A stretch of DNA of 64,000 nt, from positions 1,674,001 through 1,738,000 of the forward strand of contig JANHCV010000008.1 of the NCBI GenBank assembly GCA_025594325.1. Direction: 5' to 3'. Positions within the stretch are counted from its first letter, which is position 1. Each line of letters starts with the position of its first letter. A model generated the notes under the pieces. That model was not told the DNA's origin and ran no database searches. It saw only the letters and a program-made list of their open reading frames with translations. The DNA comes from Blastocladiella emersonii ATCC 22665. Taxonomy: Eukaryota > Fungi > Blastocladiomycota. This document shows positions 1-64,000 of this stretch, one piece after another. Made by a program: the position numbers and the translations under genes.

Positions 1-1058
1 GGCGGGTCCCCTTGCACCGACCGACGCTCCTGCACACGCTCGCCGCCGCCGCCATCCCATACGCCGCTCCACGCCGCCGTCGCTGCACACTCGACCCGCG
101 CCCGCCGACCAAGTGGAGCTTGCCGCCCGACCGATTGACGCTAAACGACGACACGCACCCGCACTCGCACGCTTGGCTCCACGTCACGGTGCGCATCCCC
201 GCGACCCGCTCGTCACGGCGCACGCGCGCGGCGGCGACGTCGATCGCCCGCCCGCCCACCTCTCGTGCTGATGGGCGCGAGACCGACGTGGATGCCGCTC
301 CGCCGCCGCCGCCCTGCTCGCCGTCTCTCACACATCCGCGCCCGCGCAGTGTGTCTCACTCGCTCTCGTCGCGATTCCGTAGCTCGCGCGCCCCGCATCA
401 GCGCTGAGCGGCCCGCGCAGTCGCGTCGGTTGCCGCCACGACCACGGCGAGCGGGAACGCCTCCTGCACCCGCGCTGGGTCGCAGCTCGGTGTCTCACGT
501 CCGATCGCTCGCGCTCGCTGCCCGTCTAGACGCGCGGAGACGGTGCCAACTCGGTGCTCAAGCTTGACGAAGTCGCGTGCGGTCTCGGTACGATCGCGCG
601 TCTCGCCTCCACCAGCGCGGCGATGACTAACTCGGCGCCTGCCGCGATCCGTTCCTTCTATTCGAGCGCTCAGGTGCCGCGGCGGCCAAGGCGGGCGCGA
701 CACGGGTACGTTCTCGCTCTGCTTGCACGACATCTCCCTCAATCCCGCTCCTCACCTCGGTCTCCCGCGCTCGCCCCCGCTGTAACCTCGACCGAGCGCG
801 TCAAGTGCTTCAAGATGACCACGGCCGCGAGTGATGGCGGCGGCGCAAGGACCGCAGCAGCGGCGCGCGCGCATGGGCTCGACGCGGGCGCGGCGCGGGT
901 GCGGTGCGGGCGGACCGTGGTCGTGGCGGCCATCGTCGCAGTAGCAGTGCGGGTGCGGTGCTGGGGTGCAGGGCGCGCGCGCTGGCCGCGGCCCTGATCC
1001 CGGCACCGCACCCGCTTTTTTTTTGCGTCCCGTGATCCCTATACAAAGGTCCTTTGTA

Positions 1059-1235
1059 TACTTTGGACGGATTCCTTAGTAAAGCTTTGAGGACGCTTAG
1101 GCCGAAACCCGCGCAAAAGAAACCGCAGCCCAAAGGATTCAAAGCGACTTGAACCGGCCCTCACCCAAAGTTTTCAAAGTAACTCAGTCGCCGCAAAGGA
1201 TCCCAAAGTGACTTAGAAGTGTTCCGTCCAAAGTA
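1059..1235. mobile_element. MITE-like 173-bp unit: TA + 11-bp terminal inverted repeats + TA
   Basis: TA-CTTTGGACGGA at 1059-1071 and TCCGTCCAAAG-TA at 1223-1235. Internal CAAAG...GACTT-like subrepeats at 1131, 1166 and 1194, with a further copy just outside at 1251. Confidence 0.45.
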
Positions 1236-1261
1236 AACGTCAAGTATACTCCAAAGCGACT

Positions 1262-2248
1262 TTGCTAATCCTTTGTATCCTTTGGAGCCCGGGGCCCTTT
1301 TCACTGTGGTTTGTGCGCGCTGCCATCACCAGCACCCCGTGGCTCACCCTACGCGACCTTTCCGAGCTGCTGCGCGCGGAGCGCAACAAGTCGGTCTCCG
1401 TGTCGACGCTCTCGAGGCTTCTCGACCGCCTTGGCTTCTCGAAGAAGGTGGTCAAGTCGCGCGGCGCCAACTACAACGAGGAGGCGCGCGCCGCCTGGCG
1501 CCAGTACGTCGAAACCGCTTGCTTCAGGGCCGACCAGCTTGTCTTCTGCGACGAGTGCGGCATCCAGCCGACAGCGGCCAACCACCGCTTCGCGTGGAGC
1601 GAGACAGGGGTCCCCGCCGTCATCGTGCAGCCGCGCGCGCCCACGAGCACGCGTGTCAACCTCGTTGCAGCCATTTCCACGTCGGGGCCCCTCCTCGCGC
1701 ACGCCGCGCCGTACAGCATCAACACGGAGACATTTTGGACCATCATTCGCGACGACCTGGTACGTTGTGTCGATCTTGTGCTCCGACCCCATCCACTTCA
1801 CGCGTCTTGCCTACACGTCACGTTCCTGAAGATCCCGCACATGAATCCTTATCCCGAGCCGTGCTCAATCCTCGTTATCGACAACGCTTCGTTCCACCAC
1901 TCGCACAGACACATTGCCGAACTCGAGCGCGAGTTTGGCATCGCGGTACGCTTCCTTCCGCCGTACTCGCCCGACATGAACCCCATCGAAAACACTTTCA
2001 GCACATTTAAGGCTTCGCTCATCAGCCACCCGATCACGGGCCTGGACAAGGACGATCTCCCGCACGCGTACGCGGAGCGCTACTTTGACTGCATCACGCC
2101 GGCTTTGCTGACTCCGCGTCCCTCACCACCAGGGCGACGGCTGTCGGCGGCGCACAAGTCCAAGTTCGATCTGCTGCGACGGCCGGCGACCACAGCCGTC
2201 GCCAGCGTCAAGTTCGAGATCAAGTCGCTCAACATCAAGGAGTGGTAG
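1262..2248 (+). mobile_element. Tc1/mariner-IS630 (DDE_3) transposase; 5' exon not located, 3' end probably truncated or fused
   Basis: Motifs VFCDECG, LVIDNASFH and FLPPYSPDMNPIE (35 residues between the second D and the E). Branch/acceptor-like CTAAT...AG at 1265-1287. Probable in-frame intron 1760-1831 (GTACGT...AG). Confidence 0.85.
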
Positions 2249-2743
2249 CGGCGGCGGTGGTGGCCGCGGACGAGCTCGGGCCGCGAGCGCCGGACGGGCG
2301 CGGCGGTGGCCGCGCGTGGCGGCGTACTATGATTATTCTAGCGCTTTTATTCGAATGGGTCTATTGAATTACCTATCAGAAGAAGCACGTGATTCATCAT
2401 TGAGGCGCATCGCGTCCCGCTCCGCTGACCCCAACGCGACCTCTTTGGAAGGAGTGCCGTTGCACATTGCCCGTGTCTGTGCGCGCTCCAAGTCCTGACT
2501 CCGCCTCACATCGCCCGCAAACTCTTGCGCAACCCCACATGGCCGGGAGCTGTGGTGGCAACTGAGAGCAGCGCTAGCGGTGGGGAGCTTGGGTTCCCGC
2601 GCGTATGGTTACGCAATTCATGTTCGCATCGTGTAACCGTGGGTGGTTACAAGCCATTACCTCAAGGATCATTAAGCAGGAAAGAGAAAAATATGGAGTT
2701 CACGATGTGCCGTCTGGTCGTGGTTTGATTGTGGTCTGCTGCA

Positions 2744-3494
2744 GGTTCAGTCGCGGTTCAGTCGCTGTTCAGTCGCGTTCAGTCGCGGTTTACTCCGAGT
2801 TCAGTCGCTGTTCAGTCGCGGTTCAGTCACGGTTTAGTCGAGGTTTAGTCGAGGTTCAGTCACGGTTTAGTCGAGGTTTAGTCGAGGTTTAGTCACGGTT
2901 TAGTCGAGGTTTAGTCGAGGTTCAGTCGAGGTTCAGTCGAGGTTTAGTCGAGGTTCAGTCGAGGTTCAGTCGCGGTTTAGTCGCGGTTTAGTCGCGGTTT
3001 AGTCGCGGTTTAGTCGCGGTTTAGTCGCGGTTTAGTCGCGGTTTAGTCGCGGTTTAGTCGCGGTTTAGTCGCGGTTTAGTCGCGGTTTAGTCGCGGTTTA
3101 GTCGCGGTTTAGTCGCGGTTCAGTCGCGGTTTAGTCGCGGTTCAGTCGCGTTCTGCTCGCGTTCTGCTCGCGTTTTGCTTGAGGTTTACTTCAGGTTTGG
3201 TGTTGGTTTAGTCGAGGTTTAGTCGAGTTCTGGTCGCGGTTTACTTCAGGTTTGGTCTTGGTTTGGTCACAGTTCAGTCAAGGTTTGGTCGCGGTTTACT
3301 CCGAGTTCAGTCTGAGTTCAGTCGAGGTTTAGTTGAGGTTCAGTCACGGTTTAATCAAGATTTTGTTGAGGTTTAGTCAAGGTTCAGTCGAGGTTTAGTC
3401 GCAGTTCAATTGAAGTTTAGTCAGGGTCTGATCCGAGTCTGATGCGGGTTTGGTCCGAGTCTAGTCAGGGTTTACTCATGGGTTTAGTCGCTGA
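2744..3494. repeat. 11-bp minisatellite, consensus TTTAGTCGCGG
   Basis: 13 perfect copies at 2976-3118, flanked on both sides by variants (TTCAGTCGAGG, TTTAGTCACGG, etc.). Stop codons recur in every frame through the perfect core. Confidence 0.95.
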
Positions 3495-4841
3495 CTGTCT
3501 CATCGGAAGTGAAAATGGGTGTACATGAAGCGGAAGAATGAGTGGCTTGCGAGATTTGAAAGGAGAAGCGCGTGTCGGAAACGTACTCTCAACGAGAATA
3601 TTGTCCCACGTTTCCGCATCAACCGAGCCACGAATCATGGAAAGGTCCGCGTCCTTGTTGCTGTTGAGCTCGGACGCAACGGCGACCGCCCACTCGGGCA
3701 CGCCAAGAATGTCGTGGGCGATCAGCGGGAACAAGTCACAGTTGGCGTGCTCGCCGAGCTGCCAAAATCGGTCAGTGAGACAGTTGCGCGCCTCAACAAG
3801 TCGGCCAGGGTCAGCAGCGCCAAAAGGCTCGCCCGAATGCTTGGCGAGGAGCCGGGCAAGAAGTACCGGGTCGGTCCCAGCAAGCGTGCACAAAAACGAG
3901 TCTTCGTCGTTGACCATGGCAGCGTCAGTCCAGCCGCGCGATAGGAGCCAGTCGAGAACAGCAAAGTCTTGCTCGTTGGTGTTCCGGATCACCCAGCCGC
4001 CGCGCTGCCTCATCAAGAGCTCCGCGATCGGCCCGGGTGAGGAACGTGATGAGTTCGGCCTCATCAATGGCATAGCGGGGCTGCGCGAGCAGCTCAAGCG
4101 TGGAAGGCTGCCAGGTGATTGCAGCAAGGAAGGCAAGGAAGTCGATGAGGCGCGGAGTAAAGGACGATGAGGCAGCGCCCAACTCGAACTCGTTGCCATC
4201 AAGGACGTTGTATTCGGCGAGGGGCTTGAACCCAAGTCAGGGCGTGGAACTCGGACCACTCAAGCCGGGTCTCCAGGAGTGTGGGGAAGCGCTCAGTGAG
4301 GTCGATCAGGCAGGTTTCAAGAAGGGCAGTTCGACGTGTAACAACCGCGCAGACAAGGATCAAGATAAAAGTCGCAAGCGGTTGATGGAATGGAGAAAGA
4401 GCGCGACGGGTCTCGAACTTGCCAATGATCGTGCGAAGTTCGGCATCCATCGTGGCTGCCGCGCGAATGCGGGATGAGTACTTACCCAAGGCGTGATTGA
4501 ATACCCAGCTGGCGACGACTCCAAGAAGCTCGTGATGTGCGTCTGCTTTCCACGAAGTCAGAGAGAGCAAGCTGAGGGGCATAACCTCCCGCATATGCAT
4601 GCGAAGGCGGCGTCGGCGGATCGACAGCGAGGGATATTTTACTATGTGCGCCAGAGCGACATCGTGAAGGCCACGGAAAGTCCACAACAGCAGCCGAGTG
4701 GAAGAGGCGGGTAGCGGCAGGGACCGCCGGCCGTGGCTGGGCGAGCTGCGCGACGGCGAGGGCGAGCTCGCACGGCAGGTCGGCAAAGCGCGGCAGTGCG
4801 GTGCCGTGGGTGTCTACGGTCGATTGTATGGAGTGATTCAT
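3465..4841 (-). pseudogene. Frameshifted paralogue of the 10282-12474 F-box-like orphan gene, 3' end running into the minisatellite
   Basis: Homologous blocks lie in four successive reading frames: RFADLPCEL; LLWTFRGL...SPFHQPL; PRLIDFLAFLAAITWQP; LDWLLSRGW...DPVLLARLL. Confidence 0.8.
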
Positions 4842-4984
4842 GAAAGCGAGGGGGTTGGTCGTCAGCCAGGGAGAAGGGTTGAGATGAGCGGCGCGGCGGC
4901 GAGCGAAGTGTGGCGCTCATCTCGCCGCCCGTTCGCCGCGGGCGGTCCTCGCTCTTCCCACGCAAATGCGGCCCACGGAATCCA

Positions 4985-6758
4985 ATGAAACTGGCAGTCG
5001 CCGACGTTATTGAGAGAGTGCTCCTCCGCGCCGTGAGCCTGCATGACGACCCAAACGATCTTGCGGGCCTGCTGCAGTACGCGCGAGTGCTGCCCGAGGC
5101 GCTCATCCCCAAGGTGTCTCGTGCCGTGTTGAAGCGCTCTCCCGTCCTGTCCATGGACGCGGCGAGCGCACGCGGCGCCATCGGGGTGCTCGACAAGTGG
5201 CGCGCCTCGGGACTCCCGCTCGCCTACTCGCACGAGACGGTCATGGGCGCGAACGGCAAGTCGTTCGAGGCCATGGAGTGGTGGGGCAACTCGGGTCTCC
5301 CGTTCACGCACCCGCAGTGCCCGGGCGGCTCGATTGCGGATGTGCTCAACTTCATCAACCTTGGCTATCTCACCTGCTTCTTTCCCGACTGCGTACGCTC
5401 ATCTCTCTCGCGACACGATTTTCACCGTTGTAACGCTCGGTGCCTGCGAGTAGCCTCCCAAACCGGACATGGGCGGCCGTCGCTTCACATTGGACTACGC
5501 TCTTGACGAGATCACCAGGGGTCGCTTGAGCTCGGTCGTGCTTCGAGAGCAGCATTTGTCACTCGATGCCGTGGCGAAGCTCAACGCGGCGCTCGCGAGC
5601 CCAGGTCAAACCGTCCGCTCCGTCGAGCTGAAAAACTACTTCGTTGACCTCCCGCGCCTCATGATGATCCGTTTCCCCGCGTCGCTCACCAGTTTCGACT
5701 GGGCGTGCGGCTGGAGCTCTCCACGTCGCGATCGAGATCCACTTGACTCATGGTCGTGGCCTGCTCAACTCGAGTCCCTCTCCATTTCTTGGCTCAGTAC
5801 GAATGACTTTGGCGTTCGGCTCCTGTGCTCCCTTCCGCTTGGGCTCAAGTCGTTGTCCTTGTTGTCTGTCCAGCTCGAGCCTTCTATGTATCAGCACCTG
5901 GCTTCGCTTCCGCCGGGTCTCACGCATCTCAAGCTTGCCAACTGCCAGCTCGAGGACGATGCCTTTGGCCACCTCCTTCCGCATCTACCGATGACTCTCG
6001 TCAATCTCGACATCAGCGACAACCATTTGACGGCGACGCGTCTCACCGCTCTCCATCACCACTTTCCGCCATCGCTCCGCACTCTCGACATTTCAGGGAC
6101 TTGGCTGGACTGCGCGATCAACGATTCACCACTCGGCTGGATGTTCCCCGCTGACCTCGAGCTTCTTCGCATGGCTTCGTGTACCGTCTACGGCCGCAAC
6201 GACCCGCCGAGTTCCAGTCTGCAACTGATTCCACAACTCGAACTTGCCGCCCTGATCGCCGCGTCGCTCCCGCCCAAGCTCGTTGCCTTTGACATGTCCA
6301 TGAACCCGCTCTGCGGCGAGCAGCACGTCAGTTTCGTCGACATGTATACGACGTTCCCGCAATGCTTTCATTCGAGTACTGTGTCGTCGGCGGCCATGGC
6401 GCGCATTGCGCCACGAATCACGCCCTCGCTGCGCGAGCTTCGACTAAAGTGGACCTGCATCGGAACAGCTGGCGCGCAGCTGCTCGCTGACCACATGCCC
6501 CCGCTCCTAGAGACGCTTAATCTTTCTCAAACTGATCTCGACGATGGGATGCTGATGATCCTTGCCCCGTCACTCCCACAGTCGCTCACGAAGGTGCATC
6601 TCGACTGGAACCCGTTCAGTGACGTGGGCGGAGACCTGCTCCTTGCGCACCTTCCATCTGGCCTTGCTGCGCTTCATCTGAGCCAGGCCCTGCTTGGAGA
6701 CGAGATGCTCGAGTCGCTGCGAGCCAAGGTTGCGCCAGGTGGGCACTTTGCACAGTGA
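4985..6758 (+). CDS. RNI-like leucine-rich repeat protein, 570 aa; exons 4985-5392 and 5454-6758
   Basis: Repeats such as LPPGLTHLKLANCQL, LPMTLVNLDISDNHL and LPQSLTKVHLDWNPF. The GTACGC...TAG intron joins the two ORFs in frame. Confidence 0.85.
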
Positions 6759-6811
6759 AATTCGAAATACAAACAGTTCTTCCACTCAATCAAACTAAAA
6801 AAAAAATCATT

Positions 6812-9800
6812 TCAATCAACCACCGCCTTCACATCACGGTTGCGAAACTGAAGGTCGTGCAGGATCTCGAGCACCACGCGCCGCTTGAACGCCATCCACA
6901 GCGCCGCCGCCTCGCCGCCGTTCGCGCTGGGCACCGCGACGAGCGGCGGCGTCTCGAGGAGCACAGGCTTCCCGTCCTCGCGCGCGCGCAGCAGCCGGTC
7001 GAGCGGGGCGCGGACGGGCGTCGCCGCGCGGACCACGTAGTACGCGTAGTCGGCGGGATCGATTGGCTGGTACGCGCGGACGAGCTGCGGGTCGGGTGCG
7101 GGGTGCTGGAACCGCGCGCGCTCGGTGTGCGCGCGGACCGCCGGATCAACGCGCTGGTTCCACGGGACGAGCGGGTACGCGACCTGCTCGGTGGCCGTTG
7201 GTGGCTGGTCGAACCGCCACACGCGGTCGACGGCGCGCGCGAGGAGCAACTCGCCCGTGTCCGTCATGTACAAGTCGAGCGCGTGCCCGAGGGACCGCGC
7301 GGGCTCGGGGATCCACGCGTGGTCGAGTCGAGGCGCGCCGGAAGCAACGGCGGCGCGCATCTCGCGCTCGTACGCCTGGATCTGCGTGGACGGCGCGTAT
7401 GACGCGGGGACAGCGGCGGCCAAGTTGGCGCGCAGCGCGAGTGGAACGAGAGTGTGCGTCGATGCAGCAAGGAAGGCTAGGTCCGGGATCGGGGCGTGGG
7501 TCGCGGTGGGCGCGGGAGCTCTGGGTGCCGCGGCCGACGGTGGCCGTGTTGAAGTAGACGCGGTCGACGGCGGCCGTGCTGAAGAAGCCGCAGCGACTGC
7601 CAGTTCAGCTGCGGCGGCTGGTTCCGCGGCCGTGCCGCCTTCGCGGTACCTGCGAAACTCATCGCGAAGCACGCCGTGCGCTTGCCGCGCATGCAGCGCA
7701 ATCCGATCAATGGCCGAGTCGCGGCGGTCGCAGAACGGGCATTTGTAGAAGGCGGGCGCGTGCGATTTGATAGCGTGCTGCGACAGGTTGGATCCCGCCG
7801 TCCTCGCGTTCTTCGCCACAAAGCTGCATCCAGGAATGAAGCAAGGGTAGCCCGCGAACAGCGCTTCCTCAGCTGGCGCGCGAGGCACCCGATGGCGGTA
7901 CCCAAGCTCGTCCTGCTTGCGCTGCACGTGGTCCTTAAAGTGCGCGAGCATGTCGCGCGATGGCGCCTGCTCCATGCAGCCGGGAATCGTGCACGCGAGC
8001 ACGCCTGGCGCGAAGCAGCACGTCGAGTCGGGCGGGAATGCGGCAACCGTCGCGGCCGCGACATCAGCTGGAACCCGAGGGCGGCGCGTGACAGGCGGCG
8101 CTGCAGGCGCCGCAGGCGATGCCTGGGTCTCTGGCACATCTACGTCTGGTCGCTGGCCTGGGTGCGCTAGGCTCGCGTGCGCCGTGATCCGGCCAGCAGC
8201 GAATCCACCAAAGTCGCAAAGTCGGCAGCGGAAGAGCGGCGGACAGTGCTTGAGGAAGTGCGTCATGATGCTCGAAGGCAATGAGTGCGAGTAGCCACAA
8301 TCAGGCACGGCGCACGTCAGGTTACCCGCTTCGTCGCGAGCAGAAAGATCGAGGTGCGACTTGAAATGGTTGAGGAACTCCGCGTGGGGAAGAGAACCGC
8401 AAGCGCAGCCCGGGAAAGTACAGGTGATGTTGGTCAATACGCGGACGCACGACTCGTCCCGCGCCGCGGGGGTTGCAGAGCGCGGTCTTGGCGGCGTGTT
8501 TGGAGCGGATTCGTCTGACTCGTACTCATAGTCCGACTCGGACTCAGAAGACACGCGATCTAAGCTGATGAGATCGCCCATCGTGACCGCCGGTGTGGGC
8601 GCAGGCGGGGCCGGAACAGCAGGTGCGCCAAGAGGCGGCGCGCGGTTAGTGGGAGCAACGGTAGCAAAGGCGGAAGCAGAACACGGCGTGTAAGGAGTGA
8701 GCGTCGACTCAATTTGACTCTCCTTGATAGAGGCGGAATCGCTGGACGAGGAACGCTCAGTCGCCTCAGAGTTGGCGAGCGGCGCGACCGGTTCACTCGG
8801 AGCGGGCGACGCTTCCTGCGTGAACGCAAGCGAAGGTGCTGCCAAAAGTGAAAGTGCGGGAAGCGGAAAGCAGGTCATCATGCCTGAGAGCGCAAAAGCA
8901 ACCTCGTGCTCGCCAGCGTTAAACCGCGCGGTAACCGTGGCCATGAAGTAGTCGCGCGATGCGCGCATTGCAGCCGAATCGTTGGATTGCATACTACCGC
9001 TCTCAAGCCATAAGCGGACAAGTGGCACTGCAGTGGAAGCAGGCGCGGAGGCAGCGTACGCCCACGGGAGAAGGTTAAATGAGTCGGCGGGCAAATGCTC
9101 GTCGTATGCGATGCTGAGCAGGTCGCGAAGTACAGGCAGCGATTGAGCGTAGTGAAGCGGGGCCCGACCCAGGGTATCGCGAAGCGAGACGGCATGCCGA
9201 TAGTGGACTTTGCTCACGTCGCGACACAGGAGCGTGACAGCAGCGGGTAAGTCAAGCGCAGCAGCGAGGTGAAGTGGCGTCCACTTCAACTTGGCTTCGG
9301 TTGCTAGCAGATGTACCCCCAGGCGGTCCCTGCCAAGCGAGTCAAGCAGACGGCGCGTGAATCGTGCATCGTACTCAAATTCTAACCGTACAATCGTGTG
9401 TGAGTGATTATGCAGCTTAACCAGTCGCGTCTTCGTACCGTTGGAGACTCGTCCTTCTCTGAGTGCACAATGGTACTTTGCATATTCACTGGCGTCAGCA
9501 ATCACAGCAAAGTGTAGCGGAATCCATTGATTGGCGGCGGGAGACTCGAGATCGATAAGAACAGGAGATCCAAATGCTGCCCTGCACTTGACCCAGCGAC
9601 CATCAGGCCGGGCCTTGCGAGCTTCAACAGGTGACAGGAGCCAATTGAACCAGGTCCACGAGCCAAGCAGCGCAGCGATGTGTAGCGGGTGCGCACGAGA
9701 CTTCGGCAACAGCAAGTTGACCCAATCGGAATGAACGAGGGGTGGGCGCGCACGCGGTGACGCGATCATGAGTTGGGAGAGCGGCGAGGCAGAACCCGCG

Positions 9801-10015
9801 GATTGCAGTTCAACGTGAATTGTCTCAAGAAACGTGAGAACGTGGTCAACGCAAGTCGCAAAAGTTGGTGGCGTTTCAGCCGGCCAAGCAGGGTGAGGGG
9901 CGGAAAGTTTTGACAACATCAGATACACGACAGCGTCCATGCCAGTCTTTCCGTGGCAAACGCGGCGAGCTCCTGCATCAAGCGGGCATTTTTGGCAACT
10001 TTCATGTGGTTGCAT
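6812..10015 (-). CDS. Ankyrin-repeat + six C2H2 zinc-finger protein (single open frame; first in-frame ATG 10015, alternative 9940)
   Basis: Ankyrin-like WIPLHFAV, WTPLHLAAALD and GRAPLHYA. Six C-x2-4-C...H-x3-4-H fingers arranged as two triplets. Confidence 0.8.
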   Translation of the reverse strand: MQPHESCQKCPLDAGARRVCHGKTGMDAVVYLMLSKLSAPHPAWPAETPPTFATCVDHVLTFLETIHVELQSAGSASPLSQLMIASPRARPPLVHSDWVNLLLPKSRAHPLHIAALLGSWTWFNWLLSPVEARKARPDGRWVKCRAAFGSPVLIDLESPAANQWIPLHFAVIADASEYAKYHCALREGRVSNGTKTRLVKLHNHSHTIVRLEFEYDARFTRRLLDSLGRDRLGVHLLATEAKLKWTPLHLAAALDLPAAVTLLCRDVSKVHYRHAVSLRDTLGRAPLHYAQSLPVLRDLLSIAYDEHLPADSFNLLPWAYAASAPASTAVPLVRLWLESGSMQSNDSAAMRASRDYFMATVTARFNAGEHEVAFALSGMMTCFPLPALSLLAAPSLAFTQEASPAPSEPVAPLANSEATERSSSSDSASIKESQIESTLTPYTPCSASAFATVAPTNRAPPLGAPAVPAPPAPTPAVTMGDLISLDRVSSESESDYEYESDESAPNTPPRPRSATPAARDESCVRVLTNITCTFPGCACGSLPHAEFLNHFKSHLDLSARDEAGNLTCAVPDCGYSHSLPSSIMTHFLKHCPPLFRCRLCDFGGFAAGRITAHASLAHPGQRPDVDVPETQASPAAPAAPPVTRRPRVPADVAAATVAAFPPDSTCCFAPGVLACTIPGCMEQAPSRDMLAHFKDHVQRKQDELGYRHRVPRAPAEEALFAGYPCFIPGCSFVAKNARTAGSNLSQHAIKSHAPAFYKCPFCDRRDSAIDRIALHARQAHGVLRDEFRRYREGGTAAEPAAAAELAVAAASSARPPSTASTSTRPPSAAAPRAPAPTATHAPIPDLAFLAASTHTLVPLALRANLAAAVPASYAPSTQIQAYEREMRAAVASGAPRLDHAWIPEPARSLGHALDLYMTDTGELLLARAVDRVWRFDQPPTATEQVAYPLVPWNQRVDPAVRAHTERARFQHPAPDPQLVRAYQPIDPADYAYYVVRAATPVRAPLDRLLRAREDGKPVLLETPPLVAVPSANGGEAAALWMAFKRRVVLEILHDLQFRNRDVKAVVD

Positions 10016-10281
10016 GGTGTTGCATGGAGAACCATTTGTGTGGGAGTGAGCTAGGGGGATGAGAAGAGAGTCGGGAGCGGGCGAGGTGTGGCGAAAAACG
10101 GAACAAGCGAGCGCCGAAACGGTCACGCCACTAGTCACATGATTTCTCGTCGCGTCTCCGCTTGTCCCGCGGCCGCCGGCTTGTCCAGTCCCAGCCTTTT
10201 AAGAGAAGGGTCCGCGGCAAAGCTTAAATTAATAGAATAATTTATTTCTATTCAGCACGAGACAACACGGACAAGAAAGAC

Positions 10282-12474
10282 TCAGTGACCCAAGCTCATC
10301 AGAAGTGCAGGTGCAAGGCGCAAAGGCTCAGCTCTATGCCTGAACGTGGAATCCGGAGCGTACAGGAGTGTGGCCAAGTCACTCGAAGTTAGGATACCTT
10401 TGAGGGCACCGTCGGGAAGAGTACTGGTCAACGCCAACGGAACAGGAGCGAGACAGCGATATAGCTCCACGACCAGTCGCGGGTTTTTTAACCTGAGAGT
10501 GACCTGCAGCCAGCTGATTGAGCAAACGCGCCCGCCCAGATCGGCTATGAGCGGCGTGCAACAGGTGTTTGCGAGCTCCAAGTGGAGCGATTCGTCAACA
10601 AATTCCCGAATCGGATGCAAGAACGACTTGGTCAGCCGAGGTGCAGCTGTGCCATCGTGGCCTGCCGGGATAAGAGAAACCAGAGTATCAAATGCCATCA
10701 TCCAAAGGGTATGGTAACTTAGCGGGCAGTTGCGACAGGCCTTCAGAGGAGGAGCATTCTTCAGAACGCCGTGATGTTGGCTGGATAAGTGGGCAGCCAA
10801 CATCGCGCTGAGCAGTTGTGGTGCAGCGCCCGTGCTATGCACAATACCCAGTGCACGGTCACTCAATCCGGGAGATTGGAGTGTCAGCGCGCGAGTAACG
10901 AGATACGAAACAGCGTGAACAGGCGCAACGGACAGGAAGTAACTGCGATTGGATGTCGCAACCAGAGACCGGCACACGAGGAACAAATTGTTGTTTGGGG
11001 GTGTCTCCAGTTCCCAATCGATGAGTTTAAAAAGGGCAAGGAAGTAGTTGACCTCGCTGAGCTCGCAAAACGCCAAAGCAAGGCGGGACATCAGGTCCAC
11101 TGACGACGTTTTGACTGCGAGCTCAATGACACGCTGCTGTAAATGACCGATAGGATGATATCCGACAAGCACATTCTTGAACGCTACAAGTTCATGATGG
11201 TTATTGATCGTCCGCTTCTTTGACAAACTGGGAAGCGTACCCGTGACAAGGATCTCATCCCACGCGGGTGCGCCAACGATTTCCCGCACCTCGTCAAACG
11301 TCGCGTGTTTGTCTCTCCAGAGGGTTGACGGAACCGCAACCGCCCACTCGGATACCGTGAGAATGCCGTGCTCCCAAAGTGGTCCAAACGCGCCAAGGTC
11401 GACAGGGGGACGGTCTTTGAATATGTCGGCGATGTTGCGGCGAGCGGCGGCCACCCGCTCTGGGGTCATGGTAGCCATAATCTTGGTTGGGTGATTTGCG
11501 AGAAGCCGCGCGAGGATGGTAGGATCGCTAGCACGTACCGAGTTTATGAGCGGGCTTTCTTCTACGTCGATCGCCGTGTCTGCCCACCCGCGCGGGATGA
11601 GCCAATTCAGCGGACCAAAGGGGACGTCATCTTTGTCACAAGAACAACTATCCAAATAGTAGCTAAGCGTATAAAGAGTCGGATCAAGGGAGAGGAGCGA
11701 GGCAAGACTGGATTCGTCCATGCCGTACGAATTGCTAAGAAGCTTTAGCAGTAGCGGCCGCCACATCAAAAGGACGATAAACCCGAAGAACTCGGCAAGA
11801 CGCGGCTGTTGGGCAAGACTACGCTCTACTTGTACAAAGTTCTCTTCGCAAGCTTGATCGACAAAGTGCTCCAACCAGCACAAGTTGTGCCATTCGGACC
11901 AGCGAAGCCGCTGTTCCAGTAAGGCAGGGTTACGCTCGACAATACCAACGAGGCACGCACGAAATAGGTCAAACCGGCCTTCTCTGGCCGCATATGTCGC
12001 AATAAGAAGCACAGTTTCAAGCGGTTGGCGGAACGGAGATACACCGCTCTGGCGGTCCGCGTTGCGTGCTACGTGACCAAGCTCAAGTTCGCGACCCGAT
12101 GAGGAAGGCCGGCGGGCGATACGCCCAAGTGTCCATTCGAGCATGACCGCTAGGTGCGCGTCGTAAGCGTTCGTTACTTGCCCTGAGATGCCGCGTAGCG
12201 CGACAGGGAAAGCGCCGGGGTAGCTCAAGGGAGATGTTTTCGCGAGCCAATTGAAATGGTAGTCCCGTGCAAACTTGACAAGGTCACGAAACACCCAAAG
12301 CACCTTGAAGTGGGGGTCGCGGATGATCGAAGACAAGGCGCGCGAAGCAAGAGCGAGAACGAGCCGCGGCTCCGCCAGCGCTACGACGACGAGAAAAAGC
12401 TCGTGCGGCAAGTCGGCAAGCGTCGGCCGTGGGTTTTCGCCGAGCTCCTGAGTCGATTGCATCAAGTGTTTCAT
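10282..12474 (-). CDS. 730-aa orphan protein with an N-terminal F-box-like motif
   Basis: Uninterrupted ORF from ATG 12474. TLADLPHELFLVVV resembles an F-box start. Two paralogues in the window. Confidence 0.7.
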   Translation of the reverse strand: MKHLMQSTQELGENPRPTLADLPHELFLVVVALAEPRLVLALASRALSSIIRDPHFKVLWVFRDLVKFARDYHFNWLAKTSPLSYPGAFPVALRGISGQVTNAYDAHLAVMLEWTLGRIARRPSSSGRELELGHVARNADRQSGVSPFRQPLETVLLIATYAAREGRFDLFRACLVGIVERNPALLEQRLRWSEWHNLCWLEHFVDQACEENFVQVERSLAQQPRLAEFFGFIVLLMWRPLLLKLLSNSYGMDESSLASLLSLDPTLYTLSYYLDSCSCDKDDVPFGPLNWLIPRGWADTAIDVEESPLINSVRASDPTILARLLANHPTKIMATMTPERVAAARRNIADIFKDRPPVDLGAFGPLWEHGILTVSEWAVAVPSTLWRDKHATFDEVREIVGAPAWDEILVTGTLPSLSKKRTINNHHELVAFKNVLVGYHPIGHLQQRVIELAVKTSSVDLMSRLALAFCELSEVNYFLALFKLIDWELETPPNNNLFLVCRSLVATSNRSYFLSVAPVHAVSYLVTRALTLQSPGLSDRALGIVHSTGAAPQLLSAMLAAHLSSQHHGVLKNAPPLKACRNCPLSYHTLWMMAFDTLVSLIPAGHDGTAAPRLTKSFLHPIREFVDESLHLELANTCCTPLIADLGGRVCSISWLQVTLRLKNPRLVVELYRCLAPVPLALTSTLPDGALKGILTSSDLATLLYAPDSTFRHRAEPLRLAPALLMSLGH

Positions 12475-13029
12475 GAAAGTGGTGTGTGTAGCAAGAGGCA
12501 GGGGGAGGGGGGAAGAAAGCTCAAGGACGCCACCGTGGCGCCACACGCGGCGGAGTGACCAACGCGAAGCGCGCGCTTCGCTCTCTGCTGGCCGGCTCCA
12601 CTCCACCGGCCCCTCCGCCTCTCCTCGCACTCACATGCTACCTCAAAGAAACCTCGACCCTTCTTGCTTGGGTTACTGGGTGTGTGCTTGGCTACATATC
12701 TCGCCCACAGGATCGTCGAGCCAACAGGGTGACGACAGTAGCTGCCTTCCTCCCAACCTGTAGATCCGTGCACCGCCTCAGCGTTCGACGCCCTGGTTCA
12801 CGGTCGTCCATTGATCGACGCATCGCTCGATCACGACTCCAGCTCCACGTTTGTTTTTTCGCGGCTCACGTTTTCTTTGCCTCCTCTCGAGTCGGATGAA
12901 CACACGGTGAAAGCATCCCGGGTTACCCGGAGTAAAAACAGGGCGAGATGGAGCCTGAGTGGTGGACCGCCACGAGTCGCGAGACGCGAGACGCGAGGAG
13001 GGAGGCGCGTCGATCAATCACGCCCGGGC

Positions 13030-13035
13030 CACGTG
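13030..13035. promoter_or_regulatory. CACGTG box upstream of DUF4470 copy A
   Basis: 84 bp before ATG 13119; CGAGACGCGAGACGCGA nearby. Confidence 0.4.
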
Positions 13036-13118
13036 AGGAGCCTTCCCGCGCGTCAAGCCGATCGCCCTTTCTTCTCTCGTCGCGCTCTTCCTGTTGTCCT
13101 CTCGAGGATCGCACTACC

Positions 13119-16100
13119 ATGAAGCAGAAGAAAGGAAAGTCGTCCAAGGCTCACCGCAAGTCCGCCGGCGGCCTTGTTGCTGCCGCCAGCCACGGCGAGG
13201 ACCTGACGTCGGGCCCGCCCGCTGCGTCCTCAGTCCCCCTCGCACCGCCAACGCAGACAAGCGCGACTCTAGCGCTTGACGAGGACACGGACCCGTATCT
13301 TCCCTACGGCAAGTCGTTCCCGCGCGATCTGCTTCTGTACCACAACCCACGCGAGAGCAAGCACCTCGGCGTGCTCGTCTTCCAGTGCGGCGATCTGCGC
13401 GACGTGGCGCACACGGTCGGCGAGGCCGAGCGCAAGTACGGCACCGCGAACCTCGACTTTGTGCTGAGCGACACCCACTTTGAGGTTTTCGCACGCAACC
13501 TGCTCGTCCTGCGTGCCGTGGCGCAGACCAAGATTGCCGACCGCGAAGCTGTCTCGGCGCTCACTCGCCATGTCGGTCAGCTCACCTACTCCAACTACCT
13601 CGACCCGGCGACGCGCGCGTTCTGGGCCGAGCAGATGCGCGGGTGCCTCGCGACTGACTGGACCGCGCCCGACGCCCAGGTCCGCGTTCTCGACGACGCG
13701 ACACGACGCGGGGTGCGTGCCTGCTGGGAGTCGTGGCTCGCCGTCGATTGGTCGCCCGCCAAGTTTGACCAGGCCCGAACTGCTTTCTACGACACGGCGC
13801 GCGCCCGCAAGGGTGCTAGCACCGCGGCACACGCCAACTTTGCCGTGGCCAAAGTACTGCAGCGCTTGCGTAGCTTACATGCATGGAAGTGGGAGTACTG
13901 GTTGAAGCATCACGGCGAGCCTATTAACCTCGAGCTCGAACTGCGCTCAATCGCGACCGAGGGTAACTTCTTCCTCGATCGCAGCGGTGCCAGCAAGCCT
14001 ACGCCGCCCGTTGTGAACCCAACTATGCTTGTCACTGCGTACGCAGACTGCGAGCCTGGCTTGGTCCGCTTCTCTGCCCGCTTCGGCTTGACACCGCTCG
14101 ACGTTTTCCACATCGATCCATTCGAAGCTCTTCACATGTGCATGGAGCGCGAACTTGCCCAGTGGGTCAACACGCTTGTGGACGTGTTCGGGTCGGACGC
14201 CAGAACTGTGCCGCTTTCGGGATCGTATCCGCCCGTTGCGACTTGGTCGGAGCTCCCACACCCGCCTCGCGCGCAGTTCCGCTGCCGTCTCGCCGTGATC
14301 GGCGGGCACCCGACGTCGGTCATGGAGCAGCTTGTGGCGATGCAGACCGAGGGCCAGGACAGCTACACAGCCATCGAAACGGACCGCGTGCTCCCGCTGT
14401 GGTTCAACGCTGTGCAGGCGGGCACGATCATCGACACGTGCGGCATGCTTAACGTTCTCGTGCACGCGTCGCCGCTCTTGACCACAAACTGGGAGAATGA
14501 CCGGTCGCTTATTCTCACAGCAACTGAGCACATGGCGTCGATCGCTGAGACGCGCCGCGTGTTCCTCCGCCGTACCACGGGGCTTCCGTACCAGGTGATG
14601 CCGACGCTTCTGGGCATCAACTTGTATGACCGGCCGCACACCATTTATTGGGTGTCTCACACGACCCCGTTTGCATGGAGCCCCGAACAGGCTGCAATTG
14701 TTTCCAGTGGCGGTGCGGGTGGCCAACAGGAGTTTACTTTCTACAAGCTTGCCGCCCCGACCATCCCGATCGCGCTTCGCGAGTCTCCATTTCTCATTAA
14801 TACGCTCGTCCGGTGCGCCGAGCTGCTTCTCGGCCCCGACTCCGTTGCCATGGCCGGTCATCGCGGTTCGTTTCACTCTCATGGTGCGGCCAAGGTGGAA
14901 CCCAGTCTAACTTAAACGTAAAACGGTTGTGTAGCCGGCTCACACGCGTCGGCGGCGCTGCTCATCAAGCTGATCGGTTTCGCCATCGCCGCAAGCCGGC
15001 TCACGTGGACAGGCAGCGACGCGCTGCCGTTTGCGCCGTGGCCCGCGATGCCCGAGCTGTGGGACGCGCTGCGCGAGAGCAGGTTCCTCGCCCCGCACCT
15101 CGCCGGGCTTCAGGCACAGGCCATGCTGTACGGCTTTCCAATGAATCTCGCCGGCCGCAAGAAGGGCCTTGAGACGGACTTGTTCCGCGTCGAGGGCATC
15201 CTTGATCCTACTGTACTTAATGCTGCCCGCGCTGCCGCGCCGCTGTCGCTCGTAGTGCTCGAGATTGACCAGGGCGGGATTGTGCATCAGTTCCGCAGCC
15301 TCACCACCAAATTGGTTGACGACGGCACGAAGGTGCGCGTCACCACTTACGTTCCACGCTACGTCGTCGACTGCACTGCCGGCGGCGTTGAGCTGCGCGC
15401 GCGCATCCGCTTTTTGTGTGGGCTGCAGCAGTCGCTGCCCGCCGCCACAAAGTCAGCCCCGCTCTCGAATATTGTAACGGAGATGGTTTCCGTCAACTCG
15501 CGCGCGGGCGTTTACGCAGGCATCAGCTACTTCCCCAACGTCACGCGCTACAACCCCCCCTCCGCGTCGCTTTCATCCGTGCTCAGCCCCTGCCGTGACC
15601 TGGCTGTCATGTCCGCGACCGAGCACGAAACCGTTGTCAAACTTATCCTAGCTGTCCCGCGTGCTTACTTCAACCAATCATTCAAGGGTTCCGATTTCGC
15701 CAAGCGAGTGTTGGGCCAGGGTGCCCTCATGATTTCCTACGACCATGGCAGAAAGATACAGGCCATGCAGCTGCCAAGCGGGCCTGCATATCTCGAGGAC
15801 GTGAAGCCGCTTTCTGGTCGCCCGCATAACCGCGCGCTTATTGTAATTCACCGCAACCTCGCGCCTGCCGAGCCCCTTCTTGACTTTTTGCCGCTGACGC
15901 CCAACCTACCCGACTACTCGGACGCTTACTTGCCCGGCAAGCCCAAAACCACTGTCACGTCAGCCGAGATCGCGGCCCACTCCACACTGCAGATGCTGGC
16001 CCTTGTTGCCTACAAGCGCGAGTGCACGGTCAGAACACTCTCTGAACGTTCCTTGCCCATCACTTACTTTGCGCTGAATCTGTCAATCCAGCAGATATCC

Positions 16101-16727
16101 GCGTACATATCCATGTTCAAGGAGTGCTGGGAGGGCAAACGCGTCATCGAGCTGCTGGACGAGAAACCGGGCGCGTACATGGCCGTACTTCTGCTTCACC
16201 GCGTGTCCGTTATCCCACCCGTCGACACTTCACGCGGATACACTCCCGTGCTCGATTGCAGCTACATCGCGCACACAGGCGACCCGGGCATCCGTGTCGA
16301 CCCAGCCCTCGCTTCCCTGATGTCCCAGATTGCGGGCAAGATGTTGCGCGGCAGTAGCGACGACCGTGAGCTCGTGGCCCAGTTCCGCATGGACCTCGTG
16401 TGTCTGCTTGTCCTCATCGAGCATCTCCGGGTGGCCTCCAAGTCGGCACCATCTAAGGAGATACCCGACGACTGCGGCATCGAGTCCGCGTTCTTCGCGC
16501 GCCTTAAGCCCAAGCTTACGCGGTGCTCCATCATCCAGCCGTACCCGACGCAGGATAAGGACCAGAGCATGAACCCGGACAACGACATTCGCGATCACAA
16601 GCACTACAAGGCAGCCATTGCCGCGATGGCGACGATGGCGGGAGTCCGTAACCCACACGCGGCAACAAGTGCGCGCGCCTCGCGCGGCAGCAGTACCACG
16701 GACTCGCGGATCGTGGAGCTTGATTGA
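13119..16727 (+). CDS. DUF4470-family protein copy A, 1179 aa; exons 13119-14865 and 14935-16727; no MYND finger; ends RIVELD
   Basis: YLPYG...LVFQCGDLRDV...FVLSDTHFEVFARNLLVL matches the DUF4470 N-terminal pattern. Phase-1 intron at the same position as in copies D and E. Confidence 0.8.
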
Positions 16728-17044
16728 GTCCGCTCGTGTTTGAAGATCACGTCAATTGACAAACGTAGCATGTTTCATGGATATCACGCCCACGTGCGAA
16801 ACTTGTCGTCAGGCTGCTCAAATTGCGGGGATGAGCGGGATGACGGAATACATGCTGCAGATAGCACGCAGTAATCTGGCCAGAGAGCGGCAAGCTTAGG
16901 GACCGAAGGTTCGCGAGATGCGTCGAGATATCACGTCTGGCTCGCGTGATGACGCGATCGACGTGTTGGTTTCCCACGCGACGCGTCGCGTAAGGTCGCC
17001 CTCCCTCTCCCTCTCTCGAATCCCCGTCAAGTATCTGCACTACC

Positions 17045-18538
17045 ATGAAGCACAATAAAAAGACTAGCCGCAAACGCGTCGCCAAGGCCGAGGCGACCAC
17101 GATTCCCGACTTCAAAGCCACGGGGACCAAGGAAACCGTGACGATGGACAACAGCTACTTTGCTCCCGTCGTCGAGCCGTCGTTGACCTGCACGACGCTC
17201 GCACTCGATGACACGACCGACCCTTACTTTCCCTATGGCGGCTCGCAGACTCGCGATCTCTTTCTCTTCCACAATCCTCGCTCGTTCGATCGACTTGATG
17301 CACTTGTCCTCGAGTGCGGTGACCTGCGCGACATTGCCCGCACGTACGATGCTGCCAAACGCAAGAACGGCCGGGCCGACCTCAACTTCGTGCTCAGCGA
17401 GTCGCACCCCGAGGTCCTCGCCCGGAATCTTCTCGTCCTGCACGCGATCGGCACTCCCACGGATGCCGCCATGCCTGATCTCACGCGGCACATTGACCAG
17501 CTCACGTACTCGCGCCTTCTCGAGCCCGACACTCGCGACTTTTGGCTTGGACAAATGCGCGCATGTCTGGAAGCGATTTGGACTGACGACGACGCTCGGG
17601 TTCGCCTTTTTGACGACAACACGCTGACTGCTATTCGACACTGCTGGACTTCGTGGCTCGCTTGCGATTGGACGCCTCAGCAGCTTGCTGCTGCGCACGG
17701 CGACCCGGCCGAGCTCCAGATGCTTTTGGATCATCTCGACAAGAAAAGACCCAAGCGCTCGTCCAAGAGTATCCGGAAGGTGACGCTTGCTAGCAATCCG
17801 ATCGTCAATTCCATTGTCAACGACGATGAGGCTTGCTTTTTCCTCAGCAACAAGGATTCGCGGATGAAGCTTGCCGTCAATCCTACCGTCCTTCTTGCTG
17901 GCCCGGACGGTACACTCTCATTCTCTGCCCCTGCTGGCCTGTCGCCGCTCAGCGTCATCTGCGTCAACGAAGACGATATCCGTGGGAGCCTGGACCGCAC
18001 CATCCGCGATTACGTCGCGACTCTCACCGAGGCATTCGGGCCTCGTTCCGACGCGATCCAGTCGCCCTTTTCATCCCGCATCGAGTTCATGGCCGGTCAC
18101 CCGCTCGCTGTCATGGAGAAGCTCGTCTCGTACAAGTTTCCCAGCGACCAGGTTCAGCCAGATCCAGAAGTACACCACCACCTGCTGCGCTTCAACGTGA
18201 TCGAGGCAGGCAACTTGATGGAGACGTGTGGACTTCTGAACCTGCTTACCCACGCGTCGCCGTTGCTTGCAGCCCATCAGGGTCACTGCCACTCGCTTGT
18301 CCGTTCGTGGACAGGCTACGTCAAGTCCGGTCCGAGGTCGCGGCTTGACCTTATTCGCCAGGCTACTGGGCTTCAGCTCGAGGCTTTCCCGACCCTGCTT
18401 GGTCTTGAGCAACAAACGGCGATGCCTGCGAGAACGTCGAGAAGCGTTGGCGAGACTGGTCGGAGCTCGTACGCCTCGGGATTCCGCCAATTGAGGCGCT
18501 TAGGGCGGCCGGGCAGGAGCGGGTCATGTAGCGATTAA
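17045..18538 (+). pseudogene. DUF4470 copy B, 3'-truncated (homology ends near 18410)
   Basis: LVLECGDLRDI...PTLLGL, then unrelated sequence. The whole second exon is missing. Confidence 0.75.
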
Positions 18539-19183
18539 AGCAATGAGTCTGCATCGAGTTCCACACGTGCGGCGCGACGGGGGTGGTAAGCAGAGCAGGA
18601 GCGTTGGTGTGAAGCTCCTCGAGGAGGTGCTTGAGCAGCTTGAGGTCGCTGATGACCGTCAAGAAAATGCAAAGTATGAGAGCGAACGCGAGGGGCGACT
18701 GCGACGGGAGCGGGGGCAGTGGTCCGTCAAGCTTGGAATCCGGATCCGCGCCGATCGCCAGGTTGTCGAAGAGGGAGAGAAGTTCGTCATCCAGAGGCTG
18801 CAAGAGCTGCTCCGAGAGAGCCTCCGTCGAGATCCTAGGTGAGCACGCGCCAGCGACGCGCTGTGCGATCCGGGCGAGGTAGATGGGGGCGATGTGGTGA
18901 TAGTCGTAAAAGCCGATTGGCTCGTGTTCCAGTTCAAGCCGCTCCTTGTAGTTTTTCGCCCGGTACGAGGCAATAATTAAGCAGAGCGCGCGGTAGAACT
19001 GGTGCGCGGGGCTCGTGTTCAATCCGGGAAAGTGGTAGGCAAGCGAGGCATGCCGCCGCCGGCGACTAGCAAAGTTCCAACAAAGAGCGGCGTGCGAAAG
19101 AACTGCGCGGGTAGCCCAATGCATAACAACGGGAGTCTCTGCGGCCGCGGTGGCGAGCACGCGAGACGCGGCGGCAATCATGC
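18420..19183 (-). pseudogene. Internal fragment of a third F-box-like orphan paralogue
   Basis: AAASRVLA...HWATRAV and SQSPLAFALIL...APALL align with ALASRALS...LWVFRDL and PFRQPLETVLL...NPALL of the 12474 gene. Confidence 0.55.
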
Positions 19184-19555
19184 GCCACGGTCGAGGCCCG
19201 CTGGCGCACGCTCAAGCACCACGCGCTTCCGCGCGGCTGCACGCGCAAGAAGTACAAGCACTACTACTTTGCCGAGCACTGGTTCCGACTGCAGCACCGC
19301 GGCGAGGACATTTTCTACGCCATCTGCAACGCGATCCGCGACCTTTGGGCGAACGGGCGTCCCGCTGATCCAGTCTTCCCCTTCCCGTTTGACGTTGCAG
19401 ACGGAGTTCCAGGAAACCCCGACCTCGCTGACGTCTCGCTCTCGGACGACGAGGACGAGGACCCGCTGCGGGCGCAAGATCGCGAGCTCTCGTACGACAG
19501 CGAGCCCGAGGCCGGTACAATCGAGATTGACAGCGATGAGGAATACCTGCCGTGA
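19184..19555 (+). mobile_element. Merlin/IS1595 (ISXO2-like) transposase C-terminal fragment, absent from the ORF track
   Basis: Open frame ATVEARWRTLKHHALPRGCTRKKYKHYYFAEHWFRLQHRGEDIFYAICNAI, then an acidic tail and TGA at 19553-19555. Confidence 0.7.
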
Positions 19556-19952
19556 GTCTCTATTTTGTCTATATTTATTGTTTAATATCTGCTCTCTATT
19601 GATCCGCCTTTCTTACTGATCTCTTTTGCCGTTCATTAATTGTTTGGCGGTGGTGGGAACGCGGGACTTCAATTTAGTTCACTAAGCGGGGTGGATTTTT
19701 TTTGACGCGTTTTGACGCGTTCGGGAGTGACGTCATCGCTGGTGGGGACCGTTTACTGTCGAGCCTTTTCATGTTCCATTGTGCGCGAGTGCTCGTTGTC
19801 GGGAGCGAGCTCGCTCGGACGCGGGGGAGCCGTGTTGAGCTCGGAAAGCCACTTCTGAAGTGGCTGGGTCGGCGCTCGAACGACCTGTCAGGTCAGTCGG
19901 CCAACAGAACCCCGTTCTCGCTCTTCCCGTGCTGCCACGTCCCACACATCAC

Positions 19953-20310
19953 ATGAAGCGAATGAAAAGGAACTCCCCGCAAACGTATCGCAACCAGCCA
20001 GGCATCCGAACCGTTCGAGCCGGTTCACGGCATCTATGCACCCACGCCGGCAGCTGACCCGGTCTCTGAGCCGTCGCTGACGTGTGCGATGCTTGATTCA
20101 AACGACATGGCCGACCTTTGACCTTTGTACCCTTATTGTCGGTCTTACGCGCGCAATCTCGTCTTTCACCACGATCTGACCTCGCCCGACCGATTTGACG
20201 CGCCTCTCTTCCAATGTGCCGACTTGAGCGACGTCACGCGCACCTTGGACGACGCTAAGCTTAAGGATCGCGCAAAGGAGACATGCGATCTCGCGCGCCA
20301 CTTTGGTTAG
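19953..20310 (+). pseudogene. DUF4470 copy C, short degenerate 5' remnant
   Basis: MKRMKR start; EPSLTCAML...*PLYPYCRSYARNLVFHH...LFQCADLSDVTRTLDDAK with a stop and a frameshift. Confidence 0.75.
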
Positions 20311-20772
20311 CTTACGTTCCCGTTCCTTGTCGGGCCCGCCATCCGCGCAACCTTTGGACTGCTCGAGCGTGAATTGGACCAGCGAGGAAGCCCATACCGC
20401 GCGCTTGCTCAAGATGAACTGCGTGTCGTCCGTCGCTGCTGTTGTTCGCGTCGTTGATGATCCTGTAAAAAAATGCCGATTTCTGTCGTTTTTCTATTGT
20501 CGGAAATCCCTTCAAAGGCCCGTTAGCGCGATAGTTGCTGTTGCTCACAGCAAGACCTTCAATCGAAGCACTTGTGCGCGGAGCTCCGTCGCGTGTGGTT
20601 GGCTTGGCGGGATGCAGCGACGTCCGTCGGCAAGGGATGTCTGTCATCGACTGCTTCCGCCTGTCAGAGAATATCATAACGGGAGGGCGTGAAACTTGCA
20701 CTCGATAGGAAGTATCGGTTATATGTCTCGCAGCCGCCTCTTTGAACTGCCCTGCGAGACGCGTCGGGATAT

Positions 20773-20778
20773 CACGTG
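20773..20778. promoter_or_regulatory. CACGTG box upstream of DUF4470 copy D
   Basis: GATATCACGTGA, 103 bp before ATG 20881; GACGCGTC just upstream. Confidence 0.4.
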
Positions 20779-20880
20779 AGGCCCATGTGACGGGTGGCGG
20801 CGATCGGCTCGAGTCCAAACACGGGTCCAAGGGCTCCGCTCGCTGCCTCTCTACGCCACGCCGTCGATGAACCCGCTGCC

Positions 20881-23800
20881 ATGAAGCGAAAGAAAGCTAC
20901 TACTGCCCGCAAACGCACTGCCAAGGGCCAGGTCGCAACTGATGCCAACGATGTCGCCTCCTCCGCCGACCCGTCGTTACTGTGCGCAACGCTCGCTCTC
21001 AATGAAAAGTCGGATCTGTACCACCCCTTTGGCCAGAACCTCTCTCGCGACCTCTTCCTCTACCACAACCCGCGCGTGCTCAAGCGACTCAACGCGCTGG
21101 TCCTCCAGTGTGGCGACTTGCGCGACGTCGCGCGCACCTTTGATGATGCCAAGCGCAAGTACGGCACCGCCGACCTCAGCTTTGTTCTCAGCGACACGCA
21201 CCCCGAAGTACTTGCCCGCAACCTCCTCATCCTCCACGCTCTGGCTCACTGCGACGAGTCGACCAAGCCTGCTCTCACTCGTTACATTGGCCAGCTCACG
21301 TACTCGGTCATGCTTGATCCCGACTCCCCGAATTTTGGCTCGGACACATGCGCGCTTGCCTGGACACGACTTGGACCGCTGACGACGCTCCGGTCCGTGT
21401 GCTCGATGAGGACACGCTGCGCGCCGTCCGCCATTGCTGGACCTCATGGCTTGCATGCGACTGGACGCCGGAACGGCTTACAGCTGAGCGCGCCGATTCC
21501 TCTGCCTTAGACAAGATCATTAACCAGCTACCCAGCAAGCGCGCTGAGAATGACTCGGAAGCGCCTCAATTTAGCAGCGAACTCAAGTCGATGATCGCTG
21601 ATGGAGTCTACATGTTCGACAGCGAGGTTCCTTCAATTGCTTGCCCCATCGATGCACGGTCCGAGTTTACTGTCAATCCAACAGTTTTTCTCGTGGCCGT
21701 GGACGGCCATCTCACGTACTATGCGCCGGTTGCATCTTCCCCGCTCAACGTCTTGGATGTTGACATGGATGACATGCGCGGCAGTCTGTTCCGCGCCGTG
21801 GGCGAGTACGTTGCAGCCCTACTCGCAGCGTTTGGACCTGGCGACGACGACCATCGACGCGAGCCATTTGCTTGCCGTGTCGCTTTCATTTCCGGGCATC
21901 CTATCAAGGTTATGGAGAAGCTCTTACCGCACAAAGAATCTTTCCTGCTCCCTCAGGCGATTTCCCAGGCACAGCACCACCAGGACCTGCTTCGTTTCCA
22001 CGTCATCGAGACAGGCGACTGCATGGACACGTGCGGACTACTGAATCTGATGGTGTATGCTTCACCGCTGCTCGCTCCGCGTTGGGAACACGGGCACTCG
22101 TACTTTCGCACTTGTACTGATCACGCCCATTCGATCTCAGCGTCGCGCCGCGACTTTTTGCGCCGTGTGACTGGGCTACCGCTCGAGGCGCTACCGACGC
22201 TTCTGGGCGTGAACCTGGTCGAGCGCACGTCCCCCGACCACTGGTCAACCTACGTGACAAACATTGCGTGGAGCGACGTCCAAATGCCGCGCCGCTTCGG
22301 ACTCGTCCGCGAAGAGTTCACTTTCTACGGGCTTCCCGCGCCAACGGTCCCGATCGCGCTTCGCGACTCCACCTTTTTGCTTAATGCGCTGGTCCAGTGT
22401 GCCGAGGAACTTTGCGGCCCTGACGCCGCTGATCTCGTTCAAAAGCCCGGTACGAAACACTCGTACGTCACATTCTAGCAATATCAACTGACTAAACAAG
22501 CGCCTGTATAGCTGGACCACACGCAACGGGCGCCTTGTTGCCCACCCTTCTTGCTTTCGCATTCGCGTCGGGTCGCCTGACGTGGACGGGCAGTACGCAG
22601 CTCACCTCCCCGCCGTGGCCAGACATGCGCGAGCTTTGGTCCGCTGTCAGTACCAGCTCGTGGCTTGCAACGGCTGCGGCAGAGATTTTTGCCCAGGCTC
22701 TTTTGTTCGGCTTCCCGATAAGCGCTGGCAGTGGCGAGATTAGCGGAGATACGTACGTCTACCGTTTCGAGGTCAACCTGATGGATTCGGCCATGGCGAC
22801 GGCAAGTTCTGCGCGCCCGCTGTCGACCCTGCTTGTCGAGGTTACAATTGGATCCGCTGTGCATCAGTTCCGGAGCCTTGTTGTGAAATCGTGTGGTAGC
22901 GGCGACAAAAGGTGGTTCCAAGTCACCACATACGTGCCGCGGTACATTTTTGAGCGTTCGCCAGATCACTTCACTTTTCGCTTCCGCTTTGACTCCGGTA
23001 CCGCTCAAAATTCGGAGTTAGTTACCGCGAATTGGTCGATGGCATCGGGGTCCAAGACCAAGATCGCCGTCGGTTCGCTGGCCAACTCCATCCCAGCTCT
23101 TGTCTCCCTTGCGACAGCGACCCGGATTCTCACTCCGGCGGCTCGTGCGGTGCCTCCTACTTCCGGACCGCTTCTTCCCGTCATCAACGCTATCGAGACT
23201 GCCAACACAATCGAGCTCTCGCTTTCTCGTTCGCGTCCGCACCAATACGCCCGTGTTGATCAAGTCAAGCCCGAGTTGGAGATGCAGCGCTTTGGGGCTG
23301 CTGCTTTCAAGGTAAACGGTAAGTTGCAGGTTCTTCAGCTTCCCTGCAGCGTTAAGGTAGACTCGATTTCGAATGACACACAGCGACGCGTGGTGAAATT
23401 GTCGCTCTTGCGCGCACTTGCTCCCATCTCGCCACGCTCAAATGCTCTCACAATGCTACGTATCGAGACGCCGCGCAAGGATTCGTCCTCGCTGCCCGTG
23501 GCCCTTCCGCCACTTATCCCACATCTCCCCAATCGCTCGGACCTGTACGCGGTGGGAACCTTTGACCAAGGCAAGCAGCTGGAGGCCATATTTTCAGTGC
23601 TCCAATCCATGCCCACCTCGGAGATGAAGCCTATCCCAGATGGGCTGCGCACTCCGCTTCTCGCTCCGTCGGCCAAAGACCAGGCGTGGTACAACCGCAA
23701 CATGTTTATGTACCTTCTCAAGAAGTACCTGCGCGGCGTACGAGTCGCTGAGCTGCACATGACAACCAGCGTCCCACAGCTTGGCCCCCGCTCTGAACTT

Positions 23801-24352
23801 GTTGCAGTGCTTGTTATGCACCGTATCTCGGTGATCCCGCGGACAGACATGTTGCGTTCACACACGCCCGTGCTCGAACTCAGCTACCTCCCAAACCCGC
23901 GGCTTTCCCATCCCAGCTTTGTAACGCCGCGGCCGCAGCTTGCGAGCGACCGGCTTCTTGCGCAGGTCGCCGACGCCTACCGCCACTCAGGCGAGCCCGG
24001 AAAGCATTTATCGCGCATGGATATTCCGTTCAACTTCGTCAACGGCATCTTTAACTGCCTTGAGTATGGGATACTCTCCGCTCCGACCACTGATGTCAGT
24101 GACGAAGCTGGCGCGTTTGACCCAGTCTTCTTTGCTCGACTGAAGCCCCACCTTCGCAACTGCTTCCTCGTTGCTATGTACCCGGTTCACGGAACGCAGT
24201 ACCAGCCCGCTGTCCCTGTGCCCAAACCATCCAATAGTGCTGGCCCTGAGGCAAAGGAGGCCGAGGAGGCGAACATGTCGGACAAGGGCGAACTGGGGCT
24301 GGCCTTGACCGTGGAAGAGAGCGATGATGACCGGATTGTGGAGCTTGACTAG
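20881..24352 (+). CDS. DUF4470 copy D, full length but with a 1-nt frameshift near 21326-21329; intron 22450-22511; ends RIVELD
   Basis: Colinear with copies A and E. Adding one base in the CCCC run restores the conserved EFWLGHMRAC. Confidence 0.75.
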
Positions 24353-24627
24353 GAACTTGGATGTGATTATTTTTCGTCGATGTGCGCAAATTTGTCTGTA
24401 CCTTTGTTTTGTACCATGTGCATCCACCTCAACGAGTGCGCTGGGACCGTCGTCTTGCACGCCGCGAACTGTCAACCTATCCAGACGGTGCCCGCAAGGT
24501 ACGCAGGTACATTCGGCTTATTTGGCCAACGAGTACGAGAGTGAGATATGAGCAGAGTCTTATGCTGACACGCTGCTCGGATGTCTCCCGCGGGCGAGCG
24601 CGACGCGACGCGACGCGTTGCGCCACT

Positions 24628-24633
24628 CACGTG
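24628..24633. promoter_or_regulatory. CACGTG box upstream of SNF2-RING copy 1
   Basis: 143 bp before ATG 24776; preceded by a (CGCGA)n run. Confidence 0.4.
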
Positions 24634-24775
24634 GACGACGCCACTCAGCACAAATGACCACAGCGGTATCCCACTCCTGGATCAGGACGTTCGAGCTTGC
24701 TCTCCAACCTCGTATATTTCTAAAGCAAACTCATGGAGATCTGACCTTTCGCGACTCGCTGCAAATTTCTTGATC

Positions 24776-27700
24776 ATGCCAGGCGCGTCAGCCAACGTGG
24801 CGGCGGCGGACGGCGCCGCCGCGCCTACAAAACGCGCACGTGGCGCGACGAACTCGACGAATCGGTGCAAGCCTGATGCTCTCGTCACCGATCCCCATGT
24901 GCCCCTGCCCGTCGACCAACCCGGACCTGCTCCAGAATTCAAAGTGCCTCAAACGGCCGAGGAGCGAGAACGCTGCGTGCTTGCTGACCGGGCTGCTTCT
25001 GGATGGTGGATTCCATTCCCAGGGACTATCGAGACTCTCAAGTGCGGACACGCTTTGGAGTCGTTGGATCTCAACAGGCTTCCTGGCACGCTGAGTCTCG
25101 CCGACGAAGACGCGCTCCTCGCGACGCCACAGGTCGTTGGTGAGCAGCCAGGTACGTCAGCGCCGTCTTACACACACCGTACATTGTGACTGATGGATTT
25201 CTTTCACACGTCACAATTTTTAGATCTCTTTCTTCTCTCTACCATTACCAACCAAATGATGCGCTCGACGCGGAACATCGCTGGCAGCATCCCAATCGAC
25301 CCATACTGGCCGAGATCGGCTTCCGGCTTGAGCCCGTGCTTATCTTCGATCGCTCAATGGATCACCGCCGACCTGCTGGGAACCCTTGGGATTATCAGAC
25401 AGTCTACTATCGGCTGCCCCCATGTACCAAGCCTTGGACGCTAGCTGACTTCCGCTCCGTCAAGGTCACCGACTTTTCGGCGGCATATTCCTCGGACGCT
25501 TACTTTGACGACGCGCACCGCCGCGACGGGATCCACAAGCTGTTCAAACCGTCCAACATTCAGCTCCGACTGCTTCCCGTCCTCGACGCAGACGCATTTT
25601 TCGCTGGCGAGGACCCTGAGCCCGCCCACATTGTTGGCAGTGTTGACCGCGAGAACCGAGTACTTTTCCCGACGAGGGACTCGCCGCCGCGCTGGGCTGT
25701 GCGTTCGGGTGACTTGGTCTTGCCACGTCTTGGGTCCTACGGTCCTCTGTTCGAAGAAGTCGATGCCACTGTTGCACGCTACATTCGTGTTGCTGTACGC
25801 CCCGTACTTGTGAATGCTTACTCTTCTGATCCGAGTATGGCTGCGGGCTTTACGTACGAGTGGCAGTACTACCTTTGGACCGCTGGGTTGAACCGCGCTC
25901 TCCGCTCGAATGTTCCAGGCGCGTTGCGTGGGCTTCAGCAGCTTGTCAGATGCTTTTCCATCCTCAAACAACCTGCTCCAAACCTTAACGCAGCCAAGTG
26001 GAAGGCGAGCGATCATGCGCCGACCTGGATCGCTTCTGCTGCGGCCATGGCAGGCGGCGAACTTGGACCAGGTTTCGGTACCAACTCGGGCGCGCTCAAC
26101 GGATTTTTGGCTCCATCTCACGAACATGACGTGCGAGCCTTGGCGTGGATGATCCGGTACGAGTCGGAGCCTGCCTTCCGTGCTTTCGGTGCTCCTGACA
26201 AGTTTACGAAACAGCAGTTCATTCGACTGGGCCCTGGTGGCGTCCTCTTCAATCCGCACCTTAATGAATGGGCCGAGCGCGACATTTGGACCTTGAGTCG
26301 CGAAGCTCAGCCTCCAGCTTTGTACGATTCTAGGCACATTCAGCTTGACCTCTCATCTGTGACCCCGAAGGCGGATGTCCTGTGGCCTCTCCTTGCTTTC
26401 GTACACGCCCGGCGTTGCCAAACGATTGACTCTGTTGACATCCACGACGACGCTTCCCGCGGCCGCTACTTTGCTTCGCGTGCGACGCTTTTCTTGTGCC
26501 ACGAATCGCACCTTGATGGCCTTGCTGCTGCTCTCACCACAGCCCTTGGTACTACGGCACGTATTTTTGTCGTGAAAACAGCCGACGATCATGCGCAGCT
26601 CGCGTGGGATGACGTTCGATTTGCCGACGTTGTGATTGTCGACTCCAAGGTGGTTTCATCCGACGAGTACCGCGCCCGCGTCGCAACGCTCGTCGATGTA
26701 GCTGAGTACCAGCGCCCGCCTGCGCGCGCCGAGGCCGCGTCCGCCGATTACTGCGCCCGAATGGCTCAGGCGCACGTCTACTCGTTTGCCGCGGAGCTCG
26801 GCGACCTTGTCTTCAAATCTCTCAAAGCGGGTCGCGCAAAATTTGGCGAACGTCGCGGCGAAGTTGTCTTTGAGCGGATCTGGTTTCATCGCGTCGTTGT
26901 CTACGCGCTTGAAACGTTGACCGAGGAACCAAAGCCGCCCGCCGAACTGCAGCGGGACTGCTTCCTCAGGCTACCACCGGGATTTTATAGCCAGGAGGAG
27001 ATCGATCGCAGAAACGCCAGCGAGCTTGAAGCGCGTGAGACCGAACTGCGATACGAAACCAACAAGCGCGCCGTGCGCCGTGTCGCTGAATTTATTCCTG
27101 GCCTCCGCGCTACGACGACGGTTTTCGTCCGCGCAAACGTCCACTTGTACGATCGAAACCCGGTGTTTGCTGCCAGTCTACCTCCTGGTGCTCCAGGAAC
27201 TGACGCACTTGGGTGGAGCCACTTGGTTGCCAAGCTTACTTGCACCCGTTCACGTCCCGCAGCCCCTTATTGCCCCGTTGTGCACAACGTTTATACGGTT
27301 CAGCTGAGTACTGCCGAAATTCTACTTGCCCACAGGACGCTTATCAATGCGGTGCCGCGGACAACGCGCATGTATCTCCGAGACTTCCAGAACCATCAAC
27401 TCGGGCTGCTGGCCGCAGCGTGTTTAAAAGGCGTTCCGTACCAGCTCAAGTCCGTGAGCGCTTTGACTCACGAGCTTCGCCATAAGGCCCTTGTCTGTCT
27501 TGAAGGTTTCTCTCGCGTGATCGCGGTGTGTGAAGCGGCACTTGTTACAGCTCAAACCGCCGCACGACACGCAGTTCAAGATTGGCCTGCTGGCCGCCGC
27601 TGGCTCCTTTGCAATGGGCTCACTGCATCTGACCTCGCTTTTCCTTACGCCAGTTCTGTGTCGCTGCAGCCTTTGACGCAAGGGTTTGAGGAGATTGCAC

Positions 27701-28503
27701 CTGACGACCAAGCTCGCCTTCGATTGCTTATTTCACCTGTCAAGGAATCCCACGAGCGTCTCATGAACGCCCTCCATTTGCGAGATGTATTTAATGCCCC
27801 AGCGCCACTGCTCCAGGTCGCAGGAGCCATGTTTGATCCAAACGTTGCTGCGAGTGCAACCTGCTCGTGCTGTTCGACTGTCTTCGATGCCAAGTGGACG
27901 GGCTTTGCCATCACGCCGTGCGCTCATTTCGTTTGCAGCAACTGTGCCGTTCCTGAGACGTGCGCAACTTGCCAAAAACCCATTGAACCTCGCTTTGTGT
28001 CGCGCGCTCCGAGCGGCCCTGTTGCGTACATGGAGTACGGATCGAAGGTGCACAGCATTGCGGCTTACGTGCAGTTTGCGCTTGCAAACACAGCTCAACC
28101 CAAGATTGTTGTCTGGACGCAGTACTCGGGGATCGCACCTTTGCTTTTGGCGCTTCTCAATCGCGACGTTGGCATCATCAAGTTCATCGATGGCGCCTGG
28201 GCCAATATTGTCACCATCACGGCCGCGACACACGAGTTTGACAGCCATACGGGCCCCGTGGTCGCTGTTCTGCACGCCGATGGTCCCCTTGACCACACCA
28301 AGCTCGAGTCCGCAACGCACGTTGTATTAGCGCACCCGCTGCTTGCGCCGACACTGCAGGCCGCTCGAGATCTCGAGATGCGCGTCCTCGCGCGGACCGT
28401 GGTCCCGGGGAAAACGGAGACGGTCCAAGTTGCGCGGTTCGTCGCCGCGGGAACGGCCGAGATCCAGCTTACAGAGGAGCGGACGCGGCTCCCGTGGACT
28501 TGA
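24776..28503 (+). CDS. Degenerate SNF2 (Rad5/16-like) helicase with C3HC4 RING, copy 1; intron from 25152 or 25156 to 25223
   Basis: RALAWMIRYE, SRATLFLC, IWFHRVVV, CSCC...PCAHFVCSNC...CATC, YGSKV...KIVVWTQY, THVVLAHPLL...VQVARFVAAGTAE. The reading frame across the intron is ambiguous. Confidence 0.75.
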
Positions 28504-28650
28504 AGCAGTTTGAGTTTGTTAGTTATGCCTGTCGAGACAAATGAGTAACACGTTTGCGTATACTTGAATAAGGCTTTCCGTAGGAGAAACTAAGGATAGG
28601 CTTTGACCCGAGCTTGACCCGACCGCGAGGCGCGAGACGCGCCGAACAAA

Positions 28651-28656
28651 CACGTG
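28651..28656. promoter_or_regulatory. CACGTG box upstream of SNF2-RING copy 2
   Basis: 126 bp before ATG 28782; CGCGAGACGCG upstream. Confidence 0.4.
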
Positions 28657-28781
28657 ATCAACCGGGAGGCCGCTCGCGGCCGACTTCGGCGCCGCTCTCG
28701 CGCAGGTCTCCGCGCTCCTCCGTCTCGCCTCCAGACCATGTATTGTTGTATCTAACTTGCTGCATTGTTGTTTGCTTGAAC

Positions 28782-31700
28782 ATGCCGAGGGCTCCCGCCA
28801 AAAACCCGGCTGACGGAGCTGCGGCGCCGGCCAAGCGCACTCGGCCCGCTTCGACCCCGGCTGCTACGCCCCCCAAGCGAGCCAAGCTTTCTGCCCCTAC
28901 CGAATCTGCGCAGCTTCCGCTTGCTGTTGGCGACCCAGTCCCGATCGGCGACCTGCCATCTGCTGAGCAGTGCGAGCGCCTTCTCCAAAACGAGCGGGCT
29001 GCGTCTGGCTGGTGGGTGCCGTTCCCCGGCGTGGCCAAATCCGTAGTCGACGAAACCACCGGGCCCGTTCCCACCTACCTCCTCGCCGACGAAGATACGA
29101 CGTTCGCTCGCGATTTCCTCTCGAGTGAGCTGCGGGCCAATTTTGCACCAGCCGACAACTCTCAGCCTGGTACGTGAGCGTTGCGTGTCGTCCTCATACA
29201 GAGCTGGCACTAACGTGGAGAATACCCTAGACCTATACATTGGGTCTGCTACGGCCCACCTCCTCTCGCGGATTCCCATTGATCCCGCGCTTCTTGACGA
29301 GAAACACCGCCTCAAGGGTGATGCAGAGACTCCGATTCTTGGCAAACTCAGGCTTCGCTTTGAGCCCCTCCTCGCGCTTTCTCGCCCAGCGTCTGACCGT
29401 CCGGCCTCCAACCAACCTGCTCAGCGTCACCGAGGTGCTTCCCTTCCTCACAGCGCCGCTCGGTCCGAAACCGTGTACTACCGCCTGTCCCAGGACGAGG
29501 ATTTGTGGGAGTCCGATGCACTCGAATTTCTCGAGGTGACGGAGTTCTCCAAGTCCTACAAGCTCGACCCCTACTTTCAGAAGCGTCGCCGCAACGAGAT
29601 CACGAAACTTCTTGAGCCGGCCAAAACTCGGCTCACTACGTTCGCCGAGCTAGATGGTGACGCTGCTTTCGCCAGTGATAACCCCGAGCCCGTCGAACTG
29701 GCCAACTCGGACCCCGACCCGCTCATCCTTGGCGCTCGCGATTGGTCGCCGCGGTGGGCGATGCGCTCGGGTAATTTGGTCGTCCCTGCGCTGAGCGGCG
29801 CTCATCCGCTGCTACCCCAGGTCGATGCTTACTTCGCGCGTTACTTGTGCGTCGTTGTCCGACCCGTCGCGCGCCAACAGTACCCAGCAACGCGGTCCGA
29901 TGGGAGGCCGTACGTGTACGCGCTTGACGTTTACTTGCGCACGGCGGACCTGAATCGCGACCTTCGCGGCTGCGCTCGCGGCGCTCTGGATGCAGCGGGC
30001 AAAGTCTTCCGCGCGTTTCCACTACCTGGAATGCCCAGCACCGTCACAAAGCGGCCCGTGCTGATGCCCAAGTCGAACAAGGATCTCGCTCCCGCGTGGC
30101 CTACCGAGGCCAACGGTTCCAGTGGCACGCTTGACGGTTTCCGCCTTGCTTTGAGTGAGGAGGAGACCCGTACACTAGCTTGGCTTGTCACGCGCGAAGC
30201 GGATCCGATGTCATATGCTGCTCCTGCTCTCAACCAGCGTATGGATTTGCCTTACATTCGCCTTGGACCAGGCGGTGTCGCCTTCAATCCGCGCCTGGGC
30301 GAATGGGCGGAGCGCGACATCTGGGATTCATCCGAGATCGTGGTCACCCCCACGCGACACTTTTTTGTCGAGATGCGAATGGACGCCAAAAAGCTTGCCC
30401 CATTTCTTGCGCTTGCCCACCTGCGACCATGCGCGTCGCCCAGTGACGTTTTCATTGAACACGAGGCAGATCGCGCCAGCTACGTCCCTTCGCGGGCCAC
30501 CTTGATTTTTTGCCCCTCCAGCCGGATTTCAGATACTCTCGAGTTGATCAAGTCGGCACTTCCCGAGTCCACTCGCGTTGTTGTGGTCCAGGACGCGGGC
30601 TCATACGCGAACTTGACGTGGAGCCAACTGCAGCTGGCCGACTTTGTCGTCCTCTCAGCTAATTTTCTGTGGTCTCTGAAGGACTACCGGACCGCCGTAC
30701 GCAGTATTATCAACCAGTCTGAGTACCACCGCCCACTCTCGCTTGCCGAGTCGGTCGCTGTTGACGATGTTTTGAGTGCCGAGTCCATGACGGCGATTCG
30801 CGCGTTTGCTGCCGCCCTCGCCGGCCACGTTCGGCAGATGCTTTCGGCAGATCCTGTCGAGTACAGCCAGCTTGCCGGCCGGGTTGTCTTCGAGCGAACA
30901 TGGTTCCACCGCGTTGTTGTTGTTGGCTCGGAGGAGCTGCTTGTTGAGCCAAAGGAACCCGTCCAGGAGCGATGCCCTCATTCCGATTTCGATTATGAAG
31001 CCAGCTTTTCTTCGGATTCAGAAGATCAGATGATGAGGTACAACAACTATTTTGGCATGCGGAAGTGGGACTACAAGTCGACGAAGTGGAACCGCAAGAG
31101 CATGGACAAACGTCGCCAGCGCCGCGCGGAGGAGATCGACAAGGATATCACCGCATGGGAAAACCGGCAGAGAGAAGCTCAGCGCAAGCACGACCTTGGC
31201 TTAGCGCGGTCTCAGTTCTTGACTGGCTTCCTCCCCGGGCTCCGTGGGACCACTACGATCCACTTGTCGAGCTGGCGCCAGGCCAGTTCAATCCACCAGT
31301 TGCCCGCCTTTGCTGCCAGCCTCCCACTGCGCAGCGACAAGCTTGAGTGGAACAAGTTTTCGCACACCATCCGCTTCAATCTTGTCGCCGAGCCGGCCTG
31401 GCACACGCGCATCGAGCACGCCGTTCATCACGTCCACCCATCGCCTGCCGAGGTTCTCCTTGCCCACGCGGCCGTGACTTACGCTGCGCCGCTCTCCATG
31501 CACCGTTACCTCAGGGGTTTCCAGCACCACCAGCTCGCGCCTTCCGCCTTGGCCCCGCTCAGTGACGGCCTTGTGGCCGTGTCCACTTTTACCCAGCGGC
31601 TCCACGACGCTACGCAGGCCGAACTTGAAGCGCTCGAGCGCACCGTGACCGCTGCCGCCGCGGGACTTGAGAACGTTCGGTCCTCGATCCGCGACGTCGT

Positions 31701-32715
31701 CCGCAAGTCGCCCACGGCCCGTCGCTGGTTCTTGCAGCACGGGCTCACGCAATCGGACCTCGCTCTTGCCAATACGAAGTCGCTCAGCGCGCCCGCGCGT
31801 GTTCTTAGCCCACGCCTTCAGCAGCTTGGCGACGAGGCCCAGCTCCGCGCGTTGGTCGTGCAGGTCCAAAACTGGCGACTGCGTCTTGAACACGCGGTCC
31901 GCGATCGTGACGCTCACGTTGCTGCTGCTCGACTTGTCTCCGCCGCTGCTTCGCTTTCAGATCAGTCCGCTACGACCGTTGCGCTGGCTTGCGGGCGCTG
32001 CCAGGCTGAAATCAACGTGCAGAACGACTCCTTCGCGGTCACGCCATGCAACCACGCCTTTTGCACCAATTGCCACAGCACTGCAGCCGCTCAGTGCGCA
32101 GCGTGCGGCAAGGCAATTGATCCCCGCTTCGTGACAACGCATTCCGCCGGCGAAGACGCTAATAATGCTTTGGAGCACGGCTCCAAGCTTTCAGCAATCG
32201 CGTCGTACATCCGTTCAGCGGTCCAAGGATCCACCCACGAGCCGTCACGCACCAAGATTATCGTGTGGACGCAGTACGCGGGCTTCGCAGCCGCTCTCAC
32301 CTGCGAGCTCGAGGGACCCGGCGGGATCAAGCTGGTTGACGGCACACAAGGCTTTGTGGCGGCAGCGCGGAACTTCAACGACCACGCGGGACCGTCGGTC
32401 CTGGTCCTTCTCCCTGAAAATGGCGTCCACCTTGGCCGATCCGCGCTCTGCACCGCGAGCCACGTCGTGTTCGCGCACCCGCTGATTGCCCTAACCGAGC
32501 ACGCAGCACGCGAGCTCGAGATGAGCGTTTTCGCCCTCACAATCGCTCCCGGCGTACTGCCGCGCGCTTCCGCGGGAGGTAGCAGTAGCTCTGCGGCTGT
32601 GTACATGTCTCGCGAACACCTGCCTGATCGCGTTCGAGTCGCCCGGTTCGTGGCCGCGGGAACGGCCGAGGTCGAGATGACCAGGGCGCAGGCTCAGGCA
32701 CCATGGGCGGCGTGA
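28782..32715 (+). CDS. Degenerate SNF2 helicase with C3HC4 RING, copy 2, 1290 aa; exons 28782-29169 and 29231-32715
   Basis: RTLAWLVTRE, SRATLIFCP, TWFHRVVVVG, CGRC...PCNHAFCTNC...CAAC, HGSKL...KIIVWTQY, SHVVFAHPLI. The GTACGT...TAG intron restores the frame. Confidence 0.85.
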
Positions 32716-33231
32716 CGATCTTGCGTGCGCGCAGTTGATGGCGGAAGGGTGGTTTTGAGGGATTTGTATCGTTATTTACGATTTCTTGTTTAACCGTGGA
32801 ATGTGAGGCTTGTGATTCGTACATACGCAAGCACCAACTTCAGTCTCACAATCAGGAACGAGGGTCCTGTCCACCGCATGAGACTGTCATCATTCACCGG
32901 TGAAAAACATCGAACATTTCGCAGTTTCTGGTTAGCCAACAATTATTGCTCCTTCGATTACTCGTTTCACCACTGAACTTCATGCACTGACGCAACGCTG
33001 CTGACCACCTTGGCGCCGCTGCTTCTGGAATATGCTGAAATTACTTGATCCGACCGTTGCTCCGTTGCTGACGTGCTCCCATGCTGTTTGGCTCTCATTG
33101 ACGCGACGAGTTTCAGGCAATAGCGAGGGCCGCGTTTACGGCACTCAGGACCTGAAATTGGACATTCCCGCTCATCATGTTCTAGATCAGACGAACCGTG
33201 GTAGGGTCAGAAAACTCCAATTGGACGCAAG

Positions 33232-33935
33232 TTAAGTGAAGCGTACAACTGGTGGAAGTGCAGTCGGAATCACGGCAGCCGCTGTGACCACGAGTTCCGC
33301 GACGCTGGCAGGCATGCGAAGTGAGACCGCGGGTTCCGTTGGAGCGGCGGGGAGAGGCTGTCCAACGGCCTCGAGCAGTTCCACGATTTCGTCAAAGCTT
33401 GGTCGCTTTGAATGATCGCCGTTCCAGCAGGCTTCAATGAGCGGCCTCATGCCCGCTCCGTAATCGGTGGCCATGTCCTTGGGCATTGTTGGGCGAATAC
33501 CCGCCTGGCAGACGGCCTCGGCGGCCTCGGTTTGGGATAAGAGCTCACTCAGCTCCTTTTTGGCAACGCAGATGCCGCGCGGAAGATAGATACACTTGGT
33601 AACGCGACCGTAACCGCCGGAACCCAGTTTCTCTTGCCGTAGTGGTGTGACGACGTCGTAGTCGGTCAACGCCAAGTTAGAAGCCGCGTTGATCCGTTCC
33701 ATAGCATGTTTTTCGAGTCCCGGGACGCGTGAAAGTAGAATGGAGCGAATTTGAGCGAGGATCGAGTCTGTGCCTGCAGAGAGGGTAGCGTGTGGGCGCT
33801 GGAAAGCGAGTTCGATGGCTGCAAAGGCATCGACCGCGGTCTCGATCGTCAAACCATAGTTGATCTCGAACAGCTTCTCGGGGGATAGCGAACCGAGGAA
33901 GTCAGAATGCTCGCATAATCGCTTCTCTTTTGGTT
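33232..33935 (-). pseudogene. Protein kinase (TKL-like) remnant lacking subdomains III-IX
   Basis: LGSGGYGRV...VAKKEL is followed directly by VCQAGIRP...LIEACWNGDHSKRPSFDEIVELLE. No HRD, DFG or APE motif. Confidence 0.75.
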
Positions 33936-34942
33936 TTCTATCGAGGTGCGTTGCTTACTTGACATTATGCAGCACGACTTGTTGCTCGCTCTGACCGCGG
34001 CCACTGAGATCATCCCACCGTGTGCTCCGTTCAGAGTTGCCCAACTGCGGCAAGTGTCAAAATGTCGGCATCTAGGTCATATTCACGCTGACACACAAGT
34101 TTGTATGCCCTGTCTCGGCCGCACTTGGCCCCGCGGCGCCCAAGAACTCGACGTCGCGACAGCACGCCTACGTGACGACGCTACGACGCGACGAGGCACA
34201 CCGGTGACGCCCTTGCATCGCCTAAGTTGACGAGATCGGCAGTGGCTTCCGCACCAGTATTGCCGAAGCGCTCGCTGGGCCGATTTTTGACTCGAAACGC
34301 CTCAACCGCACGGCGGCCGCTGGCGTGGATGTGTCGCTCGCCGCGCGATTCAAAGCCACATACGGCTAACTGCACAACCTCATTGACACGCGTCTCGAGC
34401 GCCATTCAAGAAGACGTTGGCAGGTCCCAATTTACCGTTATCGCCGAGGTCGCGCCCACAGTCCAAGGCGCTGCGTCGCTGCCGTCCAGCGCGAACGATC
34501 GGCCGCGCCGTCCCTTGACGCAAGCACACCGCGCAGCATCCCCTCGCTCGATCCAGTAAAAAGGCATGCGTGGCACCATGCGGCTCACTTTTGCTGGCAT
34601 AAGAGTATGCCACGACGTGCTCCTACTCGTGTACGCTAAGCCGAAACCGCCCTTGCGTCGGCCGGACGCGCTGCGCCGCTCACATGACCTGACCAACGCG
34701 TCAAGCGCGAGCATGGGTTAAAGTAGCAAAGTTGATGCCGCTCCGCTGCCCAGCCTGGGGCTCAATTTCTTCGCATCAAGTGCCGCAGATCTTTTGCCGC
34801 CTCTCAATACATGCGGTCATGTTGATCACACATCTTCACCCCTCCCTAACGCGACGCATCATGCGGACATGAGCAGCGCGTCTCGGGCAGCAGTTACTTT
34901 CTCGGCTGACCAGAGGGAAATTGGAGGGAGTAAATATGTTCA

Positions 34943-37900
34943 TTACTCGTCAACTTCCACAATACGACCCTCTTCATCCCCGTCATCGTCCTCGCCATTC
35001 TCTCGCGTGAAGTTGCCGTCAGCGCGAGACTTCGCGCCTGCGCTCGGCGGCGGGATCGTCGGATCAAGCGTCACAACAGCGGGAGGGGTGGCGGGCTGCG
35101 ACTGTGCTTCTGCGTTCAGGTACTGCTTACCTGGACCTTTGAACACGGGCAGGAGGGCGCAACGGTACAAGCATGGCTGAAATTCAGCGAAAAGGTCCGC
35201 GTCAAAATCGCCGTTCGCGTCTGAGACATCTTGATTAGGCGCGGACAGCGCCGAGCCGTCGAGACAAGCGGCAAAGCTGGGCCAGTTCTCGACGGGAACC
35301 CTGAGTTGTTCCGTTTGCCCGAGACCGCGGTAGGCGACAGCGACCTTTGGGATCAAGGGCTTTGTATCAGCCCGCAGTGGCGAGGGCAGGAACTGCGGCA
35401 TGCCGGCCATCACCCGCCTGGGCAAGTACAGCATGTCAAGAACGGGCGTGTGGGCGCGCGACGAGTCTGGCGGTGGCAGGACTGACATGCCGCGGAGGAC
35501 CAAGACGGACAAGTACTCGCCCCGATTCAGGTTGGTGACTTGCCCAAAATTGCCCATCATGATTTCAACGATGCGAACGCCACGGACGTAAGCTTCAAAC
35601 AGGCTGGCCGTAAGCATGCGCAAGTAAGCGACCTGAAGGTCGCAGTCAACGAAGAACTTTTCCGGGGTCAAGGCCGGGCGCACAATCTTGATGGCCAGAG
35701 CCTCGAGCTTGGGAGTAGCAACCCGCAGCGCAGTAAGTGCTGCCAGCTGATCCACCGACCACGGCGCCTCGGTCGGGAACACGTCCGTGTCGTCCGGAAG
35801 GCACGGAACAAGCGGGTGGCAAAGAAGGTAATGAAAAAAGGAAGCGGGTGCAAGCACACGCTTGTAACGGAGCCTAACGCGGCCTTCTCGTGGATCGAGC
35901 GCAATTTCAGTCAAACTGGCGTGGCCTGGCAGCCGGAACATCTGGAGCTTCCCGTTGACTGAGACGAGGGGAGCGCCGTAGGCACGAGCGATTTCGGATT
36001 GGGGAGGCTTTTCAAGCTTGGTGGCTCCGCGCGGAAGCGCAAGAAGAACTTCGTACCCATCCTCAACCTCAATAGCAAGAATGGGACGCAGGATCGGAGG
36101 CGTAGTTGGCCGCAGCATGTTCTCGCCGAATTTCTGAAAGCGCGCAACGGCAGCAAATCTGGCGGTACTTGCCATCGTGTGTGTGAGTGAGCCGACGGGA
36201 ACCTTGACCACCGAGACGGACGCGAGCATAACGCGCTGCGTGCTCAAGGTTGCAGCAGAACCGTGGCCATAATCAAAGCGGACGCGGGGGTTGAGCTGGC
36301 TCGATGATCCCTCAACCATGTACCGTGGGACGTACGCGGCAACCCGAAGCAACTGTCCGCCATCGATTGGCTCAAGGATGAGACTACGGAACTGGTGGGT
36401 AAGCAAGCCGTGCGTGACCTCGAACACCAGAGCCGCAAGAGGGTTCACGTTGGTTGCTGCCGTGGCAAACGCGCGATCAAAGGTACCCTCGACGCGGTAC
36501 AACACTTTGTCGCCAAACATTTCACTGATCGCAATCGGGAAGCCGTAGAGCTGCAACTGTGCGAAGGTCTCGGCTGCGCATTCTGCAAACCATGCGTCAG
36601 CGTGGAGGGTCGTCCACAAGCCACGCGCATCAGGCCACGGCGCATCTCTGTGCTGCACAGTACCAGTCCAAGTTAACCGGCCCGAAGCAAACGCAAAAGC
36701 AAATAGCTTAGCCAGGAGGGCGCCCGTGGCACTGGCTCCCGCTATACGTCGCGACGCGGTGGAAAAAATCGTCAATTAACCGTTCCTCTCCGCAGTTTGA
36801 AGTCCATGAAGTCCATTTAATCGTACCTGGTTTGCCAACGAAGGCGGTTGGAGCGTAAAGCGCAAAGAGCCTCTCGGTAAACTGCCTAGCCACGTGGTGA
36901 AAAAGTCCAGAGTCACGCACCGCGATCGGGACGGTCGGGGCGGGGAAGCTGTAGAAGGTGATGTCTTCCCGGCTCCGACCGCCGCGGCGCAAGAGCTGCG
37001 CTTTGCTCCAAGCGATACGCGTCGCGTGCGTTGACCAGTCATGCTCTCCCGGATCTTCGAGCAAGTTCAGGCCGAGCAGCGTTGGCCAAACTTGGAGAGG
37101 AATGGAAGTGACCTCGCGCAAGAATTCGTAACGGTTGGGCGCAATCGAGTCAAGGTGTTCGGTCCATGTGTGGATGAGCGAGCGCCCATATTCCCACTCG
37201 ATAGCAAGGAGCGGTGATCCGTGCACGAGCAAGTTGAGAAGCCCGCAGCTGTCCATCCAGTCGCCCGTCTCTATGACGTTGAAGCGAAGCAAGTCCTGAA
37301 CGTGCTCGGCGGGCTGCTGTTGCTGACGCTGCTGGTCCGGCCGACGAGGATGGCAGAGCTGGTGTTGCGAAACAAGTTGCTCCATGACCTGGACAGGATG
37401 ACCGGCAACAAAGGCGATACGGCACAAAAAGTCGGCCTGACCCGTTTTGATTTGTTCACTAAGAGCATCCGACGCGATCTTGGAGTCGCGACGGCGGTCG
37501 CTGCCAGGGCCAAACGCTTCAGTGAGAGATGTAACGTACTTTTCCAGCGCAAGTTGGACACTCCCATGCACGTCCTCGTGGTTGACGTGCAGGACGTCGA
37601 ACGGAGACAAGTCAAAGGGGACCGAGATCGAAAGTGCGCCGTCAAGGTCCGTGAGAAGCATGGCGGGGTTAGCGACCAAGTCGGGCGGCGCGTGGACATT
37701 ACCCAAGTCGGGATAGAAGGATTCGAGAAGCAGACGAAGCTCGCGGTCGACCTCCTCTTCAACTTCGCCAGTGGGAAAGTTATCCCCATGTGCGTCTCGC
37801 GCCCAGCCCATGAAACGATTGACAGCAGCTTGCGCATAGTCGCTGCGGTCCTCGTCACTGCCGACTCGCGCAAAGTAGACAGCAAGCGCCTCGACGAGCT

Positions 37901-38492
37901 TTCCGACCGACCAGTTGCAAGCGAGCCATGCCTCCCAGCAGCGTCGGACGGCGCCAAGTGTCTTGTCATCGAGCACGCGAACTTGAGCGTCCTCGCGGGT
38001 CCAATCGGCGGCCAGACAACCGCGCATCTGGGCCATCCAGAACTCGGAGGTCGCGGGCTCAAGCATAAACGAATAAGTGAGCTGACGGACGTGGTGCGTG
38101 AGAGCCGGTTTCGTCTCCTCGTCACATTCGGCAACAGCGTGCAGAACAAGCAAGTTGCGGGCAATCACCTCGGGGTGCGTGTCGCTGAGAACAAAAGCGA
38201 GGTCGGCGGTGCCGCACTTGCGCTTGGCGTCATCGAACGTGCGCACGACGTCGCGCAGGTCGCCGCACTGGAAGACGAGGGCATCGAGCCGGCGGAAGGT
38301 GCGCGGGCTGTGGTGGAAGAAGAGGTCGCGGGCGTAGGACCGGCCGTACGGGTAGTACGGCGTGCTGGCGTCGCCGTCGAGGGCGAGAGTGGCGCAAGTC
38401 CGCGACGGCACGACGACGTCGGGCGGACTGGCCTCGGAGTAAGCCTTGCCCTTGGCGGGTCGTTTGCCATTAGTCTTTTTCTTTTGCTTCAT
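34943..38492 (-). CDS. DUF4470 copy E, 1154 aa; exons 38492-36827 and 36741-34943; ends RIVEVDE
   Basis: LVFQCGDLRDV, SDTHPEVIARNLLVL, FASGRLTW. Phase-1 GTACGA...TAG intron in the conserved position. Confidence 0.85.
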
Positions 38493-38586
38493 GGGAGTGA
38501 CATGCAATTAGCCACTTGGTGGGAGCGCGAGGGAAGCGGAGTGCGGCTGGGCTTGAAACGGGCGGCCGCGAAGTGGGAACTGTTCG

Positions 38587-38592
38587 CACGTG
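38587..38592. promoter_or_regulatory. CACGTG box upstream of DUF4470 copy E
   Basis: 95 bp before ATG 38492; GACGCGTC nearby. Confidence 0.4.
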
Positions 38593-39299
38593 ATTTGCAC
38601 ATGATAAACTGACGCGTCTCGCACCCCGTCTCCGCACGCCCTGACCAGCTGAAGCAAGCCCTGGTTGGACTGGCTCGAGCCATCCGGGGAGGACGGCACG
38701 CGTGCAATCGTATCCAGGTAGGATTCGACGGCGGCGCGGGTGGACCGCACCTGGTCCGCCGCTCGCTGGTTAAGAGCGCCAGCGGGCGCGCGGGCGAGGA
38801 TCTCGCCGAGCTGTGCGGCAAATTGCCACAATTTAGCGGCCGGGTCTCCCGACATGGCATCCATCAGCTTGCATCGAGAGGAGCGGGGAGGAGCGTGAGT
38901 CGGTTCCTTGTGCGCAGGCTTTTGTTGCGGGCGCAAATCGCAGCGGAGCACGAGCGCCACTCGGCCGGCATGACCATCCCGTCAACGGAATCCCATCCGG
39001 TCCGGCTCTCGTCCCAACTCTTTGCTCGCACCGCCGCAATCAGCGCCGCAATGCCAGCCTATGGATTTCACTCTCTGCATTATGCTCAGGCGCTATGAAT
39101 CATGATCGCCATCTGCCGCGGTCGCGCCGCCGCTCTCGACTTCGTCAAATTCGCGGTGGTCTTGTAGACGCCAGCCCGCCGTCTGTCGTCTCGCCGATCA
39201 GCTACGTACAACCTCTTGAACTCGGGATCGATAGCCCGCCAGGTCGTCCTTGCAGTCGTATGCCGCTGTTGCTCGGCCGCCGATTCGGCCTGCTCGTCT

Positions 39300-40133
39300 A
39301 GTACTCTCGCCCACAACCGCGGCCGATGCCCCGTCATTACGGTCCAGCCGACACGGCCTTTGACGGGGAGGTATGTTTCATCAAGTGCAAACGAATCGAG
39401 GCTGCACAGGTTAGTACGGCAGAGCATCCGAATTCCTTTGCCGCCGATGCGGTTGGACGACAGGTTGAGGGCTTGGAGAGAGTAAGGGGGGATTTGGGCG
39501 AGTGCAGCGACGCCCTCGTCGCCCAGGGAGCATGATTCTAAGTCAAGATGTTACAGCAAATCGTAGTGCTTGGCAGCAAACAGACGAATTGCCTTGGCGC
39601 CAATCCAGGTATGTTCGAGGTTCCGTTCGACCAAGGTCAAATCTTGGGGCATGCGCTCGGCAAAGACGGTGCGGCCTCAGCGCTCCAATCGGCAAAGCAG
39701 AGGTGAAGGATCTTGAGGCCAGACGGGAGGCCATGCACAAGACCCAGCACGGCGTCAGGCGTAAGCCGCCGGTTGCCCGGCGAGAAAATAACTAGCTCCG
39801 TAAGCGAAGACGGCAGGAAACGCAGGAAGCGCGAGAATCCGGGTGCACCGCGCAAGCCGACAAGGAAGCGGAGGCGCTCGAGGGTGTCCGGGAGCCGCGG
39901 GCCAGAGATGGGCGACAGCGGAAGTGAAACCAAGTGGCCGGAAAGGTTGAGCGTGCGCTTGCGCGATCAACACTAATGTGTTCAAGGACATGGCTCTCGA
40001 TGGCGCGACGGACCGAAGGCGCAAGCGAGCGCGGGAAGACGCGGGCATAGTGTGCGAGCGAAGCGAGGTCGTCGGGGTCGGCCGAGTACACGGCGTAGAC
40101 CAAGATCCGCTCAATGATCGGGGAGACGTCCAT
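39300..40133 (-). pseudogene. Degenerate paralogue of the 4985 LRR gene
   Basis: MDVSPIIERILVYAV...LAHYARVFP...SVDRASAR matches VIERVLLRAV...LLQYARVLP...SMDAASAR. LRR remnants follow with stops and frameshifts. The 3' limit is approximate. Confidence 0.75.
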
Positions 40134-40402
40134 GTTGCTACAAGTTAGCTCGCCTTGTATCTGCATCGTCCAATCGGTGAGCGGGCCGGCCGAGCGCCGA
40201 GTCCGTCGGCCGGAGCGCACGCGGGCTCGCGTGGCTTGCGGGGCGGTGGGGCGAAAATTCCGATCAGCGGGGGACATCTGATTTGCCCTTTCGCTCCACT
40301 GGTTCTCTCCCCGCCCCTTCGTATATCCGGCCCCGCGCCGCTAAATCGCCCCTACACTCCCTGCAACGCACCCAGCGACCCGATCCACGCTCTTCCGTGA
40401 AC

Positions 40403-43400
40403 ATGGCGTCGTCGCCGCTCTCGTCGGTTCCGGCCACGTCCTCGCCGACCGACCCGGCGCCGCTTCTGCCTTCGACCACGGCCGCTCTACCTGCTACTAT
40501 GCCCTCCCTGCCCGCCGCAGCCCACGCCATGGACCCGCCGCAGCCCGCCTACTTCTACGGCGCCGACGAGGGCTTCACGGACGGCGCGCCCGTCTTCACG
40601 CCGACCGCCGCCGAGTTCGCCGACTTTGACGCGTACGTGGCCGCCGTCGACAAGGCGTGGGGCCACCGCTACGGCGTCGTCAAGGTGATTCCGCCGCCCG
40701 AGTGGGCCGCCGCCGTGCCCGACATCCGCCCGCGCCTCGCCCAGGCTAACATCGTCAAGCCCATCTCGCAGCAGTTCGAGGGCGGCCGCGGCGTCTACCG
40801 CCAGCTCAACGCCGAGGTCGCCCGCAAGTACTCGGCCGCCGACTTTGCCCGCGCCTCGTTCACGGACGGCGCCCGCCCGCCGTACCTGCGCCACGAGCCG
40901 CACTGGGCCGACGACCACGGATCGAGCGCCGGCGCCGCCCCGCCCTCGCCCGCCGTCTCGCTCGGCGTCGCTTCTACCACGGGTGACGCCGCCATCACCC
41001 CGCGTATCACGCGCGCGTCCGCCCGCCAGGCCAAGGCACTCGGACTCGCCCACCCGCCCGAAATGCCCACCTCATCGCTCGCCGGCGATACCGCGTCCGA
41101 GGCCTCGCTCGCCACGCCCTCGGCCACCCCCGTGCGCCCCGCCCCGCCCGTCTCGCCCGCCCAACTCGCCAACAAGCCCGCCCAGTGCTTCTTCACCACC
41201 CCCGCTGCCGCCGAGGCCGCCGCGTCCGCGTCTTCCACTCACAACGACGACGAGACCCCGCCCGAGCCCAAGCGCGCGCGCCGCCACTTCCGCTTCGAGG
41301 CCATCGACCTTGACGCCGAGCTCGCCGACGGGCCCTTCGAGGACGACCTGTTCACCTGCCGCTTCCCCGCCCGCTACGTGCGCCACGAGCTCGAGGAAGA
41401 GTACTGGCGCTCCATTGGCGTCAGCTGCGGGTCCGCCGCGAGCCACCGCCCCGTCTACGGCGCCGACCTGCAGGGCACCCTGTGGCCGTCCGCCTCCGAC
41501 CCGCCCACCTGGAACACCAACCGCCTCGACACCATCCTCGCCCGGTGCCTGCGCGCCCGCGTCGCCGGTGTCAACACCCCGTACCTGTACTTCGGGACGT
41601 GGCGCGCCACCTTCGGCTGGCACTGCGAGGACGCCGACCTCTACTCGATCAACTACCTGCACCTCGGCGCGCCCAAGGCCTGGTACGCGCTCGGCGCGTG
41701 CGACGCCGCCGCCTTCGACAAGCTCGCCGCCGCCACCTTCCCGCGCGACGCCCACGAGTGCGCCGAGTTTGTCCGCCACAAGACCCTGCACATGAGTCCC
41801 GCCGCCCTCGCCGCCCACGGCCTCACGGTCCACCGCCTCGTGCAGAACAAGGGCGAGTTCGTCCTCACCTTCCCGCGCGGGTACCACTCCGGGTTCAACC
41901 TCGGGTTCAACTGCGCCGAGTCCGTCAATTTTGCCCTCCCGCGCTGGTTCGACATCGGCAAGCGCGCCGGCACCTGCCAGTGCGAGAACTTTTCAGTCGG
42001 CATTGACGTTGCCGCCCTCGAGAAGGCGTACCACGCGCTGCTCGCTGGCGGTGGCGGGGATCCCGACTCGCCCGTCGAGTCAGAGGCCTCGGCCGAATCG
42101 GTCACCACGGCCGCCCGCGGCATGGCCTCGCGCCAGGGCCGCGTGCTCCGCGCCTCCGCCGCTGCCGCTTCCGGGAAACAGCCGCGCGGCGTCACGGTCG
42201 CCCTCACCGACTTTGCCACCCCGACCGTCCTCGACGCCGCCGTCCACCACCACTCGGACGCCGAGGGTGGAGACGAGGCGGGCGATGCCGGGGAGGCCAT
42301 GGACGTGGTACCCGCCGAGCCCGCGGCCCCGCGCCGCGCCGGCAAGCGGTCCGCCCCGGGCGCTTCCGCGACCGCCGCCGTGAAACCCGAGTCCGGCACA
42401 ACGACGACGGGCGGCGGCGCCGAACCTCGCCGCGCGTCGGCGCTCGGCCCGCTGCTGACGTCGTTCCTGGCGAACCCGCGTCCGTGCCTGCTGTGCCCGC
42501 GTCCCGACGACCCGGACCGGTACGGCGCGCTGCTGCCGTGCCACGGGCTGCCGGCCGGGGTCAACGCGCACCGGACGTGCGCGACGGGCGTCCCCGAGAC
42601 GTGGGCGCACGACGACCACGTGTACGGCGTGGCGTGGGTCCCGCGCGAGCGGCTCGTCATGCTGTGCGCCGCGTGCCACGTCCAGGGCGTACACTCTGGG
42701 CCGGTGGTGCAGTGTGGTGGGGAGACGTGTAACCGGTCGTTCCACGTCGCGTGCGCCCTTGACGAGGGGCAGGCGCGGATCGAGGAGGGCGTGGTCAAGG
42801 TGTGGTGTCGCAAGCACGCGGTACGTTTACTCTGTGTTAGACCTGGAGTGGGATGGAGGCTGACTGTTTGTGCATGTAGCCCAAGATCCCGCAGCCGCGC
42901 AAACGCCGCCGCGCCGCGACCGACCCGACGCGGCTCCCCACGGCCGCCGCGGCCTCCGCCTCGGCCGCTGCTGCTGCTGCCGCTGCCGCGAGCGCTGCCA
43001 CCGCTGCCGCTTCCTCCGCGGCCCCATCCGCGTCCTCCGTGACCGCCGCCGCCGTGCAGGCGCTCGCGACGCTGCAGTTCCGCGCGCCGACCACGGCGTT
43101 TGGTCACTACGCGTACGACCCGCACGCGCACGCGCACGCACACCACCACTACCCGTCGCTCCCGCCCATGGCGCTGCCCGACCACCTGTCGGCGCCGCCC
43201 ATGCACCACCCCCACCCGCACCACCCGTGGGCCGCCACCGCGTCGCCGCTGCTCGCCGGGTACCCGACCACCAGCAGCAGTCCCGCCGTCTCGTCGTCCT
43301 CGGCGGCCGCGTCGCCTATGCCGCTCGCCATGGGCGGGATGGCCGGGTACGCGACCAACCCATGGGCGGCCGCCGCCCGTGGGTACCATCTCCCGCCCGG

Positions 43401-44085
43401 CGGCGCGTTCGCGTCGGCGCCGCAGCCGCACCAGCACCAGCAGCAGCAGCAGGCTGGAGGTCCCGTGGTGCAGCAGTACTACCCGTCGCCCGCCGCCGCC
43501 GCGTACGCGGTCCCGCCCATGCAGCAGGCGCCGTACACGGCGGGCCCGTTCCTCCCGGCGGCCGCCACCACGACCGCGGCCACGACCGCCGAGTACAACC
43601 CGGCCGTCACGGCCCCGGCCACGGTGGTCGGCGGCGACGCGGGGTACATGAGCTCGCCGCCGCACCAGTACGCGGTCCCGCCGGTCCCGCAGCAGCCGTT
43701 CGCGCCACCACCCCCGCAGACGCAGCAGCAGCCCCAGCAGGCGTTTGTGAACCCGGCACCGCAGCCGGCGTACGCGGGTGGGTATTATGGGTACCCGGCG
43801 CCCACGGACTACTCGGCGGCCGCCGCCGCGGCTGCCGCGGTCGCGTCGGCAACGCCGCCGTTCGCCCACCACCACCAGCAAACCGTTCCCACCCTCCCGC
43901 AAGAACAGCCGCAGCAACAGCAGGCGTTCCCGCTTGCACCGGTCCTCCCGGCTCCCACGCCTGCTGCGGGTGCAGCTCCGCCCGCTGTTGCGGCTGTCCT
44001 CGCGGATACCGCGTCGGTGCCAGCAGGCGGCAGCGGCACCGGCGGGTTCCCGTCCCCGCAACCGCCGCCCAGTGGGTCGTCGTGA
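40403..44085 (+). CDS. KDM4: KDM4/JMJD2-type JmjN-JmjC histone demethylase with extended PHD, 1207 aa; intron 42821-42879
   Basis: JmjN PVFTPT...GVVKVIPP; JmjC GVNTPYLYFG, WHCED, SINYLHLGAPKAWY, YHSGFN; C2HC-PHD cysteines; Pro/Gln/Tyr-rich tail. Confidence 0.92.
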
Positions 44086-44197
44086 GTTCCGCTCCGAGTG
44101 TTTTCTGTATCCTCCGTCCGCATGTGCTCCTCCCCCTCGTGTCTCGTTTCGTGTCGTGTTCGTGAATTCATTGTATTAGTACGGTATCCCCTGGCCT

Positions 44198-46135
44198 CTA
44201 CTTTTTCTTGGCGGGCGATGGTCCCGGCGACGAGACCGGCGCAGCTGGCGCGTCGCCCGCGGGCTGCCGGTCGCGCGCGAGGTCCGCCGCGACGGACTCG
44301 GCCGACACGCTCGCGAACGGCCACGGCGCCGCAGCAGTTGCGCCAGGGAACGGCGCGCGGTCGAGGAACAGGCCGACGTCGATCCACGCGCACGCCGTCG
44401 CTGGACCGGCCGGCGCTGGTGCTGTGGGGTCGGCGGAAGGTGGCGGCGGCGGAGGAGGAAGCTGAAGCGGGACCGCGGGCGTGTACATGACCGCGTTCTA
44501 CACGTCGCCGTCGCGTTAGCCGATCCCACAGCAGCTGGCAGGCAACACGCACGTCGTACCTCGCCCGTGAGCAGCGCCGCGAAATCCAGGTCGACGGCGA
44601 ACACGGTCTCGCGCGGGCCGACCAGCGTGCGCGTGTACTCTAGCACGGGGACGTCGGATTTGCCCGGTTTCTTGGTCGGACTCGGAGCAGTGGGGGCGGC
44701 GCGGGTCGGCGAGCCCGTGGCCGCAGCAGCGGTGGTGCCGGGAGCAAGGGGTTTCGGGACCGACCGCATCACCTGGCGGTAGCACGTCAGCGTGAGCGGG
44801 TCTACACACGGACACGCGCGCGGTCGTGAGTCGCAATGGCCGCGTGGGAGAACCGGAAGCGCGTACCCGCGACCGCGTCCCTGACTTCGCGGCTCGCGGT
44901 GACCGACCACTCGATCACCGCCCTGAACGGGACACTGACCGTCTTCCTGCCGGGTGGCACGACAGGCGCCGCTGCCGCGGCCGCGGCCGCAGGCTTACCC
45001 TTGACGACGGGCGGCGGCGGCGGGAGCAGGACAGGCGTCGGGTCCGTGGCGCGGTCCCACAGGGTGAGCGTGTACACAACCTCGTCGGGCGGTACCGCCG
45101 CGGCGGCGGCATCGGAGTCGGGGACCGCGGGCGGGGCGAGGTCTGCCGGGGAGATGTCGGGGAGGCCGGTCAGGGTGCCAAAGTACAGCTTGAAGGCGGC
45201 GTCGGTCGCGGACGGCGGTGGGGAGTCAGAGACGGGAGCGGCGCGGTCGGCATCCGTCACGGTAAGGCCATCGAGCTCGGCGAGGGTCGCGAGGGTGCGG
45301 GTCGTCAGGCCGCGGTACGCGGCAACGAGGGACAGTGGGGATTCCTACAGCCGCAGTGACGGTCAGAGTCGACGTGTTCGCGGGAGGCGGTCGAGTCAAG
45401 TACCAGCAGCCCGAGGATCCGCAGTTTCGGGAGCCCCGCCGCGAGCGCCTCGAGCGTCGCGGTCAGGTCCCGCAGCGCCGTGCCCGACAGGTCGAGGCTC
45501 AAAACACTCTGCGGGAGAGCGCCCGTGACGCGCACGGTCTCGATCGCGTTGTACCCGAGGTTGACGTGCAGGAGTATCGGGAGCGACGTGAGGTCCGGAA
45601 TCTCGGTCAGCCTAGTGGCGCGGTATCAGTAACGGTCCCGCGAGAGTAAGGACCATCGAGCGTACCGATTCAACGCAAGGTTGAGCTCGGTGATGGTCGC
45701 CGGGAAAGAGCGCGGCGGGACGCGGGCGATCACATTGCCGCATAGATCGACGCGGGCCAGCCGCGTGAAGGCGGCGAGGAAGCCGTCGGCGGAGAGGCTC
45801 GCAATCTTGCGGTTCGGGAGCGCCAGCGAGCGCAGGGTGTGTAGGACGGTCCGTTGCGAGAGGGACTTGCGCATGCGCAGCTCGGCGCACGGGTCGTCGT
45901 CGTCGGTGGGCGAGGTACGTGCGATATCCGGAAACTCGTCTGAGGGCGCAGATGCACGACAAGCAAAAGTCGTCAAGAAACCACACAAGGACCAGCACAG
46001 AGACATACCGGAGGCCCAGTTCGGCTTACCGGACCGGGTTCCCGCGAGGTCGGCCCACCGCAGCCCCGTTGACTGCTCGAAGGCCACGGCCCACGCGTCG
46101 GCCAGGCTGGCGGGCGCAGAGTGGAGGGCGGGCAT
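44198..46135 (-). CDS. LRRC43: LRRC43-like ciliary LRR protein, 542 aa; exons 46135-46009, 45939-45666, 45611-45404, 45344-44867, 44801-44560, 44497-44198
   Basis: Five GT-AG introns give a continuous frame. SDS22-type LRRs, and the LRR cap PLSLVAAYRGLTTRTLATLAELDGLTVT resembles LRRC43 as I recall it. Confidence 0.7.
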
Positions 46136-46259
46136 TTCAAGGTTGTAGATTCATCGGTTGCATGGAGTTGCGAGGCGATTGGCGTTGGTTGGGAGGAAGT
46201 GCCCGGATGGGGAGGACACGCGAGCGAAAAGTGGGCGAGGCTCGGCGCGCGCCGCGCAC

Positions 46260-46265
46260 CACGTG
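46260..46265. promoter_or_regulatory. CACGTG box upstream of the LRRC43-like gene
   Basis: 125 bp before ATG 46135. Confidence 0.4.
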
Positions 46266-46363
46266 CGGATAGCCATCGCGCGTCTTTCCTTACATTATAC
46301 TCCAGCACAGACACTTTTCTAAACCGCGACACAACCGCCGGTGAACTCGAACCAGCTGCGACC

Positions 46364-46535
46364 CGCGCCGTCGTCGATTGGCGTGACCGAGGACGGCGCG
46401 ACTCTGCGCAAGTCGTACCTGTCGGGTCTCTTCATCGCGGTGGCCGCCTTCTCGGCGGTCCGCTTCGTGGGCTCGTGCGGCTACCTCGTCTCGCGCGGCC
46501 TGTGCTCGCCGTTCAAGTCGCGCGGCAACGCCTAA
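46364..46535 (+). pseudogene. Duplicated last 56 codons of the chitin synthase gene
   Basis: [19 protein letters not shown]...KSRGNA*, identical to 57224-57395. Confidence 0.95.
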
Positions 46536-48140
46536 GTCCGTCCGTCCGGCCGGCCTGGCCTGAGTGCCGCTACTACGGCTACACGTCATCCCCACCCAGC
46601 ATCTCCTCTCGTCTTCCTCTACTCGCTTAGACGCGGCCGGCGATTCTTCCACGGACTCGCGGTCGCTCCCTTACTCCTCCTTTCTCCTCACCTTTGCTGT
46701 TGTTCTTTCTCCCTCATGTTCGCTCTTACACTCGACCACGTCGTCGCTTGTCGTCGTCAGGACACGCCCAGCCCCTTCCGCATTGTCTGAACGCATCATC
46801 GATCGACTGTGAATAAACATGACCATTTTTGCTTGCCCTTCCATCTTTGGTCGGTCAGTGCTTACTTGAGTGTGCGTGCCGTTGGCGACCTGGTTAGCGA
46901 GGCTTGCTCGCCGCCTCGACAAGGTGCGCGTGCTGAAGCTCCACTCCGAAGTTGGAGCACGCACAACTCGGGGCCCGAGAGGACTTGCTACGGGTCGCCG
47001 CAAGGCGACGACTGCCGGACGACTTGTCGCGATGCTGGCCCGGTCGCCACGGACGTCACAGAAACTGGATCAGCGGCCTGACCAGATATCTTCTGCCGGG
47101 TGTAAATGCAGGACGCGGTAGAACATAATCAGTAGCAGACGCTTCGACTTTGAGGTCAGTATAGTACTTCGCTCAGTTGATGGCCACGGACGCGTCGCAA
47201 AATGGCGTGACTGTCTCGCCGCGTTACACTTGGATTCTGATCCACGACGTCATTGCAAGTTTGAAAACGGGACGGTCGATGCGTGAGGCAGCAGCTCACG
47301 ACATTTCGCGGCGAGCCCGGCTTCAACGAGAGCAAACCAGCGCTCGAATCGATGGACGCGCTGCGAGGCGGGCCCTGACGATCACGCGCCGAGGCGACCG
47401 ACCTCCTCGCCGGTCCAATCAGCTAGGTTCTTCCCAGTGCGAATGCAGACTGCGGTAGCTCATGCTTAGCGGCTGCAGGTCCAGCTTTGAAGTTGAAGAG
47501 CGAAAGTAGATGGCTGACCGACCCGTTGCAGCGATGGACGTGTCGCGGTATGCCAAGGCTGTCTGTCACGTATTTCGCGCACGCTGTCCGTCGCCAAGGT
47601 ACGGTTACAGGTCGTGGGAATAGTTTTACACTTAGCAGAAGCCAGTCCAACCTTTGAGAAGAACATACGACAACTTTAGGCGATCCAAGGACGCGTCGCA
47701 ATTTGGGGGTGATTGTCGCGCATTGCTCTCGATTCCCAATCATAGCACGGTCATCACCAGTGTGTCAAGGCGGAACGCGGTGACCCACGATCAGCATCAG
47801 CAACTCTGACTTTGAACAGAGCAACTAGGCGTTCACTCGGGGCCAAGGACGCGGGCCGCGTCATCGATCAATGAACAACGCGTCGCGGATGGACGCGTCG
47901 CAAGCCGGATCAGACGAGCCATCACGAGTGAGCGACGTAAACGCGGGATCTTTGTCTCACATCCCGGAAAATAGCCAGCGAGTCGGATTGTCGAGAAGGT
48001 GCAGAGCGCTCTCAAGAAACGGGAAGCAGAGAAAACTATCAGCAAGACGACGTAGACTTGGGATAAGGGACTAATTGTATTGACACGTTCACTTCTATGC
48101 TTCGGACAGACAGACAAACACGAGCGGTCCCCGCGCCTGC

Positions 48141-48968
48141 TTAGACGTTGATCGTGGAGCACACGGTGTCGGCGTCGGTGCTGTGGTGGGCGGGGACGAC
48201 GACCGTGGACGAGGACGACACGTCGGCAGCGTCGGGGCCCTGCTGGAACGCGTCGTCGCGGCTGCACCAGGTGCCGTTCTGCCAGTAGCCGGTGGAGTCG
48301 CAGCCGCCGTGCGGGTAGTTGGCCGGGTACGTGTACCAGGCGCCGTCGTGGTAGTAGCCGTCCTGGTTGCAGTAGTTGCCGTTGTTGACGTCGTGCCAGC
48401 GGCCGTCGTGGTAGTAGCGGTCGTACGAGGACGAGTTGCCGCCGTGGTTCCAGGCGCCGTTGCCGTTGTTCCACTGGCCGTTGTTCCACTGGCCCTGGTT
48501 TCCGTGCCACTGGCCGTCGTTCCACTGGCCGTTGCCGTTGCCCCACTGGCCGTTGTTGTTCCACTGGCCCTGGTTGCCCTGGTGCCACTGGCCGTCGTTC
48601 CACTGGCCGTTGTTGTTGTTCCACTGGCCCTGGTGGTTGCCATTGCTCCACTGGCCGTTGCCGTTGTTCCACTGGCCGTTGTTCCAGTTGCTGCCGCCCT
48701 GGTGCCACTGACCAGCGTTGTCCCAGTAGCCGTTGTTGCCGTTCTGCCACTGGGCGCCGTTGTTGCCGTGCTGCCAGTTCTGGCCAGCGTGGTTGCCGTT
48801 GCTCCAGCTGCCGCCCTGGTGGTGGCCGTTCCAGTTGGTGCCCCAGCTGCCCGTGTTGCAGGTGACGCCGCCCGAGGCCGTGGTCGAGCTCGACTGCGTC
48901 GACGACTGGACAATGTTGTTGCCCGACGCGCTGTTGGACGAGATCTGGTTGGTCGAGATGATGGTCAT
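48141..48968 (-). CDS. Asn/Gly/Trp/Gln repeat protein, 275 aa (duplicate copy)
   Basis: Exact inverted copy of 54791-55618; codons almost all C/G-ending. Confidence 0.8.
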   Translation of the reverse strand: MTIISTNQISSNSASGNNIVQSSTQSSSTTASGGVTCNTGSWGTNWNGHHQGGSWSNGNHAGQNWQHGNNGAQWQNGNNGYWDNAGQWHQGGSNWNNGQWNNGNGQWSNGNHQGQWNNNNGQWNDGQWHQGNQGQWNNNGQWGNGNGQWNDGQWHGNQGQWNNGQWNNGNGAWNHGGNSSSYDRYYHDGRWHDVNNGNYCNQDGYYHDGAWYTYPANYPHGGCDSTGYWQNGTWCSRDDAFQQGPDAADVSSSSTVVVPAHHSTDADTVCSTINV

Positions 48969-49661
48969 GGTGTGCGAGTCGTCTAGATGTTGAGGGTGGG
49001 TGATGATCTAGCTCGATGCGTGGATGAGGGAAGCTTCCGCCGAGGGGAGAGCGGGGCAGTCCCGCGTATTTGTACTCGACTGATCCGGCCCTCGGCCCTG
49101 ACTGACAGCACCGCACCGTCATCTCTACGCGCTCGCCCGAGTCATCCGCACTCGTATCCGTGACAATCCCGCCCCGCCCGCCCCGACCGTTGCATCGCCT
49201 TCAAACTCGTCTCAGCGTGCGGGAAAGCGAGCCCGAAACCCGGGCGCCAAATACCGCGGATCAGTGTTTCAAGGTTCGCGCGCAGGCGCGGCGCAGCGCG
49301 CGCACCCAGCACTCTGACACGCGTGCGCCCAGAAATAGTCGCTCGGTATCGTTGCACATTTAGCTGTTGCATGAGCCCGAGGAGCGTGCTCTGACGCACG
49401 CTCGTGCTGGAAGGTTTCTGGCTGACGCAGTGCGGCTGCTTCTGCGACCTGCCAAGGCTTGACCTGGCGGCGGTGGCGTGGCTCAAGTCGCGTATCTGTC
49501 TCGCGTGTGGCGCAAAAGTCCATCAAATCACGTGAGCTCCGCGAGACACCCGCGACGCGTCGCGCCTCGCGTCGCGTTTCCGGACTTGTGCGTCCCTGGC
49601 TGCCAACTCCCAGTCACACATGCTTTGGCACTCTATGCAACGTACTTGACACCTTGCAACT

Positions 49662-50908
49662 ATGCTTGCGGAGCAGCCCGACGCGTCGCCGCCGTCCTTC
49701 GACGAGACGCGTCAACGCCGACCTGTCGCGGCGGGTGGGTCCGAATCGAGCGGGCTCGGGCATATCTCAAACCCATCAGCTGGTGACGATGAAGGGCTCC
49801 CCGCGCTCCCCAAGGTCGAGCCGGCCGTGGCCACGGTTGGGGAGGGCCTCGTCGATTCCATAACGAGGCTTCTCATGGCTCCCGACCAAGAACAAGGGGT
49901 ACGTCGCGGTTTACCGTAAACTAATAGTCTAGTGAGCTTTACTGACGTTTTACGCTCCTTCTCGCACAGGCGCTGCCAACCTCTGGATCGACGCCGCTCA
50001 ACGTCGCGCTCAAGTTCTTTGTCGGGCATACCAGAGCCGTCGAGGTACGATTAATCGGGACTATTGCCACGAAAATTGATTGACGTGTCCCCTCTGCTTC
50101 GCGTAGTCGATCGTCGACGAGTTTCTCGCCAAGGCGCCCTCCAAGTTCGCTAAACCCAGCTCACGGGCGCAGTATCTCGGTACGCACTGCACATCGTCCT
50201 GAGCCTTCCTTACACCTCCGTCGAAAGACTAACAACCTGCACGCCATACTGCTAGCCCTGCTTTCGCTCATGTGGTCCAGCATCCCGACTTCCGCTCTCA
50301 TCCCCGAGCTGGCCGCCGTCTCCAGCACGTACCCGACCGCTCTCCGCATCAGCAGCTTCCTCGCCTTCCTCTCGGATCATCATCGCTTGATTCAATCGGC
50401 TCTCGCGAGTATCTACGACGACAAGGCGTTCTACGAGAACACGTTGCTTGCGCCCATGCGCGACCGCGCCAAGTCGCTCTTGCCCTTCCGCGAGCGGCTC
50501 GCCCAGTACATTGCCAAAGGCAAGCTCGTCCACCAGTCGTCGAAACCCGCAACCAAGCTCAATCCTCCAAAGCTTACTCGGCCGAAAACTCCACGCGGCA
50601 TCGACCCCGAGCCCGTTCCAACCGTTCCTCCGCCGCGCGCTATCCCACCGTCTCACTATCTCAAACGGACCAAGGTTGCGGTCGAGCTCGACGAGGCCCG
50701 CCGGCAGCGCCGCCGCGCGCGTCGCCAAGCTCCCGAAGAGTTTAATGGCATCAATCTATTTATTCTATCATCCAGATCAATGCCTCCACTGCAGCAGCTT
50801 ACATTCAGGCTCTGTCGCGGCTTCTGTAAACGCTTCTTTCTCTTCAGTGCGCTTCTTGGACTGTCACATCTCGACTTCCATCGCGAAACGGGCGCCCAGC
50901 CTTTTTAA
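49662..50908 (+). pseudogene. 5'-half CFAP99 duplicate (exons 49662-49898, 49970-50044, 50107-50179, 50256-50908) with a foreign C-terminus
   Basis: Identical to the intact gene up to RRQAP, then reads into non-homologous spacer sequence (EEFNGINLF...GAQPF*). Confidence 0.85.
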
Positions 50909-51051
50909 GTCGTGCGACAGGTCGTGCGACCGGTCCCGCGGGCCGGACGCGAGGGGTCGTGCGACCGGTCGTACGACTCAAAAAGGCTATTGCACGACTA
51001 CCCGGGTTGGTCGTACGACCAGTCGCACGACCTTAGCGAGAGTCGCACGAC
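50898..51051. repeat. Short foldback/subterminal-repeat module with seven copies of GTCG(T/C)(G/A)CGAC
   Basis: 19/21 inverted repeat at 50898-50918 / 50968-50988. Motif copies at 50909, 50921, 50956, 50968, 51010, 51022 and 51042. Confidence 0.7.
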
Positions 51052-51364
51052 GGGTCCGGCTTGGTCGGGTCGATGAGCTTGACGATCGTGTTCCCGGCTA
51101 TGTGGGTGGCTATTCAGCGCGCCTGCATTAGTCAGTAAGTGGATCAGTCGGTCAGGCGCATTGCAGACGCCGCGCGGTGTCGTCGTGCGTCTGGACGCGG
51201 GCGGGTCGGCTAGACAGGCGCAATTTATTAGGGCTTGTCAACATCCACGACTATTCTGCTCGAGCCACGCAAGGTTTTGAGGTTTGCATCTGCACGAGGT
51301 TTGGGGTGCGCGACTCGAACGACGTGTATTATTATCAGGCACGGAAGAAGTCGTAATGTATCCG

Positions 51365-54097
51365 TTAATGTTGATGCAAGCCGAGGACGGCAGTGAGAAC
51401 CTCGGTGATCTTCTCGTCACCGAGTCTCGGGTGCGCGTCCTCAAGCGAGTCAATCGATGAACTTGCCTTCGGAAGTGCCGGTGTCGTCAGATCAGGGGCG
51501 CTCCGACACACGGACTTGCGGTCCTTGAGCAATGGAAGCATATCGGGGTTGAGCTTGCGCCACGTGTGACGAGAAAACCCGCCCTTCGGATCCAGGTTAG
51601 GAAGCGAGACCGAGACTGGCGGAGGCGGCGGGCAGTTGGGCGGTTTTGGGACGTGCTTGATCCGCACGCGGTACCGCCGTGGGGACGCCGAGTTCTCTTG
51701 GATCAGGCGCTCCTTTTCTACAAATTTGTTCCGTGTTCCGGTCAGCAATCAGGTCGGGCCCAGAAAGGGGAGACGTACCCTTGCGCCGCTCCAGCAACTT
51801 TTTCTCGATCTCAAGGAGCTTTGCTTTGGTTTGCTCGCTGGCCTGGAGACGAGACGAAACCTCCTTGAGAGTGTCCTGCAAGACCCTTGTGACCCCAGAG
51901 TCGCGCGACGTGGATCCATGAGACGCCCTGCCCGATGTCGCGGCCGAAAGAGAGAGACCGGATCGGGACGAGACTCCGGTGGCAGCATTGGACGCGAGCA
52001 ATCGTGCCCGTTGAACGTACTCGATCTTCTTTTGAATCGCCTCTGCCTTCTCGCGCTTCAAGTCAAGGATCTCAGCGCGACGTTGCTCTTCGGATTCCTG
52101 CATGGCTTGCTTGGCCGAGCGAAGACGCTCCTGGAGCTCGACAACGGACATTTCCGAGAGCAGGCCAACGTTTGACGACGAGGTAAGGTCGGAGTGACCT
52201 GAACGTCGAGCAATGCTGATGCCCACGAGTGCGGCGCTGGCGGCCTCGAGCGCACGAATCTGTTTGATCAGTTCACGCTTGGCCTCAAGCTCAGCCGCTG
52301 CAGCGGCGGCCGACTCCTCGCGCATGCGCTCGGCCTCCTCTGCTACTTCGCGAGCGGTGCGCTGGTTTTCGTTGATAACCCTGCATTTGGCCTCGGCAAC
52401 ACGGTCCTGGATTTCCTGGATCTGGAGGACGCGCTGTTTGTTCTCCTCGTCTTCCAGTTTCTGCTGGGCCTCGAGAGCAACAAACCGCTGCTCCATCTCC
52501 TCCTTGACCTCCTGCGCTGCGCACTGGCGATCACGTACGCTCGTCTCCTTGGCGATAGCGGCCTCCTCGTGAATAAGCTGCACCTGGAGCCGCTTCCGAA
52601 TCTGCTCAGCTAGCTCCGTTTCGGTACGGAGTGCACGGTCACGCTCCTCCTTTTGTTGAAGAGCAAGCGGATCAACAAGGGCGTTAAGCGTGTCTTTGAG
52701 AGTCTGCTGCTCCAGGGCCTCGCGCTTTTGGTAGAGCGCAGTCTCGCGAAGAATTGCCGTCGTGTTGAGCTTTGGCGGCTTGAGTCCAGACCCGGCTGCC
52801 GACGGCGCTGCGCTAGCCGGCCGACTAAGAGTGCCGCGGGCAACAACCAAGTGAGATGGCCCAGTCAAGGCAGGAGCAAAACACGATGGGATGTGGCCAG
52901 CAGGGTGAGGTGGTCGATCAGGTTTAGCGGAAGGTGGGTTGTCGCGGAGCTGGCGCAAAGCCTCCACCTTCTCGACCGTTTTATCGGACATGGGAGCCTT
53001 CTTCGCAAGGGCGAACGACTCGTCGGGAGCTTGGCGACGCGCGCGGCGGCGCTGCCGGCGGGCCTCGTCGAGCTCGACCGCAACCTTGGTCCGTTTGAGA
53101 TAGTGAGACGGTGGGATAGCGCGCGGCGGAGGAACGGTTGGAACGGGCTCGGGGTCGATGCCGCGTGGAGTTTTCGGCCGAGTAAGCTTTGGAGGATTGA
53201 GCTTGGTTGCGGGTTTCGACGACTGGTGGACGAGCTTGCCTTTGGCAATGTACTGGGCGAGCCGCTCGCGGAAGGGCAAGAGCGACTTGGCGCGGTCGCG
53301 CATGGGCGCAAGCAACGTGTTCTCGTAGAACGCCTTGTCGTCGTAGATACTCGCGAGAGCCGATTGAATCAAGCGATGATGATCCGAGAGGAAGGCGAGG
53401 AAGCTGCTGATGCGGAGAGCGGTCGGGTACGTGCTGGAGACGGCGGCCAGCTCGGGGATGAGAGCGGAAGTCGGGATGCTGGACCACATGAGCGAAAGCA
53501 GGGCTAGCAGTATGGCGTGCAGGTTGTTAGTCTTTCGACGGAGGTGTAAGGAAGGCTCAGGACGATGTGCAGTGCGTACCGAGATACTGCGCCCGTGAGC
53601 TGGGTTTAGCGAACTTGGAGGGCGCCTTGGCGAGAAACTCGTCGACGATCGACTACGCGAAGCAGAGGGGACACGTCAATCAATTTTCGTGGCAATAGTC
53701 CCGATTAATCGTACCTCGACGGCTCTGGTATGCCCGACAAAGAACTTGAGCGCGACGTTGAGCGGCGTCGATCCAGAGGTTGGCAGCGCCTGTGCGAGAA
53801 GGAGCGTAAAACGTCAGTAAAGCTCACTAGACTATTAGTTTACGGTAAACCGCGACGTACCCCTTGTTCTTGGTCGGGAGCCATGAGAAGCCTCGTTATG
53901 GAATCGACGAGGCCCTCCCCAACCGTGGCCACGGCCGGCTCGACCTTGGGGAGCGCGGGGAGCCCTTCATCGTCACCAGCTGATGGGTTTGAGATATGCC
54001 CGAGCCCGCTCGATTCGGACCCACCCGCCGCGACAGGTCGGCGTTGACGCGTCTCGTCGAAGGACGGCGGCGACGCGTCGGGCTGCTCCGCAAGCAT
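51365..54097 (-). CDS. CFAP99: Cilia- and flagella-associated protein 99-like, 820 aa; exons 54097-53861, 53789-53715, 53652-53580, 53503-51779, 51717-51365
   Basis: Four GTACG...AG introns keep the frame. Motifs KLNTTAILRETALYQK and GLLSEMSVVELQERL, plus a long coiled coil. AATAAA on the minus strand at 51224-51229. Confidence 0.85.
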
Positions 54098-54224
54098 AGT
54101 TGCAAGGTGTCAAGTACGTTGCATAGAGTGCCAAAGCATGTGTGACTGGGAGTTGGCAGCCAGGGACGCACAAGTCCGGAAACGCGACGCGAGGCGCGAC
54201 GCGTCGCGGGTGTCTCGCGGAGCT

Positions 54225-54230
54225 CACGTG
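54225..54230. promoter_or_regulatory. CACGTG box upstream of the CFAP99-like gene (mirror copy 49529-49534)
   Basis: 128 bp before ATG 54097; adjacent 14-bp palindrome CGCGACGCGTCGCG. Confidence 0.4.
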
Positions 54231-54790
54231 ATTTGATGGACTTTTGCGCCACACGCGAGACAGATACGCGACTTGAGCCACGCCACCGCCGCCAGGTCAA
54301 GCCTTGGCAGGTCGCAGAAGCAGCCGCACTGCGTCAGCCAGAAACCTTCCAGCACGAGCGTGCGTCAGAGCACGCTCCTCGGGCTCATGCAACAGCTAAA
54401 TGTGCAACGATACCGAGCGACTATTTCTGGGCGCACGCGTGTCAGAGTGCTGGGTGCGCGCGCTGCGCCGCGCCTGCGCGCGAACCTTGAAACACTGATC
54501 CGCGGTATTTGGCGCCCGGGTTTCGGGCTCGCTTTCCCGCACGCTGAGACGAGTTTGAAGGCGATGCAACGGTCGGGGCGGGCGGGGCGGGATTGTCACG
54601 GATACGAGTGCGGATGACTCGGGCGAGCGCGTAGAGATGACGGTGCGGTGCTGTCAGTCAGGGCCGAGGGCCGGATCAGTCGAGTACAAATACGCGGGAC
54701 TGCCCCGCTCTCCCCTCGGCGGAAGCTTCCCTCATCCACGCATCGAGCTAGATCATCACCCACCCTCAACATCTAGACGACTCGCACACC

Positions 54791-55618
54791 ATGACCATCA
54801 TCTCGACCAACCAGATCTCGTCCAACAGCGCGTCGGGCAACAACATTGTCCAGTCGTCGACGCAGTCGAGCTCGACCACGGCCTCGGGCGGCGTCACCTG
54901 CAACACGGGCAGCTGGGGCACCAACTGGAACGGCCACCACCAGGGCGGCAGCTGGAGCAACGGCAACCACGCTGGCCAGAACTGGCAGCACGGCAACAAC
55001 GGCGCCCAGTGGCAGAACGGCAACAACGGCTACTGGGACAACGCTGGTCAGTGGCACCAGGGCGGCAGCAACTGGAACAACGGCCAGTGGAACAACGGCA
55101 ACGGCCAGTGGAGCAATGGCAACCACCAGGGCCAGTGGAACAACAACAACGGCCAGTGGAACGACGGCCAGTGGCACCAGGGCAACCAGGGCCAGTGGAA
55201 CAACAACGGCCAGTGGGGCAACGGCAACGGCCAGTGGAACGACGGCCAGTGGCACGGAAACCAGGGCCAGTGGAACAACGGCCAGTGGAACAACGGCAAC
55301 GGCGCCTGGAACCACGGCGGCAACTCGTCCTCGTACGACCGCTACTACCACGACGGCCGCTGGCACGACGTCAACAACGGCAACTACTGCAACCAGGACG
55401 GCTACTACCACGACGGCGCCTGGTACACGTACCCGGCCAACTACCCGCACGGCGGCTGCGACTCCACCGGCTACTGGCAGAACGGCACCTGGTGCAGCCG
55501 CGACGACGCGTTCCAGCAGGGCCCCGACGCTGCCGACGTGTCGTCCTCGTCCACGGTCGTCGTCCCCGCCCACCACAGCACCGACGCCGACACCGTGTGC
55601 TCCACGATCAACGTCTAA
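54791..55618 (+). CDS. Asn/Gly/Trp/Gln repeat protein, 275 aa, function unknown
   Basis: 12 GQW motifs and 24 Trp; no evident signal peptide; strong codon bias favours this frame over the shadow frames. Confidence 0.8.
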   Translation: MTIISTNQISSNSASGNNIVQSSTQSSSTTASGGVTCNTGSWGTNWNGHHQGGSWSNGNHAGQNWQHGNNGAQWQNGNNGYWDNAGQWHQGGSNWNNGQWNNGNGQWSNGNHQGQWNNNNGQWNDGQWHQGNQGQWNNNGQWGNGNGQWNDGQWHGNQGQWNNGQWNNGNGAWNHGGNSSSYDRYYHDGRWHDVNNGNYCNQDGYYHDGAWYTYPANYPHGGCDSTGYWQNGTWCSRDDAFQQGPDAADVSSSSTVVVPAHHSTDADTVCSTINV

Positions 55619-57223
55619 GCAGGCGCGGGGACCGCTCGTGTTTGTCTGTCTGTCCGAAGCATAGAAGTGAACGTGTCAATACAATTAGTCCCTTATCCCA
55701 AGTCTACGTCGTCTTGCTGATAGTTTTCTCTGCTTCCCGTTTCTTGAGAGCGCTCTGCACCTTCTCGACAATCCGACTCGCTGGCTATTTTCCGGGATGT
55801 GAGACAAAGATCCCGCGTTTACGTCGCTCACTCGTGATGGCTCGTCTGATCCGGCTTGCGACGCGTCCATCCGCGACGCGTTGTTCATTGATCGATGACG
55901 CGGCCCGCGTCCTTGGCCCCGAGTGAACGCCTAGTTGCTCTGTTCAAAGTCAGAGTTGCTGATGCTGATCGTGGGTCACCGCGTTCCGCCTTGACACACT
56001 GGTGATGACCGTGCTATGATTGGGAATCGAGAGCAATGCGCGACAATCACCCCCAAATTGCGACGCGTCCTTGGATCGCCTAAAGTTGTCGTATGTTCTT
56101 CTCAAAGGTTGGACTGGCTTCTGCTAAGTGTAAAACTATTCCCACGACCTGTAACCGTACCTTGGCGACGGACAGCGTGCGCGAAATACGTGACAGACAG
56201 CCTTGGCATACCGCGACACGTCCATCGCTGCAACGGGTCGGTCAGCCATCTACTTTCGCTCTTCAACTTCAAAGCTGGACCTGCAGCCGCTAAGCATGAG
56301 CTACCGCAGTCTGCATTCGCACTGGGAAGAACCTAGCTGATTGGACCGGCGAGGAGGTCGGTCGCCTCGGCGCGTGATCGTCAGGGCCCGCCTCGCAGCG
56401 CGTCCATCGATTCGAGCGCTGGTTTGCTCTCGTTGAAGCCGGGCTCGCCGCGAAATGTCGTGAGCTGCTGCCTCACGCATCGACCGTCCCGTTTTCAAAC
56501 TTGCAATGACGTCGTGGATCAGAATCCAAGTGTAACGCGGCGAGACAGTCACGCCATTTTGCGACGCGTCCGTGGCCATCAACTGAGCGAAGTACTATAC
56601 TGACCTCAAAGTCGAAGCGTCTGCTACTGATTATGTTCTACCGCGTCCTGCATTTACACCCGGCAGAAGATATCTGGTCAGGCCGCTGATCCAGTTTCTG
56701 TGACGTCCGTGGCGACCGGGCCAGCATCGCGACAAGTCGTCCGGCAGTCGTCGCCTTGCGGCGACCCGTAGCAAGTCCTCTCGGGCCCCGAGTTGTGCGT
56801 GCTCCAACTTCGGAGTGGAGCTTCAGCACGCGCACCTTGTCGAGGCGGCGAGCAAGCCTCGCTAACCAGGTCGCCAACGGCACGCACACTCAAGTAAGCA
56901 CTGACCGACCAAAGATGGAAGGGCAAGCAAAAATGGTCATGTTTATTCACAGTCGATCGATGATGCGTTCAGACAATGCGGAAGGGGCTGGGCGTGTCCT
57001 GACGACGACAAGCGACGACGTGGTCGAGTGTAAGAGCGAACATGAGGGAGAAAGAACAACAGCAAAGGTGAGGGGAAAGGAGGAGTAAGGGAGCGACCGC
57101 GAGTCCGTGGAAGAATCGCCGGCCGCGTCTAAGCGAGTAGAGGAAGACGAGAGGAGATGCTGGGTGGGGATGACGTGTAGCCGTAGTAGCGGCACTCAGG
57201 CCAGGCCGGCCGGACGGACGGAC

Positions 57224-60200
57224 TTAGGCGTTGCCGCGCGACTTGAACGGCGAGCACAGGCCGCGCGAGACGAGGTAGCCGCACGAGCCCACGAAGCGGA
57301 CCGCCGAGAAGGCGGCCACCGCGATGAAGAGACCCGACAGGTACGACTTGCGCAGAGTCGCGCCGTCCTCGGTCACGCCAATCGACGACGGCGCGATCAG
57401 GATGGCGATCAGGCCGCCGTTGAAGATGATCCAGATGAGCAGCCAGATGGTGCGGAACTGCTTGAAGTAGTCCTCGGACGACAGCGACGACGACTTCTTC
57501 TCCTCGCCCGCGGCCAGCGTGCGCTTGAGCGCCGACAGCGCCGCGGCACGCTGCTGGTACGCGTGCGACACGTCCGCCGGGTTCTGCGACGGCAGCTCGA
57601 GATCGGCCACCTCCTGACCGTCCTCGCCCTTCTTGACCTGCACGCCCGCGGACACGGCAACGGAGTCGCCTTTCGTCCCCCAAGTGACGTCTGGCGCGAT
57701 TCGTGATGTTAGTTAATGTTAGTTGATGTCGGGGAAGTCGTGGGAGGGCTTGGGAGAAGTTTGGCAAGGTCCCGGAGGTCGACCAAGTCGACCCGAGCCG
57801 GCCACCCGGCAATGACAACGGGGGAACATTGTGGACGCATGCGGAAGGGTTATGGAGGTGGTAGGAAGAGTTGGGGTGCGATGGGGTAGGTATGGGAGGT
57901 GAGGGAAGTCGACCAAGTCGGCCGAAGTGGCGTCGATCAGAGTCATGACCGGACGCCACACACGAATCCACGGCGCAATGAGTCGCCGATGCGCCGCGAG
58001 GCGAATGTGGATGCGATCGACGAGTTGGACTGGCGGCGGGGGAGTGCAAGGGTGGGGGCGGGCTAGGACGGTGGTGGTGGCCGGGTGGTCCGGTGGTCCG
58101 GTGGTCCGGTGGTCCGGTGGTCGGACGCGCGGGAGGTCACACGAAGCGAAGAAGAACGTACCAGAGATGTTCGAGTAGGCGTAGATCTGCAGCAGGTTGA
58201 CGTAGGTCGGGAGCAGGAACAGGTACTGCACGAAGCAAGTGATCATGTGCCACGGCTCGCGGTACAGGATCGACGACAAAAAGTACATGCCGTACGTCGA
58301 GCCGAGCGCAATGGTGGTCTTGAGGAAGCGGACACCGTTCTCGGACGAGAAGTCGAGGCGCGTCGCCTGCTTGGCGCCGTCCTGGATCGACGGCCAGTCC
58401 TGGACCATGGAAACCACGATCATGTAAAACATGAGGGCCGTGACGATCGAGAAGAGCCAGATCGCGAACAGGTAGATGTACTTGGCGGCCTGCGGGCGGT
58501 TACCGAGCGCGGCAATGAAGGTCGTAGCGATCGAGAGGATGTAGACGGAGCGGAACACGGACAGGATGGCACCGATCAGCGAGCGGAACGTGCGCGTCTT
58601 CGGGATGCCCCACGGCACGAGCGCCGGCTGCTCGATCCACAGGTCGCCCTTGGACTGGATGAGCCCGTTGAAGTCCTCGACCAGGAAGTGAAACGCGAGA
58701 TAAAAGTTGCTGAGGGCGAAAAAGCTGAAGACGAAGTTGAGCGCCATGTAGAAGTACTCGACGGTGAAGACGATCATGCGCAGGAACGAGTGGCCCGAAG
58801 AGTAGATCTGGGTCATGTTGCCGAGCGCGTAGAGCATGGCGAAGGTCGAGCCGTTGAGCCAGCGGCGGCGCTGCGAGATGAACTCGGGGAACTCGTCGGG
58901 CACGTCGGTGATGGCCTGCGAGTCCTTCTCGTACTCGAGAATCCACGCCTCGTTTTTCTTGACCGTAATCTCGAAACAAAGGATGCTGCCCGCGGAAATG
59001 GTGTCCGAGCAGGCGGAAGCAAGGACGTGTCGTCGGGAGGTTGATGGCGTGAGCGACCGCCGCAGCGAGATGGCGATCAGCGACGGAGGCGAAAGTGAGT
59101 TTGACGTGGAGGGTGAGCGTCGGGTTGGTCAAGTGTGAGGTCAGTAAGGGCCGTGGGACCCGCAAGGAAATGGCCACGTAGTGAGCAGGTTCGAGACGGA
59201 GATGAGCACAGGTGGGTGAGACAAATGGAGCGAGACATCGTCAGCAGGTGTCGTCATCGGGTCAAGGACGGAGAAGCGTACCGGTCCTCGGCGAGGTACA
59301 TGTTGGCGGCGAAGACGTCGCCCGAGTCGTGGAGCTTCTCGCCCTTGAAGTACTGCGAAAGCGGGCGGCCGAGCAGCGCCTTGTACCGGTAGGCCGAGAA
59401 GGCGCCGGGGAGTACGGAAATGTAGCCTGCCCAGGATTCTAGAGGCTTGTCTAGAATATTGGACATTTTGTACTCGAAATTCTGCGCGGCGATGATGGGC
59501 TTCATGAGGTGGAAGATCGAGTCGTACTCGACGGCGATCTCGCCGCAGGCGCCGCCGACCTGGGGGTTGGTGTCGAAGCAGCGCCACAGGCGGTAGATGG
59601 CCTCGCGGGCGGGCTTGGTGCCGACGTCGACGAGCACGATGACGTTGGGGTTGAGGACGGGGCCGAAGGCGTTCATGGCCCAGCGGTGCGAGTTGATCTT
59701 CTTCTGGTTCTTCTCCTTGAGGCAGAAGAGGATCTGGACGGGGACGACGCCGCCGTCGCGGTGCGAGCGCACGTCCATCTTGTCGGTGATGGCGAGCTGG
59801 GTGGTGAACTCGAAGAGGTGGGCGCCCGTGTCGCGGTTCATGAACTTGGGGACGCAGACGCCCTCCTGGTAGACGCCCATGGCCGAGAGCACGGTGAGCG
59901 TGTCCTTGTTGATCTTGGACCGGCCGTCCGACACGATGCACACGACAATCTTCTGCCAGCCGTCCTCGCCGGCAAAGGGGCCGCTCTTCTTGCTGCACAT
60001 GTGCTGGATGTTCTTGTTGATGGCCTGCATGGTGCGGGTGAAGAGGATCGAGTCCTCGTTGTACATGGTGACGACGAGGAACAGCTCCGTCTTGCGGCCG
60101 TAGAGCGACTGGCGCAGCTGGTAGCCCTGCTTGGCAAAGTCGTTGGGGTCGCAGGTGGCGGCCGTGTAGCGCAGCTTGGTGAACTCCTCGCCGCTCGTGT

Positions 60201-60618
60201 ACTTGACCTTGGTCGGGTCAATGAGCTCGGGCGACACCTCGAGGTCGACGACGAGCTTGCCGTCGCGCACGGCGACGGCGCGCTTGATGGTCTTGATGCG
60301 CTGCGGGCGCTGCTGCTGCGGCTGGGCGCCGTAGGCGGCCGACGAGGCGGCGCCCTGGTCGTAGTACCCGCCAGCGGGCGCGCCGGGCTGCGGGTAGGCG
60401 TTCATCTCCATGGCCTGGCCGTAGTACTGCTGCTGCTGGTGGTGGTGCGACGAGGACGACGTCATGGTCGAGGTGGCGTAGCCGGCGGTGGTGGTGGTGG
60501 TCTGCTGCTGAGCATAGTAGCCGGGCTGCGCCATGTTGGCGGCGGGAGCGGGGGCCGACGAGTAGTACTGCTGCTGCTGCGGCTGCTGCTGAGCGTAGGG
60601 AGCCTGGTTGTAGGACAT
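57224..60618 (-). CDS. CHS: Division I (class I-III type) chitin synthase, 875 aa; exons 60618-59282, 58985-58162, 57690-57224
   Basis: [60 protein letters not shown] and DVTWGTKG; both introns restore conserved motifs. Confidence 0.96.
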
Positions 60619-63128
60619 GGTCGGTGGCGGAGCGGAGAGGACGAGTCGTCGGTGGGCAGGGAGGGGGTCGCGCCGCAGCGGGTGCGGCTGGGGGAGGGCG
60701 AGTGGCACGAGTGGCGCTGCTCACTCAACGGAAGGGCGCAACGAGTGACCGAGCGGCGGCGGCGGCGCACTGGAGGACGAGTGCGAGTGTCTATAATCGT
60801 CGGCGGCGGGGCGCATACAGCGGACACGGTTAGCACTCATTGCGGGCGGGCCAATGGCGGCTGCGCTCGCTCCAGCCCAGCGGGCGGCGGTGCTGCGGCG
60901 CGGCGCGGCGCGACCGACGGGCAGGACTGCGGCCGTGGTGGCGCAGGTCGCACTCGCCGTCGCGCGCGGCGGGGCGGGCACGACCGACGCGTCGGGGGCC
61001 GGGCGAGTGCAGCAAGTTGCGGGCGTGCATACCTAGCCGTCGGCGGTGCAGACGAGGCGAGGGGGAGGGACAAGCGAAGCGGGCGGGGGGGAGAGAAGTC
61101 GCCAAGAGGGGGGCGCGGCGGCGTGGCGGCGGGTGGCGGCTGCGGCACCGCCCGGGCACCCAGCCGGGCACCGCCCCACGTTCGCCTTCACGTTGCTGTC
61201 CGTCTCCCAGGTTGGCCTGCCCGCGCCGCAGCCTTTCCTCGCTCCCGCGAATTCGCCCCGCTAACTCTACTGCCAGCAAGGGAAACGCTATCGCCTTCCA
61301 AGGATGGCCGTAGAGCTCACCTCCGCACGCGTGTGTCGCGAGGGAGGGGACGCGCTCGCAAGCCCTGCCTCAAGGTTTCCTGGGAAACTCTGGCTCTTGG
61401 ACTTGGCCGCGGTCCGCAGGGACGCGATCCCGCACCTTGCTGACTCGGAAGGAAGTTCTCGAATCTTGCTCTGGTTGTGGCCAGGTCCGCGCGACGAGTA
61501 GTGTGGGGAGTGACCGATCGGAGAGGGCGAGGCGACCGCGACTTGGCGGAAGAATCCCTAGCGCATGCCCTCATCGGACTACAGGTCTCCCTGACTCTAC
61601 GTTGCAAACTGGTCAGTGCGTAGGTGTCTTGCGTACGGTCGTGGCGCGAGCGCTGCTTGAACGTGTGGTGTGGGGCGAGTACAGGATCTCGTCTACGGCC
61701 ACCATCGTGTCGTGCACGGAGATCGGTCTATGCGACCTGCTGCTCTAGTCGACAGCAGTCGCACTATGACATGGCATTCACGAGCAAGTGCGATGCAAGG
61801 TTCGCCGTCGCGGTGGCCATGTTTGAGACGCTGCACGTTGACCGTTGACCTTGACCATCAACGTAGACAACTGGGCAATCGGTGCGCCAGGTCAAATCAC
61901 TCACAGAAAGCGCACTTGAGCTGATTTGCAAGCTTTCACAAAATTTCTCGTAGCGAGCGATGAGGGTCATGGATGCGGCATCAGGTCGCGAGCTTGCGCG
62001 AGGGTGAGCTTGGTTGGGCTCGACCGTTCTGACGCTCCCTCCCTAGGACTTGGTTCTGGATGCAGTTTCCTGATAAAACTAGTCATGTATCTAGTCTGAG
62101 CAACATGACAGAAGGGAAAGTTAGTACAGGAGCGATTATCTGCTCATGGCCACCGATGGCCATCACGCCGCCGCTGCGCCGTGCTTCAAAATTTTCACAG
62201 AGTCATTCACGTCGTTCACTCAAAATCTAGTTTTCCAATCATTACTAACATGGCGGTATGATGTTCGGAGCCAAGGCTGGCTCCTGAATCGAAAACGGCG
62301 CAGCGGCGGCGCGATGGCCACCGGCGGCCATGAGCAGAAGGTCGCGGGTCGGAGCGTGTTGCGGCGTCGCGGGTCGGAGCGTGTTGCGGCGTCGCCGCAA
62401 CACGCTTCTTTTGGCACCCTCGTCTTCAGAATCCGGCACTCCACCACCGGCTGGATTTCGCGAGCAGCAGCGTCGTCGACGCGTAGCGAAAGACGCGTTC
62501 GGCTCACGTGCGCGGCTGAGCCTCAGCCACCACTCTCAGCCCCGCCTGTCCGCCACCCGATCCGCAGCTGCGGCTCCCTGCGACGTGCAAGAGCGCTGTC
62601 GGAAGTCGGCCCCAGCCGTTCATGAATGACTGCGCCACGAACCAAGCACCAACCCATCAAGCTATCAAACCATGGCCCACCGCTTCGCTCGCCCTCCGCC
62701 CGCTTGCCTCCCTGCTTGGGAAGGGACGAAGGCATCAGTGCTGCCCCGTCCGCGTCGCGCTTCTGCTCTCGCTCCTTCACTATCGCGCCCGCCCGTTTGG
62801 CCGTGACCACCCATCCACCGGTCGTCTCCGCGTTCCTTGGCGTTGCTGGTCAACTGCATCGCTCTGCGCTTATAGTCTTCGAGCTGCCGCGCCTCCCGCC
62901 GCCGTGCTGCTCGGCTGCGCCCGCGCTACCATCATTCCATCGCTGGCCGATCCCTCCTCGCTGAGCTGGCCTCACACATCTCCTCGTCCCCGCACTTAAC
63001 GCCTCCCGACGACACTTGCGCGTCAAGGCCGGCATCTCCTCGATACCGCTGCCGCCCTCTATCTATTACCTAGACGACCCCGCGCCTCCGAAGCGCCCTC
63101 CTCACACGACCATCTCATCATCATCACC

Positions 63129-64000
63129 ATGAACCTCCTCGCCTCGCTCGCGGCGATCCTCGCCCTCGCCACGCTGGCCGTGACCGCCGACCCACTGTCG
63201 CCCATCGGCCACCAGCGCCTGTCGCGCTACGACTTTGCCGACACATCCTCGGGCGGCCTGCCGCACCCGATGCCTCACCTCGTCCGTCGCGCGCTCGACC
63301 CGGTCGCCGTGGCCACGTCGTACCTGCGGACCAAGCTCGGCGTGCCAGCTGACGGGTACACGGTCCAGGACTCGTACACGGACTCGCACAACGGCGTGAC
63401 GCACGTGCACTTCATGCAGGTGGTGAACGGGACAGAGGTCGTCAACGGCGTCGCGGGCGTGTCGCTGGACCGCGCCAACAACGTGATCGCCTTCCACGAG
63501 TCGTTCGCGTCGCCGGCGGCCGTCAAGGCGCTCGCCGCGCGCAAGTCCAAGCTCGCGCCGACCGACGCCGTGCAGGCGCTCGCCACGCACCTGCGCGACG
63601 CGCGCGGGTGGCCCGGGATGCCCGACCGCGAGGCCGCGCTCGCGCAAACCACCGACGCCAAGGACACGGACGTCGTGTGGGTCCGCGGCGCGTCGTTTGC
63701 CGCAGACAAGATCTGGACCAAGCCCCGGCTGTACGTGGACGACGAGTCGGGCGCGCTCAACTGGGTCGTCGACGTGCGGGCGCGCACCGCGTCCAACTGG
63801 GTCGACGCGCAGGTCTCCAACAAGGGCGACGGCGCGGTACTCGGTCTCGTCGACTGGACGTCGGCCGCGCTGTACCGGGCGTTCCCGTCCGTCGGTTTCG
63901 CCAACGACGCGCTTGAGGGGAAGATGGCGCTGGTGCAGGACCCCGAGGACACGGCGCTCGCGTCGCCCAAGGGCTGGACCGAGTCGGGCGAGACGTCGGG
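63129..64000 (+). CDS. Secreted M36 fungalysin metallopeptidase, 5' part (runs off the window; not in the ORF track)
   Basis: Signal peptide MNLLASLAAILALATLAVTA; FTP-like propeptide YTDSHNGVTHVHFMQVVNGTEVVNG; NWVDAQV...VDW; ASPKGW. Confidence 0.88.
   Translation, partial: MNLLASLAAILALATLAVTADPLSPIGHQRLSRYDFADTSSGGLPHPMPHLVRRALDPVAVATSYLRTKLGVPADGYTVQDSYTDSHNGVTHVHFMQVVNGTEVVNGVAGVSLDRANNVIAFHESFASPAAVKALAARKSKLAPTDAVQALATHLRDARGWPGMPDREAALAQTTDAKDTDVVWVRGASFAADKIWTKPRLYVDDESGALNWVVDVRARTASNWVDAQVSNKGDGAVLGLVDWTSAALYRAFPSVGFANDALEGKMALVQDPEDTALASPKGWTESGETS

Follow-up and report, generated by a model that had tools for sequence, protein, structure and literature searches.

The 64,000-bp stretch of contig C20 of Blastocladiella emersonii ATCC 22665 analysed here (the window) contains five DUF4470 pieces (genes A-D and a scrap) and two tandem SNF2-RING paralogues, S1 and S2, and the question raised by this locus is whether the two interleaved families form a dedicated module, as proposed in an initial annotation, or simply lie next to each other. 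The layout is probably that of a birth-and-death gene-family island, in which two unrelated lineage-expanded families occur as neighbours and not as a system; these would be MYND-less DUF4470 proteins and Rad5/Rad16-type SNF2-RING proteins turned pseudo-ATPases.

The features of the window are listed in Table 1, where gene C corresponds to copy D of the initial annotation and gene D is the minus-strand copy. With all tools, exons were searched separately and not as joined spliced models. The apparent ORF pairs of A, C and D each represent one gene, with the intron at an identical position in all three. The five DUF4470 copies counted initially are indeed five pieces, but only A, C and D are full length (C with a frameshift), B being a half gene with no C-half match following downstream, and the fifth a scrap. 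The reported spacing of 424 bp between the end of gene C and the ATG of S1 is correct, and so are the basic NLS-like N-termini, which read MKQKKK or MKRKK in the DUF4470 genes and contain KRAR and KRTR in S1 and S2. As to the flanking LRR, ankyrin and kinase remnants, no LRR was seen and the ankyrin and kinase matches lie below Pfam cut-offs. In S1, the canonical intron (25152-25223) leaves exons 1 and 2 one base out of frame, and in-frame joining is achieved only via weak donors at 25156, 25165 or 25186. The closest paralogue of A is located on contig C19 (243.8-247.4 kb; 74% identity in the N half), while gene B is sister to C in the DUF4470 tree.

Table 1. Genes, introns and promoter boxes in the window (positions counted from its first base).
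Feature	Position	Strand	Description and evidence
Promoter box of A	12979-12995	+	
DUF4470 gene A	13119..16727	+	Full length, two exons; Pfam DUF4470 43.6 bits; start MKQKKGK, end RIVELD
Intron of gene A	donor at 14857-14884, ends 14934	+	Intron and frame analysis
Promoter box of B	16913-16922	+	
DUF4470 gene B	17045..18538	+	N-terminal half only, 497 aa; Pfam DUF4470 39.4 bits
DUF4470 fragment, 0.3 kb	20041..20358	+	Corresponds to residues ~31-104 of copy D; tblastn, 69 bits at 54% identity
Promoter box of C	20754..20778	+	
DUF4470 gene C	20878..24352	+	Full length, 1-bp frame break; Pfam match in 20794-21510, 43.9 bits; C-terminus RIVELD
Frame break of gene C	near 21331-21345	+	Frame change, no space for an intron
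Intron of gene C	22450-22511	+	Same position as in A and D
Promoter box of S1	24598-24607	+	
S1, SNF2-RING pseudo-ATPase	24776..28503	+	Paralogy to S2; motif loss, RING C3HC4 intact
Promoter box of S2	28632-28656	+	
S2, SNF2-RING pseudo-ATPase	28782..32715	+	Motif loss; zf-RING_5 22.3 bits, below cut-off
Intron of S2	29170-29230	+	GTACGT ... ACTAAC ... TAG
DUF4470 gene D	34943..38492	-	Full length; Pfam DUF4470 41.9 bits; start MKQKKKT, end RIVEVDE
Intron of gene D	36742-36826	-	Same position as in A and C
Promoter box of D	38587-38622	-	

The family identities given initially, DUF4470 and SNF2-RING, were upheld, S1 and S2 being of the Rad5/Rad16 type. The main ORFs of S1 and S2 (25186-28503 and 29125-32715; ~1,100-1,200 aa) are paralogues with 34% identity over about 1,180 aa. 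Neither SNF2-rel_dom nor Helicase_C was detected in them by Pfam, even at E ≤ 10, and their Pfam RING matches were below cut-off (22.3 and 14.6 bits); phmmer searches of both against PDB returned nothing useful, and a word-based protein search with S2 recovered B. emersonii proteins only. Their SNF2 identity was drawn from family profiles and intact paralogues, and not from Pfam. The best figures of the family profiles were 1.3e-27 for 7r76 (deposited as Rad8, 2,348 aa), which we take to be the Cryptococcus DNMT5 structure, and 5e-19 for Rad5 6l8n, and when the profile was made exclusively from dead copies, the same two structures were matched at 1e-21 and 7e-10, respectively. The N-lobe aligned with the intact paralogue L001 at 3.5e-24, and the protein P0018 (UniRef name: SNF2 N-terminal domain protein) matched profile positions 291-1122.

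In the columns where L001 has GSGKT (motif I) and DELH (motif II), S1 reads SVTPK and YALET, and S2 MDAKK and VGSEE; motif III reads LRATT in S1 and LRGTT in S2, and of the motif VI arginines one is left in S1 and none in S2. All eight RING ligands (C3HC4; C-x2-C ... C-x-H-x2-C-x2-C ... C-x2-C) are present in both, between the N- and C-lobes, with columns C956, C959, C980 and C983 invariant and C975 and H977 nearly so. The description of these genes as ATPase-dead SNF2-RING genes is thus confirmed, with motifs I, II and III gone, motif VI mostly so, and the RING ligands all retained. The intact paralogues L001 and L002, encoded in the same genome, carry GSGKT/GAGKT, DELH/DEMH, LTGSP and Q..R..RAGQ, match Pfam RING models, and exceed the Pfam cut-off for SNF2-rel_dom (30.0 and 28.5 bits, respectively, against 24.9); for Helicase_C, L001 passes and L002 is just short (22.7 against 23.5 bits). 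An intact paralogue is located at C11:901-904 kb. Intact relatives, with motifs III and VI retained, also occur in Catenaria, Allomyces and B. britannica, and dead copies were seen in B. emersonii only, within a ~30-copy expansion (about 33 loci genome-wide). Judging from these residues, the S1/S2-type copies would have lost ATP hydrolysis and probably act as RING E3 ligases, in which the two RecA-like lobes and the family-specific N-terminal region may serve as a binding scaffold only.

Pfam DUF4470 (PF14737; cut-off 25 bits) was above cut-off in four window ORFs, as a ~95-residue domain scoring 39-44 bits, and was matched by 37 of the 38 family members scanned; genome-wide, at least 150 matches were found, counted as domain matches and not as genes. 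In Pfam, DUF4471 and zf-MYND were absent from all 38 members, and DUF4471 from the window ORFs as well. The DUF4470 proteins measure ~1,150-1,200 aa, the C-terminal half being long and specific to the family; for this half Pfam gave nothing at E ≤ 10 and, in the case of gene D, the ESM Atlas no usable match. A profile search of PDB with the 38 sequences also yielded nothing at E ≤ 10, and word-based protein searches with DUF4470 exon 1 and with the DUF4470 profile recovered B. emersonii proteins only. The N-module of gene D was modelled with pLDDT 85.5 and pTM 0.87; Foldseek was empty for it at E ≤ 0.001, the best VIA match had Z 6.0, and VIA matches to PRMT5, MnmC, SAMT, HNMT and GRAS reached only Z 3.9-5.0, under the background of the tool. 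The residues QCGDLRD after strand 1 and a D at the end of strand 2 are conserved, and in our own reading of the model they would occupy the places expected of methyltransferase motifs I and II; the initial classification of DUF4470 as methyltransferase-like with altered catalytic motifs is not established. The full-length model (P0004) was poor (pLDDT 54.5), with residues 774-873 resembling a CS/HSP20-like beta-sandwich at scores within the background of the tool (VIA Z 7.0, rmsd 3.2-3.6 over ~80 residues; Foldseek E 0.016). Tentatively, these would be nuclear proteins of the adaptor type, built from an N-module of alpha/beta type, possibly a beta-sandwich resembling CS/HSP20, and the conserved acidic tail RIVE(L/V)D.

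The co-location check did not sustain the dedicated DUF4470/SNF2-RING module, the two families being largely unlinked. Of 33 SNF2-RING loci, five have DUF4470 within 10 kb, against an expectation of 2.2 (p = 0.07), and, among the matches listed, 7 of 150 DUF4470 matches have a SNF2-RING locus within this distance; these statistics are approximate, as domain matches and not genes were counted and the DUF4470 count is at least 150. SNF2-RING clusters on contigs C1, C3, C11 and C15-C17 are unlinked to DUF4470. An unrelated control family, represented in the window at 10282-12630, is linked more tightly, 16 of its 42 loci having DUF4470 at no more than 10 kb (p = 5e-9). Since the families are mostly apart across the genome, they are better regarded as neighbours in a gene-duplication hotspot than as a demonstrated two-part system. 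When the window was compared with a sampled 200 kb of C19, DUF4470 and SNF2-RING were the only families in common, apart from a kinase-like piece.

The promoter box shared by these genes, GCGAGACGCG followed after 7-20 nt by CACGTG, is present before all six ATGs (120-180 bp upstream), but it is not family-specific. The composite occurs in 826 copies genome-wide, compared to 14 for the reversed control, and is therefore a generic promoter element; its use as a sign of DUF4470/SNF2-RING co-regulation was rejected for this reason. Every gene is a separate transcription unit with its own copy of this genome-wide box.

Direct adjacency, with a DUF4470 gene followed by a SNF2-RING gene, was found at three loci and in one SNF2-RING clade only, comprising S1, C19_239k and C19_319k (plus C19_107k). 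In three of these four genes a same-strand DUF4470 gene lies 0.2-0.6 kb upstream, and the three partners belong to three different DUF4470 clades in the tree, which could be taken for a two-gene module limited to the S1 clade, where a DUF4470 protein and the downstream pseudo-ATPase cooperate, e.g. as substrate or adaptor and E3 ligase, and selection holds the DUF4470 gene immediately upstream. The dS values of D vs C19_317k (1.29) and S1 vs C19_319k (1.27) match, in agreement with such a module and with one pair having been co-duplicated as a unit. However, we consider this reading unlikely: 28 of the 33 SNF2-RING loci are unlinked and the control family is more closely associated, none of the three pairs has two unbroken, untruncated partners, the two genes have separate generic promoter boxes, and S1-type genes terminate arrays of four to five DUF4470 genes, so that a DUF4470 gene is necessarily their nearest neighbour. 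It is improbable that the S1-clade RING E3 acts on, or is steered by, the upstream DUF4470 protein, the two forming a rapidly diversifying Blastocladiella-specific nuclear recognition pair with the dead lobes as a platform. None of the present results hint at the roles in defence, allorecognition or ciliary assembly that were suggested initially.

Decay is visible in both islands; on C19, the reading of C19_245k runs through three frames, C19_239k contains a stop in frame, and C19_317k is a truncated copy. A pseudogene graveyard, in which most island copies are non-functional relics drifting neutrally, would account for the broken frames of C and of the S1 junction, the truncated B, the 0.3-kb fragment, the kinase remnant and the stops in several C19 copies. 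It has little probability, given that ORFs of 560-1,196 aa remain open at 35-50% identity, that conservation extends to the RING ligands, the place of the intron, the basic motif at the N-terminus and RIVE(L/V)D at the C-terminus, and that dN/dS is 0.24-0.53 in both families, not about 1; the two families are fast-evolving, as proposed initially, and constrained nonetheless. Spread by, or as cargo of, a mobile element would explain copy number and co-occurrence, and several loci are 100% identical inverted duplicates, but it is highly improbable, as the copies are 30-75% identical and not near-identical, the units lack terminal repeats and transposase, the spliceosomal intron is conserved, and base composition is the same as in the surrounding sequence.

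The interleaved layout of the island is the product of tandem and segmental duplication, of divergence under a purifying selection that is relaxed but real, and of occasional decay, which left frameshifts, a truncation and fragments. The adjacency most likely derives from one ancestral juxtaposition, an arrangement that would have been duplicated from one of the two islands (C19 and C20) to the other, with the DUF4470 arrays then growing in place on each. Co-duplication of a unit formed by A and S1 with one formed by C19_245k and C19_239k was considered and rejected because dS differs two-fold (0.61-0.72 for A vs C19_245k, 1.39 for S1 vs C19_239k).

Neither family expansion is mentioned in the genome paper (PMC9730499), literature and full-text searches brought up no description of them, and both are, as far as could be found, new to description. 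A blastoclad-specific Rad5/16-like SNF2-RING gene has given about 30 copies in B. emersonii, most of them without any ATPase motif and with the RING retained, providing a clean natural case of a motor enzyme becoming a pseudoenzyme scaffold, with intact relatives for comparison. The MYND-less DUF4470 family, with at least 150 copies, ranks among the largest of this genome, which has about 10,000 genes. As the proposed two-family system fails to hold, follow-up effort on the pairing can be spared, and the 23-bp box is perhaps more useful than either family for work on B. emersonii as an optogenetic model.

Among known systems, the SNF2-RING copies resemble Rad5, Rad8, HLTF, SHPRH, Ris1/Uls1 and the SNF2-RING part of DNMT5 in the order N-lobe, RING, C-lobe. 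Unlike Rad5/Rad16-type ATPases, S1 and S2 have no Walker A, no DExH and no motif III, and of the motif VI arginines only the one in S1 is left; their N-terminal region is specific to blastoclads and unmatched in Pfam, and they belong to a ~30-copy expansion. Birth-and-death expansions of E3 ligases are represented by TRIM in vertebrates and by F-box and BTB-MATH in plants and nematodes, and share with the present family tandem arrays, rapid divergence, moderate dN/dS, many pseudogenes and a conserved catalytic RING beside a variable remainder. What differs is the scaffold, in this case a dead SNF2 motor, and we know of no description of such a motor as an expanded family. The DUF4470 proteins, in turn, have the DUF4470 domain (PF14737) in common with DNAAF3/PF22 and the fungal MYND-DUF4470 proteins. 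DNAAF3, acting in axonemal dynein assembly, is the sole DUF4470 protein with a described role (PMC8565470). In contrast to these proteins, the present family is devoid of DUF4471 and zf-MYND in all 38 members scanned, consists of proteins of ~1,150-1,200 aa with the extended C-terminal half described above, and is present in at least 150 copies instead of one.

The two SNF2-RING paralogues of the window, S1 and S2, share 34% identity, and Pfam by itself detects only a sub-threshold RING in them. A genome search with S2 retrieved about 33 SNF2-RING loci, among them the distant paralogues L001 (C11:901 kb; C denotes contigs) and L002 (C3:721 kb), which pass the Pfam SNF2-rel_dom and RING models; Helicase_C is passed by L001 and just missed by L002. 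The family profile matches 7r76 (deposited as Rad8) and Rad5 (1.3e-27 and 5e-19, respectively), and a profile of degenerate copies only still matches both (1e-21 and 7e-10, respectively). In the alignment, L001 and L002 carry the motifs GSGKT/GAGKT, DELH/DEMH, LTGSP and Q..R..RAGQ; S1, S2, all copies sampled on C19 (200 kb) and the C1 copies have residues unrelated to ATPase motifs at those columns. All eight RING ligands are retained. With the SNF2 motifs gone, the RING ligands kept and the profile matches to 7r76 and Rad5, the initial annotation of S1 and S2 as ATPase-dead SNF2-RING proteins holds, and their pseudo-ATPase status is well supported. A whole-library profile search returned family-specific relatives in Catenaria anguillulae, B. 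britannica, Allomyces javanicus and A. arbusculus, all with ATPase motifs except one A. arbusculus protein, so that the dead clade is seen only in B. emersonii. The intact-clade relative P0027 (A. arbusculus KAJ3365885.1) has independently degenerate motifs (NDDPSKT, DGIKD and VSYSP), suggesting that ATPase-motif loss may have been repeated in this SNF2-RING clade.

DUF4470 lies above the Pfam cut-off in four window ORFs, and the layout was resolved by self-comparison and tblastn, with exons searched one by one rather than as spliced models. Seeming ORF pairs proved to be single genes; one intron is common to genes A, C and D at an identical protein position, exon 2 starting AG(S/P/A). S2 contains a textbook intron (29170-29230), and with the canonical donor and acceptor of S1 (25152 and 25223) the exons end up one base out of frame. 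Gene C contains a frame shift near 21331-21345, where an intron cannot fit. The adjacent genes C and S1 each have a one-base frame problem (at 25150-25225 in S1) in a frame of >3.4 kb that is otherwise open, which could be a real lesion or a consensus error; the published assembly comprises 21 contigs (PMC9730499). The window occupies C20:1674001-1738000, on a contig of 1.80 Mb, and its B. emersonii source bears out the zoosporic fungus first guessed.

Coordinates of DUF4470 genes, SNF2-RING genes and promoter boxes in the window
Feature	Position	Strand	Remark
DUF4470 gene A	13119-16727	+	self-comparison/tblastn
DUF4470 gene A, C-terminal end	16707-16727	+	RIVELD; full-length copy
DUF4470 gene B	17045-18538	+	N-terminal half only
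DUF4470 fragment	20041-20358	+	self-comparison/tblastn
Promoter box	20756-20778		
DUF4470 gene C	20878-24352	+	self-comparison/tblastn
DUF4470 gene C, C-terminal end	24332-24352	+	RIVELD; full-length copy
S1, SNF2-RING	24776-28503		paralogue of S2, short first exon
Promoter box	28634-28656		
S2, SNF2-RING	28782-32715		paralogue of S1, short first exon
DUF4470 gene D	38492-34943	-	self-comparison/tblastn
DUF4470 gene D, C-terminal end	34943-34966	-	RIVEVDE; full-length copy
Promoter box	38587-38620	-	

An ordinary JmjN-JmjC-PHD histone demethylase gene (40283-43042, +; JmjC 1.7e-34) in a 71-75% GC stretch adjoins this island. The window also holds a perfect inverted repeat (46364-50741 / 53018-57395; arms of 4,378 nt, 100% complementary, spacer of 2,276 nt). 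Identical inverted pairs occur among several DUF4470/SNF2-RING loci elsewhere (C17:1596604/1626741, C19:394521/423008), with further examples at C20:405657/549867 and C1:293755/396762; the window repeat and these pairs reflect either true palindromic duplication or an artefact of assembly.

A composite promoter box (GAGACGCG, 4-30 nt, CACGTG) stands upstream of all six genes, each having its own copy. Its sharing, as first described, was confirmed, but it is not specific to the two families: the 32.7-Mb genome contains 826 copies versus 14 for the reversed control. The copies sit ~120-180 bp ahead of ATGs, frequently in the form of a single stereotyped 23-mer, and are also present on C1, where DUF4470 is rare. 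The box, an MluI-box-like ACGCG(T) joined to an E-box, is a promoter element of general use, perhaps one of the major ones in B. emersonii.

Genome-wide, of the 33 SNF2-RING loci, 5 have DUF4470 within 10 kb, against an expectation of 2.2 (binomial p = 0.07, treating tandem copies as independent). The DUF4470 count, in domain hits, is at least 150, and 7 of the 150 matches listed are near a SNF2-RING locus. Around the SNF2-RING clusters on C1, C3, C11, C15, C16 and C17, no DUF4470 was found within 100 kb or more. In a control family, DUF4470 is no more than 10 kb away at 16 of 42 loci, where 2.8 would be expected (p = 5e-9); DUF4470 arrays share islands more with other families than with SNF2-RING genes. 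The control is represented by a 782-aa ORF with no Pfam match (10282-12630, -), from an unrelated expanded family. This family is very large (341 first-look candidates genome-wide) and shows strong co-location with the DUF4470 arrays of C4, C5 and C20. The underlying sequence observations of the initial annotation were largely correct; the functional DUF4470/SNF2-RING pairing drawn from them is unsupported, and the families are largely unlinked elsewhere, an outcome that the initial annotation itself had named as refuting it.

The two families are interleaved on C19 (217-370 kb) as in the window. In the SNF2-RING tree, S1 clusters with C19_239k and C19_319k (copies named by kb position), and each of the three is immediately preceded, on the same strand, by a DUF4470 gene. 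We nonetheless consider a DUF4470/SNF2-RING link confined to the S1 clade quite improbable. The upstream partners are spread over three clades, C grouping with B, C19_245k with A and C19_317k with D; none of the three pairs is free of a broken or truncated member; and in both islands the S1-type gene ends a four- to five-gene DUF4470 array, making a DUF4470 neighbour almost inevitable. Joint copying of A/C19_245k with S1/C19_239k is ruled out by their unequal dS (0.61-0.72 versus 1.39), while D/C19_317k and S1/C19_319k (1.29 and 1.27, respectively) could have been copied together. A kinase remnant (33232-33954, -) directly follows S2, and an intact relative (585-aa ORF, Pkinase 2.5e-36; C19:105.0-106.8 kb) adjoins the SNF2-RING copy C19_107k; the remnant is a trace of segmental ancestry common to both islands. 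The genes are not evolving neutrally: with dN/dS values of 0.24-0.53 (NG86; dS partly saturated in older pairs) they are constrained, though fast-evolving, in agreement with the rapid evolution originally proposed.

The DUF4470 proteins start MK(Q/R/H)KKK, none of 38 family members contains MYND or DUF4471, and word searches found no kin outside B. emersonii. Residues 35-400 of gene D gave a confident predicted model (pLDDT 85.5, pTM 0.87) with no significant Foldseek match and with VIA matches at Z 3.9-6.0 only. Scattered methyltransferase-fold proteins among the latter score Z 3.9-5.0, under the tool's stated background, so that "methyltransferase-like" remains a lead. The C-terminal half may hold a CS/HSP20-like beta-sandwich (residues 774-873 of the full-length model of the paralogue P0004; Z 7.0, within background). 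The RIVELD/RIVEVDE tails of the three full-length proteins resemble the EEVD tail of Hsp70/Hsp90 and, taken with the possible sandwich, hint weakly at a co-chaperone connection.
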